Shown: positions 1 to 64,000 of the stretch, in pieces
Layout of the letters: each line of letters begins with the position of its first letter
Position numbering within the stretch: the first letter of the stretch is position 1
Origin: a virus
DNA: 64,000 bases
Virus record (IMG/VR): IMGVR_UViG_3300037319_000172
Span: 32,001 to 96,000 of that record
Strand: one strand, 5' to 3'
Program-made: the position numbers and the translations under genes
Notes under the pieces: model-generated
Database searches by the model: none
What the model was told of the DNA's origin: nothing
The model's input: only the letters and a program-made list of their open reading frames with translations

Positions 1-324
1 TATTGCTTTAGAAGGTCCTTTTAATTTAGAAGTATGTATTTTTCTGTATGATCCATCTTTTAACCTCACGTTGGCACCATTACCTTCAACACCAGTAATA
101 GATTCTAAATTAGCGTTTAGTCTTTCAATTTCTCTCTTTAAATAACCAAATGCTGGTATTTGTACAGACTTAACTCCTTCAGTTGAAGGATCCCATAAGT
201 CTACTACAACCGTTTCTTTATCGGTTGAGATCGCTTCATTAATACGATTGAAAGTTTCTAATGAATTAGTGTTTAATTCTAGAAACTGTTCAAGTAATTG
301 TGATATTGAATTTTGTGCACTCAT
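1..324 (-). CDS. Putative virion structural protein, 5' part only (runs off the window)
   Basis: ATG at 324; open frame MSAQNSISQLLEQFLELNTNS... to position 1; directly follows 327..2309 in the structural operon. Not in the ORF track. Confidence 0.7.
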   Translation of the reverse strand, partial: MSAQNSISQLLEQFLELNTNSLETFNRINEAISTDKETVVVDLWDPSTEGVKSVQIPAFGYLKREIERLNANLESITGVEGNGANVRLKDGSYRKIHTSKLKGPSKAI

Positions 325-326
325 AA

Positions 327-2309
327 TTATCTTATAATTTCAAGTTCGAATGTCTTGTTTATTTCGTCAATGCAAACTATTTCAATGTATGGTTTGTTAC
401 TTAATACGTCTCCAACTAGAATCGTATTCTTTAAATCCCATGCACCTTTTTTACCTACATATATTTTTATGCTATTGTTACCCAGCTTATTAATAAAAGT
501 CTTAAAAGTTATTTTAATAACTTGACCTAATACAACAGGTGTAACGCTATCATCTAAGTATATATCTAAATCATTAACAAACTCCTCGTCTTCATTGTAT
601 ATTCTAAGTAAGTTGTCATACCTTTTAAGTCTAGTCCAAATACCTTTAGATCCTGCAGTTTGTGGATTCCACATATTCGTAGAATCTATTTTGCTTTCTA
701 CTGTATTTCCTATAAAATCAAAAACACTTAAATCATTAAGATGATATCCACCGTCAGTATTATTTATTTTAATTTTACCTGGATTAGTTTTATCTATTTG
801 AATACCACTTCCTGCTTTAATAACATCGGTATTATATTGTATTGCAGAAGGTATTTTTCCTGAAATAACTTGATTTAACCTGTTATTTGTTTCTGATATA
901 ATATCTAAAATAGAGCTTGAGCTGCTAAAATTAAGAGCAGCATCTTCTAAAGCTTTTTCTAATAAAGCTACTTTATTAGAAATTTCATTTTGAGCGACTG
1001 ATGTCATTAGTAGATTCTCTAGATTATCTAATCTTTCAGATAATTTATTAAATCGATGACTAGCTTCCGCTAATACTTTTGCTGCATTCTCAAGAGCACT
1101 TGTAGAATCAAAGAATATATCCATCGAGAATGTAGAATAATCATTGATATTAGATTCTATTCCTACATTGTCTAGCGATGAATTAAATTTAACATTTAAC
1201 TTTAAAGCAAATGCATTTCCATTTAAACCTGTTATTTCGTTAGGTTTATATTTGCTTAATTCTGGAAGTGACCATCCTTCATTTACTGAATCATGTTTAA
1301 AGTTATCTAATAAGATAACTCCATATAAGTTTGTCGATCTTTGTGCTGGATTTGATTTAGAATAAACATCATAATACACTAAAATTGCATTGAATCTAAA
1401 ATCTCCACCTCTTTTAGAGTAATCTAAAATAGAACTTAATTTAGAATCATTTTCTATTGCAGCGTATGTCGTTGGATTCCACTCAATACCATAATTATAA
1501 GTATCGTTTGTGTCTATATTAATAGTACCTTCAGCTGAATCAGCTAAAGATCCTAATTTTATATTAGAATCTGGATGAACCTGTCCTTCTCTACCGTTAA
1601 TAGTAGATTCAGGCTGGTATGATGTTGCTGTTGTATTATACTCACTTGATTTAAATAAAATATCTGGAGTAGATCCTACTGAAGATGGAACATTCACAAA
1701 AACTTCATTATAAGTATCTCCGTTGTAACTCTTATCATTAGTTACATCTACGTTTCCTAGGTATTTTACAACTTTACTATATTCTGATCCACTTTGTATT
1801 GAATCATCTTCCTCTACATGTCTAGTGTTTCCTGAAGATGCTTCTTGCGAATTTGCTGGCTTTGTTCTAAATGCACCAATATGATTTAACCATTTAAAGA
1901 AAATCTTTTCAGAGTCAGACGCGTATATTGCACTATCAAAATCATCATCAGATAAAATAAAGTTTTCTAAGTTAAGTGCGTAATTTTGAAATGTTTCTGC
2001 GAATCTACGATTTGCATTATCATCTGTTGGATTGTTATCATATGATGGTGCAACTCCTCCACCACTCCCAGATCCGCTTCCAGATCCAGACACTGGTCCA
2101 CCTTCATACAACTTATCAAATTGTATATAGTTATTAGTTGCATCACCTGAGGGTACTGCAACAACTGGTATATCTAGCAATGCGAATTTTGAATATTCAA
2201 AAACGACATCCGGATTATAGTATGCTCTAGTAAGATCTCTAGCAGCGCTAGAAAAGGCATACATAGTACCTCCCTGTTCCTGTGGAATTCTAATTAATGG
2301 TGTAGCCAT
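327..2309 (-). CDS. Putative virion (baseplate/tail-associated) protein
   Basis: 660 aa in structural operon; GS linker, central coiled coil, DVIKAGSGIQID-type fibre motif. Confidence 0.55.
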   Translation of the reverse strand: MATPLIRIPQEQGGTMYAFSSAARDLTRAYYNPDVVFEYSKFALLDIPVVAVPSGDATNNYIQFDKLYEGGPVSGSGSGSGSGGGVAPSYDNNPTDDNANRRFAETFQNYALNLENFILSDDDFDSAIYASDSEKIFFKWLNHIGAFRTKPANSQEASSGNTRHVEEDDSIQSGSEYSKVVKYLGNVDVTNDKSYNGDTYNEVFVNVPSSVGSTPDILFKSSEYNTTATSYQPESTINGREGQVHPDSNIKLGSLADSAEGTINIDTNDTYNYGIEWNPTTYAAIENDSKLSSILDYSKRGGDFRFNAILVYYDVYSKSNPAQRSTNLYGVILLDNFKHDSVNEGWSLPELSKYKPNEITGLNGNAFALKLNVKFNSSLDNVGIESNINDYSTFSMDIFFDSTSALENAAKVLAEASHRFNKLSERLDNLENLLMTSVAQNEISNKVALLEKALEDAALNFSSSSSILDIISETNNRLNQVISGKIPSAIQYNTDVIKAGSGIQIDKTNPGKIKINNTDGGYHLNDLSVFDFIGNTVESKIDSTNMWNPQTAGSKGIWTRLKRYDNLLRIYNEDEEFVNDLDIYLDDSVTPVVLGQVIKITFKTFINKLGNNSIKIYVGKKGAWDLKNTILVGDVLSNKPYIEIVCIDEINKTFELEIIR

Positions 2310-2325
2310 TTACTTGTTTTGTTTT

Positions 2326-2874
2326 TTAAAATGTTAATGTAGTATTAGCGTGTGAAATAACATACCATAATGAATCTACTTGTCTTAACGTTAATGTCCC
2401 GTTGTCTAATATATCAAAAATTACTGATATTCCAGCGATATTTGCTGCGTCAATTGTAACATCACCGCTTGCTATAAGAGTAATTGTCTGACCTTCAGTT
2501 CCTAAATTAACGGTGTTTACCGAATTTAACGCTGATCCGTCAATAACGTAAGTTGATTTTGTATAACCATTAACTAATGGCATTGCAGTGACAGGTCCGA
2601 TTGTTGAATGAACCAAAGAACCTTCTAAAGTTAAAGAACTCTTAACTGTTAATGCCTTATGCGCTGTTATTGTGCTAGCTGTTGTTGTGAATACTCCTGC
2701 AATAGTTAATACTGATGCTGAGATAGATCCTGAAAGCGTTAAACTTTGTGTTTCTGTGTTTAGTAAACCACTGATTTCGTTAATCTGGTCGTTTAAAGAC
2801 GCAAAGTTGTCGTTTAGTACCAGCCTAGACGCTGATAAACTATCTGTTCCTAAAATTTGTGTGATGCTTGCCAT
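2326..2874 (-). CDS. Putative short fibre/baseplate protein
   Basis: N-terminal SLSASRLVLNDNF motif typical of T4-like baseplate/fibre N-termini; beta-rich C-terminus. Confidence 0.55.
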   Translation of the reverse strand: MASITQILGTDSLSASRLVLNDNFASLNDQINEISGLLNTETQSLTLSGSISASVLTIAGVFTTTASTITAHKALTVKSSLTLEGSLVHSTIGPVTAMPLVNGYTKSTYVIDGSALNSVNTVNLGTEGQTITLIASGDVTIDAANIAGISVIFDILDNGTLTLRQVDSLWYVISHANTTLTF

Positions 2875-5691
2875 TTAAATTATTTTTAATATGTTTTTAA
2901 TTATTGTATTCTTATTTCCATTAGAATCTTTCAAATCTAACGATACTGTATAATATCCTTTATCTTTAAATAAATAAGTTAATATTGGATTACTATAATA
3001 TATATCTTCGATATTTGATGTACTATTTGATAATGTCCACTGTTGATCAACTATTCCTGGCATATTGCTTAAATCGTATGAAAAAGTGACATGGTTTAGC
3101 GAGTGTAATTCTGCTAAATTATTTATTATATATGTATCATCGAAACTAGGGTTATAACTTTTAAAATTTATTATCTCAGCAATTGCATTCTCTCTACCTG
3201 TAACTTCAACACTACTAAAATCATAACTCCTAGAAGGTTCTTCACCAACAACGAGTATATAAAGGCATACATCCTCATCTCCGTCATTATCATTATCCTT
3301 TAATATAGGGTTATAATTAAATTTAGATAATATAGGATGTTCCTTTCTATCTAGATCTCTTAATTCGGTAGATATTAATTCCCAAGCAGGTATATCAGTA
3401 CCTAACGAAGGGATTGTATTTGTTATTGTGTAAGAATCTTTAACTATTATTCCAGTACTTGGATTCTTTTGTTCTATTGTAAGCACATCTCCATTTATCA
3501 TCTCTAATAAATTTAATTGAAATGAAGAATTGATATCTGATCCGACTCTTGTCATTTCCCAAGTTACTTCAGGTCCGTCTTCCCATACGTGATTCTTAAG
3601 AGATGCCCATTGGTATGGACCTGCAGTTTCACTAAATCCTGAAATAGATGTAGAGTCTAAATATCTTCTAACAGTTGAGTGTTCTATTCCAACTGAACTT
3701 TCATCATGTATATAATTTGCACGATCTAGTGTATTGTAATAAGTAGCAATAACATCGCTTACTGGCATTACGTTTTCTCTAGACCAATCCCAATTAGAAC
3801 CTGCTTTGTCCCATGAGTATTTATAGTCTTTAAAGTCTAATTGTTTTGTTGCCAATTGAGTTAATCCATAAACTTCAACGTTTTTGTTTTTAACTTCAAT
3901 CCATTCTTTATTAATCTTAGTACTTTTTACATTATATAAGTCATATAAATTAGTTTCTACAGTGTAACTTCCAGTATATGGTAAAGTTAAAGGAATATTG
4001 TTATATTCTGCAATAGGCCCTCTGAAATATCTTTTGTAATCTCTAGGTCCTATTAATACCCATTCTATTTCATATACTCCTCTGTGCCACCAATTAGACC
4101 ATGTTAATAAATTCTTAACAGTAGCGTCGTGCTCTGCTAAATAATTATTTAACTTCTCAACTCCTTCTGTTGATTTATCCGTCTCCATTGATTGTACTGC
4201 ATTAGACACTTCAGCATCCTTTGCATCTTCCCATGTGAATTCAGCAAGTTTCCACTGATCTTCAACACCTTCAACATGTAATGATATTGGAGCTCCGATT
4301 GGAATTCCAGCTATTGTATTAAACGTATTTAGACTATTATTATAATAATCACCATAGAATTCTTTAATAGATTCTACGATACTTAATTTGTCTGCAGGGG
4401 TTATTGCATTAAAATCTTGATTAAAACCAGTAAGCCTGTGATCTACCTTACGAAGATCTTCCATGAATATATTCCTAGCTTCTGGTTTTAGAACTGGTCT
4501 AAACTCTACACCAGCGTTCTGTACTTTAATATTATGTTGATTATTCCAAACATTTTGATTAAATTGCGAAAAGTAATCCCCTTCACCTGTTATATCTACG
4601 ATTTTAGCCTGTAACGGTAAGTAATCTTTTTGTAATTTATTCTTTAATCCATATAACTTAATTAAAACCTCGTCTGGAGAATAATCTATAGTTTCTTCAA
4701 CTGTTGGGATATCCCATTCATCTAATACTCCTGTTGGAGTATTTAATCTATAAACTAAAGAGAATCTAGAAGTTTTCTTTTGATTAGAGTTTGGTAATTC
4801 GTTTCCTTTATTCTTGTTAGCTAAAAAACCAACAACATCTTGATTAGGAATTGCGACAGCCTTAAGCTTACCGAAATTCTCAGATTGTTCATTGATATTT
4901 AACCAATATTCCTTTAAAGTTATTTTATCGTATCCAAAGAAATCAATAGCACTTAACAATGCTTTATAAGTTCCTATAAATGGTTTTATTTTAGATGCCT
5001 GTAAAAGTAATTCTTTACGCTTTTGATTTAAAAGTATAAAGTCAGGAGATTGCTCTTGTATATTAGACTCTTTAAATATAAAGTAATCTAAATCATCAAG
5101 GTTCATTCCCATGTTTGAAAGTAACGATTTTAATCTATCATCTTCTCCCTCAACTTCACCATATACCTTTATCTGCGCTATTTCTCTTGTTTCTACTCCA
5201 TCAACAACTTCTAATATACTTAAAGTTCTAATATGAAAGCCTTCAACTTCTGATGTTAATGCAACATGTGCGGTAATTGGAGTTGCTGGTAAATTGCTAT
5301 GAACTACTTTACTATTTCCTATTGAAGATACTGAATTTGAAGATAGTAACAAACTAGAGGATTGCATTTTATCTTTTTGAATATAAAGTTCTCCTGCATC
5401 TTTAATTGCGCTGTATAAGAAAACGTCTTCACTAGTATTATAGTCGTCTTTAAATTTAAATTTAAAAGATACATCACCTGATACTTCAGCGATAGGTGTG
5501 ATATAACTCTTTTCACCTAAAGTTCCTATTACTTCTTCTAAAATATGTAATGTTAATGTCTCATATAATCCGACAGAAACAAGTGGAAGGTATGAAACCC
5601 CCTGCAGTATATTTAAATCATCGTTGTAGATTAAATTTAAGTCGTTAGATTCACTGTCAAAAAATCTTATGTTGTGATATCTATTTGCCAT
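2875..5691 (-). CDS. Baseplate wedge-like protein with PKD/Ig-like repeats
   Basis: IGTYKALLSAIDFFGY...LKEYW resembles gp7/tail protein I motif; GSYTVE and GYYTVSL PKD-like motifs; next to gp6-like gene. Confidence 0.55.
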   Translation of the reverse strand: MANRYHNIRFFDSESNDLNLIYNDDLNILQGVSYLPLVSVGLYETLTLHILEEVIGTLGEKSYITPIAEVSGDVSFKFKFKDDYNTSEDVFLYSAIKDAGELYIQKDKMQSSSLLLSSNSVSSIGNSKVVHSNLPATPITAHVALTSEVEGFHIRTLSILEVVDGVETREIAQIKVYGEVEGEDDRLKSLLSNMGMNLDDLDYFIFKESNIQEQSPDFILLNQKRKELLLQASKIKPFIGTYKALLSAIDFFGYDKITLKEYWLNINEQSENFGKLKAVAIPNQDVVGFLANKNKGNELPNSNQKKTSRFSLVYRLNTPTGVLDEWDIPTVEETIDYSPDEVLIKLYGLKNKLQKDYLPLQAKIVDITGEGDYFSQFNQNVWNNQHNIKVQNAGVEFRPVLKPEARNIFMEDLRKVDHRLTGFNQDFNAITPADKLSIVESIKEFYGDYYNNSLNTFNTIAGIPIGAPISLHVEGVEDQWKLAEFTWEDAKDAEVSNAVQSMETDKSTEGVEKLNNYLAEHDATVKNLLTWSNWWHRGVYEIEWVLIGPRDYKRYFRGPIAEYNNIPLTLPYTGSYTVETNLYDLYNVKSTKINKEWIEVKNKNVEVYGLTQLATKQLDFKDYKYSWDKAGSNWDWSRENVMPVSDVIATYYNTLDRANYIHDESSVGIEHSTVRRYLDSTSISGFSETAGPYQWASLKNHVWEDGPEVTWEMTRVGSDINSSFQLNLLEMINGDVLTIEQKNPSTGIIVKDSYTITNTIPSLGTDIPAWELISTELRDLDRKEHPILSKFNYNPILKDNDNDGDEDVCLYILVVGEEPSRSYDFSSVEVTGRENAIAEIINFKSYNPSFDDTYIINNLAELHSLNHVTFSYDLSNMPGIVDQQWTLSNSTSNIEDIYYSNPILTYLFKDKGYYTVSLDLKDSNGNKNTIIKNILKII

Positions 5692-5963
5692 TATCTAAAG
5701 TTTTTATAGTCTTTTTTAGTTGTATATGATTTAAATCCCTTAAGGTATGTTACCGCATCTACTAGATCTGATAATACCTTCTGAATTAAAATTACAAAAT
5801 CATTCATTCTAGCATTTCGCATAATATAAGGAGATATTGACTTCTTTAGAATGTTGTTAGTATAATCGTTACCTAAGTTTTTTCGATTATCCATTACACC
5901 ACGCCTAACTCTGTAATTTCTCTTTTGTCTACTTTTAAATAGATTTTGTATTAAAGATGCCAT
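5691..5963 (-). CDS. Small basic hypothetical protein (baseplate cluster)
   Basis: 90 aa, translationally coupled on both sides. Confidence 0.6.
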   Translation of the reverse strand: MASLIQNLFKSRQKRNYRVRRGVMDNRKNLGNDYTNNILKKSISPYIMRNARMNDFVILIQKVLSDLVDAVTYLKGFKSYTTKKDYKNFR

Positions 5964-7783
5964 TATAATGCTTTTCTATTTTTAGCTTGTATTTTAGAAA
6001 ATATAGTATTTGGAACTGCATGTTCGTCGAAATAAATCGAAAGTGCTCCTTGTTCTCCTAGCTTTGCATCATCTGGAATTTCAACTCCATCTCTATCTAA
6101 CCAACCTCCTCTGAATAAAGCAACTTCTTCTTTACCTAAAAGTATATCACCAAATGAGTCTAAATTAATAACATCTTCAGGTAATGCGGCATTAGGTTCA
6201 AAGCTTATTTTTCTTTCAGTTACTGTTCTTTTAAAGAAAACATATTTTTGTTTACCATTTCCTATTGTTTCCAATATAGGGGTAGATGGAGTTACTATAA
6301 CTTTCTCTAGGATGTAATACCCTAACCTACGTGCATCTTCCTCTACTTTAGATATAAATCTTACATTTACCGAATCAATCCCCTCAACACTCTCTAATAG
6401 TGCTATAATGTCAGATTTTGGTAAACGATCTCTTCTTGTTATGTTGATTAAATATTCAGATATCTTAGATCTTATTTCAGAATAAAGAGCAGGTTTGTTA
6501 TATCCTTCAAAATATCTAACTTTAACATCCATACTAAAATACTGAATAGAAGGTTCTACTATTTTAACCTCAGTAGTCACCATTTGTTGTCCACTGTTTT
6601 CTAATAATTCTAAAAATCCATTCTTTTCTTCACTTGAGAAAAAGAATTCATCTAAACCTAAATTAAAATAATCTTTATTCTTAGTTAATTTTCTAGCCGT
6701 GTCTGGCAACATAAATAAATAAATAACATTGTCATCATCAATATATCCATCATCTGTAGTATTATATGCATCTAAATAAGAAAACATTCCGTATCTTGAT
6801 AAAAAATACTCAAAAGAATTAGGGTTAGCTAAAACAAATGAATGAGATTGCAGTGGAGCTATTAATTTAGTTAAGTTGATATCTTCTGGGTTTGCTCCCA
6901 TTTTAGGAGCAATTGTAAATGAAGATTCTAATAACTCATTTAAGTCATATTCTTCTCCCATTGAATCAAAACCTTCAGTTATAAACTTAAAGGTAAGATC
7001 CTTAGACCCTGTTAAATTACCTAAAGTACCTGAAGTTGTCATGTACTCTATTGTAATTGAACTACCAGCCGATGGAACAGATCCGAAAGAACCATTTCCA
7101 AAGTATATGTCTAAACCTCCGTTTATTCCTGTTTTAACTAAATATCCTTTAGTCTCAACTTTCATATCGTATAATGAATCATACTTAGACCATAATGTAC
7201 TATTTACGCTTACTCTAACTGAGTGATGATCTGTGTTTTCTTTTGTTAGTATATTAAAAGACTGTAAATTTTCACCAGTTCCTGTTACCGTTTGTGATTC
7301 GAATTTTCCTTGAATAACTGGTATGCTTATGTAACTTGCATTGTTCTTTTCAATTCTAAAAATATCGTTGTTTGTTTTTAAAATATATTCTAAACCGTTA
7401 GAAGTACATTTAATAATAGAATTTTTAGATATATTTAAAGCGTCTCCTGCAATATCACTAGAAGCTGTTGTGTTTAATCTTATTCTAATTTCACCATACG
7501 CACTAGATCCTCTAAATGCATCATGACCTGCAAGTCTAGCAAGACCATATACTGATTCAGGGTTTTGCGCTGTTAATATATTCTGCTCAACCGTGGCATC
7601 TTCAACATAGAAGAATATAAGCTTAGTGATTTCAGTAAGAACGTCTAGTATTTGTGAAAAGGGAGATGCTGTTGTAAATAATTCACCTGTTCTTCCATAT
7701 AAACGAGAAATATATGACCTCGTGTCCGTGATCATTTCGTCTGCTCTTATCCTAGAGGCTTTTAAAAATTTAAATTCAGCCAT
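5963..7783 (-). CDS. Baseplate wedge subunit (T4 gp6 / baseplate J-like)
   Basis: NILTAQNPESVYGLARLAG, IYFGNGSFG.VP, SITIEY.T.G..GN and VEGIDSVNV motifs. Confidence 0.8.
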   Translation of the reverse strand: MAEFKFLKASRIRADEMITDTRSYISRLYGRTGELFTTASPFSQILDVLTEITKLIFFYVEDATVEQNILTAQNPESVYGLARLAGHDAFRGSSAYGEIRIRLNTTASSDIAGDALNISKNSIIKCTSNGLEYILKTNNDIFRIEKNNASYISIPVIQGKFESQTVTGTGENLQSFNILTKENTDHHSVRVSVNSTLWSKYDSLYDMKVETKGYLVKTGINGGLDIYFGNGSFGSVPSAGSSITIEYMTTSGTLGNLTGSKDLTFKFITEGFDSMGEEYDLNELLESSFTIAPKMGANPEDINLTKLIAPLQSHSFVLANPNSFEYFLSRYGMFSYLDAYNTTDDGYIDDDNVIYLFMLPDTARKLTKNKDYFNLGLDEFFFSSEEKNGFLELLENSGQQMVTTEVKIVEPSIQYFSMDVKVRYFEGYNKPALYSEIRSKISEYLINITRRDRLPKSDIIALLESVEGIDSVNVRFISKVEEDARRLGYYILEKVIVTPSTPILETIGNGKQKYVFFKRTVTERKISFEPNAALPEDVINLDSFGDILLGKEEVALFRGGWLDRDGVEIPDDAKLGEQGALSIYFDEHAVPNTIFSKIQAKNRKAL

Positions 7784-7800
7784 TATTTATATTTATAATT

Positions 7801-8154
7801 TTATATATAGACTCCTAATTGGAATCTAGAATCTACTGTAATATCTAAAAACATTACATGTCTGTCCACATCTTCGACTACTTCGATGCTAACGTCTACT
7901 TTGTATTTTGTTGCAAGAGGAACATATGCTATCAATTGATTAACTACTACGTTTTTTAATTGAAAATCATTATACCTTAATTCATATACATGGTCTTCTA
8001 GGTTTGCTCCAAAATCAGGTTGCCCTAGAACTTCGCCCTTTCGGGTAAAAAGCATTGTTTCAATCTGCGTTAATAACATAGACAGTTCAGTGTCCTGCTG
8101 CATCACATCAGATTTGTAGTTAGGTTCTCCTATATTTTTTACGTAAAATTCCAT
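7801..8154 (-). CDS. Baseplate wedge subunit (gp25-like)
   Basis: LFTRKGEVLGQPDFGANLE motif; 117 aa; adjacent to gp6-like gene. Confidence 0.85.
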   Translation of the reverse strand: MEFYVKNIGEPNYKSDVMQQDTELSMLLTQIETMLFTRKGEVLGQPDFGANLEDHVYELRYNDFQLKNVVVNQLIAYVPLATKYKVDVSIEVVEDVDRHVMFLDITVDSRFQLGVYI

Positions 8155-8170
8155 ATGTTTATATATACGT

Positions 8171-9004
8171 TTAAGAATGCATCATCCAATCCGTTCCTTC
8201 ATCGTTCTTTATTTCTTCAATTACTGCTTCTAATTCTCCTTCTCCTAATCCTTGTATAAGATCTGCATTTACTTGAATATTACCAGGTAATGTAAATCCG
8301 AATATTCCTAGTTTTTGACCTAAAGATATTTTAATCTTTGCAGAACAATACCTAAAAAATGCTTCATCACTAAATAGTGCACATTCTGGAATTGTTTCAT
8401 AAACTTCCAATATAATATCTTTCATAGGTGTTTCTCCTGTGAATTTTAATTCATGAGTTAGTTGATTGTAATTAAAACTTATCGGGTTATCTATAATTTG
8501 TCTGGCAAGATCGAAAAAACTTTCATTAATAACATAAGACTGTAAGTTTTCAGCAGCTCCTGCAATTCCAGCACCGCCGCTATAAGTTCCTTGCATCATC
8601 ATTCGCTCTACACTAAAATCACCCTTTTGAAAATCAACATCATTAGTTCCTCCAAAACGAGATCCTGCAGTAAAACAACCGTACACTGAATATATCTCAT
8701 TACCTCCCGTTGTTGTGTCAGGTCCCGGTAACGTAAACGATCTTGTCGCTTTGAATTTTTCAGAATCAAATAAAGAATGGGGTAATACCACAAAACTTTC
8801 TTTAACAGAATATTCATAGTTTTTATAAAACCATTTCTTTGCTCTTTTAATTATATTCTGAACTTCCTTCTTAGGCAGATTCATTGGAATCATACAAGAA
8901 CCTGTAACGTCTTCCGCTAATTCTAAAACAAATTCATTAAAACAATTTACGCCTGGTTCTACATCGTCTAACCATGATTCTTTACCTACAAAAATATTAC
9001 TCAT
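8171..9004 (-). CDS. Neck protein (T4 gp13-like)
   Basis: C-terminal LPGNIQVNADLIQGLGEGELEAVIEEI matches the gp13 LPGGV.idG pattern; ATG at 9004 preferred over TTG at 9010. Confidence 0.7.
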   Translation of the reverse strand: MSNIFVGKESWLDDVEPGVNCFNEFVLELAEDVTGSCMIPMNLPKKEVQNIIKRAKKWFYKNYEYSVKESFVVLPHSLFDSEKFKATRSFTLPGPDTTTGGNEIYSVYGCFTAGSRFGGTNDVDFQKGDFSVERMMMQGTYSGGAGIAGAAENLQSYVINESFFDLARQIIDNPISFNYNQLTHELKFTGETPMKDIILEVYETIPECALFSDEAFFRYCSAKIKISLGQKLGIFGFTLPGNIQVNADLIQGLGEGELEAVIEEIKNDEGTDWMMHS

Positions 9005-9019
9005 TTTCAATTATTATTT

Positions 9020-10312
9020 TTAAACTTCAGTATACAGGATCTTTTCAGTTCCATCAAACTTCGCTAGTTTTTTATCGTATCTTCCTTCTCTAAATATTCC
9101 GCCTTCCATGGAACCTTTTAGTATTCCATCACCATATATATAACCATCTTTTATTTTGACACTTTGGTGAACGTAGCTACTTTTTATCTTTGAAGAAACT
9201 ATTTCGCAATTATCGTAAAAGTTACAGTTATTTAAATCGGAACCATCAATCTTACATCTAAATAAATCACAGTGATATAATTCTCCTCGAATTTGACATC
9301 CTATAAAATCATATCTTTCTAATTCCACACAGTATTGAAGTTCACCTTCACTTACTTGTACTTTACCAGTATCTGTATCATAGTTTATATGTCCTTTCAC
9401 TAAAGTACCGTGAGTAAATAATCTCATTACTCTTTCTTTAATGTTATCCCAGTGCAGATCTAGTATTTGAGCGTAGTTCTGTAAGTCAACTGTGAATTTT
9501 ACATTCTTCCATTCCTTTTCAATAAATCTCCAATCTTTCCTTGCATCTATAATCCTCTGGTTCTCAGAAAGTATTCTCTTTAACTCTAAAGCATTAAGTG
9601 GCGTAAAATGTTTATCCATAGTAGAATTCCAAAGTTGTATTAGGAATTGATCTAGCATGTGTAGTATTGTTGAAGTTTTCTTTTCCCAATCTGCTCCTCC
9701 GATATATCTGAACTCTAAATAGTTCTTATGTCTTTTGTCGAAGTTGATTCCGTAGTATTTTGAATCAGGGTAAATAAAGTTTTGTGAGTGTATATGTTCT
9801 CCGTTGAAGAAGCTCATACCTGTTTTCGGTAAAACAAACTTTACAGATTTAGCGTATGCTGAATCTTTTCTTTCTGGAAAGAATTTAAATACTTGATCTT
9901 CTTTAAAGTCAAGTATGAATTTAAGAACATTCATTTTAGAAATCCTGTACTTGTCTTCTATTTTGTTTTTGTCAAACGATAAATTTAAGTGAATTGACGT
10001 TCTGTCATTAGTATATCCGTTTTCTTTAATCCAACGACATACATTGATAATCATTAATCTTGCACCATAATATTCTTGTGGTCCGGTAACAAGCTCCATT
10101 AGCTTTTCACCACCGCTCATATCTGGTTCTATTTTGAATTCGTCAGCAGTAACTTCAAAGTCACTGTGTGCTTTTTTCTCTACTCTAATCTTTTTATTTA
10201 ATAAACCTGCAAGTTCTTTTGCAGTTTCATCAATCGTTAGATTTGAATAGAACTCGAATTCTACGCCGACAAGGCAGTTTTTTAGTACTTCTGAATCGTT
10301 AAATGTGTTCAT
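9020..10312 (-). CDS. Putative amidoligase (COOH-NH2 ligase, Amidoligase_2-like) with C-terminal beta-helix
   Basis: GVEFEF, ELVT, SIHLNLS, KYYGIN, YLEFR motifs; pentapeptide-like C-terminal repeats. Confidence 0.7.
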   Translation of the reverse strand: MNTFNDSEVLKNCLVGVEFEFYSNLTIDETAKELAGLLNKKIRVEKKAHSDFEVTADEFKIEPDMSGGEKLMELVTGPQEYYGARLMIINVCRWIKENGYTNDRTSIHLNLSFDKNKIEDKYRISKMNVLKFILDFKEDQVFKFFPERKDSAYAKSVKFVLPKTGMSFFNGEHIHSQNFIYPDSKYYGINFDKRHKNYLEFRYIGGADWEKKTSTILHMLDQFLIQLWNSTMDKHFTPLNALELKRILSENQRIIDARKDWRFIEKEWKNVKFTVDLQNYAQILDLHWDNIKERVMRLFTHGTLVKGHINYDTDTGKVQVSEGELQYCVELERYDFIGCQIRGELYHCDLFRCKIDGSDLNNCNFYDNCEIVSSKIKSSYVHQSVKIKDGYIYGDGILKGSMEGGIFREGRYDKKLAKFDGTEKILYTEV

Positions 10313-10389
10313 TATCGAATATATATTAAACTTAAGTTAGTTTATATATTCGAGTTATATTATGATAATTATGGTTTAATCATATGTAA

Positions 10390-10584
10390 CTACCATCTTA
10401 GTAGTTTTTTCTCTAATGTATTTAATAAGGAAGACATCTTTTTTAAAGAAGCAACCGCAATCTTTTCCCTATTAATAATATTTTTATTAGATATTTCTAA
10501 ATGATCTATGTAGATTTCAAGATCTGCAATTAATTGCACTCTAGTTTCCTTGCCTATGTATTCTTTTCTATTTGGTCTTTCCAT
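10390..10584 (-). CDS. Hypothetical protein
   Basis: 64 aa in small-gene cassette downstream of the class I promoter at 11210. Confidence 0.6.
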   Translation of the reverse strand: MERPNRKEYIGKETRVQLIADLEIYIDHLEISNKNIINREKIAVASLKKMSSLLNTLEKKLLRW

Positions 10585-10598
10585 TTAATTTATTTAAA

Positions 10599-10817
10599 CT
10601 ATCTTTCTAATATAACGTATTCTCCAAATGTATCATCAAATACTGATAATAGATTTTCGTAATCACCGCTCATCATTTTTTCAAGAATAGGTTCTACTGG
10701 TATATCTAAATCATTACAAAATCTTCTAGCATAGCTCATTAAAGCGTGTGCATTTCCATCAGGTCCTGTTAAATCTATTACTATTGGTCCTTCGTGTTTT
10801 TGTTTTTCTCTAATCAT
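10599..10817 (-). CDS. Conserved small phage protein
   Basis: IDLTGPDGNA motif with GDYENLL, common in phage hypotheticals. Confidence 0.7.
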   Translation of the reverse strand: MIREKQKHEGPIVIDLTGPDGNAHALMSYARRFCNDLDIPVEPILEKMMSGDYENLLSVFDDTFGEYVILER

Positions 10818-11007
10818 TTTCTTCTAGTTTTTCTTCTTGTTTTTTTAGTTTTTTTAGCTCTTTTAATCTTTTCTTTCTTGTTTTTTTAGCATTTTTAATT
10901 AAAACCTTAATTATTTCCGATGCTGTATCAACAATGACGCTTACTAATAAATAGGCGAAGAATAATCTTAAAAAGTCGCTGGAAATGTAATCTAGTGATT
11001 CTTTCAT
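10810..11007 (-). CDS. Small membrane protein with basic tail
   Basis: One hydrophobic helix followed by a K-rich tail. Confidence 0.55.
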   Translation of the reverse strand: MKESLDYISSDFLRLFFAYLLVSVIVDTASEIIKVLIKNAKKTRKKRLKELKKLKKQEEKLEEND

Positions 11008-11039
11008 TTTTTATTGTTTTAAAGTTATGTGTAATAATT

Positions 11040-11198
11040 TTAGCTAATTTTAGCAATATTGTATATTAAACAAGCGAATGCAATACCTGTAGAAAAAGAG
11101 CTCATCATAAGAGGTACTCTTTTTTCTTCTTCTGCTTTATAAATAGTATAAGCTGTATTAGCATTAAATAATAATAGTAATATCCAAACGTAAATCAT
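11040..11198 (-). CDS. Small membrane protein (52 aa)
   Basis: MIYVWILLLLFNANTAYTIYKAEEEKRVPLMMSSFSTGIAFACLIYNIAKIS; first ORF after class I promoter; below the ORF track cutoff. Confidence 0.55.
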   Translation of the reverse strand: MIYVWILLLLFNANTAYTIYKAEEEKRVPLMMSSFSTGIAFACLIYNIAKIS

Positions 11199-11209
11199 AA
11201 TTCTTTTGT

Positions 11210-11247
11210 TTATTAGTTATAGGTAAATATAATCAATTTAATTGATA
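11210..11247 (-). promoter_or_regulatory. Class I (early-type) promoter repeat, copy 1
   Basis: Reverse complement TATCAATTAAATTGATTATATTTACCTATAACTAATAA; one of 8 copies. Confidence 0.8.
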
Positions 11248-11291
11248 CCTTAAAACTCTTATGCAACTTATTTGTTATTTATACTCATTAT

Positions 11292-11328
11292 AAACAAGAA
11301 GAGTCCAAACATAAATGAATGGACTCTT
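11292..11328 (-). terminator. Intrinsic terminator downstream of S1 gene
   Basis: AAGAGTCCA/TGGACTCTT stem followed by a T-rich run on the minus strand. Confidence 0.6.
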
Positions 11329-11348
11329 ATTTTATATAAAATTAATGA

Positions 11349-12617
11349 TTATATCTTTAAGAAAATCTTTCTAGTTTCTGAATCAATTCTAGTAACTTGT
11401 ACTGTCATTTTATCTCCAGGCTTAATAGTATCTAAATCTACAATATCTTCAATTTCTGAGATATGTAATAGTCCAGCTACTCCTTTTTCAATATCTACAA
11501 AGATTCCATAATCTTTAACTGCTTTTACAGTTCCTACAACCTCACTAGGTGTTTTAATTCTGTCTGTGATTCCTTCCCATAGATCAACTACTGGTTTTGA
11601 ATCGATTTGAGTTAAAATAATCTTCTCATTAGATACAACTTCTTTAATCTTAAAGACAACTTCATCTCCAGGTTGGATTTCTCTACCTTTATGTGCCTTT
11701 AATAATTCAGGAGTTAAATCATTAACGTGAATCATTCCTGTTAAACATTCATCAAACTCTACAAATACTCCGTATTTAGCAGAACCTGTAACTTTACCGG
11801 TAATTTCTTGATTTAAGTTTTCTTGTAATGCTTCTATCTTAGAAGGTATCATCGCTTTTAAGTATTCTCTGTGAGATACTACAATAGTTCCTCTCTTTTC
11901 AGAAAAACTAACAGGTACTACATACATATTAGTTCCTACGATAGATTCGAAGTCTGCTAATTTATTAATTCCAGCCAAAGAGCCTGGCATAAAGCAATCA
12001 ATCCCTTGAATTGTTACAATGTAACCTCCTCCTGGAATCATTTGAGAAACTAATCCCATATAACCAGTTGAAGCCTCTTCGATAGATTCCATGATCTCAG
12101 CAACTACTGCTGATTTAACTCCAGCACTGATAGATCCTAAAACATATCCTTTAGATCCTCCCATTTGAAGAACCTGAATTTTAACATCAGCTCCAAATAC
12201 AAACAATCCTCTAACGCTTATTTCTTCTTTCAATACATTAACATATACACTTTCGCGATATCCAATATCTACTGAAACCCATTCTGCATTAATACTATCG
12301 ATTTTACCCGAGTATATTTTACCAACTTCAACTTGCATTTGCATTGGTCTAGATTCTTCATATCCATTTAATAGGTTTAAGAAATCCTGAGCATATGGTT
12401 CATGTGAATACACATTATGTTGTCCTGAATTTTTAAGACTTTTATTTATCTTTCTAGATCTAGAAGGACATGATGCTTGGTGAGCATCCCAGTCAAATTT
12501 TGAAGGTTCGACGTTTGCATTTTCTAAATATGCTAATTTGTCTGATTTTTTTACTGTTTGAGCTTCTGGTTTATCTGAAACCATACGTACTCTTGATACT
12601 TTAACGTCTTTTGACAT
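11349..12617 (-). CDS. rpsA: Phage-encoded ribosomal protein bS1 homologue (4 S1 domains)
   Basis: S1 repeats VSVDIGY, FMPGS...VVSHR, YGVFVEF..GMIHV and YGIFVDI..GLLHISEI; FDWDAH segment resembles Bacteroidota bS1 N-terminus. Confidence 0.85.
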   Translation of the reverse strand: MSKDVKVSRVRMVSDKPEAQTVKKSDKLAYLENANVEPSKFDWDAHQASCPSRSRKINKSLKNSGQHNVYSHEPYAQDFLNLLNGYEESRPMQMQVEVGKIYSGKIDSINAEWVSVDIGYRESVYVNVLKEEISVRGLFVFGADVKIQVLQMGGSKGYVLGSISAGVKSAVVAEIMESIEEASTGYMGLVSQMIPGGGYIVTIQGIDCFMPGSLAGINKLADFESIVGTNMYVVPVSFSEKRGTIVVSHREYLKAMIPSKIEALQENLNQEITGKVTGSAKYGVFVEFDECLTGMIHVNDLTPELLKAHKGREIQPGDEVVFKIKEVVSNEKIILTQIDSKPVVDLWEGITDRIKTPSEVVGTVKAVKDYGIFVDIEKGVAGLLHISEIEDIVDLDTIKPGDKMTVQVTRIDSETRKIFLKI

Positions 12618-12671
12618 TGTTTTTTTAATTTAAGTAGTTAATAATTAATAATTGTTTTAGTATATATCTCT

Positions 12672-14459
12672 TTAAAATACAACCGGAATAAATCCTATCA
12701 TAGGAATTGGACCGACTGACGTTGATAATTGTCCTACATATATGAATTTAAAAGATAACAAATGTTTTGCACATACTGCTGCAATAGCGGCTGCAACTAA
12801 TTTAGTAGCAACTGGAATTCCAGGTGGTTTGTCAAATGATTTACCTGTGTTAAATGCTCTTCTTAATCCTGATGCAAGTTTTGATGTACTTCCGTAATAA
12901 ACTGGTATAAATGATCCTGGGCTTGGTATATTACAAGGCGTGACTGCAGGTGAAGCTTTAAATGGTTGAACTGCTGTTGATAACCAATATGCCTTTATCG
13001 CTTTTGCAATTGTGTCATATCCATCAGCTGAACCTTCTACGTCTTCTTCAGAATTTTCTTGATCTAGTTCATTAGCCCACTGTCGTTGTAGTTCTCTGAA
13101 TCTATCTCTTTCTTCTGCGTATTGTTCTTCTAGTTTTTTATTTATATTATTTCTAACACTATTATCTCTGGTTGCCTTTCCTTTATCATGTTTATGTATG
13201 TACACGAACTTACATATAAATTTATTAGTAAACCATTCAGGTAATTCAGTAGGCCTATCTTCATGTCCTTCTTGAAAAACATACTGATTTATAGTAGATT
13301 CTTTTTTATAAACTGGAATTACTTCAGTTAATTTATATCTATTGTCAACATTAGGATCCTCAGTTTCAGGAGTGTAATAGAATCCACTTCTATTTTCCTT
13401 TCTGTACTCTATCCTATTTTTATTGGCAATCTCTTTTATTTTATTGTATACCTTTCTACCAATAGTTTTGTCGTCTCCTTTTTTAATAGTATTAATCCAC
13501 TTATTAAATTCTGGAGTTCCGTTATTTTGAGCCATTACTCTGTCAACTAAAGAATCTATAATTTCTTCATCTGATAGTTCTGGTATTGGCATATGAGTTT
13601 CTGGTATTAAAGCCTCCAACTCTGTATTATTTTGAGGTTCTTCGTTAGAATCAATTACGTCGATATCTGTTATGTTTCCATCTAATCCTATTTTTATAGA
13701 TTTAGATTTATTAATTTCTTTTATAACAACTTCTCCTGTTGAATCTAAGATACTTACAAACTTATAAGTATATTTACCAGGATACGCGGGGATTTCAATA
13801 TCTAACATGCCCTCTGTTGTTGCTGATGTCAATACTTGTTCCTCTCCGTTGATCTGGTATTTTATTTTATATGATTGATTTTTATCGAAGTCTTTTATAG
13901 AAAATCTAGCGATGTTTGTTTTAATAGGTGCCGCTGAGTTTTCTTTATCTAAATTTCCTTGGTCTTTTATTAATTGAAAGTCTACGTTTGCAAAGAAATC
14001 TAATTCTTTATGTAATGGACATGTTGTTTCGAAAAATGGATAGAATTTGAATTTATCTAATCTATCTTTATTTTCAATTGCCCACTTCTCAAGTTCACAG
14101 TATGGATTGTAACTAAGATCTGGTTCTGGTAATGCATCAAATAAATCGGCATACTTTTCCGCAAGTAGCCTGTTTTTCATTTCTTCTGAGCTTTTAATCT
14201 CATTAAATATTTCCTGAAATCCTTTTTTAAAACCTTCTTCTAATACAGGCTTTTGACCTGATTCGTGTAAGTTACCAAAAGGTGTTTGTGATGTTTTAAC
14301 TGCGTCGAAATATTCTTGAGCTAATATCTTACTAAAATCCGTTAAATAGTTTTCATCGGGATTCTTACTCACGTCTGTATTTGGAGAAGATCCATCAATG
14401 TTTCCACTACTCATTTGAGTGGATATGTTTTTAATAAATATAGGCCAATTTGCCGGCAT
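12672..14459 (-). CDS. Putative tail/baseplate protein
   Basis: 595 aa directly downstream of the gp5-like gene; Pro/Gly-rich C-terminal domain. Confidence 0.45.
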   Translation of the reverse strand: MPANWPIFIKNISTQMSSGNIDGSSPNTDVSKNPDENYLTDFSKILAQEYFDAVKTSQTPFGNLHESGQKPVLEEGFKKGFQEIFNEIKSSEEMKNRLLAEKYADLFDALPEPDLSYNPYCELEKWAIENKDRLDKFKFYPFFETTCPLHKELDFFANVDFQLIKDQGNLDKENSAAPIKTNIARFSIKDFDKNQSYKIKYQINGEEQVLTSATTEGMLDIEIPAYPGKYTYKFVSILDSTGEVVIKEINKSKSIKIGLDGNITDIDVIDSNEEPQNNTELEALIPETHMPIPELSDEEIIDSLVDRVMAQNNGTPEFNKWINTIKKGDDKTIGRKVYNKIKEIANKNRIEYRKENRSGFYYTPETEDPNVDNRYKLTEVIPVYKKESTINQYVFQEGHEDRPTELPEWFTNKFICKFVYIHKHDKGKATRDNSVRNNINKKLEEQYAEERDRFRELQRQWANELDQENSEEDVEGSADGYDTIAKAIKAYWLSTAVQPFKASPAVTPCNIPSPGSFIPVYYGSTSKLASGLRRAFNTGKSFDKPPGIPVATKLVAAAIAAVCAKHLLSFKFIYVGQLSTSVGPIPMIGFIPVVF

Positions 14460-14491
14460 CTTAGTTAGGTTTTATAAAGTATTTATCCTAA

Positions 14492-15211
14492 TTATTTTCC
14501 AGTCTGTTGGTAATTAACATGTTCTGACTTTAAAGTTGCTATCGCTGAAACTGTAGGTGGCGTTGGAGGACCTGAAGGTCCTGTCCCTGTTGGATGAAAG
14601 TGTTTTTGATAATCATCTAGTAGATTATTTAACCATCCTTCTAATGAAACTCCTCTAACAGCTGGTTCAGATTCATCTTCATCTCCTTCTCCAGTATTAC
14701 TTAAGAATATGTTTCCTGAATCTAAAAATATCTTTTCAGTTGTTGAAATTTTAATAATGCCAGCTTCATCAATTTGTATCAAAGGTCTTTCTTTAGCACC
14801 ACTTCCTCTTGTTATTACCAAACCATCTTCGGGAGAATGATATATCCTTACATTCCTGACGGCGTCATATACTAATGAAACTACATCATGAGCTGCCTCT
14901 GACGGATCTAATATGTCTTCTTTTAATTCTTTATTTTGGTTTATCTGAAACCAATATTCAGGGTGGTATATGTTACCATTATCAAATCTTACAGCGACAA
15001 TATCACCAATACGAGGTACCATTTGTGAACCTACTGCGTCTCTATTCATTGCAGTCGCCCATGGAATAGATTCAGTTTCTAATAAGTCAAACTTACCATA
15101 CACTTTTACCCTGCATCTGCTTAAGTTTGAAGGATCTACATTATCAACCACTTCTCCTAACCAATGAGTTTCTCTAATATTGTCTTTTTCAAGTTCTTTA
15201 TCTGTTGCCAT
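14492..15211 (-). CDS. Baseplate central spike (gp5/gpV-like, N-terminal OB fold)
   Basis: WLGEVVDNVDP..SRCRVKV...IPWA...VPRIGDIVAVRF; C-terminal H-x-H (HFHPT). Confidence 0.85.
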   Translation of the reverse strand: MATDKELEKDNIRETHWLGEVVDNVDPSNLSRCRVKVYGKFDLLETESIPWATAMNRDAVGSQMVPRIGDIVAVRFDNGNIYHPEYWFQINQNKELKEDILDPSEAAHDVVSLVYDAVRNVRIYHSPEDGLVITRGSGAKERPLIQIDEAGIIKISTTEKIFLDSGNIFLSNTGEGDEDESEPAVRGVSLEGWLNNLLDDYQKHFHPTGTGPSGPPTPPTVSAIATLKSEHVNYQQTGK

Positions 15212-16386
15212 TAATCGTGTATATTACCTAATGATTTAGCTGCTGCGCTATTCAGCGCATCTCCTATTGTTTGATTTCCTCCAGAAGTTATTCCATGAAC
15301 ATTATCTGCTATTGCAGTCTGAACGCTATTTTGATTAGCAACTGGATTCGTTGCACTATCTACCCCTTGGACAAAATCTTTATACAAGTTGTTAACTCCA
15401 ACATTTAATCTACCTACTGTAGCGTTTCTAGCTTGCTGCTTTAATTCATTAACTCGGTTTATTGAAGTGTTTTTTAAATCTGTAACAGCTCTATCTGCGA
15501 ATGCCATACCCTTTTTAACAGCTTGATCCTTTAAATAATCTCCTATACCGTCTATTTGCTTGTTTTCAGTATCAGGTGCTGGTGATAAATCATCCTTATT
15601 AAATCTGCTTTCTACTATTCCATTTAAAACTCTAGATTCGATATCATATAAACCTTCATAGTTTATTGTTATTTCACCTGTTGCTGCGTCTGTTGGTGAT
15701 TTTTGTAAATCTGCAAATATACTAGTTCCTGATGTAAGATCGAATTCACAAAACTTAAGTGCAAACATAAAATAAGGTCTAGCACTAGATCCTGATATTC
15801 CAGCATTTGAATTTTCTACACCAATTGACGGTTTAAAATTATCTGGAAATCCATCTAAATCAACTCCACTTACTTTAGGGTTTGTCATATTTTTAATAGA
15901 TCTTACTTCAGTAACATAAACATACATTCTAAATTTTCTTAAATTACAAGGTAATACATAAGTCCATTTTCTTTCATCGAAAACTGCAACTCTATATAAG
16001 TGCATTAAACCTGATATTGTTAAATTGATAGATTCTAATGTTGTAATAACTAACTTAGCGTCGTCTCCTCCGAAATAAGCATTCATTGGGTTGTACTGCT
16101 GTAATCTTTCTAAACCAGAAAGACTTTGCCAAAACCAAGGCATTTCATTGTTAATATGTTTTAATGCTTTTTTAAAGTTTTGAAGTGCTTCTAATTTCTC
16201 TGTATAATAAGGACTACCGTTTGCCAGTTTAGCTAAAAAGTCCTCTGCTGGCTTTGATAAAAGAGGAGAGTTTGCAGCATCCGCAAAATCAAACAACATC
16301 AGAAACGACATATAAGTCGGATCTTGATAATCGTTCTTTGATTTTTTACCCTTTCTAAAATCTGCTATTTTCTTAAAATCTGACAT
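15211..16386 (-). CDS. Tail tube-like/baseplate protein
   Basis: Lies between hub and spike genes; F-x-F-x-x-CEF tube-fold pattern. Confidence 0.45.
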   Translation of the reverse strand: MSDFKKIADFRKGKKSKNDYQDPTYMSFLMLFDFADAANSPLLSKPAEDFLAKLANGSPYYTEKLEALQNFKKALKHINNEMPWFWQSLSGLERLQQYNPMNAYFGGDDAKLVITTLESINLTISGLMHLYRVAVFDERKWTYVLPCNLRKFRMYVYVTEVRSIKNMTNPKVSGVDLDGFPDNFKPSIGVENSNAGISGSSARPYFMFALKFCEFDLTSGTSIFADLQKSPTDAATGEITINYEGLYDIESRVLNGIVESRFNKDDLSPAPDTENKQIDGIGDYLKDQAVKKGMAFADRAVTDLKNTSINRVNELKQQARNATVGRLNVGVNNLYKDFVQGVDSATNPVANQNSVQTAIADNVHGITSGGNQTIGDALNSAAAKSLGNIHD

Positions 16387-16413
16387 ATACTATTTATCTT
16401 GTTTTTATTAAGA

Positions 16414-17919
16414 TTATTTTTTAATAGAATCCATATTATTTAATCTACCAGGCCATTCTCTTCTCAACAGTGTCATACTTTGTCGTATTGCTCCATTCTT
16501 ATAAAAATATCTAATAGATCCTACTATATAAAATCCACTTAAAAATTCATCAACAATATTAGAAGTATCTCCGGTAACATCATCAATATCTGCTGACTGC
16601 GATGCTTCAAAACCAAGTTCTTCTTTTTTAGCTTTTGCCGCCATGTCCGCTACAACCTGATTATACGTTTGTTGATATACTACTACTGGTATTTTTTGAA
16701 ATCTATATATTGCTGGATTCCAAGAAGACAACTCAACTTCTAAAAACATTTTATTTAATTCTTGTAAGTTTTGCTGATTATGTATTCCAGAAAAGTTATA
16801 GTTTAAGTGTGTATTTGAAGTCGCAGGATCATTATCTCTTCTTCCTACATATTTATACTTTATTTCTTGTTTATATCTCTCCTCATCCCTACGACCCTTC
16901 AGAGGCTCTACAATGTCCTTTAGTACAGTCGATGATAAAGGCTCTATATTAAAGTTAACTAATCCTTCCTCAGAATCGTTTTCAAAGAACTGTAACACTC
17001 TTTTATATCCATTCTTTTTGGACATTCTTCCAGCATTATTTTTTAAAGAGTATTTATCAATATGTAAATTAGTGCCTTCTAATTCAGGTTTTGTAGATAA
17101 TAAAAGATCTGATTTAATTTCGTTAGTTGTATTAGATGCGTCTTTATCTACTATGTCGTTTAAGTCTATGTCCATTGCAATTAATGCTTCTTCAAAATCA
17201 TCAGGTGCATTTAACATAACATTTAAATCAACATACGTTAGATAATAAAAAGGATCTATACAAAATGTTTGAAAAGAATCATCATTAACATATGAGTGTT
17301 TTACTAGATCTTCAATAGTATCTATAATAGGCTCAAATGCTGTTATACAATTTGATTCATCGTTTGTCGTATCGACATTACTTGCGAATCCTATTTTTAA
17401 ATCTGTTGCTATCTTTTCTAAATGATCTATCGTAGTACCTTTACCGTATGATTTACATTGCTCAGCGTTTATTCCTGGTATTTTCATTTCACCAGAAAAA
17501 GTGTATTTTCCTCCGCCGTCTCCCTTGATAAGCACACTGCTTGGTGGAGAATCAACTTCAGTTATGTCAAAGTCAATGTGTATGTCTTTATAGTCGTTTT
17601 TAGATCTAGCAGCCATTCTAACTGTAATTACATCGCCATCTCGTGGAAATGATTCTGCATTAAAATTAGATCCGTTATCTACAACTGTTAATTCTAAAGT
17701 AGGTAACATGCCGTCAATATTAAGTTCAAATGATTTAATATCGTTCTGGTTAAACCTATATCCATTTATTATTATCAATGGAAACTCTACTCCCATGCCT
17801 CTAGTTGTATTTGAATTCCCTGGATTATCTCCGTCCTCTTCACTATACGATTCGAATTTGTATTCATCGAGTTTTAATGTAGGTTCTAACCTTGTTAATA
17901 TCTTTCCTTCTAATGCCAT
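16414..17919 (-). CDS. Baseplate hub protein (gp27/GpD-like)
   Basis: Position; C-terminal LSGFYIVGSIRY...QSMTLLRR motif. Confidence 0.6.
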   Translation of the reverse strand: MALEGKILTRLEPTLKLDEYKFESYSEEDGDNPGNSNTTRGMGVEFPLIIINGYRFNQNDIKSFELNIDGMLPTLELTVVDNGSNFNAESFPRDGDVITVRMAARSKNDYKDIHIDFDITEVDSPPSSVLIKGDGGGKYTFSGEMKIPGINAEQCKSYGKGTTIDHLEKIATDLKIGFASNVDTTNDESNCITAFEPIIDTIEDLVKHSYVNDDSFQTFCIDPFYYLTYVDLNVMLNAPDDFEEALIAMDIDLNDIVDKDASNTTNEIKSDLLLSTKPELEGTNLHIDKYSLKNNAGRMSKKNGYKRVLQFFENDSEEGLVNFNIEPLSSTVLKDIVEPLKGRRDEERYKQEIKYKYVGRRDNDPATSNTHLNYNFSGIHNQQNLQELNKMFLEVELSSWNPAIYRFQKIPVVVYQQTYNQVVADMAAKAKKEELGFEASQSADIDDVTGDTSNIVDEFLSGFYIVGSIRYFYKNGAIRQSMTLLRREWPGRLNNMDSIKK

Positions 17920-17920
17920 T

Positions 17921-18412
17921 TTATAGTATTATAGTGTCTCCGTTAATATCTATGTTCTTTTCTCCGTCTTTTAAAATATTCGGCGGAACGATCTGAGTAG
18001 ATCCGTTTTGTTTTTCTGCCGCTTTCTTTTTTAAATAAGATGCTCTACCAGCGTCTTTAACTGTTAACCTCTTAGAATCTATAAATTGATCTTTAATAGA
18101 TGTTTCTTTTGAAGTTCCTGCTTCTTTTATTGTTTTCCAAGCTTTAAATTTAATATCAAGAGGTGGAATGTTTAATACATCTCCTTCATTAATTGAAAAA
18201 GGATTAGAAATATTATTAAACTTTAAAATTAGTTCCGAAGCATCTTCGTCGTTATAATATATTTTAGATATCATATCTATTCTACATACTTCATCCGCAG
18301 TAACAATGTGAGTTGCTATTGTTTGAGTCTCTTCTGGAAATATAACGTAAGGTTCTCCTAATCTTACCTTGTCGTCTTTTATCTTTTTATTATCTATAGA
18401 TTTGAATTTCAT
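17921..18412 (-). CDS. LysM-like baseplate wedge protein (gp53-like)
   Basis: RIDMISKIYY...ILKFNNISNPFSINEGDVLNIP. Confidence 0.8.
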   Translation of the reverse strand: MKFKSIDNKKIKDDKVRLGEPYVIFPEETQTIATHIVTADEVCRIDMISKIYYNDEDASELILKFNNISNPFSINEGDVLNIPPLDIKFKAWKTIKEAGTSKETSIKDQFIDSKRLTVKDAGRASYLKKKAAEKQNGSTQIVPPNILKDGEKNIDINGDTIIL

Positions 18413-18413
18413 A

Positions 18414-20162
18414 TTATCCGTTTACTTGTTTTGTCAGCTCGCTGTCCAAGTCCGATTTTTGTTGTTTACTATATGCGTTTACATTTGTAGTATTATTGAT
18501 GTCTTTCTCTCCATCAGGTTGTATGTAGAATCTACCTCGACCTGCATTAAACATACTTTCTATTTCTGCTTTATCTCTAGGTCTTGCTGGTTTCAACGTA
18601 ACTTCAACGACTAATCTTTCTGGAAAATCCTGAACTCCCATAGGTCCTTCAAAACTAACAGAAGTATCAGTACATGCTAAGTTACCAATAACAGCAATTG
18701 GATTTAATGGATTTCCTATAGTAACATGCCATTGTCCAGTAGGATCTCCTGTTAACAATGAATTAACTGCCATACCTCCTTGTGGAGAATTAAACATTTT
18801 CATCATCGAACCTCCTAAAAGATTATTTAAAGTCTTTCCTACTCCTCCTCCTTTTATAAAATCTTTAGCACCAGCTACGATATCATCCATCGGATTTCCA
18901 GAATTTTTACCTGTTAAATCGCTAATAATAGATTTCATAAATCCTGCAGCATCTCCATTTCTTAATTTACCAATATCACCTAAAGGCCTAGCGACAGAAC
19001 CATCTCCAATATATCGAGTAGCTCCACCCCAGAAAGGTGCATTATTATATGTAAGTGCTAATATATTAGATAATTGATCTAACATTAATATTTTTGGATT
19101 AGCTCCTCCTAAATCTCTTAGTTCATATTCGAATTTAAGTTTAAACTCTTGATCAAAGTTTAATCCAGATTCTCTTACTAAAACCTCTTTAATAACGTTT
19201 AAAGGTCCAAATACGTGATTAGGATATGTTTCCTTAAATGAATCATAACCTGCACCTCCATTATCTAATCTAGATTGTTCGGCAGCAGATCTACCAGAAG
19301 CAGCGTTACCTGCCGCCTTAAGTATTTTATTATTATTAATGAATGATCCTGCAGTTCCTGATTGTGCTCCTCTTCTAGATTGAATTTCTTGAACAGCAGC
19401 TTCTGCCTTCTTCCAATTATACCCATGTGAAAACTTCATGATGTCTTCCAATTTATTACCGGTTGCTTCTCCTAGCCATGTTACTGCTCTCGCGATATCA
19501 GGTTGTGGAACATTGTCGCCTGTTAATCCTTTTGGACTAATAATGTCATCGGGTGATGGGAATGAAAACCTTCTTAAAGTTATCATCATGTTATTTGGTA
19601 TTTTACCAAAATATTTAGTTAATGCAAAATCAGAATACTGATATCTATATCCTGCTCCACCGCTAGTATCTGTCATTTCTATGATTTTAGAAGCAGTTGG
19701 ATTAATTAAAGTTTTAGGATCTATTTTATTAAAAAACTTAGTCTGACCTTCAACCTTAGAACCAGTTGATGTCATTGGAGTCCCTCTGAAATTAACTAAA
19801 GAGTATTTATTAAAAAGAGAGTATGGACGAGGGCCGATACTAATATTAGCATCTCCATTAACATCCTTATGTCTATATGATGCCACTGAATCTGTATAAA
19901 AAACATCTCCTCCAATGGTACCTCTATTTTCTTGAGTAGGTTCACCCTGTATTGCAGCAACATTTAAACTAGAATCTTCAACGTTAGAAGACTTTAAAGA
20001 ATTCTCGTTGTTTCTAGTTCTTATCTGAGCGTTAACTCCATCAGGATTTTCAATATCAAATAAATCGTTAAGTTTATCTTTTATTGTGTTAGTTCCTAAT
20101 TCACTAAGATTTGTAATTGCCTCGTTTGAGTTATTTATACCTCCACTAATGTCTAATCCCAT
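18414..20162 (-). CDS. Putative tail/baseplate tube-initiator-like protein
   Basis: Upstream of the LysM gene; C-terminal IGNLACTDTSVSF...FP..VEVTLK tube-fold-like region. Confidence 0.45.
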   Translation of the reverse strand: MGLDISGGINNSNEAITNLSELGTNTIKDKLNDLFDIENPDGVNAQIRTRNNENSLKSSNVEDSSLNVAAIQGEPTQENRGTIGGDVFYTDSVASYRHKDVNGDANISIGPRPYSLFNKYSLVNFRGTPMTSTGSKVEGQTKFFNKIDPKTLINPTASKIIEMTDTSGGAGYRYQYSDFALTKYFGKIPNNMMITLRRFSFPSPDDIISPKGLTGDNVPQPDIARAVTWLGEATGNKLEDIMKFSHGYNWKKAEAAVQEIQSRRGAQSGTAGSFINNNKILKAAGNAASGRSAAEQSRLDNGGAGYDSFKETYPNHVFGPLNVIKEVLVRESGLNFDQEFKLKFEYELRDLGGANPKILMLDQLSNILALTYNNAPFWGGATRYIGDGSVARPLGDIGKLRNGDAAGFMKSIISDLTGKNSGNPMDDIVAGAKDFIKGGGVGKTLNNLLGGSMMKMFNSPQGGMAVNSLLTGDPTGQWHVTIGNPLNPIAVIGNLACTDTSVSFEGPMGVQDFPERLVVEVTLKPARPRDKAEIESMFNAGRGRFYIQPDGEKDINNTTNVNAYSKQQKSDLDSELTKQVNG

Positions 20163-20215
20163 ATATATTATACTATTGTTTTATACGTAGTACTCTATAT
20201 ATTAGTATTAATTGC

Positions 20216-20806
20216 CTAACCTTTTAAGTTATCGTATTCAGGGCCCATTGGTCGGAATAAAAGTTTGTTGAAGTACTCCGGATCTTTAGGTATTCTGTCA
20301 CCTAGAAACTTTTTAAGATGTGCCTCGAATACTCCTTTAGATTCGTAATAGTATTTACCCTTAGAATAAGAACGTCTAGAAGCTCTCTCATACAACTCTC
20401 TGATCTCTTTTTCAATTAAAAAGTCTTGTATATTTAAATAGAGTTCATTTATTTCATTAAGAGTTCGAGTACACATTACAGAATCTACTGTAATCATGTA
20501 TGTCTCTGCATTCGCATCTAAATACTTTTGAAGTTCTTCCTTATTTTTAATACCAGATCTATTAAACCTAAATTTAGTAGCGCCACCTTTAAAGTTTTTC
20601 TCGAAGTTCATCTCGAAGAAATATCTTTTTAAGAAATTAATATCATCATAGAATTTAACTATTCTTATTTGATACTTCGGCATTGTTTCGTCAAATTTAA
20701 CGTCGTAGATTAGCGCCCTAACAGGGAAAACGATATTTGAATATCGAGTGTTTGAAATAAGAGCATGTATGTATTCACCTTTACTAAATAAACGATGTCT
20801 AATCAT
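20216..20806 (-). CDS. Hypothetical protein
   Basis: 196 aa coupled ORF. Confidence 0.65.
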   Translation of the reverse strand: MIRHRLFSKGEYIHALISNTRYSNIVFPVRALIYDVKFDETMPKYQIRIVKFYDDINFLKRYFFEMNFEKNFKGGATKFRFNRSGIKNKEELQKYLDANAETYMITVDSVMCTRTLNEINELYLNIQDFLIEKEIRELYERASRRSYSKGKYYYESKGVFEAHLKKFLGDRIPKDPEYFNKLLFRPMGPEYDNLKG

Positions 20807-21221
20807 TGTCTATAAATTTAATAAAATCAAATTGACCTATAATACTACGAGAAGGTACTTCATCCATGTTTAAAGAATTAAGAACAAATTCTATATCTCT
20901 ATCAGTATAACTATATACCATTTCTTTAAAGTTAAGTACAGTATCTTGTGAAAGGTCTCTAAAAGTGTATACTATTGTTGTAGTTTTTTTCTTTTCAGAA
21001 TTCATAACAGTTTTAAATGAATTCATTATATTTAAACCAATGACATAATCATTAGGTTCTTTACTGTATGGATCTGATTTAATTAGTTTATTTTTAATAA
21101 TAGAAAAGTCGATAACAGTCAACTGCGGATCTTCAATAGCTCTCACGAACTTGTTGAAATCTCTTTTTGACTGATACCAAACACATTCTATTGTTAAATT
21201 ATCCATTCCTTGTTGATTCAA
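20799..21221 (-). CDS. Hypothetical protein
   Basis: 140 aa; true start probably the internal MDNLTIE. Confidence 0.6.
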   Translation of the reverse strand: MNQQGMDNLTIECVWYQSKRDFNKFVRAIEDPQLTVIDFSIIKNKLIKSDPYSKEPNDYVIGLNIMNSFKTVMNSEKKKTTTIVYTFRDLSQDTVLNFKEMVYSYTDRDIEFVLNSLNMDEVPSRSIIGQFDFIKFIDND

Positions 21222-21513
21222 GATTCTGTATCTGAGCCTTGAGATTCTTTATTTTAAAGTCGATTTCCTTGTCGGTTGGTTTGTAATTAGAACCCCAACA
21301 TGGATTTACTTGTATTTGAATTTTTGAATTTGAATTTCCAAACTCTAATCCAAGATCGACACTTAGTTCTTCAATAAATTTAATCTTATTAGATACAGAA
21401 TTAAATTCATAGATTGTAGTAGACTCATAAGCCTCTCCACCTCCGTTTATATTGTCATCAGTAACGCTTTTAATAACACCGTTATCTGCCAGTTTTATAT
21501 TAATCTCTTGCAT
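21199..21513 (-). CDS. Hypothetical protein
   Basis: 104 aa coupled ORF. Confidence 0.6.
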   Translation of the reverse strand: MQEINIKLADNGVIKSVTDDNINGGGEAYESTTIYEFNSVSNKIKFIEELSVDLGLEFGNSNSKIQIQVNPCWGSNYKPTDKEIDFKIKNLKAQIQNLESTRNG

Positions 21514-21892
21514 TCTTTCTCGCTATTAAAGATTGCTGTGCTTCTTTCCTTAGAGATTTTATTACTTTTTTGTCTTCTTTAAGAGTTTCTGGATCTCTTA
21601 ATGTCTGTATAGTCCATGCTTCTTCTAATTTTAGAATTTCACTATCGTTATATCCAGTCTCAGACCAAGTTTGCTTTGACGCATTTAGTTTTAATTGAAG
21701 TTGATCTTCAATAGAATCATTAACCCTATTAGTGTGTGCGCTTTCAGCAGCAGTCCCATCTTCTCTCATTTTACCGTACCACGCCCTAGCTTGTGGAGAG
21801 AAAAAACCGAATTGATTTTTAATCTTTAAGAATCCAGCATCATTAAAATCTTGTCTTCTTTGCTTTCTTGCACTCGTAGTTCCTTTACCCAT
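21500..21892 (-). CDS. Hypothetical protein
   Basis: 130 aa; GATAAATA motif upstream at 21921. Confidence 0.6.
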   Translation of the reverse strand: MGKGTTSARKQRRQDFNDAGFLKIKNQFGFFSPQARAWYGKMREDGTAAESAHTNRVNDSIEDQLQLKLNASKQTWSETGYNDSEILKLEEAWTIQTLRDPETLKEDKKVIKSLRKEAQQSLIARKNARD

Positions 21893-21940
21893 TATATTGT
21901 TTTAAATTAATTGATATTAATATTTATCTGAATTAGTATA

Positions 21941-22435
21941 CTACTGGTAATATTGTTCTAGAAATGTAGTTATATTTTCTTTAACATATACGTGTAGCTT
22001 CTCTATCTCTATTTGACTAGAAGCAGCAGCTGCTATTTCTTCGTTTAAATCTTCGTCTTCCATTCCTCCTGCTAGGATAGAATACAATTCAGGAGTTGGT
22101 ATATTTAAGTTAATAGTAATAGGAACGCTAACTACATTCTTTTTACTCATTTTTGTTATCATTTTACCCATAATAGATACTGGAGCAGCTTCCACTGCTT
22201 TAGTTTCTGTAACTGGTTTCTTATTTGTCTTAGGTGCAACACCTACTGGACTTGGAAAAGGCAGTACGCCATCGACAACAGGTTCTAGAAATTCAGACAC
22301 AAGAGTTCTAAATATCCTTTCGCCGTTTGTAAAATTTATAAACTTTTCATCTGCGTTTAAAACATCAACAACTTCACCGAAATTGTCTCCTTTTCTCCAT
22401 TGATACTGTTTTGAATTTTCTTTCACTTCTGTCAT
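21941..22435 (-). CDS. Hypothetical protein
   Basis: 164 aa; class II promoter upstream (22452-22478). Confidence 0.65.
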   Translation of the reverse strand: MTEVKENSKQYQWRKGDNFGEVVDVLNADEKFINFTNGERIFRTLVSEFLEPVVDGVLPFPSPVGVAPKTNKKPVTETKAVEAAPVSIMGKMITKMSKKNVVSVPITINLNIPTPELYSILAGGMEDEDLNEEIAAAASSQIEIEKLHVYVKENITTFLEQYYQ

Positions 22436-22466
22436 TTTAAATTATTTAATAGTTATATTAAAAAAA

Positions 22467-22664
22467 CTAGTTTTGTTTATTTTTAGACTTAAGATTTTTA
22501 TTATGTTCTGTAGAGAACGTATCTATATAGTCTATAGATTCTGGAGAACCTATCAATGCGTCGGGACTCGTTACGTATATTTTATAGAACATAGTCGATC
22601 CTATCATTGATAATCTTTCTTTTAAATCTTCTAGTTCTGGTACAAATCTTTTATTAAATCCCAT
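22467..22664 (-). CDS. Conserved small phage protein (MGFNKR N-terminus)
   Basis: 65 aa, coupled to the dCMP deaminase gene. Confidence 0.6.
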   Translation of the reverse strand: MGFNKRFVPELEDLKERLSMIGSTMFYKIYVTSPDALIGSPESIDYIDTFSTEHNKNLKSKNKQN

Positions 22665-23172
22665 TCCATGTATTTACTTGTTCAACTCCTATGCCTGCAT
22701 TTTTTAATAAATCAACGCCACTCATATCTCTATAATCTTCAGTGTAATACACTTTAGATATTCCCGCTTGTATAATTAATTTAGCACATCCGAAACAAGG
22801 ACATGTTGTTGTATATAGCTCAGCGCCTAAACAACTCATCGTAGATTTTGCAACTTTCATTATTGCGTTTGATTCAGCATGTAAAACAGCAGGCTTAGTC
22901 GCTTGTGATTCTTTAGTACAAACTCCTCGATCACATTCATATCCTTGTTCCATTAAATCTAATGCAATATCTGGATTTTCATAATGATGTCTAGTAATTA
23001 TAGGTTCTTCACATACATTGTTAAAACCATGCGGCATTCCATTATATCCAAACGAAATAACTTGATGGTCTTTAACAATAATACATCCTACCTTTCTTCT
23101 TTCAGCATAACTCAATTTAGAAAACTGATAAGCTGTTTGCATGTATACTAATTCAATTGGTATCTTTGGCAT
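22654..23172 (-). CDS. dCMP deaminase
   Basis: GYNG, HAESNA and PCFGC zinc-binding motifs; IIQAGI. Confidence 0.92.
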   Translation of the reverse strand: MPKIPIELVYMQTAYQFSKLSYAERRKVGCIIVKDHQVISFGYNGMPHGFNNVCEEPIITRHHYENPDIALDLMEQGYECDRGVCTKESQATKPAVLHAESNAIMKVAKSTMSCLGAELYTTTCPCFGCAKLIIQAGISKVYYTEDYRDMSGVDLLKNAGIGVEQVNTWNGI

Positions 23173-23192
23173 ATTATTATATTATTATAATA

Positions 23193-23219
23193 TTTATACC
23201 AATTAATCTAGTATTGTTT
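23193..23219 (-). promoter_or_regulatory. Class II promoter AAAC-N17-TATAA
   Basis: rc AAAC AATACTAGATTAATTGG TATAAA upstream of dCMP deaminase. Confidence 0.7.
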
Positions 23220-23222
23220 ACG

Positions 23223-23249
23223 AAAAAAGCCCGGATAGATCCGAGCTTT
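23223..23249 (-). terminator. Intrinsic terminator
   Basis: rc AAAGCTCGGATCTATCCGGGCTTTTTT. Confidence 0.8.
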
Positions 23250-23273
23250 AAGTTAATTTATATTGTAAGTGTA

Positions 23274-23900
23274 TTAGTAGTTTTCTTGTTCTGAGATGTA
23301 TTCCTCAATATCGTTTTGATCTTTTTTTGATTTTAACATCTTCACTACTTGATCAGCTATGCCTTTAACTGAACGTTCGTTGTGACCTGATTCGTAACAA
23401 AAAGAAAGCTTTCCATCCTGTTTAATAGGCCAACATATTGAGTCTGCCTCTATATCATTGTCAGCATACCATTGTTGGATCTTATATGTTTTCATATCAA
23501 CAGAAAATGCCGGGTAACTTCCTCTTCTAACAGATTCAGCTACATCAATAGCGTCTCCCGATAATTCAGATTCTTTTAATTCAGTAATTTTATCAGTATA
23601 AGATTCAACCATTTTATTACAAGCTGCTTCGAATGCTTCAGTTGAATATTCTTCTTTCATTTCCTTTAATGCCCCAACAGCTAATGTAGCTATTAACGCA
23701 GCATTTTCAGACATGTAAGATTCTACAGTGTGAGAATCATGTGCATCATCTTCGTATACTTTAGCTTCGTTCTTACAAGACTCGTAAACCTTCTCTAACA
23801 TTGAAGATACTGTTTCTTCTACTTTCTCTTCTTTTTCTTTTTTAGATTCTACTTCAGCCTGCTCATTAAGATATTGGCTATATGATTTGAATTTATTCAT
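23274..23900 (-). CDS. Putative head internal/scaffold-like protein (CTS-like N-terminus)
   Basis: MNKFKSYSQYLNE; very acidic. Confidence 0.6.
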   Translation of the reverse strand: MNKFKSYSQYLNEQAEVESKKEKEEKVEETVSSMLEKVYESCKNEAKVYEDDAHDSHTVESYMSENAALIATLAVGALKEMKEEYSTEAFEAACNKMVESYTDKITELKESELSGDAIDVAESVRRGSYPAFSVDMKTYKIQQWYADNDIEADSICWPIKQDGKLSFCYESGHNERSVKGIADQVVKMLKSKKDQNDIEEYISEQENY

Positions 23901-23916
23901 TTTATCTTTCTAATAT

Positions 23917-24927
23917 TTATTTTACAGAAAACATTTCCATTGGTTGCCTGCCAGTTTGCTTTTGAAATGCACGGACAGGTGTTTTGTATCCTTTCTTTTT
24001 ATAATATTTTATTAAATTTTCTTTAGTTGATTTAAAAGAATCTACAATAGTAATGGTTCCGCTATATGTTTTCTTATGTTTGTCATTATCTACAAGTTTA
24101 TATTTACTACTTTCAGTATCTAATACACCACTCGAATACAATAATGCACCGTTGTCACAAACAGAAACATAAGCACTATCATTGAATATACCCCATCCGA
24201 ATTTAGTTTTACCTGTAGTTGCTGGTATGCTACCAATTGGTATTACGTATAATGGCAATACACCGCCTAGATCTGTAATTACATTTATTACGTCATCTGC
24301 ATATTTTTTTAAAATAAGTTGATCAATAATGTCGTAAAATGTTAATGGAATACTTTCATCAGCATTTACGTATATCTTATTTGCTGTTTTACGAGAAACA
24401 GTACATACTATTACTTCATTTTCCTCTTCTATTCCATCTTTATCACCTTCGATAATACCGAAATCCATTAATTCACCATTAACTTTAAGTTTAAAGCTAA
24501 TTTGCTTTCTATAATTTTCGTTAGGATCAAGAATACGCATAATATCTCCATTAAGAGTACCAATACTATCTGAAGTGTAATACTCCATACTACCCCATGT
24601 CAACTCATGATCAGCACTTAATTTATGCTTTAATTTAGTAATCTTTTTAACGTCTGTTTTATCCCAATCATTTGCTTTGACTGTTTTTGGACCAAACGCA
24701 GATGCTTCATTAATAGGTTGTTCCGTTATTGCTTCTTCCTGCTCTTCTACTTTAAAAGTTTCACCTTCAAATTCAAATTCAGAATCTCCAGCTTCTTTAG
24801 CCTTTCTAACTGCGTCCCCAAATGCGTTACCTTCTTCTACTTCTTCCTCTTCGTGCTTAGTTCCTTTATGTTCAAGAGTTTGTTGCTTCTTGATAGAAAA
24901 CTCTTCGAATGATTTTAATTTTGCCAT
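23917..24927 (-). CDS. Putative head internal protein (CTS-like N-terminus)
   Basis: MAKLKSFEEF; acidic propeptide ending ...PINE/A. Confidence 0.6.
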   Translation of the reverse strand: MAKLKSFEEFSIKKQQTLEHKGTKHEEEEVEEGNAFGDAVRKAKEAGDSEFEFEGETFKVEEQEEAITEQPINEASAFGPKTVKANDWDKTDVKKITKLKHKLSADHELTWGSMEYYTSDSIGTLNGDIMRILDPNENYRKQISFKLKVNGELMDFGIIEGDKDGIEEENEVIVCTVSRKTANKIYVNADESIPLTFYDIIDQLILKKYADDVINVITDLGGVLPLYVIPIGSIPATTGKTKFGWGIFNDSAYVSVCDNGALLYSSGVLDTESSKYKLVDNDKHKKTYSGTITIVDSFKSTKENLIKYYKKKGYKTPVRAFQKQTGRQPMEMFSVK

Positions 24928-24960
24928 AATATATTTGTTTTTATTACTTTATATATATAT

Positions 24961-25308
24961 CTATAATATCTTATTGACTTTTAATATCAACTGAGTGGTT
25001 CCTGGAATCAATCTATGTATAACTCCTACTGGTATTTTAACATCAACACCTCTTAATAATTCAACCGGTAATTCATTATCATATTGAAATCTCCAATCAT
25101 TATCTTCTAATACTTCGAGTATTCGAGTCTCATCATCGGCATGCCATTTATAAAGGTAATCAGGATATCCTGTTTCAAATGTTCTAATAACTATAGAATC
25201 TGATATGATGTGTTCAGTAAATGGTTTGGTTTGGTCATTTATATTAGACACAAGTTGTTCCATCGTCATATCACCACACTTACATGATTTACATTTACAA
25301 TCTACCAT
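24961..25308 (-). CDS. Cupin-like small protein
   Basis: WHAD...E...IPVGVIHRL cupin motif pair. Confidence 0.6.
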   Translation of the reverse strand: MVDCKCKSCKCGDMTMEQLVSNINDQTKPFTEHIISDSIVIRTFETGYPDYLYKWHADDETRILEVLEDNDWRFQYDNELPVELLRGVDVKIPVGVIHRLIPGTTQLILKVNKIL

Positions 25309-25841
25309 GGGTTATCGCTTTTAAGTCCTAATTGCTTTCCAAAAAGTGTAGGCCCATAACATGCCCAGAATCCAGCTTTCATTGGATCCATCTTTTTAGT
25401 TTGATCACATTGATGTCTAGCCCAAAAACTAGCAGCCTTTCCTGCATCATCGTTTTTAACTGTAAGATTAGGATCTCCCCACTCTACTTTCTTTGCTAAT
25501 ACATTTCCTTCTTTGTCCTTTCTACCGCCGTCTCTATATACTATAAACTTCTTACCTCCTCCTCTTTCTGGAGAATCTAATTTTACTTTAACTGTTTTTC
25601 CTCCTCTTGGAGTATATAGTGCAGGTTTACCTACATCTAGATTTTTAGCCATCCATCCGCTAGGTCCTTTAAGAATAACATTATTCTTGTCCCAATACTG
25701 TTTTACTTCTTCAAACAACTTTGAATAAGAATCGCTTCCTAATCTAAAAAAAGAAGTAGTAAGATCTAAATCTTCTTTAATATGTGCCTTTAGCTCCGGA
25801 GATACGTTATCCCAATCTTCAAATGTTTTTATAAATTTCAT
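25302..25841 (-). CDS. Putative head internal protein (CTS-like N-terminus), conserved viral C-terminal domain
   Basis: MKFIKTFEDW; KVEWGDP...SFWARHQC...FWAC motif recalled from T4-like and giant-virus proteins. Confidence 0.6.
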   Translation of the reverse strand: MKFIKTFEDWDNVSPELKAHIKEDLDLTTSFFRLGSDSYSKLFEEVKQYWDKNNVILKGPSGWMAKNLDVGKPALYTPRGGKTVKVKLDSPERGGGKKFIVYRDGGRKDKEGNVLAKKVEWGDPNLTVKNDDAGKAASFWARHQCDQTKKMDPMKAGFWACYGPTLFGKQLGLKSDNPW

Positions 25842-25850
25842 ACTAGTATT

Positions 25851-26153
25851 TTATTTCATGTTATCTATTAAGTCCTGTCTTCCTAATTGTTTATAAACTT
25901 CTTTACGAACCTTTTCCATCTTCTCAGCATACTTTGGATCTTCTTTACGATTAAACACAACCTGCTGTGTTAATGATCCACTTATCTTTTTAACATCTTT
26001 ATCACGAGTCTTTATTAACCATGCTGCTAAATCCTTGATACCTAAATCCTTGAATCTTCCTTCAGCCTCAGGAGCATCTGACTTATGAAAGTCAGGAGCA
26101 CCTGCTGGTTTCTTTTCATTTAAATATTCCTCAAATATTTTTATAAATTTCAT
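25851..26153 (-). CDS. Putative head internal protein (CTS-like N-terminus)
   Basis: MKFIKIFEEYLNE. Confidence 0.6.
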   Translation of the reverse strand: MKFIKIFEEYLNEKKPAGAPDFHKSDAPEAEGRFKDLGIKDLAAWLIKTRDKDVKKISGSLTQQVVFNRKEDPKYAEKMEKVRKEVYKQLGRQDLIDNMK

Positions 26154-26154
26154 A

Positions 26155-26616
26155 TTATTCTTTTTCTGGTTTCCATGGAAGTTTAGAATCTTTACCAGAG
26201 TCTCTCACTTCTTTCGCTAGATCTTTGTCTGCGTTTTGCCAAGTTCCTTTTCCTTTGTCTAAGAATGCATTAACTCTAGCATATCCCCATGCTTCCTGTG
26301 GTACTCCAGGGTGGTGGCTTGAATTCCAAGCTCCCATTCCTCTTCGCATTACAGCTCTTATAATTCCTATTGGTACTCCAGAGCTTTTAGCTTTTTTATC
26401 AAGAGCAGTGTTTACTCCTTTTCCAGCAAGTTTTGCTCTAGAAGTTGTTTTCTCTTTGTCTTCAGCCTCACCGATAAAATTAGGCGTGTTATCATGATTA
26501 CATTTATGACATAAAAATACATCATTACCCCCATCTTGAATTTTCCAATCCCATCCGCAACCGTCACACGTTATAGTGTTAACTGTGAATTCTTCAAATA
26601 ATTGCAAATACTTCAT
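26155..26616 (-). CDS. Putative head internal protein with zinc ribbon and conserved viral domain (DUF5824-like, tentative)
   Basis: MKYLQLFEEF; CDGC...CHKC; RRGMGAW...QEAWGYARVNAFL. Confidence 0.55.
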   Translation of the reverse strand: MKYLQLFEEFTVNTITCDGCGWDWKIQDGGNDVFLCHKCNHDNTPNFIGEAEDKEKTTSRAKLAGKGVNTALDKKAKSSGVPIGIIRAVMRRGMGAWNSSHHPGVPQEAWGYARVNAFLDKGKGTWQNADKDLAKEVRDSGKDSKLPWKPEKE

Positions 26617-27416
26617 TATAATTCCTTTTCTATTTTTTTGTTTAGCTTAATAATTTCTTTATTGTTTGATACTATACTTTCTTCTTTTGACTCTACATTA
26701 AAATATTTCCAACTTTTAATAAGTTGCAATTTACGATCTAACTGTGCCTTATCGAATTTACTTTCATCAAAATCGTAGTTTTTATCTGCACCGTTCTTAA
26801 CAACTCCAGCCCATGTGTATATTACAAAATCATCATCTTTATTTTGAACTTCCTGCCAAACATCCTCATCAGTTAATTTTGAATTCCTTTGTAAATCTAC
26901 TGTTAGTCTTTCGATTCTTTCTTTTTTTCTAATAACCTCTGTATTTAATTTTTCTAATTTAGATAACTTTTTAATTCTAGCAGAATAAGCCTTAGACCTT
27001 TCGCTTCTACCAGTTACTGGAAGATTCGTTTTAGTAATATATCTATAGTGTCTTACTTGAATTTGTCCACTTGCAATAATTACATCAGTTTCTAATCTAT
27101 ATCCTTTATCCTCTCTTAATACTCCTGCATTTATTTTCATAGTACCATTCCTTCCTCGAGATGTATTGATATCTGTAAGAGTATCTGTTGGTAGTGTGTA
27201 TTTTTCTAAAGATTTAAGTAGATTTAATGTTATATCCAATCGAGTGCTTTCTGCGTCTAGCTTAGAGAACTCTCTTTTCATTTCGTGAGTATAGTAGTGT
27301 TCAACATCCTTAATCATTTTAAGAATGTTAGGTTCTATTGCTGATAATATAGAATCTATTAAGTCGTTTGACTTAGATTCGTTTAAAAATTGATCGTATG
27401 TTTTAATTCTATTCAT
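26616..27416 (-). CDS. Putative head internal protein (CTS-like N-terminus)
   Basis: MNRIKTYDQFLNE; IQVRHYRYI. Confidence 0.6.
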   Translation of the reverse strand: MNRIKTYDQFLNESKSNDLIDSILSAIEPNILKMIKDVEHYYTHEMKREFSKLDAESTRLDITLNLLKSLEKYTLPTDTLTDINTSRGRNGTMKINAGVLREDKGYRLETDVIIASGQIQVRHYRYITKTNLPVTGRSERSKAYSARIKKLSKLEKLNTEVIRKKERIERLTVDLQRNSKLTDEDVWQEVQNKDDDFVIYTWAGVVKNGADKNYDFDESKFDKAQLDRKLQLIKSWKYFNVESKEESIVSNNKEIIKLNKKIEKEL

Positions 27417-27426
27417 GTAGTATATA

Positions 27427-28356
27427 TTAAGATAAAATTAGCTCATTCATGAATTCTTTTCTGTATTTGATTAAAGCTAATTCTTTTGCTTTAACTTCTA
27501 GTTCTATATCAATATCCATGTTATAAGTTTCAATTTTTTCATAAATATAATCAGCATGAGCTCTTAGTATAACTGAATCATCTTCGTGTAATTTTTTTGA
27601 AGAAGAATAGTGACATAGTTGACGAATGCCGGCTGGCCATGTTTTAGCACATAATTCTAATGCATCTTTTTCAGGCATTGGATCTTCATAACATCTATGG
27701 TGGTGGTAATCAAACGTGATTGGAGTGCCACATGATTCGAATATTCTATATAAATCTTCTACGCCGTATTGAGAAGGCTTGTCATCATTTTCTAGAACCA
27801 ATCTTGTTTTAACAGTTTCAGGTAAACTTGGCCATACATCTATAAATCTTTGTATTGCAGCTTCTTTATCGCCATAAGAACCGCCAACGTGTATATTCAT
27901 AGCAGAGTTATGATCTCTAGCAAATCCCATTAAATCCATGATTTCGCCAGACTTACGCAATTCATTGATAGCACTTACAACAACTTTAGGAGTTGGACTT
28001 ACTAGCACGCAGAATTGACCAGGATGAAACGTTAATCTTTGGCCGTATGATCTTGCTAAAGTACCTGCACCTTTAAGTAGGTTTTTAATAACTGTATAGT
28101 TTGGCATTTCGCTGAATTCGTATTCACTCATCCAAGGAAACATACTAGAACTCATTCGATACATTGTAATTCCTTGTGAATGATTCCACTTTATAATTTC
28201 AATAAGATCTCGAAGGTTAGCTTCAGCTAATTCACTTGCATATTTTATACCTTTGGCAGTAAATGTACGTTTGATCATACTTCTACCTATTTTAATATCT
28301 TTTTCTTTTTGGAGAGTTAAATTAATACAACAATATCCGTAGTCTGCTTTTCCCAT
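27427..28356 (-). CDS. uvsE: UV damage endonuclease UvsE/UVDE
   Basis: GYCCIN, YRMSS, RLTFHPGQF, NIHVGG, LVLENDD, FDYHHH, HADY, EVKAKE. Confidence 0.93.
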   Translation of the reverse strand: MGKADYGYCCINLTLQKEKDIKIGRSMIKRTFTAKGIKYASELAEANLRDLIEIIKWNHSQGITMYRMSSSMFPWMSEYEFSEMPNYTVIKNLLKGAGTLARSYGQRLTFHPGQFCVLVSPTPKVVVSAINELRKSGEIMDLMGFARDHNSAMNIHVGGSYGDKEAAIQRFIDVWPSLPETVKTRLVLENDDKPSQYGVEDLYRIFESCGTPITFDYHHHRCYEDPMPEKDALELCAKTWPAGIRQLCHYSSSKKLHEDDSVILRAHADYIYEKIETYNMDIDIELEVKAKELALIKYRKEFMNELILS

Positions 28357-28366
28357 GTTTTGATGT

Positions 28367-28404
28367 TTATTAGTTATATGTAAATATAATACTTTTAATT
28401 GATA
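28367..28404 (-). promoter_or_regulatory. Class I promoter repeat, copy 2 (uvsE)
   Basis: rc TATCAATTAAAAGTATTATATTTACATATAACTAATAA. Confidence 0.8.
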
Positions 28405-28423
28405 TACGAAAATAAAGAGTGAT

Positions 28424-28684
28424 TTAATCTACGTATTCTGATACGTTTTCTAATGTAAACCATTTTTTAGGTCTTCCGTCTATTTGTTTAAACTGATTAT
28501 ATTCTGATTCTGAATATGCGTAAGCTGCTGCCGCAAAGAATCCGTTATCTACTACGCATACCATGTTTTCTATGAATGCAGAATCATCAACATGAATCGC
28601 TCCCATTTTTGATAGCTTTTCACATTTTGAATTGAATGAACTTCCTAATTGAATTCCTTTGATTTGATTTACGTATTTTCCCAT
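28424..28684 (-). CDS. Hypothetical protein
   Basis: 86 aa; VCVVDNGFF.AA motif. Confidence 0.65.
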   Translation of the reverse strand: MGKYVNQIKGIQLGSSFNSKCEKLSKMGAIHVDDSAFIENMVCVVDNGFFAAAAYAYSESEYNQFKQIDGRPKKWFTLENVSEYVD

Positions 28685-28694
28685 GTTTTTTTGT

Positions 28695-29033
28695 TTATTT
28701 TAAATTATTTTTACGGTAATTAGCAACTGACTTAATAATAATTTCTAATCTTGTATCAGGGTTATGTTCTAATACTCTTATAGTATTCATATAGTTACCA
28801 TACTCTGATTTTACCAACCTTTGCTTATTTAATTGGTAAATTACGCGTTGTTTGCTTTTAGTATAATATGATGTATGTGTATAAGATCTTCTAACGTATC
28901 CAGATGCGTAGCTTAAATAATTAACATCCATAAGAACATCACTGAAACATCTAGTTCCATTTTTCTTTTGTGTTTTTGATGTAGTTTCAACTAATTTAAT
29001 AGAGTGTAATTTGGTGTTTAAGTAATTTTGCAT
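28695..29033 (-). CDS. Hypothetical early protein
   Basis: 112 aa directly behind a class I promoter; SGYVRR...YQLN. Confidence 0.65.
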   Translation of the reverse strand: MQNYLNTKLHSIKLVETTSKTQKKNGTRCFSDVLMDVNYLSYASGYVRRSYTHTSYYTKSKQRVIYQLNKQRLVKSEYGNYMNTIRVLEHNPDTRLEIIIKSVANYRKNNLK

Positions 29034-29043
29034 AATATGATTG

Positions 29044-29081
29044 TTATTAGTTATAAGTAAATATAATCATTTTATATGATA
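29044..29081 (-). promoter_or_regulatory. Class I promoter repeat, copy 3
   Basis: rc TATCATATAAAATGATTATATTTACTTATAACTAATAA. Confidence 0.8.
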
Positions 29082-29139
29082 TACGAAAATCCTAGGACTA
29101 TACTTTTGTTATTTATAATCATTATAGATAAGACTGCAT

Positions 29140-29161
29140 AAAAAAAGGGACCGAAGTCCCT
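29140..29161 (-). terminator. Intrinsic terminator with cUUCGg tetraloop
   Basis: rc AGGGACTTCGGTCCCTTTTTT. Confidence 0.9.
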
Positions 29162-29180
29162 GATCGACTGGCAGTCAATC

Positions 29181-29525
29181 TTATTTCCAAAAAACCTGGA
29201 TGCATAATATACCAAATGATAATATTATACACAGTAGTGTTTTCGTTGTTATTCCCTCATCCATCATAAAGTAAGTTATCGTGGTAAAAGTAATAATTCC
29301 ACATGCGAATCCAATAAACCTGCCTGGCCATATAGATCCATCGTAGTATTCTGCAACGTATCTAGTGGCATATATAAAAATATAGCTTATTATTGTTCCA
29401 CCTGTTATAGATAATATAATTGGATTCCTTTTAAACCAAGGCCATATAAATTGACCGTTAGTTTGAAACCAAATGAGCGCCTGTGCTAGCGTGAACAGCG
29501 CAACTCCAGTTATTAATCCTCTCAT
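29181..29525 (-). CDS. Four-helix membrane protein (SMR/DMT-like size)
   Basis: 114 aa with four hydrophobic segments. Confidence 0.6.
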   Translation of the reverse strand: MRGLITGVALFTLAQALIWFQTNGQFIWPWFKRNPIILSITGGTIISYIFIYATRYVAEYYDGSIWPGRFIGFACGIITFTTITYFMMDEGITTKTLLCIILSFGILCIQVFWK

Positions 29526-30164
29526 TTAAAATAATTCCCCTGATGTGGTTAGTAGATGAGATATGAAACTATCTCTATGGTGTATATTTGATCCTGTTTC
29601 TCTAATCGCAGTTATATGTTGTTTAGTACCGTATCCTTTATTTGAATTCCAGCCATATATCATGAATTCTTCATTTTCGCTTAATTCTTTCATTAAAGAA
29701 TCTCTTCCAGTTTTAGCAAGAATAGAAGCTGCTGCAATTGATGTGTATTTATTATCACCACCGACTATTGTCTCAAACGGAACTCCATCATATCCATGAA
29801 ATTGATCTCCGTCTACTAATATAAAATCAAATTGTTTTTCGTTTTTATCTAGATTTACTAAACATCTTCGCATTCCTTCTAGAGTTGCTCTAAGAATATT
29901 CATATGTTCTATGTCTTTTACATCGACATGTTCTACATGATACGCTATTGCATTCTCTAAAACGATTTCACGAGCTAGTTTTCTTTCCTTTTCGTTAAGA
30001 AGTTTTGAGTCTTTAATTAATGGATGTTGAAAATTATGAGGCATTATACAAGCAGCAACAGTAACGGGGCCCGCTAGAGCGCCTCTTCCTGCCTCATCAA
30101 TTCCAACTTCTGTTATTGTTATATCTTTATTGAATGATCCTTTTAGTAAGATGTGTTTAGACAT
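29526..30164 (-). CDS. rnhB: Ribonuclease HII
   Basis: GIDEAGRGALAGPV, DSK, VDG, IAAASILAK, NKGYGT, HRDSF. Confidence 0.95.
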   Translation of the reverse strand: MSKHILLKGSFNKDITITEVGIDEAGRGALAGPVTVAACIMPHNFQHPLIKDSKLLNEKERKLAREIVLENAIAYHVEHVDVKDIEHMNILRATLEGMRRCLVNLDKNEKQFDFILVDGDQFHGYDGVPFETIVGGDNKYTSIAAASILAKTGRDSLMKELSENEEFMIYGWNSNKGYGTKQHITAIRETGSNIHHRDSFISHLLTTSGELF

Positions 30165-30181
30165 ATATAGTTATTTTAGAT

Positions 30182-30208
30182 ATTATACTTAAATATCTGG
30201 AATAGTTT
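30182..30208 (-). promoter_or_regulatory. Class II promoter AAAC-N17-TATAAT (rnhB)
   Basis: rc AAAC TATTCCAGATATTTAAG TATAAT. Confidence 0.75.
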
Positions 30209-30210
30209 AC

Positions 30211-30927
30211 TTATTCGTTGTCTAATTTCCATTTATCATACCTTTTAACTACATCTATAAGAATTTTAGCTCTTACGATATCTTTTTCAGTAAATGCGTG
30301 GTGTCCAATTCCTTTAATACCTTTCATTAATTCTGTAAAAGGTTCTATTCCTGCAGAATTCTTAGATATATCATATTGACTCACATCACCTGTTATGATC
30401 ACTTTAGAAGTCTTTCCCATTCTGGTAACAAATAACATTAACTGTTTAAATGTTGCATTCTGTGCTTCATCAAGTATCATCAGTGAGTCGTCATACGTGT
30501 CTCCTCTCATAAATGCTAAAGGTCTAAATTGTATTATCTCAGACTGTACTAATTGTTCTGTTAGAACTGGTCCTATTATTTTAGTTAAGTTAGAAATATA
30601 TGATTGCATATATGGATCTATTTTTTCTCCGATATCTCCTGGAAGAAATCCTAACTTTTCTCCAGCCTCTTGAATAGGCTTACATAAAATAATGTTTTTG
30701 ATTTTGTTATCTGCAAATAATTTTAATGCAGCGTAACATGCTGTGAATGTTTTTGAAGTTCCAGCAGGACCTGAACAAAAGGTTATATCATTCTCTAATA
30801 TATTTTGTAGATACGCTTTTTGAGATTGTCTTAATTGCGCTTTTATATCTGCTGGTTTAATAATGACTTTACGTCTGTTAATTCTGTTGTTATCGTTTCC
30901 GTTTGTGTTTTCAGAATTCTTCTTCAT
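30211..30927 (-). CDS. phoH: PhoH-like ATPase
   Basis: GPAGTSKT, LGFLPG, FMRG, LDEAQN, TGDVSQ.D. Confidence 0.95.
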   Translation of the reverse strand: MKKNSENTNGNDNNRINRRKVIIKPADIKAQLRQSQKAYLQNILENDITFCSGPAGTSKTFTACYAALKLFADNKIKNIILCKPIQEAGEKLGFLPGDIGEKIDPYMQSYISNLTKIIGPVLTEQLVQSEIIQFRPLAFMRGDTYDDSLMILDEAQNATFKQLMLFVTRMGKTSKVIITGDVSQYDISKNSAGIEPFTELMKGIKGIGHHAFTEKDIVRAKILIDVVKRYDKWKLDNE

Positions 30928-30946
30928 ATAATGTTAGTTGTTATGT

Positions 30947-31204
30947 TTAATCCCCTGCCATTTCGACAAGTTCTTTCAATTTCATTAATTTATCGCACTT
31001 CTCATACTCTTCCAATCTTTCGAAATACTGAACTAAGATATCGATAAATTCGCTTCTTTGTCCAATACCGTGAGGTATCTCGATTATATCATTTCCCTCT
31101 TTGAAAACGACAAATCTATTCACTGTCTTTGTGAAGTTACGTGTTATTGTGTAATACGAAGATCTCATTAAAGAGTCTCTGTCTTCTCCTAGGATATCTT
31201 TCAT
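30947..31204 (-). CDS. Small protein with C-terminal UVR-like motif
   Basis: YFERLEEYEKCDKL. Confidence 0.7.
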   Translation of the reverse strand: MKDILGEDRDSLMRSSYYTITRNFTKTVNRFVVFKEGNDIIEIPHGIGQRSEFIDILVQYFERLEEYEKCDKLMKLKELVEMAGD

Positions 31205-31312
31205 TTGATTGATTTATTTTTATACTCTGCCATTATATTCTATATATTAAGTAGTGCCTTGTGGTACTGACATAATATGAATTAAAGTATAATGATATTA
31301 TATTATCAAATG

Positions 31313-31501
31313 TTATTCCTGGTTATTAAATTTGTTTTCAACGTACTTTGCTTTTTGCATTTTAGTACGCTTCTCGACTGAAGGTTTCGTATAATCTTTT
31401 CCTTCTCTAAGGGCTTTAGTTTGCCCTGTTCTGTTTACTTTATATTTGAATGACTTTAAAGCCTTTTCAATGTTTCCTTTTTCTACTTTTATTATTAACA
31501 T
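31313..31501 (-). CDS. rpsU: Phage-encoded ribosomal protein bS21
   Basis: MLIIKV..NIEKALKSFK.K...L R....KPSV.KR...KA.Y; Bacteroidota-type, 62 aa. Confidence 0.92.
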   Translation of the reverse strand: MLIIKVEKGNIEKALKSFKYKVNRTGQTKALREGKDYTKPSVEKRTKMQKAKYVENKFNNQE

Positions 31502-31749
31502 TCTAGTTTGTCAATGATTTTTTTAATATTAGAACATTTCTCATATTCCTCGCATCCTTTAAAAAAGTTTAATATGTTAGTTAACGCTTCAACCTTCTCT
31601 AAAGGATCTGTGTTACTTTTAATAGCTCGATCTTCGTCATTAATAACTGCATTGTAAATCATGTTCATCATTGTTTCTTTGGAACCTTCCTGCAGATTTT
31701 CAATTCTGTTTGAATCATTACCATCGTATGTGTCATCTAGCTCATGCAT
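31495..31749 (-). CDS. Small protein with C-terminal UVR-like motif
   Basis: FFKGCEEYEKCSNI. Confidence 0.7.
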   Translation of the reverse strand: MHELDDTYDGNDSNRIENLQEGSKETMMNMIYNAVINDEDRAIKSNTDPLEKVEALTNILNFFKGCEEYEKCSNIKKIIDKLEC

Positions 31750-32536
31750 TGTCTAACTCTTTAATTTTTTTAATGTGTTCTAATTGTTTTTCGTTTAATG
31801 TAATATTTGATGTTCTTAATTTAACCATCAAATTACCGTATTGGTTGGTATTATATATCGGAAATCCCATACCAACAATTCTTAAAATTTTACCATCAAA
31901 TGAGTTCTTAGGTACCTTTATCTTTACGCTATTAACTTTAGTTGTAACTGTAAAGTCTCCTCCTAATAACATATCATAGAACGGCATATTATAATCTAAC
32001 CATATATCTCCATTAGTTACTATCATCTCAGGATCAGGCATTATATTCATTATTAGAATAGCGTCTCCGTGTGGAGCTCCTGTATTTATAGGATGTGGCA
32101 TTCCCTTTCCATTCAATTTTAGTCTTGCTCCTTCATGAATTCCTTTAGGAATTCTTACATTGAAAACGTTTTGACCTGTATTTATTTTTCTAGTTGTACC
32201 ACTAAATACTTCTTCTAATGTAAGTTTTATTCTAAAGGTAATATCGTTTCCTCTAGCTCTTTGATTAAAAACATCATCGAACATATTTGAAAAGCCTCCA
32301 TTGTTGTTTCGAAACATGTCATAAAAACCAGAATTGCTTTCGATACTATTTTTAATATCGTATTCTTTTTTCTTGGTTGAGTCGTTTAAAGTATCGTAAG
32401 CTTCAGATATCTTTTTAAATTTATCCTCAGATCCTCCCACATCAGGATGGTGCTTCTTGACTAAGTTTCTGTAAGACTTTTTAATCTCACTAGCAGATGC
32501 CTCCTTATTTATACCAAGAACCTCATAGTAACTCAT
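31742..32536 (-). CDS. dnaJ: DnaJ-class co-chaperone (class B, CbpA-like)
   Basis: YYEVLG...HHPD J-domain plus DnaJ C-terminal domains; no zinc finger. Confidence 0.92.
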   Translation of the reverse strand: MSYYEVLGINKEASASEIKKSYRNLVKKHHPDVGGSEDKFKKISEAYDTLNDSTKKKEYDIKNSIESNSGFYDMFRNNNGGFSNMFDDVFNQRARGNDITFRIKLTLEEVFSGTTRKINTGQNVFNVRIPKGIHEGARLKLNGKGMPHPINTGAPHGDAILIMNIMPDPEMIVTNGDIWLDYNMPFYDMLLGGDFTVTTKVNSVKIKVPKNSFDGKILRIVGMGFPIYNTNQYGNLMVKLRTSNITLNEKQLEHIKKIKELDNA

Positions 32537-32538
32537 TA

Positions 32539-32712
32539 CTATTTGTCTTCTTTAGTTGGAGCAGGTCTCTGTTGTTTTGCAGGTTTCTTTGATTTGTTAG
32601 CTTCTTTAATTTGATTTCTCTTAAAGTTAACGTCTCTTTTCTGAGAATTCTCCATAAGTTGAGCTATTCTCTCTAATGATACTGCGATTCTTTCTACTTG
32701 TTCTTCTGTCAT
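32539..32712 (-). CDS. Small hypothetical protein (57 aa)
   Basis: MTEEQVERIAVSLERIAQLME...; GATATATA just upstream; below the ORF track cutoff. Confidence 0.6.
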   Translation of the reverse strand: MTEEQVERIAVSLERIAQLMENSQKRDVNFKRNQIKEANKSKKPAKQQRPAPTKEDK

Positions 32713-32735
32713 GGTTTATTATATATCTTATATTG

Positions 32736-33005
32736 TTACTGGAACAATTCCATTTTCTTTTTAAGCTTTGCACACTTTTCGTATTCCTCTAATTCCTGAA
32801 AGTAAAACATAGTCTCTTCTATAATGTTTAGAATGATATCGGGATCCCGTGTTTTATCCGCGTCGATTCCATGTTTGATTATAGCGTCATAGTTAGCGCG
32901 TGCAAGGCGGTCCTTGAGGTTCTCGAGGTGATCGATGTCTTCTTGTGTAGGTTCTTCATTTTCGTAATCCTCATTAAAGTCTTGTTCAAATTCAAAATCG
33001 TCCAT
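32736..33005 (-). CDS. Acidic small protein with C-terminal UVR-like motif
   Basis: YFQELEEYEKCAKL; has its own class I promoter. Confidence 0.7.
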   Translation of the reverse strand: MDDFEFEQDFNEDYENEEPTQEDIDHLENLKDRLARANYDAIIKHGIDADKTRDPDIILNIIEETMFYFQELEEYEKCAKLKKKMELFQ

Positions 33006-33016
33006 GTTGTATGTGT

Positions 33017-33054
33017 TTATTAATTATAAGTAAATATAATCATTTTAATTGATA
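33017..33054 (-). promoter_or_regulatory. Class I promoter repeat, copy 4
   Basis: rc TATCAATTAAAATGATTATATTTACTTATAATTAATAA. Confidence 0.8.
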
Positions 33055-33088
33055 TAAAAAAATCCTGGTGAAAAACTTTCATTTATTT

Positions 33089-33814
33089 TTAAATAATTTC
33101 CATGTTTGACATTTTTAACATGACATTCATGGTAGCTTTTACATCTCCTTCGCAATATTTCATAATGTTCTCTATATTACCATTCCAATAGTGTTCAGAA
33201 ACTTCGTAGTTTTTCATAGCATCTTTTGGTGATGGTATATTAAATAGATTACAAATCAAATCTAATGATGAACTGTTATATCCACCGAACTTCCAAATTT
33301 CATATGTATCTAATAGACAGTTTTCCCATGGTTTCTGTTTTTGAAAGTGAAACATAGTAGGCGGCATTATACCATTTACTAAGGATCTCTTTACAATCCA
33401 AGGCATATCGAATTTCTTTATGTTATGTCCTATTAGTTTTACACTAGGATTTTTATTAAATACTGCACGCATAGTTCCGTTAAACTCTTCTAGTATTTTA
33501 TTTTCATCTTCTCCATAAAAAGATTTAATCTTAGAACCTATTGGCATTCCTATTTCATCAAAAGAAATCTGACCTATAGAAATAGTATTAATCTTTCCGA
33601 ATTCAGCGTGAATGCTTGCATTCTTTTCATATAGTTCGGCGTCTGTTAAGCCTTCATGTCCTTCTTCATATTTTCGAATACTCTCAGCTTTCTTTAACCA
33701 AAGATCGTGTAATCCTTCGTTTGCATTCTTTTTTAAATCCGATAAGGTTTTGTATTGTGAGCATGTTTCTATATCAATAAATAACATTCCCTTTAGTTCA
33801 CTTGAATTATACAT
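33089..33814 (-). CDS. 3'-5' exonuclease (PolB-exo-like DEDDy family)
   Basis: FIDIET, GHNIKKFD.P, LDT...W, YCEGDV. Confidence 0.88.
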   Translation of the reverse strand: MYNSSELKGMLFIDIETCSQYKTLSDLKKNANEGLHDLWLKKAESIRKYEEGHEGLTDAELYEKNASIHAEFGKINTISIGQISFDEIGMPIGSKIKSFYGEDENKILEEFNGTMRAVFNKNPSVKLIGHNIKKFDMPWIVKRSLVNGIMPPTMFHFQKQKPWENCLLDTYEIWKFGGYNSSSLDLICNLFNIPSPKDAMKNYEVSEHYWNGNIENIMKYCEGDVKATMNVMLKMSNMEII

Positions 33815-33816
33815 GT

Positions 33817-34071
33817 TTAGTAGTATTTAACGTCGTCGTATGTTAGACCGATATCTCGAATAGATACTGGATATTTTGTAGATGCTCCTTGTGTTAATTC
33901 ATTTTCATAAGATATTATTGTAAAATATTTCTCATTATGTAATTTAGTTAAACTATCGCTTGTCGCGATAATGGAACCTTTAATAACACTTCCTGCGAAT
34001 CTAAAGAAGTATACTCCTCCTATTTTAGGAGACTTTACTGTGATTTTTCTTTGTATCTTTTTCTTTGCCAT
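33817..34071 (-). CDS. Hypothetical protein (start revised to MAKKKIQ)
   Basis: Class II promoter at 34078-34104 lies inside the longer ORF call, just upstream of ATG 34071. Confidence 0.55.
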   Translation of the reverse strand: MAKKKIQRKITVKSPKIGGVYFFRFAGSVIKGSIIATSDSLTKLHNEKYFTIISYENELTQGASTKYPVSIRDIGLTYDDVKYY

Positions 34072-34102
34072 ATACATATTATACAATGTAATTAGAAAAG
34101 GT

Positions 34103-34336
34103 TTATAAATCGTTCCATGAGGAATGTTCCCTAGCCTCACGGATCCTTGTATAAACTTCATAATTGACATTAATCTCTAAGAATCCTCCAGTAATACTTC
34201 CTGGTAAATCTTTAGGATTAATCCAATAATATGGAAGCCTATTAGTTCTTTCGTTGATAAAATCAAATAATGCATCTACCTCCATATGGTGGACGTATAT
34301 TACAATATTCATACAATTCATATTTGGGTATGCCAT
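34103..34336 (-). CDS. Hypothetical protein
   Basis: 77 aa ORF in operon. Confidence 0.55.
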   Translation of the reverse strand: MAYPNMNCMNIVIYVHHMEVDALFDFINERTNRLPYYWINPKDLPGSITGGFLEINVNYEVYTRIREAREHSSWNDL

Positions 34337-34339
34337 AGT

Positions 34340-34933
34340 TTATTTATAATGTCCTCCACCTAACCAAAGAACGAATGATTTTCTAATACCCTTAGTTACG
34401 GGTCTAACTGAATGAACTAGATAACTTGGAAATAATACGACAGTACCTTTTCCTCTTGGAGCAATAAGATTATTAGTATTTAGGCTTTCTCCTCCCATCC
34501 AGAAACAAAGGTCTCCTCCTTCGTATTCGCTTGAATCAGATAACTGAACTGTTATTGATATTTTTCTAACAGACATACTATCGTTTCCAACATCTTGATG
34601 CCAGTCATATTTCCCTAGTTCGTCAGCATTGTATTCAGTATATTGTATTAATTCAGGGGCTGAAGTTGCATCAAATTTCCACATTGTGTCATTCGCTTCG
34701 CTAGCGAATACTATTAGTTTTTCGTACAACCAATTCCACTCTGTAGTTTGTGGAATCCATTTTATATTTGATTTACGATCAGGTGTTATTCCTCCATCTG
34801 TCACTGCTCTGACGTAATCTAGATTATTAACGCCGTCTTCAATCCATCTTAATTCCTCAGATGTGAATCCTTTATCAAACCAATAATAGTCCACTGCTTT
34901 GTTTTGATTAGGTTCGAATATATTACTTCTCAT
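34340..34933 (-). CDS. 2OG-Fe(II) oxygenase (prolyl/lysyl hydroxylase-like, PKHD-type)
   Basis: WHQD...RKIS..QLS..EYEGG...FPS...HSVRPVTKGIRKS. Confidence 0.92.
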   Translation of the reverse strand: MRSNIFEPNQNKAVDYYWFDKGFTSEELRWIEDGVNNLDYVRAVTDGGITPDRKSNIKWIPQTTEWNWLYEKLIVFASEANDTMWKFDATSAPELIQYTEYNADELGKYDWHQDVGNDSMSVRKISITVQLSDSSEYEGGDLCFWMGGESLNTNNLIAPRGKGTVVLFPSYLVHSVRPVTKGIRKSFVLWLGGGHYK

Positions 34934-36809
34934 TTTCGTTATATGTTATATTAACTATTCCTTCTTCTTCACCATACCTTGATTCTGTATTTATAGGATA
35001 GCTTGGATTCTCTTCATATGCCCAGTCATGTTGTCCTAACTCTTCAAATCTTAATTTTATCTTTTCGTTATAATACATTGATATAGTTCGGGTTCTTCTT
35101 TGAATATCTGCTCTAGATAAATCATGAGTGTTCCTGTGCCCTGCATTACTATATAGAAATTGAATGTAACTTAGTTTAGGTATCTTACACATTAATGTAT
35201 GTAAAAAGGTTCTAACGATTAATTCATAATCATCAACAACTGTTAAACTTCTGTTATGTCCTCCTATTTCGAAATATGTAGTTCTTCTCCATGCTCTAAT
35301 GTGATTAGGCACTCCAACAATATGTCTTATTGTTTTAGGATTGATATTCTGTTGATTAGCAGGTGATAACATTCTACCTTGATATTCTTCATCTCTATAG
35401 TTACCGTATCCTAATGCAAATCCAGGTTCGTATTTATGATTCTCCCATTGTTCATTTACTTCTGCAGTATCTCCGTAAAAGAATCCGCATTCAGGATGTT
35501 TTTGTGCTGCCTTGTGTAAATCTTCAGCACATGTTTCCGCTAATAGATCGTCATGATCTAGTTCTGCAAGAATATATCCTTTAGCCATTACATTAGATCT
35601 CCATTTAACTTCTCCAATAACTCCACCTGATTTTTCTCTAAAGTCATACACTCTAACTCTTGGATCGTTTTTCGCAATCTCTTCAGCTATTTTTAGTGTT
35701 TTACCTCCATCAGTAGAATCATTCATTAATATCCATTCCCAGTTTCCATAAGATTGTCTAGCAACTGATTCGTATGTGTTCCATAACTTATCTCCTGTAT
35801 TATAAATAGGAGTAGTAAATGATATTAAGCTCTGATCATTTAAATTAGTAGGATCTAACATCGCGTTTTCTGAAACACTATATGCGATATCACCAACTAG
35901 GTTCATGTCTCCGTCATCATCTATGTTTATCCACTTTCTTCTAAATTGAAGAGGTAAACTGCAAAGTGTAGGAAATGAATCAGAACTTTCTCCTCTAGTA
36001 ACTATAGAGTCTGGTTTAAATTCAGAAATAACTTTACTTATATTATCATCATTTTTAACATACATTACTGTTAAATTATTATCTTCATAATCCAATACCT
36101 TTGATGTCTTTAACTGAGGTCTTCCTTCACCGACATACAACACTCTTGGTAGTTTAGGAGTTGACTCCTTTTGTAATTTATTATAGTGTGAAAGTATTTC
36201 ATCTATCCAAACGAAGCGACTCGGGTGATCCTTGTAAACTTCATCAATAAAGAATCCGTCTGCTGCATAATCTGCAGTGAATCCATATTCATCAAAAAGA
36301 TCTCCTCTTAATAATACTTGAGCGATATCTGTTTTCTGATAACCTGTATTTTGTGGAGTTGCTTCCCTATATTTTAATCCTGTAAAATCTTTACCATTGA
36401 CATCTTGTCCGACAACAATCATTACTTTATCTGAATTACTAGGAATCGTTAAATGTTCTTCTATTCTTTGATAAAAATCGGAATGCATTATATTATCATC
36501 ATCTAGTAAATAAAACCAACCAGATCCTCGAGTAACCATATCGGATTCGTGTGAAACTATATGTCTTATTAAGTCAGTAGTTTCAGGATACATCATCCCT
36601 CCTTTTTTACCTTTGATAAAATGTATTGTTGTATTTTCTTGATCTAATTCTGCAAGTACCTCTGCGTCAATATCCTTAAGCGATCCTGTATCAAACATGA
36701 TGTGCCAATGGATATCTACATTTGCTGTTTTAGAATTATCAAAAACTGTAGGTTTGATTTTTAAAAGATTAGACGTACGGGTACACCTTGTTATTACATT
36801 AATTTTCAT
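34923..36809 (-). CDS. Two-domain GT-A (GT2-like) glycosyltransferase
   Basis: N-terminal domain with YLLDDDN and ADG.F; C-terminal domain with TPIYN, NDSTD, ELDHDD, DDYEL. Confidence 0.88.
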   Translation of the reverse strand: MKINVITRCTRTSNLLKIKPTVFDNSKTANVDIHWHIMFDTGSLKDIDAEVLAELDQENTTIHFIKGKKGGMMYPETTDLIRHIVSHESDMVTRGSGWFYLLDDDNIMHSDFYQRIEEHLTIPSNSDKVMIVVGQDVNGKDFTGLKYREATPQNTGYQKTDIAQVLLRGDLFDEYGFTADYAADGFFIDEVYKDHPSRFVWIDEILSHYNKLQKESTPKLPRVLYVGEGRPQLKTSKVLDYEDNNLTVMYVKNDDNISKVISEFKPDSIVTRGESSDSFPTLCSLPLQFRRKWINIDDDGDMNLVGDIAYSVSENAMLDPTNLNDQSLISFTTPIYNTGDKLWNTYESVARQSYGNWEWILMNDSTDGGKTLKIAEEIAKNDPRVRVYDFREKSGGVIGEVKWRSNVMAKGYILAELDHDDLLAETCAEDLHKAAQKHPECGFFYGDTAEVNEQWENHKYEPGFALGYGNYRDEEYQGRMLSPANQQNINPKTIRHIVGVPNHIRAWRRTTYFEIGGHNRSLTVVDDYELIVRTFLHTLMCKIPKLSYIQFLYSNAGHRNTHDLSRADIQRRTRTISMYYNEKIKLRFEELGQHDWAYEENPSYPINTESRYGEEEGIVNITYNENEK

Positions 36810-36819
36810 TTAGTATGGT

Positions 36820-37758
36820 TTATTGTTGTATGTCAAAAAAGAACATGTGAAAAAATCGTGAGTTATCTATTGCGTCTCCGAAGTATTCGGTTGCTGCGTG
36901 TATCTGTGATGAGTTGAAAATTACGAGTCTATTATATACGTTACCAATATCATCTATCTTTTCAAATAGAGTTCCATCGTAAAAGTTCATAGCTTCGTTT
37001 GTTCCTTTAAATGTGTGAAAGTATTCATCTCCCATTCTAGATTCCTGTCCTGGAAAAGAATTTATACCTGTTACTTTACTTCGGTACATTGATGTTCCAG
37101 TAGGTGCAGGTGCGTTTGGTGTTAAGTATACCATTGCGGCATACATTTGAGAATCTACATGATAAACAATAGGCTGATCAGCAGTACAATATTGAAATAC
37201 ACCATTAGCGTATCCTACATTGTTCCAGTTTGTTATCTTTCTACCTAATATTTCTTCTAACTTTTCTTTAGTTCCATCTAGTATAAATCTAGAATTTGAT
37301 CTCTGTCCTTTATGATAATCCGATGGAGTGTATTCAAGGTTTTGCATCGCATATTCTCTAACAAGATCTGGATCTGCATAGAAATTATCTACAACAATGA
37401 CATCTTTATCTGTTGGGTTAAACCCTGATGAAACAGCTGCCCATTTTCCTATAGAAACAAACTCTTCAGGTTCTTCACCATTAAAACTTATTCTTAATTT
37501 AGAATTTATTAAATGTTTGGGAATAGATATGTTGAATCCAGTGCAAAAGTCTAAAGATCCTTCATAGTATCTAGATACATCTATCCTAGGTTCCCATTCT
37601 ATTTTTAATTTAATATCTTCTATTAATAAATCTATAAAGTTAATTTTTCTATCGCTGTTTGTAGAACCTATCCAACCTCTTACATTCCATGTTGAATCTA
37701 ATCCTTCAGATACTTCATCAACATTAAGTAATATATTTTTAATATTAGTAGTATGCAT
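36820..37758 (-). CDS. 2OG-Fe(II) oxygenase-like protein (DUF6445-like C-terminal domain)
   Basis: VVDNFYADPDLVR, HVD, YLTP, YNRLVIF...HAA, R-F-F-H; extra N-terminal beta domain. Confidence 0.75.
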   Translation of the reverse strand: MHTTNIKNILLNVDEVSEGLDSTWNVRGWIGSTNSDRKINFIDLLIEDIKLKIEWEPRIDVSRYYEGSLDFCTGFNISIPKHLINSKLRISFNGEEPEEFVSIGKWAAVSSGFNPTDKDVIVVDNFYADPDLVREYAMQNLEYTPSDYHKGQRSNSRFILDGTKEKLEEILGRKITNWNNVGYANGVFQYCTADQPIVYHVDSQMYAAMVYLTPNAPAPTGTSMYRSKVTGINSFPGQESRMGDEYFHTFKGTNEAMNFYDGTLFEKIDDIGNVYNRLVIFNSSQIHAATEYFGDAIDNSRFFHMFFFDIQQ

Positions 37759-37774
37759 TCTTATTTCTTTAATT

Positions 37775-37801
37775 ATTATACGATTAATTTGCTATTTGTT
37801 T
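37775..37801 (-). promoter_or_regulatory. Class II promoter for the oxygenase/glycosyltransferase/oxygenase operon
   Basis: rc AAAC AAATAGCAAATTAATCG TATAAT. Confidence 0.75.
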
Positions 37802-37810
37802 ATATATTAC

Positions 37811-37842
37811 AAAAAAAAGGATCCCATTTCTGAGATCCTTTT
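37811..37842 (-). terminator. Intrinsic terminator after the collagen cluster
   Basis: rc AAAAGGATCTCAGAAATGGGATCCTTTTTTTT. Confidence 0.85.
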
Positions 37843-37868
37843 AACTATTTATATTTACTATTTATTAT

Positions 37869-40832
37869 TTAGAAACGTCCTCTACCTCCACCTCCACCTG
37901 GTCCTGAGCTTATTTCTTCTTTTCTGTTGTGTGTTACTATTCCGTTTGCTATATAAACGTCATCGTTTTCAACATCCAATCTCCATACTCTCTGATGTAC
38001 TCCTTCAAATAAAGGACTCATTGTAATCGTATCGACTACGATTTTACTAAATGAATCTTTAAGTAATAAGAAATCTCCCTGTAGTAGTTCAGATGTTTTT
38101 AAAGTTCGCCATTCACCATTTCTCTCTGCAATATGTAAATGGTCTGCTGAAGCTTCTATTATTCCATTAATATTGTATGAATACATTACTAGTATTTCAA
38201 CGTTAGAAGTTACTGTTGATTCTGAAAATGTAGCGTTTAATTCGCTTGATCTCCATTCTTTTAAAACAGCATATTCATCTGAATCAGGCATGGTGTCTAT
38301 ATGTACTGATTTTACGATATTTCCTACTTCTACATTTTCTATACTTTTAAAAGAACCATCATTCATTTCAATTTGTGTTCCTTCTATTAAACAGCCGGGT
38401 CCGCCTCCTGTATTTATTATAGAAGTTACTAATCCATTAGATAATCCGATAAAAATATTACTAGTACTAAAACTCCTATCTGAATCTGAACCTCCAGACA
38501 AAGTACGTCCTCTATATCCTTGAGGTCCTCTTGAATTATAATTCCCATTATTTCCTCTGTAACCTTGAGCTCCTCTTGGTCCACCATTTCCTTGAGCTCC
38601 TCTTGGACCTTTATATCCACCGGGTCCATTATTACCTTTTGTACCTTGAGCTCCTTGAGCTCCTCTAGCAGCAACTCCGTAATTTGTACCTTGTGATCCT
38701 TTTGGTCCTTTAGGTCCTTGATTTCCTGTTAATCCCTTTACGGTAGATGTTGTTCCTTGAGATCCTTGAGGACCTTGAGGACCCGTTGAACCTGTATTTC
38801 CTTGAAATCCTCTTGGCATAGCACCTTGAGCTCCTTGAGCTCCTTGATATCCTTTATATCCTTTATATCCTCTATCATAAAAACCACTAAAACCTTGAGG
38901 TCCAGTAAGTCCTTTATTACCTTGAGCTCCTCTTTGCTTAGCTCCAATAGCTCCTGTAGGTCCTGCTTCTCCTTTCACTCCTGTAGGTCCTCGGTTAGTA
39001 GCTCCTTCGAATCCATCAGCTCCTCCATCTCCTACAGTTCCTTTATCTCCTCTTGGATTATTACCTTGAGATCCTTTATATCCTCCATCTCCTTTAAGAC
39101 CTTGAGATCCTCTTGGAAAAGCACCTTGATATCCAGTAGGACCTGCGTCTCCTAGAGCTCCTTGAGGCCCTACTGGTGAATCTCCAGTATTACCTTGAGA
39201 TCCTTGAGTTCCTTGAGTTCCTCTAAGTCCTTGTGGATCATCTCCTATATGTCCTTGAGCTCCTTTAGTTCCTTGATTTCCTTTAGTTCCTTGCGGTTCG
39301 TATCCTGGATTTCCCTTAGATGCTTGAGTTCCTTGAACTCCTCTATCTCCTCTTGGATTGTATCCTTGATATCCACCAGGACCTCCGTTTCCTTGAGCTC
39401 CTTGATCTCCTCTAGGTGTTGCTCCTTGTGCTCCTTTATATCCTTGATCTCCTTGAAAACCTTCATATCCTTTAGGACTTGCTCCTTTTGATCCTTTTAA
39501 TCCTTGATCTCCTTTAGGACCTGCTGGTGATACGGGTGTACTACCTTGATTTCCTTGAGCTCCTTTATTTCCTTGATGACCTCTATGTCCTGTTGGATTT
39601 GCTCCTTTAAATCCTCTATCTCCCTGGTTTCCTTGAAAACCTTCATATCCTGTAGGACTTGCTCCACCAGTTCCTTGATTTCCTTGAGTTCCTTTATCTC
39701 CTTCATATCCTGTAGGTTCTGCTCCTGGTAAACCATTTTGTCCTGTAGCTCCTTTATCTCCTTTGAATCCTGTTAAACGATCTCCTTGTGATCCTTTATT
39801 TCCTTTATCTCCTTTGAATCCTTTATAACCTTTAATACTATCTCCTTGATTTCCTTGATTTCCTATAAAACCAGTATCACCTGATATTGCTGGATTTGTT
39901 GATCCTTGAGAACCTTTAGGTCCATCAGGTCCATCCTCTCCTTTAATTCCTTTAGGGCTTGCTCCAGTAGTTCCTTTAAATCCTAATTCACCACTTTCAC
40001 CTTTAAGTCCTATTGGTGAAGCTCCTTTATTTCCAGTATCTCCTTGTGCACCGTCTGGTCCAGAATCTGGAGACAATGTAATACCTTGATCTCCTCTAAA
40101 ACCCTGAGCTCCTTGATTTCCTTGATTTCCTTTTATATTATCACCAATAGCACCTTGATTTCCTTGAGCTCCTCTATCTCCTTCAGGTCCTGTTGGACTA
40201 TCTCCATCAGCTCCTTTATCTCCATTAGGGCCATCATCTCCTTTAGCTGCAGTATCTGTAGCTCCTTGAGGTCCTCTTGGTCCCTCAGTTCCTTTATCTC
40301 CTTTATAACTAGTAATTAGATTACCGTCTAATCCCTTATGGCCTTGATCTCCAATAGATCCTATAGCTGCTTCTTCTGTTTTACCTTTAGAACCTTGAGC
40401 TCCCTTAGATCCCTTAGATCCTTGTTCACCCTGTGGACTAAATCCATCATCTCCTTGGAATCCAGTAGGACCTTGAGGCTCATCACCATCAATTCCTAAA
40501 AGACCTTGACTACCTTGAAAACCAACTTCCCCTTCAAAGCCTTCATCTCCTATTGGATTATCTCCCTGTATTCCACGCTCTCCTTCAATACCTGTAGGTT
40601 CTTCACCTTCTAATCCTTGATCTCCTTTTAACCCTTGATTTCCTTGATTTCCTTGATCTCCTTTTAACCCTTGATTTCCTTGATCTCCTTGGAATCCTTG
40701 ATCTCCAGTTAATCCTTGATCTCCTTGAAATCCTTGATCTCCTATAAATTCTGAGTAAGCATTTTTATCGAAATTACCGACATGTAGAGGAGTTTCTCCC
40801 CCTACTGTCGATCCTGTTCTTAACTTTGCCAT
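37869..40832 (-). CDS. Collagen-like fibre protein with C-terminal Hint (BIL-type) domain
   Basis: About 750 aa of interrupted Gly-X-Y; CLIEGT...SADH...YIANGIVTHN Hint at 37926-38393. Confidence 0.9.
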   Translation of the reverse strand: MAKLRTGSTVGGETPLHVGNFDKNAYSEFIGDQGFQGDQGLTGDQGFQGDQGNQGLKGDQGNQGNQGLKGDQGLEGEEPTGIEGERGIQGDNPIGDEGFEGEVGFQGSQGLLGIDGDEPQGPTGFQGDDGFSPQGEQGSKGSKGAQGSKGKTEEAAIGSIGDQGHKGLDGNLITSYKGDKGTEGPRGPQGATDTAAKGDDGPNGDKGADGDSPTGPEGDRGAQGNQGAIGDNIKGNQGNQGAQGFRGDQGITLSPDSGPDGAQGDTGNKGASPIGLKGESGELGFKGTTGASPKGIKGEDGPDGPKGSQGSTNPAISGDTGFIGNQGNQGDSIKGYKGFKGDKGNKGSQGDRLTGFKGDKGATGQNGLPGAEPTGYEGDKGTQGNQGTGGASPTGYEGFQGNQGDRGFKGANPTGHRGHQGNKGAQGNQGSTPVSPAGPKGDQGLKGSKGASPKGYEGFQGDQGYKGAQGATPRGDQGAQGNGGPGGYQGYNPRGDRGVQGTQASKGNPGYEPQGTKGNQGTKGAQGHIGDDPQGLRGTQGTQGSQGNTGDSPVGPQGALGDAGPTGYQGAFPRGSQGLKGDGGYKGSQGNNPRGDKGTVGDGGADGFEGATNRGPTGVKGEAGPTGAIGAKQRGAQGNKGLTGPQGFSGFYDRGYKGYKGYQGAQGAQGAMPRGFQGNTGSTGPQGPQGSQGTTSTVKGLTGNQGPKGPKGSQGTNYGVAARGAQGAQGTKGNNGPGGYKGPRGAQGNGGPRGAQGYRGNNGNYNSRGPQGYRGRTLSGGSDSDRSFSTSNIFIGLSNGLVTSIINTGGGPGCLIEGTQIEMNDGSFKSIENVEVGNIVKSVHIDTMPDSDEYAVLKEWRSSELNATFSESTVTSNVEILVMYSYNINGIIEASADHLHIAERNGEWRTLKTSELLQGDFLLLKDSFSKIVVDTITMSPLFEGVHQRVWRLDVENDDVYIANGIVTHNRKEEISSGPGGGGGRGRF

Positions 40833-40875
40833 TTGTATTATTTGTTTATTTTTATATTATTATATTTAAAGTAGC

Positions 40876-43398
40876 TTAACTATGATTCTTAGTAGTAATA
40901 AATCCATTGACTACCTGTAAAACGTTATTAGAGTTATCTCTGAATTGACCGTTAAATCCAGTACCAGCACTAGTACTTCCATTAGGTCCTTTATATCCTT
41001 GAGGTCCTACTCCGTATCCTGAACCAGAAGATCCCTGTGGTCCAGTCGATGCTCCTCCTTTATATCCTTGATCTCCTTTTGGACCAGTAGATGCTACATT
41101 TCCATAGACTCCTTGAGGTCCTTTATATCCTTTTGGCCCTTTTGATCCTGAATTACCTTTAGCACCCTTATCACCTTGAGGTCCATTAGTACCTTGATTA
41201 CCTTTAGGTCCGCTTGTTCCTTGATGTCCCTGATAACCTTGCGTTCCTTGGGCTCCTTGGGCTCCGTAATAACCAGCGCTTCCTTGAGATCCTGTTCTAC
41301 CAATTCGTCCTTTATTACCTTGATCTCCTTGAACACCAGGACCGCCTGAAGATGCTTGTGTTCCCTTTGCACCTGTGTTCCCTTTTAATCCCCTGTGTCC
41401 TTTATCAATTCCTCCTTGATTAACTCCTTTAACTCCTTGATCTCCTTGAGCTCCTTGATATCCTGTTGGAGAAGTATTACCATCTGCACCAACTCCACCT
41501 TGAGCTCCTCGATCTCCTTGAACACCTCGTAGTCCATTAGAACCCTTAGCCCCTTCATCTCCTTTATTTCCTTTGAATCCTTGATATCCTTGAGGTCCTG
41601 TTAGACCTTTAGCTCCTTTAGAACCTTGAGTTCCTTGGAATCCTTTGGGCCCCTTTGATCCGGTACCTCCTTTAAGTCCTTTATCTCCTTTAAATCCTTG
41701 ATATCCTCTATCTCCGACTTCTCCTTTTACTCCGTCAGGTCCTTTAACTCCTGTAAGTCCTTTAAAACCTTGAGATCCTTGATTTCCTTGTGAACCAGGC
41801 TCTCCTTTAAGTCCTATAGGACCATCATACCCTTGATATCCTTGAGGTCCATCATCACCTGTATCTCCTTTACTTCCTTGAGTTCCTCGAAATCCTTCAT
41901 GTCCTTTACTTCCTTTAACATTCGATTCACCGGTAAACCCTTTAAATCCTAGATCTCCTTCATTTCCAATGACTCCTTGTACTCCCTCATCTCCTTTAAA
42001 TCCTTTATCTCCTTTAGATCCTTGATTACCCTGAGATCCTGTAGCTCCAATACGTCCTTTATCTCCGTCTAGTCCTTTATAACCTTGTGATCCTTCTGCA
42101 CCTTGATCTCCATCATATCCTTTTAGTCCTTTAAATCCTTGATCTCCTGTATTACCAGTAGAACCTTGATTTCCAGTTGCTCCTTTATATCCAGTGTTTC
42201 CTTGATCTCCCTTAACTCCTTTAACTCCTTGATCTCCAGCAGTTCCTTTTGATCCTTGATTTCCTTGATCTCCGTCTAGTCCTGTATTTCCTTTAGATCC
42301 TTGGTCTCCTTTATCTCCTTTTAAACCAGTATCTCCTTTATCTCCAGTTGCTCCCGTACTAGCGTTGAATCCTTTAAGACCTTGAGACCCTTTTGATCCT
42401 TTTGATCCTTGATTTCCATCAGATCCTTTAAATCCTAAATCACCGTTATCTCCTTGATCTCCAATATTACCTTGATTTCCTTTAGAACCTGTAGTACCTT
42501 GATTTCCTTGATTTCCTTTATTTCCTTGAGATCCTTGATTACCTTTATCTCCGATAACCCCTTGAAAACCTTTTAAACCATTAGAACCTTGAGGTCCTTG
42601 TGATCCATCAGTTCCTTGATATCCTGTATCACCTTTAAATCCTTTAAATCCAGATTCACCTGCTGCAGAAGGAGATGCTGTATCTCCAATATTACCTTTG
42701 AATCCTTGATCTCCCTTTGATCCTTGATTTCCTTGAATACCGATAACACCCTGAGATCCTTTATTACCTTGATCACCTTGAGTACCTTGAGTACCTGCAG
42801 ATCCTGTATATCCTTGAGTACCTTGATCTCCTTGATCTCCTTTTAATCCTTGATCTCCAGTTGCTTGTTTGTTTCCTTGAAAACCTCGAAGACCTTGATC
42901 TCCTTTAGTTCCTTGAGGTCCTTCATTACCTTGAAAACCTCGATCTCCTTGATCTCCAGTTCCTCCGCTAGATCCTGTATCTCCAGTATTTCCTTTAACT
43001 CCTTGATCTCCTTTAATACCAACTTCTCCTTGATTTCCGGTTTGGCCCTGAGTTCCTTGATCTCCAACTTCTCCTTGATCTCCTTTAATACCAACTTCTC
43101 CTTGGTTTCCTTTATCTCCAATATTACCTTGATTTCCAAAAAGACCTTGATCTCCTTGATTACCATTAGTTCCTTGTTGTCCTTGTACTCCTTTATCTCC
43201 GTCAAATCCTTGATCTCCTTTAGTTCCTTGATCACCATTATCTCCGATATCACCTAAAGCCCCTTGAGAACCTTGGCTTCCTAAGAAACCAGGTTCTCCC
43301 TGTGGTCCAACAAATTCGGGAAAATCAGTACTATTTAGGTTCCCACTATGTAACACTGTGTTACTATCAAGTGTAGTTCCTAATATAAATTTAGCCAT
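40876..43398 (-). CDS. Collagen-like fibre protein
   Basis: About 780 aa Gly-X-Y; N-terminus paralogous to the 37869 gene. Confidence 0.9.
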   Translation of the reverse strand: MAKFILGTTLDSNTVLHSGNLNSTDFPEFVGPQGEPGFLGSQGSQGALGDIGDNGDQGTKGDQGFDGDKGVQGQQGTNGNQGDQGLFGNQGNIGDKGNQGEVGIKGDQGEVGDQGTQGQTGNQGEVGIKGDQGVKGNTGDTGSSGGTGDQGDRGFQGNEGPQGTKGDQGLRGFQGNKQATGDQGLKGDQGDQGTQGYTGSAGTQGTQGDQGNKGSQGVIGIQGNQGSKGDQGFKGNIGDTASPSAAGESGFKGFKGDTGYQGTDGSQGPQGSNGLKGFQGVIGDKGNQGSQGNKGNQGNQGTTGSKGNQGNIGDQGDNGDLGFKGSDGNQGSKGSKGSQGLKGFNASTGATGDKGDTGLKGDKGDQGSKGNTGLDGDQGNQGSKGTAGDQGVKGVKGDQGNTGYKGATGNQGSTGNTGDQGFKGLKGYDGDQGAEGSQGYKGLDGDKGRIGATGSQGNQGSKGDKGFKGDEGVQGVIGNEGDLGFKGFTGESNVKGSKGHEGFRGTQGSKGDTGDDGPQGYQGYDGPIGLKGEPGSQGNQGSQGFKGLTGVKGPDGVKGEVGDRGYQGFKGDKGLKGGTGSKGPKGFQGTQGSKGAKGLTGPQGYQGFKGNKGDEGAKGSNGLRGVQGDRGAQGGVGADGNTSPTGYQGAQGDQGVKGVNQGGIDKGHRGLKGNTGAKGTQASSGGPGVQGDQGNKGRIGRTGSQGSAGYYGAQGAQGTQGYQGHQGTSGPKGNQGTNGPQGDKGAKGNSGSKGPKGYKGPQGVYGNVASTGPKGDQGYKGGASTGPQGSSGSGYGVGPQGYKGPNGSTSAGTGFNGQFRDNSNNVLQVVNGFITTKNHS

Positions 43399-43450
43399 AA
43401 TTGTTTATTTTATTTTTATATGTTATGTTATATATTTTAAATATATGTGT

Positions 43451-46204
43451 CTATTTAAACATTCCTCCAGATATTCTATCAGATGAAGAACTGTCTGAAT
43501 TAACCGAACCTTGATATCCTCCTGTTCCATGATTTCCTTGATAACCTCTAGGTCCTCCAGTTCCATTACTTCCTTGAGCTCCTTTTAATCCTTGAGCTCC
43601 TTGCGTTCCATTAGGTCCTTTATATCCTACAGCACCTTGAGGTCCTCTTCCTCTATGAGCACCTGTCGTACCTTTATCACCGTTATCTCCCTGTGATCCG
43701 GCAGTACCAGCGGTTCCTGTAAATCCTTTTACTAAAGCTCCGACATGTCCTTTAGATCCTTGAGGTCCTGTAGCTCCTTTTAATCCTTTTCTCCCGGTAT
43801 ATCCTGTTAAAGTACTATTAGTTCCTTTAACTCCTTGGTTACCTTGAGTTCCTTGATTTCCAGTTGCTCCTTGAAATCCACGTTGTCCTTGAACTCCTTT
43901 TGTATTTATGTCTCCTTGAGGTCCTCTATCACCTTGATATCCTTGATCTCCTTTATGTATACTCAAAGGATTTGGACCTGTATTTCCAGTTTGGCCCTGC
44001 ATTCCTCTAAATCCTTGAGCTCCTTGAGATCCGTTAGGTGAAACAGTTCCCTGAGATCCTCTAAATCCTATATCTCCTTTGTATCCTTTATCTCCTTTAC
44101 CTCCAACAGTTCCTTGATCTCCTTGATCTCCTCTTTGTCCTTTTAATCCATCAGGACCAGAAGCTCCTACAGTACCTTGGTGTCCTCTATATCCGTCAAA
44201 ACCTTTATCTCCACCTCCACCTGTTGCACCTGTTGCGCCTTTATCTCCTGTTGGTCCTTTATAACCATTAGTTCCTTTATCTCCGACAGGGCCTGCAGTA
44301 CCTTGAGATCCTTGAGATCCGACAAAACCTATAAATCCTTTATCTCCTCTAGCTCCTTGATCTCCAGTTGGTCCTTGAATAGTGCCAATAATTCCTTTGA
44401 ATCCTTGATCTCCTTTAGTTCCAGTATTACCTTGGAATCCTCTGTATCCCGCATCTCCTTTAGTTCCTATGTCTCCTTGAGTACCTACAGTACCTTGAGA
44501 TCCTTGAGATCCTCTAGATCCTTTAGAACCTTGATCTCCTCGATCTCCTGAAGTACCTTGATCTCCTTGAGTTCCTTGTAGTCCTTTAAATCCTGTTGGT
44601 CCAGCAATACCGGTAGTTCCGGTAGTTCCAATATTTCCTGTTAATCCTTTGTCTCCTTGAAATCCTCTATCACCTACAGTTCCTTGATCTCCTTGAGTTC
44701 CTTTTCTATTAGTTAATGTAGTTGCATTTACTCCTTGATTACCTCTGGGTCCAGTATCTCCATTAGGTCCTACAAGACCTTTATCTCCTTTATCTCCTTG
44801 AAATCCTCTTGCTCCAGTATTTCCTTGAGATCCTCTATATCCTGATCCTGTTGATGATGTTGATTGATTAATTCCTTGATTACCTTGAACTCCAGTTGCT
44901 CCTTTGTCTCCAGTTGCTCCTTTATTTCCTTTGTCTCCTTGAACTCCTCTAACACTATCATTACCATCAGATCCCTTATCTCCTTTATCTCCTTGAGATC
45001 CTTTATCACCCTGAACTCCCAATGATCCTTGAGTTCCTTGAGTTCCAATAAGACCATCAGATCCTTTATCACCCTGAGCTCCTGTTACACCGATAAATCC
45101 GTCATCACCTTTAGTTCCTTTAAATCCTTGATCTCCAATAGATCCATTAACTCCTTGAGAACCAATTTCTCCTTTATCTCCTTGAAATCCATTGTCTCCT
45201 TTAAGACCTTCTAATCCTTGATCTCCTTTAGTTCCTTGTTGTCCAATGTTTCCTGTTGTTCCAATAGTATCATCTTGTCCTTTAGTACCTGTCGATCCTT
45301 TGTCTCCAACGAATCCTTGATCTCCAATAGAACCAGTTACTCCTTCTTCACCTTGATCTCCTTTACGTCCTCTAAATCCTTCAAATCCTTGATTACCTTT
45401 AGTACCGACTCTACCTTGAAAACCAGGTTCACCATCAATACCTTGAGGTCCTCTATCACTATCTAGTCCTTTATGTCCTTGATCTCCTCTATCACCTTGA
45501 TCTCCTTGATCTCCTATAGTACCATCAAATCCTTTACTACCAACTCCTCCACCGGATCCAGAACCTCCTTGTGCTCCTGTATCTCCAATAGCACCTTGAT
45601 CTCCTTGATTTCCTTGGTCTCCTATTGGACCTGCAATACCTTCAGCGCCATTCTCTCCTTTAACACCTTGATCTCCTTTAATTCCTTGATCTCCTTTTTC
45701 TCCGATATTTCCAGTTTCACCTTGATGTCCTCTAGTTCCTTGATCTCCAATAGGACCTATAGATCCTTGAAAACCAGGATCTCCTTTTAATCCTATAAAT
45801 CCAGGTTCACCTTGATCTCCGTCATGTCCTACAACTCCTTCATTTCCTTTATCTCCTTCAAAACCTTTATCACCAGTAGGTCCTTGAACTCCTTTATCTC
45901 CTTTTAAAGAAGGAAAGTTATTAGGTTCAAAGTTATTTGGTGTTAGTATTTGGTTATTATTAATTGTCGAATCCGACTTTAATATACCAATACCGTCAAA
46001 CGTACTGTTAGATATAATAGCGTTGTCGCTTTTTCTAAAAGATAATACGTCTCCAGAAGGAAACGTATTTAGCTCTTGAAAATAAGATGGTGTATGAACA
46101 ATATTAGTACCTTTATCGATACCAGATCTTCCAGACGTTTCGTCTAGATTAGCTTGGAATTCACCAGTAGTTTGTACCAGTTTTATCGCTATGTTATTTG
46201 CCAT
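43451..46204 (-). CDS. Collagen-like fibre protein
   Basis: About 800 aa Gly-X-Y after a 100-aa N-domain. Confidence 0.9.
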   Translation of the reverse strand: MANNIAIKLVQTTGEFQANLDETSGRSGIDKGTNIVHTPSYFQELNTFPSGDVLSFRKSDNAIISNSTFDGIGILKSDSTINNNQILTPNNFEPNNFPSLKGDKGVQGPTGDKGFEGDKGNEGVVGHDGDQGEPGFIGLKGDPGFQGSIGPIGDQGTRGHQGETGNIGEKGDQGIKGDQGVKGENGAEGIAGPIGDQGNQGDQGAIGDTGAQGGSGSGGGVGSKGFDGTIGDQGDQGDRGDQGHKGLDSDRGPQGIDGEPGFQGRVGTKGNQGFEGFRGRKGDQGEEGVTGSIGDQGFVGDKGSTGTKGQDDTIGTTGNIGQQGTKGDQGLEGLKGDNGFQGDKGEIGSQGVNGSIGDQGFKGTKGDDGFIGVTGAQGDKGSDGLIGTQGTQGSLGVQGDKGSQGDKGDKGSDGNDSVRGVQGDKGNKGATGDKGATGVQGNQGINQSTSSTGSGYRGSQGNTGARGFQGDKGDKGLVGPNGDTGPRGNQGVNATTLTNRKGTQGDQGTVGDRGFQGDKGLTGNIGTTGTTGIAGPTGFKGLQGTQGDQGTSGDRGDQGSKGSRGSQGSQGTVGTQGDIGTKGDAGYRGFQGNTGTKGDQGFKGIIGTIQGPTGDQGARGDKGFIGFVGSQGSQGTAGPVGDKGTNGYKGPTGDKGATGATGGGGDKGFDGYRGHQGTVGASGPDGLKGQRGDQGDQGTVGGKGDKGYKGDIGFRGSQGTVSPNGSQGAQGFRGMQGQTGNTGPNPLSIHKGDQGYQGDRGPQGDINTKGVQGQRGFQGATGNQGTQGNQGVKGTNSTLTGYTGRKGLKGATGPQGSKGHVGALVKGFTGTAGTAGSQGDNGDKGTTGAHRGRGPQGAVGYKGPNGTQGAQGLKGAQGSNGTGGPRGYQGNHGTGGYQGSVNSDSSSSDRISGGMFK

Positions 46205-46238
46205 ATCTTTATTTAGTTATTTTTATTATTTATCAGTT

Positions 46239-46781
46239 TTATATAAACGTAAAGTTTACATCTCCATTAGAGCTTCTATCTATTTTGAAATCGACAACAC
46301 CATTAGTATCTTCGAATTCAATAGATTTACCATCTGCTATTGTTACTGACTCTCCATCAAATTCTCCTGTATCTCCTTTAGTTCCTTTTTCACCTTGGAA
46401 ACCTTGATCTCCTTTAAAACCTTGATCTCCTTTAGTTCCAACTTCTCCTTGGAATCCTTGATCTCCTTGATCTCCTTGAAAACCTTGATCTCCTTTAGTT
46501 CCTTTTTCACCTTGATCTCCTTGATCTCCTTTAGTTCCTTTTTCACCTTGATCTCCTTGAAAACCTTGATCTCCTTTAATTCCTTTTTCACCTTGAAAAC
46601 CTTGAAAACCTTGATCTCCAACTTCTCCTTGGAATCCTTGGTCTCCTGTTTCACCTTTTAATCCTTGGTCTCCTTTAGTTCCTTTTTCACCTTGAAAACC
46701 TTGATCTCCAGTATTACCTTGATGTCCTGCCCCTTGGTCTCCTTGAGGACCTGCGGTAGAAATATATGCTGAATATGCCAT
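46239..46781 (-). CDS. Short collagen-like protein
   Basis: GDQGFQ/GEKGTK tandem units that are near-perfect at DNA level. Confidence 0.85.
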   Translation of the reverse strand: MAYSAYISTAGPQGDQGAGHQGNTGDQGFQGEKGTKGDQGLKGETGDQGFQGEVGDQGFQGFQGEKGIKGDQGFQGDQGEKGTKGDQGDQGEKGTKGDQGFQGDQGDQGFQGEVGTKGDQGFKGDQGFQGEKGTKGDTGEFDGESVTIADGKSIEFEDTNGVVDFKIDRSSNGDVNFTFI

Positions 46782-46809
46782 AGTTTGATTTATCTTATTT
46801 ATTTTTTAT

Positions 46810-47574
46810 TTAGTCTAATGAGTTTCTTTCGTATACTATATCAAAAACGTCTCCGCCTCCGATTTCATATCCTGCGTTATCTGAGTTCCAAAACATTGTG
46901 TCTCCTGCTGCTAAATCTGCAACTGACTTAGAAGTAGTTCCTCCGTCTGCTGAGAAATATACATCTCCTGTTTTATCTCCGTAAGTTTCTGTAATTGCTA
47001 CACCGTTAATATAAACCTGCACAGTTGAATCTGCAAAAGGAGTAAAATCTAAAGTAATACCAGTAGATGACCCATCACCATTTGATTCTAAAGGCGTTAA
47101 GTCTGCTTGTGTGTGTTCTACACCTTGAGATATTGCAACTGCACCTAAACTAGGTCTCCATGGCAATACTTGCGCTTGTTTGTTTGTAATCGCTTGTAAT
47201 ATAGGATTACTATAAGGAAATGTAGGATTAGATGCATTAACAAATTCTGTTATAGAACCTGTATTTGTATCATCAACTACGTAAAAAGTACCTGGAGTTA
47301 ATTCCCATGAACTAATTGTAATGTTACCAATCTGTACTGCTACAAATTCTGAAGAACTTGTTGCTTCTTCAACAACTAATCTACCTAACTTATCGGCAGT
47401 CTTAGAATCTGCTAGAACCCAAGTTCCGTTAAAAAAACCTATAACATTCCCAGGAACAAAACCATGAGAAGCTTGTGTATAGCTTGATTTCAAAGACCCT
47501 GAAAGCGTCTGAAGGTCTAATGAATTTAGCTTAGCCTGTAGTCCCTCTATTTGCTTAATTTTTAATTGTGACAT
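46810..47574 (-). CDS. Virion structural/fibre-associated protein
   Basis: QASHGF.PG...WVLADS motif; C-terminal domain paralogous to the 51881 gene. Confidence 0.6.
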   Translation of the reverse strand: MSQLKIKQIEGLQAKLNSLDLQTLSGSLKSSYTQASHGFVPGNVIGFFNGTWVLADSKTADKLGRLVVEEATSSSEFVAVQIGNITISSWELTPGTFYVVDDTNTGSITEFVNASNPTFPYSNPILQAITNKQAQVLPWRPSLGAVAISQGVEHTQADLTPLESNGDGSSTGITLDFTPFADSTVQVYINGVAITETYGDKTGDVYFSADGGTTSKSVADLAAGDTMFWNSDNAGYEIGGGDVFDIVYERNSLD

Positions 47575-47698
47575 ATATTTTTCTTTTTTTTATAATTTAT
47601 TTGACGAAAAAGCGTGTCTACTCTTTCAATACTGATTTTATATATCTGGTTTAGTAGTGTTCATTAGTTTAATAGGGCCATAATATTGTAATATAATA

Positions 47699-48289
47699 AT
47701 GATACATACTTTAATGAATAACAATACTAAGAAAATAGTAAGAGATTACATATACTTTACTGAAACATTAGATGATGTTAAATCAACTTCTCAAGCTGCC
47801 GAGGGTCAATTCCGTAGTGCGATGAGTAAACACAATGAACCTGCACTTGAAGCACTATCACCTCCTAAGGGTACTCCTCCTATTAGTAAAATAGAGGATG
47901 AAGAGCATGTTAAATTCGAAGATAAAAACTTTAAAAAGCTTTTTAGAAAATTAGTAGTTAAATGCCATCCAGATAAATTAGATGATTCCTATTCTGAAAC
48001 AGAAGGAATGTTCTTAAAAGAATGTTATGAAAATTTAACTAAAAGTAATCAAACATATGATTGGGGAATGCTATTAAGAGTGTCAATTGATTTAAAAGTG
48101 GATGTACCTGATTTAAGCGATGAAAACTTAAAAAACATTATCGATAACATAGAATCTATTAAGAATAACATTAGTAAATTTGAAGGATCCATGGCATATA
48201 AATGGTATACCCTTCCTGATGAAAATGAAAAGAAAGGGTATTTAGAAAATTGTGCTAAAATATTTATGTTTAGTTTAAGTAAGCGTTAA
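47699..48289 (+). CDS. J-domain protein (class C)
   Basis: FKKLFRKLVVKCHPDKL (HPD motif). Confidence 0.75.
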   Translation: MIHTLMNNNTKKIVRDYIYFTETLDDVKSTSQAAEGQFRSAMSKHNEPALEALSPPKGTPPISKIEDEEHVKFEDKNFKKLFRKLVVKCHPDKLDDSYSETEGMFLKECYENLTKSNQTYDWGMLLRVSIDLKVDVPDLSDENLKNIIDNIESIKNNISKFEGSMAYKWYTLPDENEKKGYLENCAKIFMFSLSKR

Positions 48290-49065
48290 ACATCCCATAC
48301 TCCATTCATATGACATCTAACATATGTCGGTTGAGAATATAGTGCGCCGTTCTTATATCTACCTTGTACTTCCTTTATAAAGAAAATATCTTCAGAAATA
48401 CTACTAGAAATAACGTCCTGCCATTTGTTTGATATATTACTGACATGCATGAATAACCACGGAGCCATTATCTGTCTACCTTTTGCAAATTGCATTGGTT
48501 TCCAAGTTTCTGGTAATCCTGCAAGTTCTACACTTTCAATAGTATTAGGATCTATTATACCAGTTAAATTCTTTTCTGTTCCAGTAACTCGGCTGTTATC
48601 ATACCAAGATCCATTAATCCACCATGTCTTTTCAGGTTCTGCGTTATATTCTAATAATGCTGACATAGTATGATTAGGCATTATGTAATCGTCTGAATCC
48701 ATATAAGTTATAAGAGATCCGGTTGATGCTGCTATTCCAAGTTGCCTAGCTGCTCCTCTATAGTAGGTTCCTTCTTCCATTTCTTCATACATTTTTGGAG
48801 TATTAGATCTGTCATAATATACAAATTTAATATTAGCATTTTCTTTATGAGATCTATTATATAGCTGGTGCGTCTTGTTACATCCGTCTGCTACTATAAT
48901 CAATTCACAATTTTTATAAATTTGGTTGTTAAAACTTTCAACTGCCCTATGAAATTTATTAATAGAATCTTCTCTTGCTCCTGGATATTTTTCCAGATTA
49001 ACTTGCATTATTATTGATATTTTAACTTTATCTAAAGCTTCGTATATTTCTTTAAAATCGTTCAT
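48286..49065 (-). CDS. GT2-family glycosyltransferase
   Basis: ISIIM...ELIIVADGC...R..G......ITYMDSDD...SED..F. Confidence 0.88.
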   Translation of the reverse strand: MNDFKEIYEALDKVKISIIMQVNLEKYPGAREDSINKFHRAVESFNNQIYKNCELIIVADGCNKTHQLYNRSHKENANIKFVYYDRSNTPKMYEEMEEGTYYRGAARQLGIAASTGSLITYMDSDDYIMPNHTMSALLEYNAEPEKTWWINGSWYDNSRVTGTEKNLTGIIDPNTIESVELAGLPETWKPMQFAKGRQIMAPWLFMHVSNISNKWQDVISSSISEDIFFIKEVQGRYKNGALYSQPTYVRCHMNGVWDV

Positions 49066-50261
49066 TATTTATATAAGTTTGTTTTCCAATTATATTCGTA
49101 TGACAACTCATGTTTATTTGGATTAAATAAGTTGTCTATAAGTTTTTTATATGTATCAACCAATTCAGGGTTAGTTGACGTATATCTATTTAGTATTGGT
49201 TTGTTTTTTTCAATGTATTCTTCAATGTTTTTATCATGATCCTGCAATGCAATTTTAAGTTGCTCAGCGCCTTTTGTTATATTAAATCCTTCATAATAAT
49301 ATCCTCCATCCTTAATCATGTCTGCATTATGAACAAGTGGGTACCCGTAGTACATTGCGTCTAAATATGCATAGTTTAATGGGTTTTCCCATTGGTGTGA
49401 AATGACAATATCGGTTTCACTTGAAAGGAACGTTGAAATAGGATATCTACCTACAAATTTTATTTTATTATCGCTTGAATTAACTATATCGAAATGCTTA
49501 ATCATATCAAGATAGTATTTATTTGTAATAAGCTTTTTACCTGAACCTATAAATATTTGCTTGAATGAAGCTTCACCTAAATCTCTAAATATCTTTTCAG
49601 CAATCATGATTGGTATTAATGAATATTTTACAACATTCAAATTAGGTTCCATTACTGATAGCTTCTTTTTATGCTGAGCCTTTGGTGTATACTTAGGAGT
49701 TTTCTTTCCGGCTTTTGTTAGTAATTTATCAAAATCATCTAAAGGTTCTGGATCCCAAACAAAAGGAACGATATGTACTTGTGAATCGTTCTGTCTATAT
49801 ATAGTCTTATAATATTCTAAGTTCTGATATTCTTGTTGAGGTATAATCCAAGTTGCGTCATGTCCGCTATCCCATGAAGGCTTCTCTCCTTCACTTGCTT
49901 TATCAAATAATACTCTTTCCATATCTACAACATAACTATTGCCGCATTGATATTTTACTATTTTTATATTTGGATTAGATTCTTTAATCTTTTTTATTCT
50001 ACTAGTAGGCAATGAAGATCCTATCATGAATAACAAATCTAATTTGTTTTCCATGTCTATAAATTTAGCTATTTTATATTTACTATAATCCCAATTTACT
50101 TTGGTTAAATCATCAACTGCAGTCCCAGTGTCTAATATGTAAACATCTAGCCCTTCGATCTGGCCTAGCATTTTTGATAAATTCAAAGCATTTAGTTTAA
50201 TACCATTGATCCACATGCTTTCGTATTCGGTATTTAGCGATATTGATATTCCTACTTTCAT
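49065..50261 (-). CDS. DUF2827-like putative glycosyltransferase (GT-B-like)
   Basis: MKVGIS...W.NGI..N, EPNLNVVK, SHQWENPLNY.YLDA...YPLVHN. Confidence 0.8.
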   Translation of the reverse strand: MKVGISISLNTEYESMWINGIKLNALNLSKMLGQIEGLDVYILDTGTAVDDLTKVNWDYSKYKIAKFIDMENKLDLLFMIGSSLPTSRIKKIKESNPNIKIVKYQCGNSYVVDMERVLFDKASEGEKPSWDSGHDATWIIPQQEYQNLEYYKTIYRQNDSQVHIVPFVWDPEPLDDFDKLLTKAGKKTPKYTPKAQHKKKLSVMEPNLNVVKYSLIPIMIAEKIFRDLGEASFKQIFIGSGKKLITNKYYLDMIKHFDIVNSSDNKIKFVGRYPISTFLSSETDIVISHQWENPLNYAYLDAMYYGYPLVHNADMIKDGGYYYEGFNITKGAEQLKIALQDHDKNIEEYIEKNKPILNRYTSTNPELVDTYKKLIDNLFNPNKHELSYEYNWKTNLYK

Positions 50262-50290
50262 AAACAGTTATTGTATTTATTTATATATTT

Positions 50291-50318
50291 AAAAAAGAAA
50301 GGGTCCCGAAGGACCCTT
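50291..50318 (-). terminator. Intrinsic terminator with cUUCGg tetraloop
   Basis: rc AAGGGTCCTTCGGGACCCTTTCTTTTTT. Confidence 0.9.
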
Positions 50319-50355
50319 AAATTAAAACTATGAATTAAATACTTTCGTATTTTTC

Positions 50356-51717
50356 TTAGAATTGGTAAACGAATACTACTGTATCCTCTGAATCGATTGT
50401 GTACCCTGGAGTAGACAATGTAACTGCTGCTCCTGCGATAGATTCTGCAAATACTCTTGATCCGTTAACGAATACATCTACTAGAGATAATTGAGCCTCT
50501 TGGACTGTATTTGCTAATGTATATACTAAACCATTTCCTGCGAAAGATTCAGTTGCCATTTGATCATCTTCGATTATAGCTGCTTCTACAGTATCTAATC
50601 TTCCAGCTAAAGCTGCATCAGCGTTAGCTAAATTGATTACATCCTCGTTAGTTGCAGAAATCTCAGAAGATAGTTCTGTTTGTAAATCAAGTACATCTGC
50701 ATTTGTTGCAGAAATCTCAGAAGATATTTCTCCATCAATTCTTGTAACATCAGAGTTAGTATCTGCAATCTCATTGTTTAAATTCAAGATTACTGCTGCT
50801 AAAGCGTCGTCATTTACAGTATCAACCGCGTTGATGATAGAAACTACATCTGCGAAAGAGTCTGGATCTGCGTCTACTGCGTTTAATATAGATGCGAACT
50901 TGTTTGAAGTTGCAAGTACCTCAGTAGATAAAGCTCCATCAATTCTTGTAACATCTGCATTAGTATCAGCAATTTCACTTGCTAATTCTCCATTAAGTCT
51001 TGTAACCTCAGAGTTAGTTGCAGCTATTTCACCTGCTACTTCCCCATCAATTCTTATAACTTCAGAGTTAGTTGCAGAAATCTCTGCAGATAAAGCTACT
51101 TCTAAAGCGTCAACTGAATCAACTAAATCTCCAGAAACTTCTCCTAATCTAGCATCGATAGAAGTTACATCTCCATTAGTCGCATTGATTTCAGTAGCTA
51201 ATTCTCCGTTAAGTCTTGTAACTTCTGAATTAGTTGCTGTGATTTCAGCAGCTATTGCAGCGTCGATTCTTGTAACATCTGAATTAGTTGCAGCTATCTC
51301 GTTGTTTAAATTCGAGATTACTACTGCTAAAGCGTCGTCATTTACAGTATCAACCGCGTTGATGATAGAAACTACATCTGCGAAAGAGTCTGGATCTGCA
51401 CCAACTGCATCTAAAATAGCAGAAAACTGAGTTGAAGTAGAAAGTATCTCTGTAGATAATGCTTCATCAATTCTTGTAACGTCTGCGTTAGTATCAGCAA
51501 TTTCACTTGCTAATTCTCCTTCAACTCTTACAAAATCAGAACTAGTTGCAGAAATCTCTGCTTCTAAATCGTTATTAACTCTTATAGCTTCAGTAGATAT
51601 TTCATCTTTAACGTACCTTGCGATGTCTGCCGTATTGGCAATCTCAAAGTTAGAAGTTGCCCCCCAGTTTACTGTGCTTAAAAAATCCTTAATTTGTTTT
51701 GAACGAATTTGTGCCAT
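50356..51717 (-). CDS. Acidic coiled-coil fibre protein with EI(S/A)ATN(S/A)(D/E)VTRID repeats
   Basis: About 18-aa repeats; DPDSFADV segments; C-terminal VFVNG domain. Confidence 0.75.
   Translation of the reverse strand: MAQIRSKQIKDFLSTVNWGATSNFEIANTADIARYVKDEISTEAIRVNNDLEAEISATSSDFVRVEGELASEIADTNADVTRIDEALSTEILSTSTQFSAILDAVGADPDSFADVVSIINAVDTVNDDALAVVISNLNNEIAATNSDVTRIDAAIAAEITATNSEVTRLNGELATEINATNGDVTSIDARLGEVSGDLVDSVDALEVALSAEISATNSEVIRIDGEVAGEIAATNSEVTRLNGELASEIADTNADVTRIDGALSTEVLATSNKFASILNAVDADPDSFADVVSIINAVDTVNDDALAAVILNLNNEIADTNSDVTRIDGEISSEISATNADVLDLQTELSSEISATNEDVINLANADAALAGRLDTVEAAIIEDDQMATESFAGNGLVYTLANTVQEAQLSLVDVFVNGSRVFAESIAGAAVTLSTPGYTIDSEDTVVFVYQF
50796..51399. repeat. 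76-bp exact direct repeat inside the coiled-coil gene (50796-50871 and 51324-51399)
   Basis: CTGCTAAAGCGTCGTC...TCTGGATCTGC occurs twice, 528 nt apart. Confidence 0.9.
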
Positions 51718-51880
51718 ATTGTTTATTGTGTTATATTTTGGCCTAACAACCTTATTGTCGTTAGTGATTTATATATCTCACATAAGCGGGTGGACGTGTA
51801 TATAATACACGTAATATGTTAATAGAATTCAAAAAAATGAAAAAATGAGAAAACCCAATTAATATAGACCGATTAAGCTC

Positions 51881-53080
51881 CTATAATAGATCTGCTCGTG
51901 CAGTCTCGTATGTCAAGTTGACTTCGTCACCTGCCTCTAAATCATACCCTGCTATGTTTCCGTTCCAGTATAATATGTGGCCTGCTCTGATTTCAGATAT
52001 ATCAACAGGAGTTAACCCTCCATCATTTGAGAAGTAAGAGTCTTTGTCTTTATTACCATTTCCTACTTCTACCGTTATTCCGTTTACTTCAACATGCACA
52101 TAAGATTCTGCATACGGATTATATGTTAATTGTACTGTTGTATTTGCTGAGTTACCTATTGTTGCAGCTGGGTTTATATTCTTATCAACAAATGCTAATA
52201 TTCCTTCAATATTGTTATTTACATCTAATTGAAAAGTAATATCCTGTCCAATTTCCCATATTGTTTTAGTAACACCAGGGCCTGTTGACTGCGTCTCGAA
52301 TGTAATATCTAATTTTATACCATCGGCATCTTCACTATCTCCTCCTCCTGTTATAAGATCAAGTCTTTCCCATGCTGTTATTTTATAAATAGCATATAGA
52401 TTTGTTGGTTCCATATCAAATATTGTTAATATTCCTGTAGCTCCATAAGATACTCTATTTATTAAAAAGTTTTCTAATGATGATAATCTAATACCATTTG
52501 AATCTAAATTTTTAAATATAATTGAAGTTACTTCGCTTGGGGTTTTTGAATCAACTGAAACACTTCCTTGGAAATTAGGATCTGAACCATCTATATTTTC
52601 TATCTGAAATACTCCTTCAACTGAAGACTTTTGTATAATTGTTGTCGTGTTATTATTATTTTCAGGATTATTAGGGTTTGCGTTTGAAACAAGAGATCCT
52701 AATTTTAAATTAGGAAATACATAACTTTTAGATTGAGGATAGTAGTTTTCGTAGAATATACTAACCTGTACTGTTATCAGTCCTACTCCTAAGTTTAAAG
52801 ATTGACTTTCATCTATTAAAAAACTTATTTTTCCGGAATTCCCTGCTCTATCTACTGTAAGTTGAGAAGAAACTCCTGGAATTGGAGGTTCCGCGTATTG
52901 TAATACTTTTCTATCTTCTATAAAAACAGCTACTCCAAATGAAGTTGGTTGGTTTAAATTTAATATAGTTCCTATATAGTCTTTATATAGTATAATGTCA
53001 TATGTTTGTGAATTACCAGAAATAACGTTGATTTCTTCTTCAATAAATGCTATTATATCGTCGTTTGCTACGTAAGCCAT
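51881..53080 (-). CDS. Virion structural protein
   Basis: C-terminal VEVNGI...YFSNDGG...LYWNG..AGYDL domain shared with the 46810 gene. Confidence 0.6.
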   Translation of the reverse strand: MAYVANDDIIAFIEEEINVISGNSQTYDIILYKDYIGTILNLNQPTSFGVAVFIEDRKVLQYAEPPIPGVSSQLTVDRAGNSGKISFLIDESQSLNLGVGLITVQVSIFYENYYPQSKSYVFPNLKLGSLVSNANPNNPENNNNTTTIIQKSSVEGVFQIENIDGSDPNFQGSVSVDSKTPSEVTSIIFKNLDSNGIRLSSLENFLINRVSYGATGILTIFDMEPTNLYAIYKITAWERLDLITGGGDSEDADGIKLDITFETQSTGPGVTKTIWEIGQDITFQLDVNNNIEGILAFVDKNINPAATIGNSANTTVQLTYNPYAESYVHVEVNGITVEVGNGNKDKDSYFSNDGGLTPVDISEIRAGHILYWNGNIAGYDLEAGDEVNLTYETARADLL

Positions 53081-53122
53081 TATTTATTAAGTATTTTTTA
53101 TATATATTCTAATAAATTAACT

Positions 53123-53806
53123 CTATTTTGTTAATTTATGATATAAAGAGTATCTTGATATTGGGAGTATACATTCTTCGTGATCTTCGTTTAATTTGTG
53201 ATCTATTCTCCAGAATCTTTTATCGTCTATTTCTTTTTTTGAATTTACTATGTATTCTATTATATCTGGAACCCCTTTCAAATCGATATCTACCTTCTTA
53301 AGTATTAAATCATCCCATTCTCCTACTAATTTATAAGGGTTATTATATGAATAAGTTAATATGTTAGTATTTTTATCTATTATAAAAACAATGCCTTTTA
53401 TTTTTGTTGGCATAGTTCTAGGAATTTCTGTTACTGTCAGTTTTGAAGCGATAGATCTCCACTTTACCCTAATCATTCTAAATAAAGATTCGAATTCTTC
53501 AATTGCAATTTCTACTAATTGGTATATGTGAAATATGTCATCTTCGGTTTCAGGATATTCGTAGTCGAGAGACATCGTGTCTAGATTTATCCCAGTAAGT
53601 ACTCTGAGCCTGTCATCTATCTCGTTCTTTTTATTTTTAAGTTTATATAAGTCTTCTAATTGGTATTCTACTTCAGTTAATGCCTCATGTAAAAATCCGG
53701 CTTTAATCATAGACATTAACTTTTGAGTTGCCCCTAATAGTTTATATCTTTTTAATTCAAAGTCGAAAGGTAAATCGGTTAGCCAGTTTTTATGTAATAT
53801 CTTCAT
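53123..53806 (-). CDS. Conserved hypothetical protein
   Basis: WLT..PFDFELKRYKLL N-terminal motif recalled from Bacteroidota hypotheticals. Confidence 0.6.
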   Translation of the reverse strand: MKILHKNWLTDLPFDFELKRYKLLGATQKLMSMIKAGFLHEALTEVEYQLEDLYKLKNKKNEIDDRLRVLTGINLDTMSLDYEYPETEDDIFHIYQLVEIAIEEFESLFRMIRVKWRSIASKLTVTEIPRTMPTKIKGIVFIIDKNTNILTYSYNNPYKLVGEWDDLILKKVDIDLKGVPDIIEYIVNSKKEIDDKRFWRIDHKLNEDHEECILPISRYSLYHKLTK

Positions 53807-53864
53807 CAGATATATTTATCCGAATATCGTAGGCGTATAGTGTGATTATGAAGGTAATATTGTA

Positions 53865-54179
53865 TTATAAATGTTCTTTGTCTTTTTCTTCTTTTATTAC
53901 TTTAAAGGTATCTGCCGCTTCAGTACCTTCTAGAGCAAGACCCCATTGTAATATAAACCAATGTGCTTCTTTTAAAGCCATTTCTTTGTTTAACTTTAAA
54001 ACTTCTCGAATTCTGCTAACACTATGGTTTATGAAAGCTTCTTCTCTTTCTTTAGTAGTTCGGTATTCCATATACCATTGTGGATTTCCTTTAACATCTT
54101 CGTAAGTTACACCATGATGTTTAAGTTGTTCATTTATTAATTCAATAAACAGTTCTCTTGTTTTCTCTCGCTTTGTCAT
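53865..54179 (-). CDS. Hypothetical protein
   Basis: 104 aa; WF.LQWGL motif. Confidence 0.65.
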   Translation of the reverse strand: MTKREKTRELFIELINEQLKHHGVTYEDVKGNPQWYMEYRTTKEREEAFINHSVSRIREVLKLNKEMALKEAHWFILQWGLALEGTEAADTFKVIKEEKDKEHL

Positions 54180-54204
54180 ATTACTTTATTATTAGATTAT
54201 TATA

Positions 54205-54399
54205 TTATAATGATATAAGACTGGCGAAAGTGTCCATGTCGCTCAAACGAATAAAATCGTCTGAAGTTAAGGAAACCATCACCATGTCAGTCATAGGATT
54301 AAAAGAAATCTCAATCATATCTTCTAGATTATTATAATCTTTTAATATGTTAGTTAGATACTCTATTTTATTCTGTCTTATGTAAAAATATACTTTCAT
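54205..54399 (-). CDS. Hypothetical protein
   Basis: 64 aa downstream of clpP. Confidence 0.55.
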   Translation of the reverse strand: MKVYFYIRQNKIEYLTNILKDYNNLEDMIEISFNPMTDMVMVSLTSDDFIRLSDMDTFASLISL

Positions 54400-54416
54400 A
54401 ATCCTATATTATTATA

Positions 54417-55088
54417 TTATCTTTTTTTAATTATCTCATCAATAATTCCATACTTCTTAGCTTCTTCTGCATTTAACCAAAAATCTCTGGTTGCATCTTT
54501 CATAACTACTTCCGCTTTTTTACCGCAATATTCTCCTAACAATACAAATAATTCCTTATTTACATCTTGCCAGTTTTTCCAATCTATTTCAGCATCTTGT
54601 ATATTACCACTAAATCCTCCAGAAGACTGGTGTAACATAGTAGTAGAGTGACGTAGAGACATTCTCTTACCCTTGGTTCCTGCTCCTAATAATACTGAAC
54701 CCATTGACGCGGCCATACCAGTGTTGATCGTACGTATATCACATTTAATGTAATCCATAACATCTACCATAGAAAGACCAGATTTAACTGAACCTCCTGG
54801 TGAATCAACATGCATTGTAATATCCTCTGCTGATGTAGTATCTAGAAACATTAATTGTGCCTGAACTATTGTAGACATATTGTCGTTAACTGGACCTGCT
54901 ACCCAAAGTAATCTATCCATCATCAATCTTGAAAATATATCCATTTGAGTTGCTCTAAGTTCTCTCTCTTCTAAAATGTAAGGAGTCATTGAGTTCTCTA
55001 CTTGTTTCTCGTAATAATTCATGTTAGAAGAACTAACATTATGATCGCTCATTGCGAACTTCCTAAAATCTTTACTATTGTAATCCAT
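54417..55088 (-). CDS. clpP: ATP-dependent Clp protease proteolytic subunit
   Basis: DIFSRLMMDR, SPGG, AASMG (Ser), MLHQ (His), RDFW (Asp); Bacteroidota-like N-terminus. Confidence 0.97.
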   Translation of the reverse strand: MDYNSKDFRKFAMSDHNVSSSNMNYYEKQVENSMTPYILEERELRATQMDIFSRLMMDRLLWVAGPVNDNMSTIVQAQLMFLDTTSAEDITMHVDSPGGSVKSGLSMVDVMDYIKCDIRTINTGMAASMGSVLLGAGTKGKRMSLRHSTTMLHQSSGGFSGNIQDAEIDWKNWQDVNKELFVLLGEYCGKKAEVVMKDATRDFWLNAEEAKKYGIIDEIIKKR

Positions 55089-55386
55089 GTTCTATTATTA
55101 GTTTTGATATTTTTTCACAAGTCTCGTATTCCTCGTTTTCTTTATAATACTCTAGAGCTTTCGTTAACGACTTAACATAACCTTCTCCTTCTAATTTTGC
55201 TTCCATAACATCTCCTCCAGGATCTACTAAGTAGCATAATACATCTAAGCTAAAATTGCTAGTTAAATTAAATTCTATAAATTCCAATACTCTCTTATAA
55301 AATCCTTCTTTATCTTTTATTGGTCCTTCTAGAGATGTTTCTATTCCATCGGCATTAATATCAAAATACGGCGTATCTCCTATCAT
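55075..55386 (-). CDS. Small protein with C-terminal UVR-like motif, overlapping the clpP start
   Basis: YYKENEEYETCEKI. Confidence 0.7.
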   Translation of the reverse strand: MIGDTPYFDINADGIETSLEGPIKDKEGFYKRVLEFIEFNLTSNFSLDVLCYLVDPGGDVMEAKLEGEGYVKSLTKALEYYKENEEYETCEKISKLIIEHGLQ

Positions 55387-55390
55387 TGTA

Positions 55391-56245
55391 TTATGTTAAT
55401 CTAATATTAAGATAGTCTCTTAATATATTATTATAAGTTATTTGTTTGCTTCCAGTAGAAACTGCTTCATTAATCTCTTTCATGAAGTTAATACCATGAT
55501 CAGTTATTAACATATTATCTTTTGTTAATGTACATAAAGGATTTTCTATATTCATTGTGTAGTTCTTACCTTGATCTTCGCTTTCTGCGACTATCTTAGT
55601 AGCCATATCGAAGTGTCTTTCGTAAAAGTGTATATTATCAGCACAATGGTAGTAAGTTCCTAATTCTAACTCAGGATATGTTTCTAACAACCATAATCTC
55701 ATGTGTTGGTGTATAAAACTAAAATAAGGTGCATCGAATGTAAGACCATAGAATATATCATTAGATCTCATTTGAACTTTCATGTTTAGTTTATTGTCTC
55801 TTATAAAAAAGTTGAGGTACATTGTACATACGAAATCTTTATTACCTTCAAACTGAAACTTAGGTTGATTTAAAAAAGATACAGCTTGTCTAGTATTCTT
55901 GTCTTTCTTTAAAGATTCTAACGCAAATTGTAATTGACCACCAAAAAGAAGGTAACCGTAATTTGAATTTATATTATTAGTTCCGGTATTCGTTAAAGTA
56001 GACCACATCTTTGAAAATTGACCGATATAATCAACATCACGATCTCTATTAAGATACCAACATAGTTCTCCACCGAAATACTTCCAGTTAAAAGCTCTAC
56101 TATCAAAATGTGCTATTGTTTTAGTTGGATCAAATTCTATAGTTTGAATAGTGTGTTCCTTAACCTTCATATCTCGAGGTTGAGAAACATCACCATCATT
56201 TTCTATATTTAAAATTAAATCTTTGAATTTATTATTAAATGTCAT
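55391..56245 (-). CDS. Thymidylate synthase-superfamily enzyme, dCMP hydroxymethylase (T4 gp42)-like
   Basis: INSNYG, DFVCT, MRSNDIFYGLTFD (Asp at the base-specificity site), HFYERHF. Confidence 0.75.
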   Translation of the reverse strand: MTFNNKFKDLILNIENDGDVSQPRDMKVKEHTIQTIEFDPTKTIAHFDSRAFNWKYFGGELCWYLNRDRDVDYIGQFSKMWSTLTNTGTNNINSNYGYLLFGGQLQFALESLKKDKNTRQAVSFLNQPKFQFEGNKDFVCTMYLNFFIRDNKLNMKVQMRSNDIFYGLTFDAPYFSFIHQHMRLWLLETYPELELGTYYHCADNIHFYERHFDMATKIVAESEDQGKNYTMNIENPLCTLTKDNMLITDHGINFMKEINEAVSTGSKQITYNNILRDYLNIRLT

Positions 56246-56274
56246 ATATTATATTATTAAAGTAACTTACTAAT

Positions 56275-56301
56275 ATTATACTACTATTTTAAAGAAAGTT
56301 T
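56275..56301 (-). promoter_or_regulatory. Class II promoter for the TS-like/UVR/clpP operon
   Basis: rc AAAC TTTCTTTAAAATAGTAG TATAAT, overlapping the clpC stop. Confidence 0.7.
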
Positions 56302-58260
56302 ATCTTCTCCTTTTTTATGTGAGATTGAATATGCTTTAGTTCCAATAATCATTGATTTATCAATTATAGCATCCGCTAAAATATCTTCAACATAATTTTG
56401 GACTGCTCTCTTAAGAGGACGTGCACCATATAAAGGATCGTATCCTTGTTCTGCTAAAAATCCTTTTGCTGCTTTATTTATTTTAATAGTATATCCTTGC
56501 TTGTCTAGTCTTTTTATTACTTTATTCAATTCAATATCTACAATTTTAATCATATCATCTCTTGTTAAAGAATCAAATAAAATCATATCATCTAATCTAT
56601 TTAAGAATTCAGGTGCAAACTTGTTTTTAAGTTCTTTTCTGATAATAGTTTCAACATGTGATTTATTAGAAGCGATAGATGTTTTACTTTCAAATCCAAT
56701 TCCTGCTCCAAAATCTGATACTTTCTTAGCACCAACATTTGATGTCATTATAATAATTGTATTTGTAAAATCTACAGTTCTTCCTAGAGAATCAGTTAAT
56801 CTACCTTCGTCTAAAACTTGTAATAAAGTATTGAATGTATCAGGGTGAGCTTTTTCAACCTCATCAAATAATACAACAGAATAAGGCTTACGTCTTACTG
56901 CTTCTGTTAATTGACCACCAGATTCATGTCCAACATAACCAGGAGGAGATCCAATTAATTTACTTACATTAAACTTTTCTTGATATTCTGACATATCAAT
57001 TCTAATAATAGAATCTTCGTCTCCGAAATAATAATTAGCTAACGCTTTTACTGTTTCAGTTTTACCTACACCAGTTGGTCCGATAAACATAAAGGATCCT
57101 ATTGGTTTTTTAGATGAACTAACTCCAGTTCTAGATCTTTTAATTACTTTACATAAACCAGTAACTGCAGAATCTTGACCTATTATCATTTCTTTTAAAT
57201 TAGCTTCCATATCCATAATGATTTGACTTTCGTCATCTGTCATTCTTGAAATTGGAATTCCAGTAGCATCAGATATTGTTTCTGCAATATCATCATAGGT
57301 TACCGGTCTTCTATTGATTCGTAAATCATGTTGCCATTTTGTTACAGTCGCATCAATAGCATCTCTTTGCTTAATTTCAGCATCTCTGAATTTAGCAGCC
57401 TTTTCGTAGTCTTGTTCCTCAACAGCGTCTACTTTTTGTTGTTTAATTTCTTCAACTCTTTTTTCAGACTCTTTAATATGTTCTGGCATTTTAACCTGAG
57501 CTAAATGTACTTTAGCGCCAGCTTCATCCATTAAATCAATTGCTTTATCTGGTAATTCTCTAGAAGTAACATATCTATCTGATAATTCAACACAAGCTTT
57601 AAGAGCTTCTTCAGTATATTCAACAGCATGATATTCTTCGTAGTTTCCTTTAATTCTATTTAATATCTCAATAGAATCCTCAATTGAAGGTGGATCAATA
57701 AAAACTTCTTGGAATCTTCTAGTAAGAGCTCCGTCAGTTTCTATGTTTTCTCTATATTCATCTAATGTAGTTGCACCAATACATTGTACCTGTCCTCTCG
57801 CAAGGGCTGGTTTTAAAATGTTACTAGCATCTAATGAACCACTAACCCCTCCAGCTCCGACTAAAGTATGTATCTCATCAATAAATACTATAATGTCTGG
57901 ATTTGATTTTAATTCATCAACTATCTTTTTCATTCTTTCTTCAAACTCTCCACGATATTTCGTACCTGCAACAATTGTCGCCATGTTTAAAGATATTATC
58001 TTTTTATTAGTAAGAGTCATCGCAACTTTCTTATCTACGATTCTTTGAGCGATTGCTTCTACTAGTGCAGTTTTACCTACACCAGGATCTCCTAATATAA
58101 TAGGGTTGTTTTTCTTTCTTCGAGAAAGTATTTGACAAATCCTATAAACTTCTTTGTCTCTTCCAATAATTGGATCTAATTTACCTGCCGCAGCAGCTGC
58201 AGTTAAGTCTTCTCCGAACTGGTCAATTAATGGGGTCTTAACTTGTTTCTTATTTGCCAT
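56284..58260 (-). CDS. clpC: ClpC-type AAA+ unfoldase lacking the N-terminal domain
   Basis: Two AAA+ modules (GDPGVGKT/IDE and GPTGVGKT/FDE), UVR middle domain QDYEKAAKFRD, IGF loop GIGF; protein begins at TPLIDQFGEDLT. Confidence 0.93.
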   Translation of the reverse strand: MANKKQVKTPLIDQFGEDLTAAAAAGKLDPIIGRDKEVYRICQILSRRKKNNPIILGDPGVGKTALVEAIAQRIVDKKVAMTLTNKKIISLNMATIVAGTKYRGEFEERMKKIVDELKSNPDIIVFIDEIHTLVGAGGVSGSLDASNILKPALARGQVQCIGATTLDEYRENIETDGALTRRFQEVFIDPPSIEDSIEILNRIKGNYEEYHAVEYTEEALKACVELSDRYVTSRELPDKAIDLMDEAGAKVHLAQVKMPEHIKESEKRVEEIKQQKVDAVEEQDYEKAAKFRDAEIKQRDAIDATVTKWQHDLRINRRPVTYDDIAETISDATGIPISRMTDDESQIIMDMEANLKEMIIGQDSAVTGLCKVIKRSRTGVSSSKKPIGSFMFIGPTGVGKTETVKALANYYFGDEDSIIRIDMSEYQEKFNVSKLIGSPPGYVGHESGGQLTEAVRRKPYSVVLFDEVEKAHPDTFNTLLQVLDEGRLTDSLGRTVDFTNTIIIMTSNVGAKKVSDFGAGIGFESKTSIASNKSHVETIIRKELKNKFAPEFLNRLDDMILFDSLTRDDMIKIVDIELNKVIKRLDKQGYTIKINKAAKGFLAEQGYDPLYGARPLKRAVQNYVEDILADAIIDKSMIIGTKAYSISHKKGEDKLSLK

Positions 58261-58283
58261 ATTTCTAATTAATATTTATAAGT

Positions 58284-58310
58284 ATTATAATGGTTTAAAT
58301 GGTTTTGTTT
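58284..58310 (-). promoter_or_regulatory. Class II promoter (clpC)
   Basis: rc AAAC AAAACCATTTAAACCAT TATAAT. Confidence 0.75.
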
Positions 58311-58321
58311 CGGCATTTTAT

Positions 58322-58351
58322 AAAAAAAAAGAGCTAGTTTTAAGCTAGCTC
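58322..58351 (-). terminator. Intrinsic terminator
   Basis: rc GAGCTAGCTTAAAACTAGCTCTTTTTTTTT. Confidence 0.85.
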
Positions 58352-58427
58352 CAGTTTTATAAAATATATGTTGATATTGTATGCACGCAATTAAAGTGAA
58401 TTGCTTTCGTTCTAATTATATATCCTT

Positions 58428-58649
58428 TTAAAAATTGACAGATCGCATAGTACAACTTGGGCATAATACTGCATTTGTCTGTTCAGTAACTTCAGTCCAC
58501 TCTTTACAATCACTGTTTCCGTCTTCAGGTGCAAAATCAGAATATTTACTAAGTGATCTTTTAGAGTTTTGACAAATCATAGAGATAGAAGCACTTCCAT
58601 TTTCTCTAGTTGTCTTTTTAGTTTTCCAGTTATTATTAGTTTTAGCCAT
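58428..58649 (-). CDS. Small Cys-rich putative zinc-binding protein
   Basis: ICQ...DCKEW...LCPSC. Confidence 0.6.
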   Translation of the reverse strand: MAKTNNNWKTKKTTRENGSASISMICQNSKRSLSKYSDFAPEDGNSDCKEWTEVTEQTNAVLCPSCTMRSVNF

Positions 58650-58660
58650 ATTTATTTTAT

Positions 58661-59212
58661 TTAATTATTAATTATATTATTGTAACACTCTTTTATAATT
58701 ATAGCATCCCATAGTGCATTATGTTTTTGTAATTCTTCTTTGGTTCCAGCACGTGCTAGTTTCTCTCTAGATATATCAGGATCGATCCCTTTAATTTTAA
58801 GTAAGGTACATAAGTCGAAAGGTATATAATATACATTTTTAGGAATATTAAAAGCATGACCGAACATCTCATTAAAAAGAACCCAATCATATGCTAAACA
58901 ATCGCTCCACATTTCAACTTCATTAAATTGCTTAAGCCATTTTTCTAGAGTATATTTTATTAACTCAGTGCTTCCATACATTTCAGTATAATCACCATTA
59001 TTCCAAAAGAGATCAGTTCCTGTTTTATTGTGAAATTTTAGATTTTTAATAACATTTGTTTGTAACCAATCATCGATCTGTGTTACATCATAATCAGTAA
59101 ATTCAGCGTAAAATGTTTTTCCGCATTCTGAAATAATTCCAATACTTATTAAAGTTGTTTTTTGATGGAGTCCTGTAAACTCAGTATCAAAAAATAATTT
59201 TGTTTTCGGCAT
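58661..59212 (-). CDS. DEDDh 3'-5' exoribonuclease (Rv2179c-like)
   Basis: FFDTEFTGL, ISIGII, YDWV, HNALWDA. Confidence 0.85.
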   Translation of the reverse strand: MPKTKLFFDTEFTGLHQKTTLISIGIISECGKTFYAEFTDYDVTQIDDWLQTNVIKNLKFHNKTGTDLFWNNGDYTEMYGSTELIKYTLEKWLKQFNEVEMWSDCLAYDWVLFNEMFGHAFNIPKNVYYIPFDLCTLLKIKGIDPDISREKLARAGTKEELQKHNALWDAIIIKECYNNIINN

Positions 59213-59223
59213 ATTTATTTTAT

Positions 59224-59430
59224 TTAATTGCTATAATGATCCCATTTATGTTTTCCACACTTACAAGTAGCATGTGATCCTTCTAATGAAACAAAACCAG
59301 TACATATCTTCGGTGTTATTCTGTCTATATTTTCGTTTGCAGAAATAAGCATCTCTATTAGTTGATACTTTTCCATAGTATCATACATTTTTACTTTTTC
59401 CTCATAAGTCATATTTACAGTATGGTACAT
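59224..59430 (-). CDS. Hypothetical protein with C-terminal Cys/His cluster
   Basis: CTGF...CKCGKHKWDH; class II promoter at 59445-59471. Confidence 0.6.
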   Translation of the reverse strand: MYHTVNMTYEEKVKMYDTMEKYQLIEMLISANENIDRITPKICTGFVSLEGSHATCKCGKHKWDHYSN

Positions 59431-59479
59431 TGTATTATTTTATTATTATACTCCTTTATTACTGATTGTTTCAATAAAA

Positions 59480-60800
59480 TGGGCAGCAAAACTTTAAGAA
59501 GACGTATCTAGGTGATTAATTGAAAGTTTTCACCTAAAAAAGTAAAAATTGACCTATTATTTTGTCTTCTTTGTCATTTACTGATTCTTATATTCCTTAT
59601 TCTTCATTTGTTTCTATTTTTTGATTGTTTAGAGTTACTATTAGTACTTAGAGGGTTCTATGAGTGGTTAAAAATTTTTATTTTCACAACATACAATTAA
59701 TTCCACCTTCATCATTTAATCCTTTAAAGTCTAAAGTAGTTTAAAGTAATTAATACGTGTTAAAGTCGGGGAAAATAATTTCCAGTCACATTCATTAATC
59801 AAAAAAACCCAAAAACCCAAATCCATACCAACACCAAAATTGTAGGGCGGAGCCCAAAGGGACCCCTTAAGAACCTTTGACAATTGGAATATCTGAAGAG
59901 GTAAAAAACCCTGGGAGAAATATCCGTAGAGAAAATATCGGGGTCCCTTCCATTGCGCCGGGGAGCCGGGTCCCTTACTACACATTTACTACTGAATGAC
60001 CTATTTAAAGTTCCACAGAGTTTGGGTGAAGATTGGGTTTTTTTATATTTCCCCTTCCTACCCTTATAAGATTCTCTCCCCTCTTAGTATTCAGAAGAGT
60101 ATTCAATAGGATTATTATTATATTATAAGACTAAGAGTTCTTGTAGTACGCCCCACCCCAATCTTTTTAGGGTACTTTCTTTTTGAGTTTGGTAAATTCT
60201 CTTTCTTTTTTATTTGGAGTACTTAAAGTCTTAAAGTCATGTGAGTACTTAGAGTATGTGATCGCTTTAACCCACTGAGGTTGAGTGAGAGAACTTGTGA
60301 GTGGCCCTTCTCCCTCCCTACTCAACCTTCAAGCTTAAAGACATAACTTATACTCACAAGTATCAGATTTGTTTCATAATTATCGAAGTTTATTTATTAA
60401 CAGTCTCCCCATCTCCAAGTCTTAGAGTACTTAGAGGATCTTGTAGAGTGTGTGCCAACCCGCTAACGGGGTACGGGTGGGCCTTCCTTCCCGGGAGAAT
60501 TCGGGGGCACTGGTGGACATTGGATGCTAGGTTTTGTATCTTTATAGAATATCTGAACGGATTGGAAGGGGGATCCCCCAGAATACTCTGAGTCCGTCGA
60601 AGAGGGTAGAAGTAGTCGGATTTCCCGGGGAGCCAGATGGTGCCCATTCTACTAAGTGTTTTTTGATATATGTTTATTATTAATATTACTATAGTCCTTA
60701 CCCCTCCCCCAGAGCTCCTACCTTAATTCAGGTTTTGACGGCTCTCAGATTCCAAGCCTAGCGCCGGCGGCTTGGAGCCTCCCAGGTCGCTATACTGCTC
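59480..60800. other. Non-coding structured region (possible origin, genome end/packaging site or ncRNA locus)
   Basis: No credible CDS; G/C runs, many inverted repeats, clustered TTA(A/G)AGT motifs. Confidence 0.55.
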
Positions 60801-60820
60801 ATGAGCCTTGGAGTGTCCGG

Positions 60821-60976
60821 CTAGCGTTTGGCTTGTAGCGCGCGTTCTGCTTGCTTAGCATCGACTGCTTCTGAGTATTGCATGATTAGTCCTTGTAGGT
60901 CCGGGTGATATGGAGTCTTAAGCTTCATATTTAGTATCTGGGCTTGTAGTTCTTGTAGTTTGCTCTGGGTACTCAT
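60821..60976 (-). CDS. Small early protein (51 aa)
   Basis: MSTQSKLQELQAQILNMKLKTPYHPDLQGLIMQYSEAVDAKQAERALQAKR; below the ORF track cutoff. Confidence 0.55.
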   Translation of the reverse strand: MSTQSKLQELQAQILNMKLKTPYHPDLQGLIMQYSEAVDAKQAERALQAKR

Positions 60977-61105
60977 GGCTAATAGGATTTGTTTAGTTAG
61001 TATTGGGCCCTGTCAGTCTATTGACATAGAGCACTCTTATTGGTTACTGGTATTAATTACTATAGGCATTATATATCTGTCCCTCTCTGATAACCTCTAT
61101 TGGCT

Positions 61106-61453
61106 CTAGTAGAATGATGCTAGTAACCTTTGAGTATCTGTATGTGTTGCTACTCTGAATGAATCTTCTTGGACCTGTAGGTTCTTACTACCTTTATACT
61201 CCTTCTTAGCCATTTGTATTGCAGCTTCTCTGGTAACTGCCTGGTTAGAGTTCCATCCGCCACCCTCGAAGTTAAAGTTCCAGGTTTTGTTAGAGGCTGT
61301 ATACTCTAATAAGAATTGCTTTTCCTCTATAATAGGTAGGAGAGCTTCGTGTCCGGTTCCTTTCTTAACTACACTCTTTAAGGCTCTTACTTGTCTCTTT
61401 AGTAAGGCTGTTGCTTCTCGGTTTGCTTTCTTGGTCTTGATTCCGTCTATCAT
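61106..61453 (-). CDS. Early hypothetical protein
   Basis: 115 aa behind class I promoter; FEGGGWNS..A motif. Confidence 0.7.
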   Translation of the reverse strand: MIDGIKTKKANREATALLKRQVRALKSVVKKGTGHEALLPIIEEKQFLLEYTASNKTWNFNFEGGGWNSNQAVTREAAIQMAKKEYKGSKNLQVQEDSFRVATHTDTQRLLASFY

Positions 61454-61461
61454 GGTTACAT

Positions 61462-61499
61462 CTATTAGTTATATGTAAATATACACATTATTATTGATA
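61462..61499 (-). promoter_or_regulatory. Class I promoter repeat, copy 5
   Basis: rc TATCAATAATAATGTGTATATTTACATATAACTAATAG. Confidence 0.8.
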
Positions 61500-61531
61500 T
61501 ATCGGGCCCTCGGGCTAAAAGTTATTAACAA

Positions 61532-61744
61532 TTACCTGGCATCACATACTAGGCCTATTCTCCAGGTCCAATCTCTCTTCTCACAGTATTCTATTGCTTG
61601 AGCTACTGTTTTGAGTTCTGGGTGCGAAACTACTTGTTCATTCTCTATATCCCATATCTCGTAGACATTTATAAACTTGTAGTAGTCTATTATAAACTTC
61701 TCCTTGGCTCCTACATGTTCGTCTATGTATGCTTTGATTTTCAT
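61532..61744 (-). CDS. Early hypothetical protein
   Basis: 70 aa. Confidence 0.6.
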   Translation of the reverse strand: MKIKAYIDEHVGAKEKFIIDYYKFINVYEIWDIENEQVVSHPELKTVAQAIEYCEKRDWTWRIGLVCDAR

Positions 61745-61755
61745 AGTGTTCTAAT

Positions 61756-61950
61756 TTAGTATTGTAACTGTCCGTGTGCATTCTCTAATACAAATCCAGA
61801 GTCGTCTGATAATATGTCCAATTCAGCGTCCGTGAGTTGTCTTCCCTTATAAGTTGCTGATGCGATGAATGCGTCGCAGAACTTTGGGTAATCGGACATA
61901 TCTATGCCTTCTACCTCTACGTTCGTTAATTGAGTCTTGTCTATTGTCAT
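61756..61950 (-). CDS. Conserved small phage protein
   Basis: EGID..DYPKFCDAFI.SA...R.LTD.ELD motif. Confidence 0.75.
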   Translation of the reverse strand: MTIDKTQLTNVEVEGIDMSDYPKFCDAFIASATYKGRQLTDAELDILSDDSGFVLENAHGQLQY

Positions 61951-61961
61951 AATGCTAGTAT

Positions 61962-61999
61962 TTATTAGTTATATGTAAATATACACAATATTATTGATA
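61962..61999 (-). promoter_or_regulatory. Class I promoter repeat, copy 6 (divergent pair with copy 7)
   Basis: rc TATCAATAATATTGTGTATATTTACATATAACTAATAA. Confidence 0.8.
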
Positions 62000-62086
62000 C
62001 TTGGGCCCTCTTTTGGGTTTATTTTCATCAAAAGCGCTATTTATAATGATTATAAACTACAAATTGGTTGCAATTAAGTTGTTCTA

Positions 62087-62124
62087 TATCAATTAAAATG
62101 ATTATATTTACTTATAACTAATAA
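62087..62124 (+). promoter_or_regulatory. Class I promoter repeat, copy 7
   Basis: TATCAATTAAAATGATTATATTTACTTATAACTAATAA. Confidence 0.85.
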
Positions 62125-62135
62125 ATACATACAAA

Positions 62136-62558
62136 ATGAACAAATTAATCAACACCACCGGAATTCACACAGTTAACTACATCGACGGACGCACAGGATC
62201 TTTTCGTACTATTACTAAATGTCGCGCAGGTTATATGACTTGTACGAACATCAGACCATTTGAAAACGATCGTGCTAACGAGAACAAAGAAGTCTTAATG
62301 ACCGGATACAAGCGTAACACATTGCAAGCTATCGAATTTCAGCCAGAAGGATCAGACTACTGGTTAACTATATTCGCTAGAGTCGGTAAGACAATTAAAC
62401 TAATCGACGAATCTATCCTAGTAGACTTAACAGTTGGTACTATCAACGGACTATGGGATAATACTAACTTAATGTGTATGCATCAATATAAAGCAGTTGG
62501 AGCTAAAACATGGGCCGATAAAGCCTTTACTATGAATGTAGAGGTTGAGGTTGCTTAA
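62136..62558 (+). CDS. Early hypothetical protein
   Basis: 140 aa behind class I promoter. Confidence 0.75.
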   Translation: MNKLINTTGIHTVNYIDGRTGSFRTITKCRAGYMTCTNIRPFENDRANENKEVLMTGYKRNTLQAIEFQPEGSDYWLTIFARVGKTIKLIDESILVDLTVGTINGLWDNTNLMCMHQYKAVGAKTWADKAFTMNVEVEVA

Positions 62559-62625
62559 TACCTCTACTAAGGTTCCTATCTATAATCATTATAAATAGGA
62601 ATCTTTTTTACTTTAAATTGTTCTA

Positions 62626-62663
62626 TATCAATTAAAATGATTATATTTACTTATAACTAATAG
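62626..62663 (+). promoter_or_regulatory. Class I promoter repeat, copy 8
   Basis: About 45 nt identical to copy 7. Confidence 0.85.
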
Positions 62664-62684
62664 ATAAACACAAAAACACTAATT

Positions 62685-62975
62685 ATGAAAAAAGCACTTA
62701 GACACTACGAACAATGGGCAATCACTGAAAGCTTACAATTTTTAAACTCTTACCTAGACGGTGTGAAGGTTCAAGATCAAACTATCTTATGTAGAGATAT
62801 TGCAGATGAATTAGACCGGACCTATTCTGCTGTTAAGATCAGAGTTTTAGAAGTTCACAGAATCCTTACTGGTGAAAAAGACTTTCCAAACGTATCTCCT
62901 AACATGGTCGTAGCAGTATCACAAATATTAAAAGAACGTAACCTTTCTACGGGTAGAGCACAATTATTATTTTAA
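62685..62975 (+). CDS. Early protein, possible HTH DNA-binding
   Basis: DIADELDRTYSAVKIR resembles a helix-turn-helix. Confidence 0.6.
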   Translation: MKKALRHYEQWAITESLQFLNSYLDGVKVQDQTILCRDIADELDRTYSAVKIRVLEVHRILTGEKDFPNVSPNMVVAVSQILKERNLSTGRAQLLF

Positions 62976-62978
62976 TTG

Positions 62979-63005
62979 AAACTTTTTAACTATTAACGGT
63001 ATAAT
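62979..63005 (+). promoter_or_regulatory. Class II promoter
   Basis: AAAC TTTTTAACTATTAACGG TATAAT. Confidence 0.75.
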
Positions 63006-63028
63006 AATAAATCAAAACAAACTATATT

Positions 63029-64000
63029 ATGAGCATTCAAACACTATCTTCAAACCTTATTACTTTACGTAAACAAGAGAGCATCAACGCTCAATCTTTA
63101 CGAAGAACCCTTCCTTTCCGCGATATCAATATGATTGACGAAAAAACTATTGAGTATAAAGGTACTCGCATTGAAATTACCAAACAAGCTTTTAAATCTT
63201 TACTTTCCCTAGTAGGTATGAGTCAGTCATTTGCTGATAAGTTTACAAAGCTGTTTAACCCTGATACTAAAGCACAATTCATTAATACTATGAAGAATGC
63301 AATGGCATCTAATTCTGGTCGTCTCAGTAACGTTACTCTGGTTCTTAACCCTACTACTAAAGCGGTTATCTTATTTGGTAAAGAAGACAAACTTCAAATA
63401 TCAAACGAGCAGATGATTAATGTTGCTGAGAATATGATCGGTGATAGTTCTATGGGAGTTTCCCGATGGGCTACTGATCCTGCAACCGGTATCATTACTA
63501 TCGACGCACACAATCCTAATGCAGAATTCAAGATATTAGGTCTTAATGAAGAGGTCTTTACTGGAGGAGTTACATTCAAAAACAGTCCGATGAAAGGATT
63601 CGAAGTAATGCCATACGTTAACAGACAATGGTGTACTAATGGACTTACTGCTTCTATAGCATCTGAGTCTTATCAATTACACTCTTTAGATAATAAGAAC
63701 ATGGAAGGGTTCTTCGAGAGTATGCAAGATCTACGTCGCAACAACTACGCACCGGAAGGATTCGCAGATAGAGTTCGTCAAGCAAATGCTACACCGGCTT
63801 CAATGCAAGAAATGAGATTCGCTCATAACTTAATAGAGAAGCATGCCGGAGAAAGAGCAGAACAATGGATACCTCTACAAGAGAATATGAATCAATATAA
63901 TAAAGCCGGATTCGAGATGATGTCAAACGATCAAATGAAGATGGCTAAGAGTAATCAATCAGTATGGAGTGTTATTAATGGTGTAACCCACTTTAGTACA
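63029..64000 (+). CDS. DUF932-like protein (3' truncated by window)
   Basis: Open frame from ATG 63029 (MSIQTLSSNL...) to the window end; RQWCTNG and VWSVINGVT motifs. Confidence 0.7.
   Translation, partial: MSIQTLSSNLITLRKQESINAQSLRRTLPFRDINMIDEKTIEYKGTRIEITKQAFKSLLSLVGMSQSFADKFTKLFNPDTKAQFINTMKNAMASNSGRLSNVTLVLNPTTKAVILFGKEDKLQISNEQMINVAENMIGDSSMGVSRWATDPATGIITIDAHNPNAEFKILGLNEEVFTGGVTFKNSPMKGFEVMPYVNRQWCTNGLTASIASESYQLHSLDNKNMEGFFESMQDLRRNNYAPEGFADRVRQANATPASMQEMRFAHNLIEKHAGERAEQWIPLQENMNQYNKAGFEMMSNDQMKMAKSNQSVWSVINGVTHFST

What the first reader, a model, noticed from the sequence alone, without database searches (positions are those of the whole stretch)
30947..58260. Phage ClpC/ClpP protease plus four small proteins with a UVR-like motif mimicking the ClpC middle domain: candidate modular adaptor system
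Seen: four otherwise dissimilar 84-103 aa ORFs end in the same motif [YF][FY]xxxEEYE[KT]CxxI/L: 30947..31204 YFERLEEYEKCDKL, 31495..31749 FFKGCEEYEKCSNI, 32736..33005 YFQELEEYEKCAKL and 55075..55386 YYKENEEYETCEKI. This aligns with the middle domain of the ClpC in this window (AVEEQDYEKAAKFRD). One of them overlaps the clpP start. The ClpC lacks the N-terminal domain but keeps the ClpP-docking IGF loop. Established: UVR (UvrB/UvrC-type) hairpins pair head-to-head; in ClpC the middle domain controls the resting state and contacts adaptors, and the N-domain is the usual adaptor/substrate dock. Inference: the phage may have replaced the N-domain with interchangeable in-trans adaptors (variable N-terminus for substrate choice, UVR tail for docking) expressed from different promoter classes, giving stage-specific proteolysis. 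They might instead hijack or inhibit host ClpC or UvrB/UvrC. The invariant Cys, where ClpC has Ala, is unexplained.
Basis: partly seen in the sequence, partly recalled or inferred. Interest (0 to 1): 0.88.

Follow-up and report, generated by a model that had tools for sequence, protein, structure and literature searches.

The report
Phage hairpin-tailed proteins beside N-less ClpC
Four small genes of a large marine phage end in the same Cys-bearing helical hairpin, which marks a very large undescribed phage protein family that is not tied to the phage's own ClpC-ClpP protease; only the copy inside the protease gene cluster remains a candidate regulator.

Summary
Four minus-strand ORFs (85, 84, 89 and 103 aa) end in [YF][FY]xxxEEYE[KT]Cxx[LI]. 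These are the only four such motifs on the 109.6-kb contig, against about 0.01 expected by chance. The ClpC is a natural N-domain-less form with an intact M-domain and IGF loop, and clpP overlaps one of the small genes.

- **UVR similarity:** the tails are homologous to each other, but Pfam UVR hits none of them. The likeness to the ClpC M-domain covers 8-10 residues and is not significant.
- **Size of the family:** the module defines at least 1,240 clusters of small acidic phage proteins.
- **No tie to ClpC:** complete crAss-like genomes with no ClpC or ClpP carry one copy, placed before terL. Complete jumbo phages with an N-less ClpC carry none.
- **sp4 exception:** only the sp4 subfamily travels with the protease. 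It sits in the clpC-thyA-sp4-clpP cluster in 27 of 27 ClpC-seeded loci.

Binding could not be tested because the complex predictor was closed. Earlier follow-ups of this scan reached the same partial verdict on other genomes.

The parts
30947..31204 (-). sp1, 85 aa, pI 5.0; hairpin module encoded at 30950-31078. Full-length homolog of a roughly 90-99-aa family found directly upstream of terL in crAss-like phages.
31495..31749 (-). sp2, 84 aa, pI 4.4; hairpin module at 31498-31617. It overlaps the dnaJ-like stop by 8 nt and the bS21 start by 7 nt.
32736..33005 (-). sp3, 89 aa, pI 4.25, with a very acidic N-terminus; hairpin module at 32739-32855.
55075..55386 (-). sp4, 103 aa, pI 4.3; hairpin module at 55078-55200. 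It lies between the thyA-like gene and clpP and overlaps the clpP start by 14 nt. It is present in every ClpC-seeded locus of this lineage.
56284..58260 (-). ClpC-type double-AAA+ unfoldase, 658 aa, with no N-domain.
57382..57465 (-). UVR motif of the ClpC M-domain (residues 266-293); Y285, R292 and D293 correspond to F436, R443 and D444.
56692..56700 (-). I-G-F tripeptide of the ClpP-docking loop (residues 521-523).
55391..56245 (-). Thymidylate-synthase-like gene lying between clpC and sp4.
54417..55088 (-). ClpP peptidase, 223 aa.
   Evidence: PF00574, E 6e-57
31742..32536 (-). DnaJ-like co-chaperone (J domain plus DnaJ_C); context of sp2 and sp3.
31313..31501 (-). Ribosomal protein bS21 homolog; context of sp1 and sp2.
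58273..58280 (-). TATAAATA 12 nt upstream of the clpC ATG, preceded by a hairpin followed by a T-run. A possible T4-type late promoter; not tested.

Best explanation
The four ORFs are real genes. They are paralogous members of a very large, undescribed family of small acidic phage proteins (median 87 aa, pI about 4.9).

The family is defined by a C-terminal module of about 35 residues: helix, tight turn, helix, with a near-invariant F-x3-E-E-Y-E-K-C-x2-[LI]-x-K. I read this module as a constant protein-docking or self-association hairpin, and the unrelated N-terminal halves as carrying the specific activity (inferred). It resembles a UVR hairpin in shape and in a short core, but is not a detectable member of that family.

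The module is a property of phages that probably infect Bacteroidota: T4-like jumbo, crAss-like and huge phages. It is not a property of phages that encode ClpC. The set of four is therefore not a dedicated adaptor kit for the phage protease.

Within this lineage only sp4 is inherited together with the N-less clpC, the thyA-like gene and clpP. The phage ClpC keeps the M-domain tip residues that lock cellular ClpC in its resting state. An engineered N-less ClpC stays proteolytically inactive until that contact is broken. sp4 is therefore the one plausible trans-acting regulator or adaptor of this ClpC-ClpP. This step is inferred, at roughly one chance in three.
For: - Family coherence: the tails of the four subfamilies match each other at hhalign probability 94-99% (E 1e-7 to 1e-16), while the N-terminal parts do not match.
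- Family size: a tail profile finds 1,240 clusters at 50% identity in 1.84 billion proteins, almost all 40-140 aa with the module at the C-terminus. Position-specific conservation is given.
- Fold: AF2 models give helix, beta-hairpin, helix, turn, helix for both sp1 and sp4. The sp1 hairpin has pLDDT 77-87.
- Module without ClpC: three complete or nearly complete crAss-like genomes (93, 87 and 80 kb) have one copy each directly before terL, and neither ClpC nor ClpP.
- ClpC without module: complete jumbo phages of 321 and 476 kb have an N-less ClpC but no motif.
- Phage-restricted: in 401 Bacteroidota genomes the motif appears at near-control frequency (9 against 3) and never as this family.
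- sp4 linkage: an ortholog is present in 10 of 10 sp4-seeded loci and 27 of 27 ClpC-seeded loci of the lineage.
- ClpC tip residues: Y285, R292 and D293 equal F436, R443 and D444.
- Literature: those three residues make the M-domain head-to-head contacts (PMC5699869). Delta-N ClpC is not proteolytic unless that contact is abolished (PMC12583610).
Against:
- Gene order is weak evidence in tightly packed T4-like genomes. A thymidylate-synthase-like gene sits in the same cluster. In 7 loci a 279-aa gene separates sp4 from clpP, so coupling to clpP is not universal.
- crAss-like phages could use the module on host ClpC, so the dissociation does not exclude ClpC as the hub.
- Three weak leads point to UVR:
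  - The nearest Pfam-bearing ESM Atlas clusters are viral small proteins with UVR in 32% and 39% of members, at scores 0.82 and 0.84.
  - UVR appears below threshold in 2 of 49 and 1 of 149 members.
  - JGI names an sp2 ortholog McsA.
Confidence: 0.55

Rival explanations
1. All four proteins are interchangeable in-trans adaptors of the phage's N-less ClpC. The UVR-like tail docks head-to-head on the M-domain and the variable N-terminus selects substrates at different stages of infection.
For:
- The aromatic residue of the tail corresponds to F436, the key M-domain and MecA contact residue.
- Delta-N ClpC needs its M-domain contacts broken to become active.
- Only the ClpC-bearing lineage has expanded the family to four copies.
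Against: - That alignment covers only 8-10 columns, with P 0.42 over the full length and 0.03-0.07 over the M-domain alone.
- Pfam UVR hits none of the tails.
- The R-D pair of the contact is replaced by x-K.
- The family is present in complete phages without ClpC or ClpP and absent from complete phages with an N-less ClpC.
- sp1, sp2 and sp3 lie 22-25 kb away among dnaJ, bS21 and phoH.
Confidence: 0.12
2. The module docks on a host protein shared by Bacteroidota, such as host ClpC (which has the same M-domain tip) or UvrB/UvrC. The family would then be host-takeover effectors or inhibitors.
For: - All module-bearing lineages seen point to Bacteroidota hosts. The phage ClpC is closest to Bacteroidota ClpC, and the ClpC-less carriers have crAss-type terL genes.
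- The proteins are small and acidic.
- The family is absent from cellular genomes.
Against: - If a generic UVR or ClpC tip were the target, phages of Firmicutes, Actinobacteria and cyanobacteria should carry the module too. No tblastn match was found in 50,697 deposited phages. A DNA pattern scan did find one member in a 642-kb huge phage.
- No host assignment is direct.
Confidence: 0.15
3. The hairpin is only a self-association or structural element (TPR-like or a three-helix bundle) of unrelated small regulators. None of the four, sp4 included, works with Clp, and sp4's position is inherited synteny.
For: - The weak Pfam hits are as often TPR-like or DHR-2 lobe A (14 of 149) as UVR (1 of 149).
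- A Bacteroidota TPR repeat carries the same YF..EEYEKC..LY string.
- The structure searches gave only generic helical matches, with Z of 8.1 or less.
- thyA shares the same synteny, and an insertion separates sp4 from clpP in 7 loci.
Against: Invariance of the charged residues and the Cys (E, E, Y, E, K, C at 93-100%) across more than a thousand clusters is more than a packing motif needs. sp4 is retained in 27 of 27 loci although its sequence diverges to 28% identity.
Confidence: 0.2
4. The E-E-Y-E-K-C turn is a metal-binding or redox-active site, possibly completed across a dimer or by the second Cys that 20% of members carry at +10 or +12.
For: The Cys is 100% conserved where UVR has Ala, and three Glu flank it.
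Against: There is a single Cys in most members, no His, and no known metal-site pattern. Nothing was tested.
Confidence: 0.08

Closest known systems
UVR motif (Pfam PF02151), as found in the UvrB C-terminus, UvrC, McsA and the ClpC M-domain
   Same: About 35 residues, helix-turn-helix hairpin. An acidic-aromatic-acidic turn is followed by a small residue and a hydrophobic residue three positions later ([ED][YF]Ex[AC]xx[LIF]). It is used as a protein-contact element.
   Different: The HMM does not score any tail. A-A-x-L-R-D is replaced by C-x-x-[LI]-x-K. The first helix carries [YF]F instead of Ala-rich positions. The Cys is invariant. The module is always at the C-terminus of stand-alone small phage proteins.
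ClpC-ClpP of B. subtilis and S. aureus with the adaptors MecA and McsB, and the engineered delta-N ClpC (PMC5699869, PMC12583610)
   Same: Two AAA+ rings, a short M-domain with F436/R443/D444 equivalents, an IGF-type loop, and a partner ClpP with the Pfam CLP_protease domain.
   Different: The N-domain, about 185 aa, is naturally absent. No MecA, McsA/B or ClpS homolog was seen in the small proteins scanned. The genes are phage-encoded and interrupted by a thymidylate-synthase-like gene and sp4.
Plant ClpF and bacterial McsA, which are Clp-system factors carrying a UVR motif (from my own knowledge; not tested here)
   Same: A UVR-type hairpin joined to another domain in a Clp-associated factor.
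   Different: There is no sequence relationship beyond the short core. JGI's 'McsA' label on an sp2 ortholog is an automatic name.
TPR-like helical hairpins
   Same: The hydrophobic spacing and a small residue at the helix crossing. A cellular TPR repeat carries the identical YF..EEYEKC string.
   Different: A single hairpin rather than a repeat array. Only sub-threshold Pfam hits.

Membership tests
UVR domain (PF02151) | Scores at or above the Pfam gathering cut-off (21.5 bits). | tested here: not met
   No hit for the four proteins or for 22 tails at E up to 10. The six-frame search of the whole contig finds only the ClpC M-domain at 28.4 bits. Sub-threshold hits in 2 of 49 and 1 of 149 family members.
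UVR domain (PF02151) | Conserved A-A-x-[LI]-R-D in the second helix. | tested here: not met
   The family consensus is C-x-x-[LI]-x-K. K stands at 79% where UVR has D.
UVR domain (PF02151) | Antiparallel helical hairpin of about 35 residues. | tested here: inconclusive
   AF2 predicts helix 49-63, a turn, and helix 67-82 in sp1 (pLDDT 77-87), and helices 67-83 and 87-99 in sp4 (pLDDT about 65). The structure searches gave only generic helical matches.
UVR domain (PF02151) | Profile-profile similarity to the ClpC M-domain UVR. | tested here: inconclusive
   The best local hit is on the UVR core but spans 8-10 columns, with P 0.42 over the full length and 0.03-0.07 over the M-domain alone.
ClpC adaptor (functional class: MecA, McsB, ClpS-like) | Binds ClpC and changes its ATPase or degradation activity. 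| not testable with these tools
No biochemistry is available.
ClpC adaptor (functional class) | Co-occurs with its ClpC. | tested here: not met
   Not met for the family as a whole. Met for the sp4 subfamily alone: 27 of 27 ClpC-seeded loci.
ClpC (class I Hsp100) | Two AAA+ modules, the AAA lid, the D2-small domain, an M-domain with a UVR motif, and a ClpP-docking loop. | tested here: met
   AAA E 2.6e-26, AAA_2 E 1.4e-71, AAA_lid_9, ClpB_D2-small, UVR E 5e-5. G-I-G-F is invariant across the phage and Bacteroidota sequences.
ClpC (class I Hsp100) | Clp_N N-terminal domain. | tested here: not met
   The protein starts 12 residues before the DQFGEDLT motif. Its nearest cellular homologs carry about 185 more N-terminal residues. 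The upstream ORF has no Pfam domain.
ClpP (PF00574) | CLP_protease domain over the cut-off. | tested here: met
   E 6.1e-57, 192.9 bits, residues 47-222.

The most novel reading that the evidence does not exclude
The EEYEKC hairpin is a trans-acting mimic of the ClpC M-domain tip. Phages of Bacteroidota would use it to unlock or retarget ClpC, their own N-less copy or the host's. The variable N-termini would act as substrate selectors, giving a phage-encoded modular adaptor system for an AAA+ protease.
Probability: 0.13. Interest if true: 0.85.

Novelty: new variant of a known kind. Interest (0 to 1): 0.52.

Why it matters
Two things here are undescribed as far as I could find. No paper holds the motif, and there is no Pfam or PHROG family for it.

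- **A natural N-less ClpC.** It is widespread in large phages and keeps the exact M-domain residues that hold cellular ClpC in its inactive resting state. Recent biochemistry shows that an engineered delta-N ClpC is inactive until that contact is broken. How the phage enzyme is switched on is therefore a concrete, testable question, and sp4 is the obvious first candidate.
- **A very large family with a strikingly invariant motif.** More than 1,200 clusters of small acidic phage proteins share a Cys-bearing hairpin across T4-like, crAss-like and huge phages. That suggests a common, still unknown docking target.

Showing that the family is not tied to ClpC keeps the field from annotating all members as Clp adaptors.

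Tried and rejected
- **Pfam and PHROGs** on the four proteins gave nothing.
- **Profile of the tails against PDB sequences** gave no hit at E up to 10.
- **Foldseek against PDB** with the sp1 model gave nothing below E 3. The McsA/McsB entry at rank 5 (E 4.5) is noise.
- **VIA-align wide search** gave only generic helical bundles, top Z 8.1, within the stated noise range for helical models.
- **AF2 of sp4** with 11 sequences was of low confidence (pLDDT 52), so it was used for secondary structure only.
- **tblastn of sp1, sp3, sp4 and a crAss-type member** against 50,697 deposited phages gave no meaningful match.
- **Domain fusions:** longer members (up to 256 aa) have no Pfam domain.
- **Sigma-70 promoter scan** around sp1-sp3 was no better than shuffles. 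TATAAATA is not clearly enriched in the window: 23 found against 16 expected.
- **Literature search** for phage ClpC in Bacteroidota phages gave nothing relevant.
Full report
**Observation.** The window is bases 32001-96000 of a 109.6-kb, 33% G+C viral contig. Four minus-strand ORFs sit at the stated coordinates: sp1 30947-31204, sp2 31495-31749, sp3 32736-33005 and sp4 55075-55386. Each ends in [YF][FY]xxxEEYE[KT]Cxx[LI], 11-15 residues from the stop. EE[YF]E.C occurs only these four times in all six frames of the contig. Shuffles give 0.015 and residue composition gives 0.007. Related viral contigs keep the same set at the same relative places, while the reversed-pattern control gives zero.

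**Context.** sp3, a 57-aa ORF, a DnaJ-like gene (J domain plus DnaJ_C), sp2, a bS21 homolog, sp1, phoH and RNase HII form one tightly packed minus-strand run. sp2 overlaps both of its neighbours. About 22 kb away lies clpC (658 aa), then a thymidylate-synthase-like gene, sp4, and clpP. sp4 overlaps the clpP start by 14 nt.

**The ClpC.**
- It has both AAA+ modules, the lid, the D2-small domain and a Pfam UVR match at residues 266-293.
- A six-frame search of the whole contig with the UVR model finds this site and nothing else.
- Its 80 nearest cellular relatives are all Bacteroidota ClpC at 55-59% identity. They are 840-890 aa long, about 185 residues longer at the N-terminus. The phage protein is therefore a natural N-domain-less ClpC.
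- G-I-G-F at 520-523 is invariant across the phage and host sequences.
- An ungapped phmmer alignment to B. subtilis ClpC puts phage Y285, R292 and D293 on F436, R443 and D444.
- Those three residues make the M-domain head-to-head contacts of the repressed resting state, and F436 is also needed for MecA binding (PMC5699869).
- An engineered delta-N ClpC has raised ATPase activity but no proteolytic activity unless the M-domain contact is also abolished (PMC12583610).

**Is the tail a UVR motif?** The tails of the four subfamilies are clearly homologous to one another (hhalign probability 94-99%, E 1e-7 to 1e-16). The N-terminal parts are not (probability 6% or less). Membership in UVR fails wherever it could be tested.
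- Pfam UVR hits none of the four proteins or 22 tails, even at E 10.
- It appears below threshold in 2 of 49 and 1 of 149 family members. DHR-2 lobe A, a TPR-like helical region, appears in 14 of 149.
The match covers only 8-10 columns, with P 0.42 over the full length and 0.03-0.07 over the M-domain alone.
- The tail profile finds nothing among PDB sequences.
- AF2 predicts a helix, a small beta-hairpin, a helix, a three-residue turn at x-E-E, and a helix, in both sp1 (pLDDT 67 overall, 77-87 in the hairpin) and sp4 (pLDDT 52).
- Foldseek and VIA-align return only generic helical matches.
- Weak leads toward UVR remain:
  - The nearest Pfam-bearing ESM Atlas clusters are viral small proteins with UVR in 32% and 39% of members, at scores 0.82 and 0.84.
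  - JGI labels an sp2 ortholog 'McsA'.
- A cellular TPR repeat carrying the identical YF..EEYEKC..LY string shows that the pattern is not specific to UVR.

My reading is that the tail is UVR-like in shape and in a short core that happens to include the F436-equivalent aromatic residue. Homology is unproven. The R-D pair of the ClpC contact is replaced by x-K.

**The family.**
- A profile of 74 diverse tails finds 1,240 clusters (50% identity) at E 0.001 or better among 1.84 billion proteins. The listed hits are 34-256 aa, median 87, with the module at the C-terminus.
- Over 397 members, C, E(-5) and E(-2) are 100% conserved, Y 98%, K(-1) 93%, F(-9) 92% and L/I(+3) 99%.
- 20% carry a second Cys at +10 or +12, and the median pI is 4.9.
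- There is no Pfam or PHROG family and no paper mentioning the motif.
- Deposited phages give no tblastn match. A pattern scan does find one member in the 642-kb huge phage LR756502.1, 285 kb from its ClpC-like gene.
- In 401 Bacteroidota genomes the motif occurs at near-control frequency (9 against 3) and never as this family.

**Co-occurrence with ClpC.**
- sp1 has full-length homologs (32-37% identity over 70-80 residues) in a different phage type. There the gene sits directly upstream of terL and portal in 31 of 33 loci. That terL is 40-43% identical to those of crAss-like phages.
- Three such genomes rated 93-100% complete (93, 87 and 80 kb) have exactly one module gene and neither ClpC nor ClpP.
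- Conversely, a ClpC-seeded and therefore unbiased sample of 80 viral loci shows many other lineages with an N-less ClpC (659-711 aa). These have no clpP, thyA or module gene within 5 kb.
- Whole-record scans find no motif in complete jumbo phages of 321 kb (terminal repeats) and 476 kb.
- The family and the N-less ClpC therefore dissociate in both directions.

**sp4 is the exception.**
- In the same unbiased sample, all 27 loci of the window's lineage (ClpC 68-91% identical) carry thyA-like, an sp4 ortholog and clpP. So do 10 of 10 sp4-seeded loci.
- sp4 diverges fast, down to 28% identity, while ClpC stays at 69% or more.
- In 13 loci the motif is E-[NK]-Y-E-[KR]-C, so the Cys, Tyr and last Glu are more constrained than the second Glu.
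- In 7 loci a 279-aa gene lies between sp4 and clpP. sp4 is then coupled to thyA rather than to clpP.
- Gene order in packed T4-like genomes is modest evidence, because thyA shares it. It is still the only specific link between any module protein and the protease.

**Verdict.** The most likely picture has four parts:
- a phage-wide hairpin module, used for docking or oligomerisation, on small acidic proteins;
- expansion to four copies in this lineage;
- an unknown hub that may be specific to Bacteroidota hosts or their phages;
- sp4 alone as a reasonable candidate regulator of the natural delta-N ClpC-ClpP.

Earlier follow-ups of this scan on at least four other genomes reached the same partial verdict. 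I took from one of them the lead to the delta-N ClpC paper and read that paper myself.

Noticed in passing
record behind L049 (G028), 63270-64562 and 66106-66876 of that contig: The ClpC of a related phage is split into two matches about 1.5 kb apart, with one in-frame TAG. This could be an intein, a homing-endonuclease insertion or an intron.
   Followed up: no
L226-L278 (viral contigs): N-domain-less ClpC (659-711 aa, 52-57% identical to the window's) is common in other large-phage lineages. These include complete 321-kb and 476-kb records and have no clpP within 5 kb.
   Followed up: partly
L284 and L286 (385-kb and 263-kb viral records): The single module-bearing proteins of these jumbo phages begin with M-x-K-I-N-N-Y-x-x-F-L-x-E. 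This is the same T4-like capsid-targeting-type leader that was noted elsewhere on this genome, so some family members may be packaged into heads.
   Followed up: no
L202-L204 and L206-L209, about 8175-9014 in L202: A 279-aa gene is inserted between sp4 and clpP in one sublineage. It was not identified.
   Followed up: no
window 31313-31501 and 31742-32536: The phage encodes a ribosomal protein bS21 and a DnaJ-type co-chaperone that lacks the zinc-finger region. Both are translationally coupled to sp2. The same dnaJ, module gene, bS21, sp1-like, phoH order recurs in a distant contig (L062).
   Followed up: partly
window 58273-58380: A hairpin with a T-run is followed by an exact TATAAATA 12 nt before the clpC start codon. 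This suggests a T4-type late promoter with a very short leader.
   Followed up: no
L058-L090 (crAss-like marine contigs): The neighbourhood is conserved: a Cpn10-like gene, an HU-like gene, a 180-aa phrog_16390 protein, the module gene, terL and portal. Some have a SET-domain gene nearby.
   Followed up: partly
window 55391-56245: The thymidylate-synthase-like gene scores only E 1e-18 against the Pfam model. It may be a pyrimidine hydroxymethylase rather than ThyA.
   Followed up: no
protein P0147 (126 aa, metagenomic): A crAss-type family member with an internal duplication of the 'LPFDP..EDGR..IDxVI' segment before a single E-D-Y-E-K-C hairpin.
   Followed up: no

Follow-up and report, generated by a model that had tools for sequence, protein, structure and literature searches.

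One of the closest described parallels to a phage locus combining collagen-like, oxygenase and glycosyltransferase genes comes from Mimivirus, in which L230 is a bifunctional lysyl hydroxylase and glucosyltransferase and the collagen-like proteins include L71 and R240 (PMC9614988). As in the phage studied here, a single viral genome supplies the collagen-like proteins together with a 2OG oxygenase and its partner glycosyltransferase, and the collagens are likewise poor in proline and rich in lysine at the Y position of the Gly-X-Y repeat (PMC9614988). By analogy, the phage may share the logic of hydroxylation followed by glycosylation with L230 and with animal LH3/PLOD and COLGALT1. However, unlike L230 and PLOD, the phage enzymes are encoded by separate genes and belong to other families (DUF6445, a PKHD-like PF13640 oxygenase, GT2 and DUF2827); in structure the DUF6445 protein matches prolyl hydroxylases better than L230, and orthologues of the phage enzymes accompany collagens devoid of lysine. 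In contrast to Mimivirus and animals, the phage also has a bacterial host, and modification would take place in the host cytoplasm.

Other known systems resemble parts of the locus. The exosporium protein BclA of Bacillus anthracis and B. cereus and BclA1 of C. difficile are O-glycosylated in a Gly-X-Y region with a threonine-rich Y position (PMC8968730). These are, like the phage proteins, prokaryotic collagen-like fibres, and Ser/Thr is common to all enzyme-linked collagens in our comparison, but the phage fibres go with different enzyme families and their Y position is dominated by glutamine and lysine, not threonine. We know of no oxygenase requirement for BclA. PF13640 is the family of the prolyl 4-hydroxylase (P4H) catalytic domain, and the phage oxygenase oxy197 belongs to it, which likens the locus to C-P4H, PBCV-1 vCPH and the B. 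anthracis P4H; the DUF6445 protein, in turn, is structurally similar to P. putida P4H, PHD2 and vCPH (Z 11-12). Unlike in P4H systems, proline in the phage collagens lies at X, oxy197 is nearest to PiuC/YbiX, and DUF6445-linked collagens are sometimes free of proline. Like E. coli K4CP, P. multocida heparosan synthase 2 (PmHS2) and LARGE1, the phage transferase GT628 has two GT-A domains, and in both of these an acidic metal-binding motif is conserved, K4CP being the sole solved chain that aligns over the pair; yet the identity of GT628 to such polymerases is ~14-16%, and certain relatives are without the N-terminal domain. Finally, a 2026 preprint reports DUF2827 genes next to those of trimeric autotransporter adhesins in Burkholderia, Veillonellales and Pasteurellales, and proposes that the DUF2827 products are cytoplasmic glycosyltransferases (bioRxiv 10.64898/2026.01.22.700529). 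The phage member of this Pfam family also adjoins genes of long trimeric fibrous proteins, but its partner is a collagen-like triple helix instead of a coiled-coil or beta-roll adhesin, and its role is putative in both settings.

Gene content of the locus

The window (the whole stretch of 64,000 nucleotides analysed) is part of a 109.6-kb contig from an uncultured marine jumbo myophage, a distant relative of Tenacibaculum phages PTm1 and pT24. A first-pass annotation had described four collagen genes flanked by oxygenases and glycosyltransferases, and all of its ORFs are present: four intact Gly-X-Y genes (37869-46781) lie between enzyme genes, and the flanking set comprises two oxygenase-fold proteins, a two-GT-A transferase, a GT2, a DUF2827 protein and a J-domain protein. 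Every ORF of the locus is on the minus strand except the J-domain gene, and G+C climbs from ~0.31 to 0.40-0.42 over the collagen block. PF13640 is matched once in the 109.6-kb contig and PF00535 twice, in each case flanking the collagen genes.

The collagen-like genes are colA (37869..40832; 987 residues, including 24 units, each exactly 20 residues long, and a non-collagen domain at the C-terminus), colB (40876..43398; 840 residues, 245 triplets), colC (43451..46204; 917 residues, 251 triplets) and colD (46239..46781; 180 residues, 41 triplets without interruption). Gly-X-Y runs, which match Pfam Collagen at E 1e-55, make up 64-88% of each ORF and total 746 triplets. At Y, glutamine (249, 33%) and lysine (169, 23%) are followed by threonine (77) and arginine (36). 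Proline is, as had been noticed, mainly at X (54 against 7 at Y), which leaves almost no classic X-Pro-Gly sites, and the triplets singled out earlier are all found (GDK 35, GSK 19, GFK 18, GTK 16, GYK 14, GPQ 17 and GPK 8). The four tandem genes probably form long triple-helical fibres, of ~180-215 nm if continuous, which from their genomic context we infer to sit on the virion. Immediately 5' of them lies fib254 (46810..47574), a conserved protein which has a C-terminal region in common with fib399, is matched to fib399-like genes by tblastn, and has homologues immediately preceding collagen genes in many loci. The conserved upstream fibre-module genes cc453, repeat-rich and helix-like, and fib399 (together 50356..53080) are each preceded by ATATATAAA, and fib399 homologues of other phages contain collagen repeats.

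Families and folds of the enzymes

The PF13640 oxygenase oxy197 (34340..34933; 2OG-FeII_Oxy_3, P4H/PKHD-like, Pfam E 4e-13) shares H112, H174 and R184 with all of 13 homologues and D114 with nearly all. Its nearest solved relatives by sequence are the PiuC/YbiX hydroxylases (E 1e-10), for which we found no description of the substrate in the literature. The DUF6445 protein (36820..37758; Pfam E 6e-12) combines an N-terminal beta-rich domain with a catalytic domain (residues 112-312) modelled as a double-stranded beta-helix; on this model it is a 2OG-oxygenase fold with an HxD...H...R motif (H200, D202, H287, R301) invariant across phage and bacterial members. Its structural matches (VIA Z) include OGFOD1 (13.1), P. 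putida P4H (12.4), PBCV-1 vCPH (11.2) and Mimivirus L230 (9.6), with OGFOD1, P4H and PHD closest at Z 12-13. In the oxygenase fold comparison HygX, EvdO and HalB match about as well as prolyl hydroxylases, so folds cannot tell protein substrates from sugars or small molecules.

GT628 (34923..36809) carries an N-terminal GT-A domain with a DDD motif, seen in the fold model (pLDDT 88), and a C-terminal GT2 domain with a DHDD motif (Pfam GT2 at residues 331-468, E 1.7e-17); both motifs are kept wherever a homologue has the respective domain. Along its full length GT628 aligns with just one known structure, K4 chondroitin polymerase (Z 24 over residues 1-610). On the other side of the collagen genes lie GT2_259 (48286..49065; family 2 glycosyltransferase, Pfam E 1.5e-9), which in related loci is kept between DUF2827 and collagen genes, and the DUF2827 protein itself, a putative glycosyltransferase (49065..50261; Pfam E 5e-93). 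The plus-strand J-domain gene J196 (47699..48289) has a DnaJ match (E 6e-5) that falls under the Pfam cut-off (23.4 vs 27.8 bits), but its HPD motif is kept in 18/18 distinct homologues (26-71% identity), each of them in a locus with collagen genes or DUF2827.

These enzymes could instead act on a non-protein glycan, such as a host surface polysaccharide, a free polymer coating the particle or glycosylated DNA bases, and be mere neighbours of the fibre genes. GT2 enzymes and K4CP-like architectures usually make polysaccharides, not protein glycans, and the likeness of GT628 to the bifunctional polymerases K4CP, PmHS2 and LARGE1 is joined by weak NCBIfam matches to teichuronic acid, PNAG and colanic acid enzymes. 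The DUF6445 domain frequently occurs in fusion with GT2, GT17, FkbM methyltransferase, pyruvyl-transferase, sulfotransferase or TPR domains, several of them glycan-tailoring; the sugar-acting HygX and EvdO are near the top of the structural scores; and a thymidylate-synthase homologue (55391-56245, from a family check) could hint at modified DNA. Nevertheless, we saw no lipid-carrier, flippase or export genes beside the enzymes, none of which matched the TET/JBP family in a Pfam search, and in bacteria DUF2827 is reported beside trimeric fibrous proteins of a different class (bioRxiv 10.64898/2026.01.22.700529). Together with the gene linkage described below, this makes a non-protein target unlikely.

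Linkage to collagen-like genes in other genomes

Comparison across phages and bacteria gives strong support to the general reading of a collagen maturation locus: each enzyme family keeps adjoining collagen-like genes through rearranged phage layouts. GT628 follows DUF6445 immediately in nearly all related phage loci, and the pair occurs as collagen-DUF6445-GT, DUF6445-GT-oxy-collagen (loci L031, L032), DUF6445-GT-collagen (L038, L039, L041) and collagen-DUF6445-GT2 (L073), while in L082 and L083 a short DUF6445 gene is followed by four collagen genes. In ~30 loci with short-form DUF6445 a collagen gene is absent within 10 kb, but 4 of 5 such records have one elsewhere. Among 12 cellular DUF6445 loci, from Thiothrix/Thiolinea (including the isolate T. 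eikelboomii ATCC 49788), Vampirovibrionaceae, Acidimicrobiaceae and Methylococcus MAGs, all have a collagen-like ORF within ~3 kb and 11 a GT2. For oxy197 homologues, a collagen ORF lies within 8 kb in 57/79 loci; about 20 of the collagen-linked ones are without DUF6445 and GT628 and have other glycan enzymes as companions (FkbM methyltransferases, WavE, GT4+GT25 and GT4+GT9 fusions). Of 62 DUF2827 loci, reaching as low as 31% identity, almost all have collagen genes no farther than 8 kb away, and the linkage of J196 persists to ~30% identity. Judged by gene neighbourhood, collagen genes thus have a separate link to each of three families: the PF13640 oxygenase, DUF2827 and the J-domain protein.

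Such adjacency might merely reflect gene order inherited within one phage clade, or a variable accessory island, with the oxygenases being generic marine-phage 2OG enzymes of unrelated roles. Most phage loci do come from a single broad clade in which gene order is conserved, so that many adjacencies are non-independent; phoH-to-collagen synteny is kept across close relatives, and PF13640-type oxygenases are frequent marine-phage accessory genes (phrog_61). The oxygenase oxy197 is dispensable, as several loci that are identical in all else lack it (L012/L013, L022-L030). Collagens near it tend to be rich in proline (mean X-Pro 28% vs 9%); a paired test of its presence against proline content had too few contrasts for significance. 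Against this, collagen linkage recurs in loci that have no other gene in common with the window, and also on the chromosomes of bacteria from different phyla. Thiolinea genomes have just 3-5 collagen-like ORFs per 4 Mb, and at that density the chance of lying within 4 kb of one is ~1% per lineage. We consider inherited order or an accessory island alone highly improbable. Likewise, a compact five-gene collagen/GT2/DUF6445 island set between dnaE and lpxB/lpxD in Thiolinea would be hard to explain if the enzymes acted on a non-protein glycan, as would a collagen linkage that outlasts several rearrangements.

Acceptor residue, proposed route and expression

Taking gene content, folds, motifs and linkage as a basis, we place at about 60% the probability that this is a fibre-gene module with enzymes that modify the collagen-like chains. 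The first-pass annotation had proposed a more specific route, in which lysyl hydroxylases act on X-Lys-Gly and hydroxylysine is then glycosylated, as by animal LH3/COLGALT and Mimivirus L230. Lysine does account for 23% of Y residues and proline for just 7 of them, an oxygenase adjoins a transferase in a way that recalls the two domains of L230 (PMC9614988), and the L230 hydroxylase domain is among the DUF6445 structural matches. However, hydroxylysine fares poorly as the acceptor in comparison, as many collagens that accompany orthologues of GT628 and the two oxygenases have only 0-5% lysine at Y (loci L021, L031, L037-L042, L044 and L188-L217); those of Thiothrix/Thiolinea have nearly no lysine and no proline, and the repeats of the bacterial partners are GAQ, GST and GTN. 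Mean Y-Lys is also alike with and without oxy197 (8.2% vs 10.1%) or DUF6445 (9.0% vs 9.3%). Neither oxygenase is nearest to lysyl hydroxylases or matches PLOD or L230 by sequence among solved structures, more than 30 other oxygenases outscore L230 against the DUF6445 fold, and Pfam and fold comparison revealed no GT25-type or LH3-type transferase in the locus, only GT2 and DUF2827. An animal-style hydroxylysine route is thus very unlikely.

Given that their genes remain tied to collagen genes across many phages and in some bacteria, the enzymes probably decorate the fibres by another route, and the sequences suggest virion fibres that are most likely O-glycosylated and possibly hydroxylated. 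The collagen genes and the upstream fibre protein would be co-transcribed from a late-type promoter, and the J-domain protein may recruit host DnaK in the host cytoplasm while the chains are still unfolded. The transferases would add and lengthen O-linked sugars, most likely on Ser/Thr, by analogy with Bacillus BclA; the only residues common to all enzyme-linked collagens are Ser/Thr, and mostly glutamine. The PF13640 oxygenase could hydroxylate proline, mainly at X and in the periodic breaks of colA, while DUF6445 might make an additional acceptor or tailor the sugar.

A ATATATAAA motif on the minus strand (47637..47645), 63 nt 5' of fib254, is the likely promoter of the fib254-colD-colC-colB-colA run. 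Another (37799..37807, minus) lies 41 nt 5' of the DUF6445 start and overlaps a TAAACA-16-TATAAT match (37802-37775); between colA and DUF6445 there is also a terminator-like hairpin and T-run (37815..37842, minus), with a 12-pair stem followed by TTTTTTTT. Upstream of DUF2827 (50280..50318, minus), a terminator-like hairpin (50318-50299) precedes a further ATATATAAA (50288-50280). Enzymes and collagens had been assigned to separate promoter classes, with enzymes made before their substrate, but ATATATAAA stands 5' of both enzyme operons (DUF6445 and DUF2827) as well as the fibre genes, so that this one common motif gives no support to enzyme-first timing. A baseplate-wedge gene has it too. 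Relatives of DUF6445 and GT628 are covered by RNA-library contigs from two studies, a weak point in favour of the module, as DNA may have carried over.

Collagen-like genes and their neighbours

The locus is real. The four collagen-like genes proposed by the first-pass annotation, colA (37869-40832), colB (40876-43398), colC (43451-46204) and colD (46239-46781), are all intact minus-strand ORFs in which Gly-X-Y triplets make up 64-88% of each (746 triplets in total, with the longest runs reaching 49). They match the Collagen family PF01391 (E 1e-55 for colA, 6e-23 for colD); PHROG "tail fiber" matches of window proteins are repeat-driven. The Y position is occupied by Gln (33%), Lys (23%, or 169 residues), Thr (10%) and Arg (5%), and proline stands 54 times at X against 7 times at Y, so that its described preference for X is borne out, and the individual triplets cited by the annotation all occur in these ORFs. 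Internal regularity is seen in colA, where residues 195-675 (38808-40250) fall into 24 successive units, every one exactly 20 residues long and made of Gly-X-Y triplets plus a two-residue break, with most ending in x-Pro-K/R/T/Q/V (SPK, TPR, NPR, EPQ). This strictly periodic break with a conserved Pro is absent from colB and colC. The colA C-terminus (37869-38410) is a non-collagen domain with Cys first (CLIEGT) and THN last, followed by Arg and a Gly-rich tail; at E <= 0.01 Pfam finds only Collagen in colA, with no Hint or intein family at this end.

Variability appears to be much greater in the collagen genes than in the adjoining enzyme genes. Over the enzyme genes (33800-37841) the window is matched at about 93% by an 8.8-kb DNA contig of a different marine sample; beyond 37841 the two are unlike, the match breaking exactly at the terminator after colA, and one related locus (L010) shares 95% identity in DUF6445 versus 53% in the colA tail. 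As a separate observation, homologues of the upstream fibre gene fib399 (in L096, L097, L102, L131, L139 and L142) in other phages of the clade themselves hold 100-260 Gly-X-Y triplets, and fib399 of the window (51881-53080) may be a fifth fibre protein in a form that lacks the collagen repeats.

Profile searches and fold models recovered all of the enzymes that had been placed around the collagens. Transcriptionally downstream, on the minus strand, lie the oxygenase oxy197 (34340-34933), the glycosyltransferase GT628 (34923-36809) and a DUF6445 protein (36820-37758); upstream lie a GT2 (48286-49065, minus), a full-length DUF2827 protein (49065-50261, minus) and a plus-strand protein, J196 (47699-48289), with a weak DnaJ match. 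The only PF13640 match and the only two PF00535 matches of the 109.6-kb contig are these collagen-flanking genes. oxy197 belongs to PF13640 and conserves H112, D114, H174 and R184, as expected of a 2OG-Fe(II) oxygenase; its best solved relatives by profile are the PiuC/YbiX "PKHD-type" hydroxylases (E 1e-10), with prolyl 4-hydroxylase (P4H, E 0.03) and P3H1 (E 0.78) further away. A full-text literature search found no paper combining PiuC, 2-oxoglutarate and hydroxylase, and long fusions of oxy197, when looked for, came to just two proteins, both free of collagen and glycosyltransferase domains.

The second oxygenase of the annotation, the DUF6445 protein, holds as a fold assignment. Its model comprises an N-terminal beta-rich domain and a double-stranded beta-helix domain (residues 112-312) that matches OGFOD1 (Z 13.1 over 164 residues), Pseudomonas putida P4H (12.4), PHD (about 12) and the PBCV-1 prolyl hydroxylase (11.2); Mimivirus L230 (6ax6) scores Z 9.6 at rank 37, below many other oxygenases. 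The residues H200, D202, H287 and R301 do not vary in sets of 18 and 13 sequences, and by its predicted fold, HxD...H triad and basic residue the protein is a member of the 2OG-Fe(II) oxygenase superfamily. By sequence, no solved relative was found, nor did a full-text literature search return a paper on DUF6445. Elsewhere, DUF6445 domains also occur fused to GT2, GT17, FkbM, pyruvyl-transferase, sulfotransferase and TPR domains.

GT628 (628 aa) carries a Pfam GT2 domain and is modelled (pLDDT 88) with two GT-A domains. Its listed structural matches are GT2-type enzymes, and K4 chondroitin polymerase (K4CP) is the only solved chain that aligns over both domains (residues 1-610, Z 24, 440 aligned residues, with a high rmsd that reflects domain orientation). 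An N-terminal DDD is kept in 23/23 homologues having that domain and a C-terminal DHDD in 26/26. The model thus describes a two-domain, K4CP-like architecture, with polymerase activity only putative. The DUF2827 protein matches PF10933 over profile positions 1-362 of 362 (312 bits, E 5e-93, above the Pfam cut-off); neither single-sequence nor profile searches gave a solved relative, and the Atlas holds no model. J196 scores 23.4 bits against Pfam DnaJ, under the 27.8 cut-off, yet its HPD motif is kept in 18/18 homologues, and motif and weak profile together point to the J-domain protein that had been annotated here.

Linkage in phages and bacteria

Close relatives of the window (GT628 62-93% identical) keep the full gene order from phoH to collagen, which carries little weight alone. 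A broader view comes from a DUF6445 profile scan (75 viral loci), in which a GT628-like gene almost always follows DUF6445 directly and the collagen genes change places. They lie upstream of the pair in the window's layout, downstream of DUF6445-GT-oxy197 in L031 and L032, downstream of DUF6445-GT in L038, L039 and L041, and on both sides in L042. Short-form DUF6445 genes are followed from 22 bp downstream by four collagen genes in L082 and L083, and one stands in a collagen-DUF6445-GT2 layout in L073; in about 30 short-form loci the surrounding 10 kb is free of collagen genes, yet 4/5 such records have one elsewhere. The synteny check proposed by the annotation favours a link between enzymes and collagens, which persists across different gene layouts, among phage loci many of which are related to one another.

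The other enzymes show similar associations. Of 62 DUF2827 loci, reaching down to 31% identity, nearly all place collagen genes no more than 8 kb away, and a J-domain gene often sits directly beside them. For oxy197, collagen lies within 8 kb in 57/79 loci, and about 20 of the 57 are free of DUF6445 and GT628. In two of these the neighbouring genes encode other glycan enzymes. One has, beside a tail sheath gene, a TPR-WavE protein together with an FkbM methyltransferase protein. The other, the phage locus L230:1-13830 (IMG/VR 3300017754_004657), reads in order three collagens, a GT4+GT25 fusion, an oxy197 homologue, an FkbM methyltransferase and a GT4+GT9 fusion; its collagens have 42% X-Pro, 15% Y-Pro and 16% Y-Lys. 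Since GT25 is the family of the animal collagen galactosyltransferase, this phage is by its gene content a stronger candidate for an animal-like pathway than the window. DUF2827 genes are also reported, in a 2026 preprint, to adjoin trimeric autotransporter adhesin genes constantly, and their products are proposed there to be cytoplasmic glycosyltransferases (bioRxiv 10.64898/2026.01.22.700529).

Linkage extends to cellular genomes. In a scan of one genome per prokaryotic species, 12 DUF6445 loci were found, nine in Thiothrix/Thiolinea (including the isolate T. eikelboomii ATCC 49788) and one each in Vampirovibrionaceae, Acidimicrobiaceae and Methylococcus MAGs. A collagen-like ORF lies within about 3 kb in 12/12 and a GT2 in 11/12, many of the Thiothrix/Thiolinea contigs ending inside the collagen gene. 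With only 3-5 collagen-like ORFs per 4 Mb in these genomes, chance adjacency would occur in about 1% per lineage. In a Thiolinea MAG, the island (L237:9336-14710) comprises orf179, DUF6445, a GT2-methyltransferase, orf165 and a 524-aa collagen-like protein with GSQ/GST/GTN/GAQ repeats and a Cys/Trp-rich tail at its end; it is flanked by dnaE on one side and lpxB/lpxD on the other, and is thus chromosomal rather than prophage. The triad of DUF6445, GT2 and collagen-like protein is present in T. eikelboomii ATCC 49788 as well. The general idea of a collagen maturation module, extending to bacteria, is well supported by this gene linkage. Taken together, DUF6445/GT2 in phages and bacteria, DUF2827, and oxy197 with the fusions support a variable glycosylation toolkit that would travel with collagen-like fibre genes.

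Candidate chemistry and its significance

The part of the original proposal that did not stand is its hydroxylysine chemistry. Across 84 distinct loci, frequent Y-Lys is confined to the subclade of the window (14-29%), and many collagens beside orthologues of the same enzymes have 0-5%, so an X-Lys-Gly acceptor such as the 169 of the window does not accompany the enzyme wherever it occurs. Mean Y-Lys shows no difference by enzyme presence, at 8.2% with and 10.1% without oxy197, and 9.0% with and 9.3% without DUF6445. Bacterial partner collagens are built of GAQ, GST and GTN repeats, contain hardly any Lys and lack Pro, and some phage partners are built of GTS, GSS, GTN and GTD repeats; common to all linked collagens are Gly and Ser/Thr, with Gln in most. 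Neither oxygenase matched PLOD or Mimivirus L230 in phmmer and profile searches of solved structures. The locus has no GT25 or LH3-type GT-A domain, Pfam showing only GT2 and DUF2827 as transferases in the window. Glycosylated hydroxylysine is possible in this one phage, with no specific support, and is probably wrong as a family-level explanation.

The X-Pro-Gly substrate of collagen prolyl 4-hydroxylase is scarce, with 7 Y-Pro in the window's 746 triplets and at most 4% in almost all linked collagens. oxy197 tends to occur with Pro-rich collagens: mean X-Pro is 28% in collagens with oxy197 versus 9% in those without, and all tabulated collagen sets with at least 32% X-Pro come from oxy197 loci except L151, whose 8-kb flank cannot tell whether oxy197 is present. 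A tree-based paired test of oxy197 presence against X-Pro, with only 4-5 independent contrasts on the GT628 tree, was not significant; the oxy197-positive side was higher in Pro in most contrasts (about 2/4 at a 20% cut-off) and rarely the reverse.

The linked collagens more probably undergo O-glycosylation of Ser/Thr, as in BclA, for which 232 of the 1492 X and Y positions of the window collagens are candidate acceptors. Hydroxylation of Pro by oxy197 would be a plausible extra, and DUF6445 may act on another residue or on the attached sugar. A bolder version, to which we give a probability of roughly 0.3, is that DUF6445 and its partner GT2 constitute a previously unrecognised collagen-specific modification system of bacteria (Thiothrix/Thiolinea) and many marine phages, with chemistry unlike every known collagen modification. 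Since DUF6445 substrates can be free of both Pro and Lys, the oxygenase of such a system would have to target Gln, Asn, Thr or Ser at X or Y, or a sugar. This phage would then add a second oxygenase, DUF2827, another GT2 and a J-domain co-chaperone, yielding heavily decorated fibres.

Enzymatic collagen modification is established for animals and Mimivirus. Collagen-like proteins of prokaryotes and phages are generally described as unmodified, BclA being the main exception (PMC8968730). BclA is an O-glycosylated collagen-like fibre; the window offers candidate Ser/Thr acceptors and neighbouring transferase genes. If true, the module would offer a first testable role for DUF6445 and DUF2827, families of unknown function, with Thiothrix eikelboomii as an available cultured model. 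It would also suggest glycan-coated fibres on many abundant marine phages, which would bear on host recognition, particle stickiness and evasion of defences, and could be of interest to engineers of recombinant bacterial collagens.

Expression and phage setting

The sequence ATATATAAA occurs 10 times in the window (5.3 expected), nine times on the gene strand (minus; 7800, 8158, 10341, 24948, 37799, 47637, 50280, 51768 and 53097). Eight of the nine stand 17-63 nt ahead of annotated ORF starts; the remaining copy is at 8158-8166. The motif is a possible late promoter element here. The genes that follow the eight copies are DUF6445, fib254 (the fibre gene heading the collagen run), DUF2827, the fibre-module genes cc453 and fib399, the baseplate-wedge gene (5963-7783) and two others. 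A TAAACA-16-TATAAT match upstream of DUF6445 overlaps ATATATAAA, and terminator-like hairpins lie after colA and before DUF2827. As the element precedes enzyme operons and fibre genes alike, both appear to share one promoter class, and the earlier suggestion that enzymes are made before their substrate loses its support. In two studies, contigs of RNA libraries span close relatives of DUF6445 and GT628, which gives weak evidence of transcription; oxy197 and colA were not spanned, which carries no weight in a comparison with assembled contigs of relatives.

The source is a 109.6-kb IMG/VR fragment, estimated to be 35% complete, of which the window takes bases 32001-96000, with 30-33% G+C and nearly all genes on the minus strand. 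A conserved 582-aa protein shares 35-42% identity with proteins of Tenacibaculum phages PTm1, PTm5 and pT24, Sphingomonas phage PAU and other Bacteroidota phages, by which the phage is assigned to the broad PTm1/pT24/PAU-like group as an uncultured jumbo myophage. Among cultured phages, neither megablast with the enzyme block nor tblastn with DUF2827 gave a match, and no isolate carrying the module came to light; GT628 and DUF6445 match only distant cyanophage or huge-phage genes. In a 735-kb uncultured phage (LR756501.1), a homologue of the C-terminal two-thirds of GT628 (L001:14809-16263, 36% identity) has no collagen gene nearby and comes directly after a series of large ORFs that have long coiled repeats and a Gly-rich tail and, judged by sequence alone, look like head-assembly genes. 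Outside the window, the same contig has three more ORFs with short collagen-like stretches (frames of 758, 781 and 285 aa; G000:C1:21461-23945 and 109150-109557), the last of which runs off the contig end.
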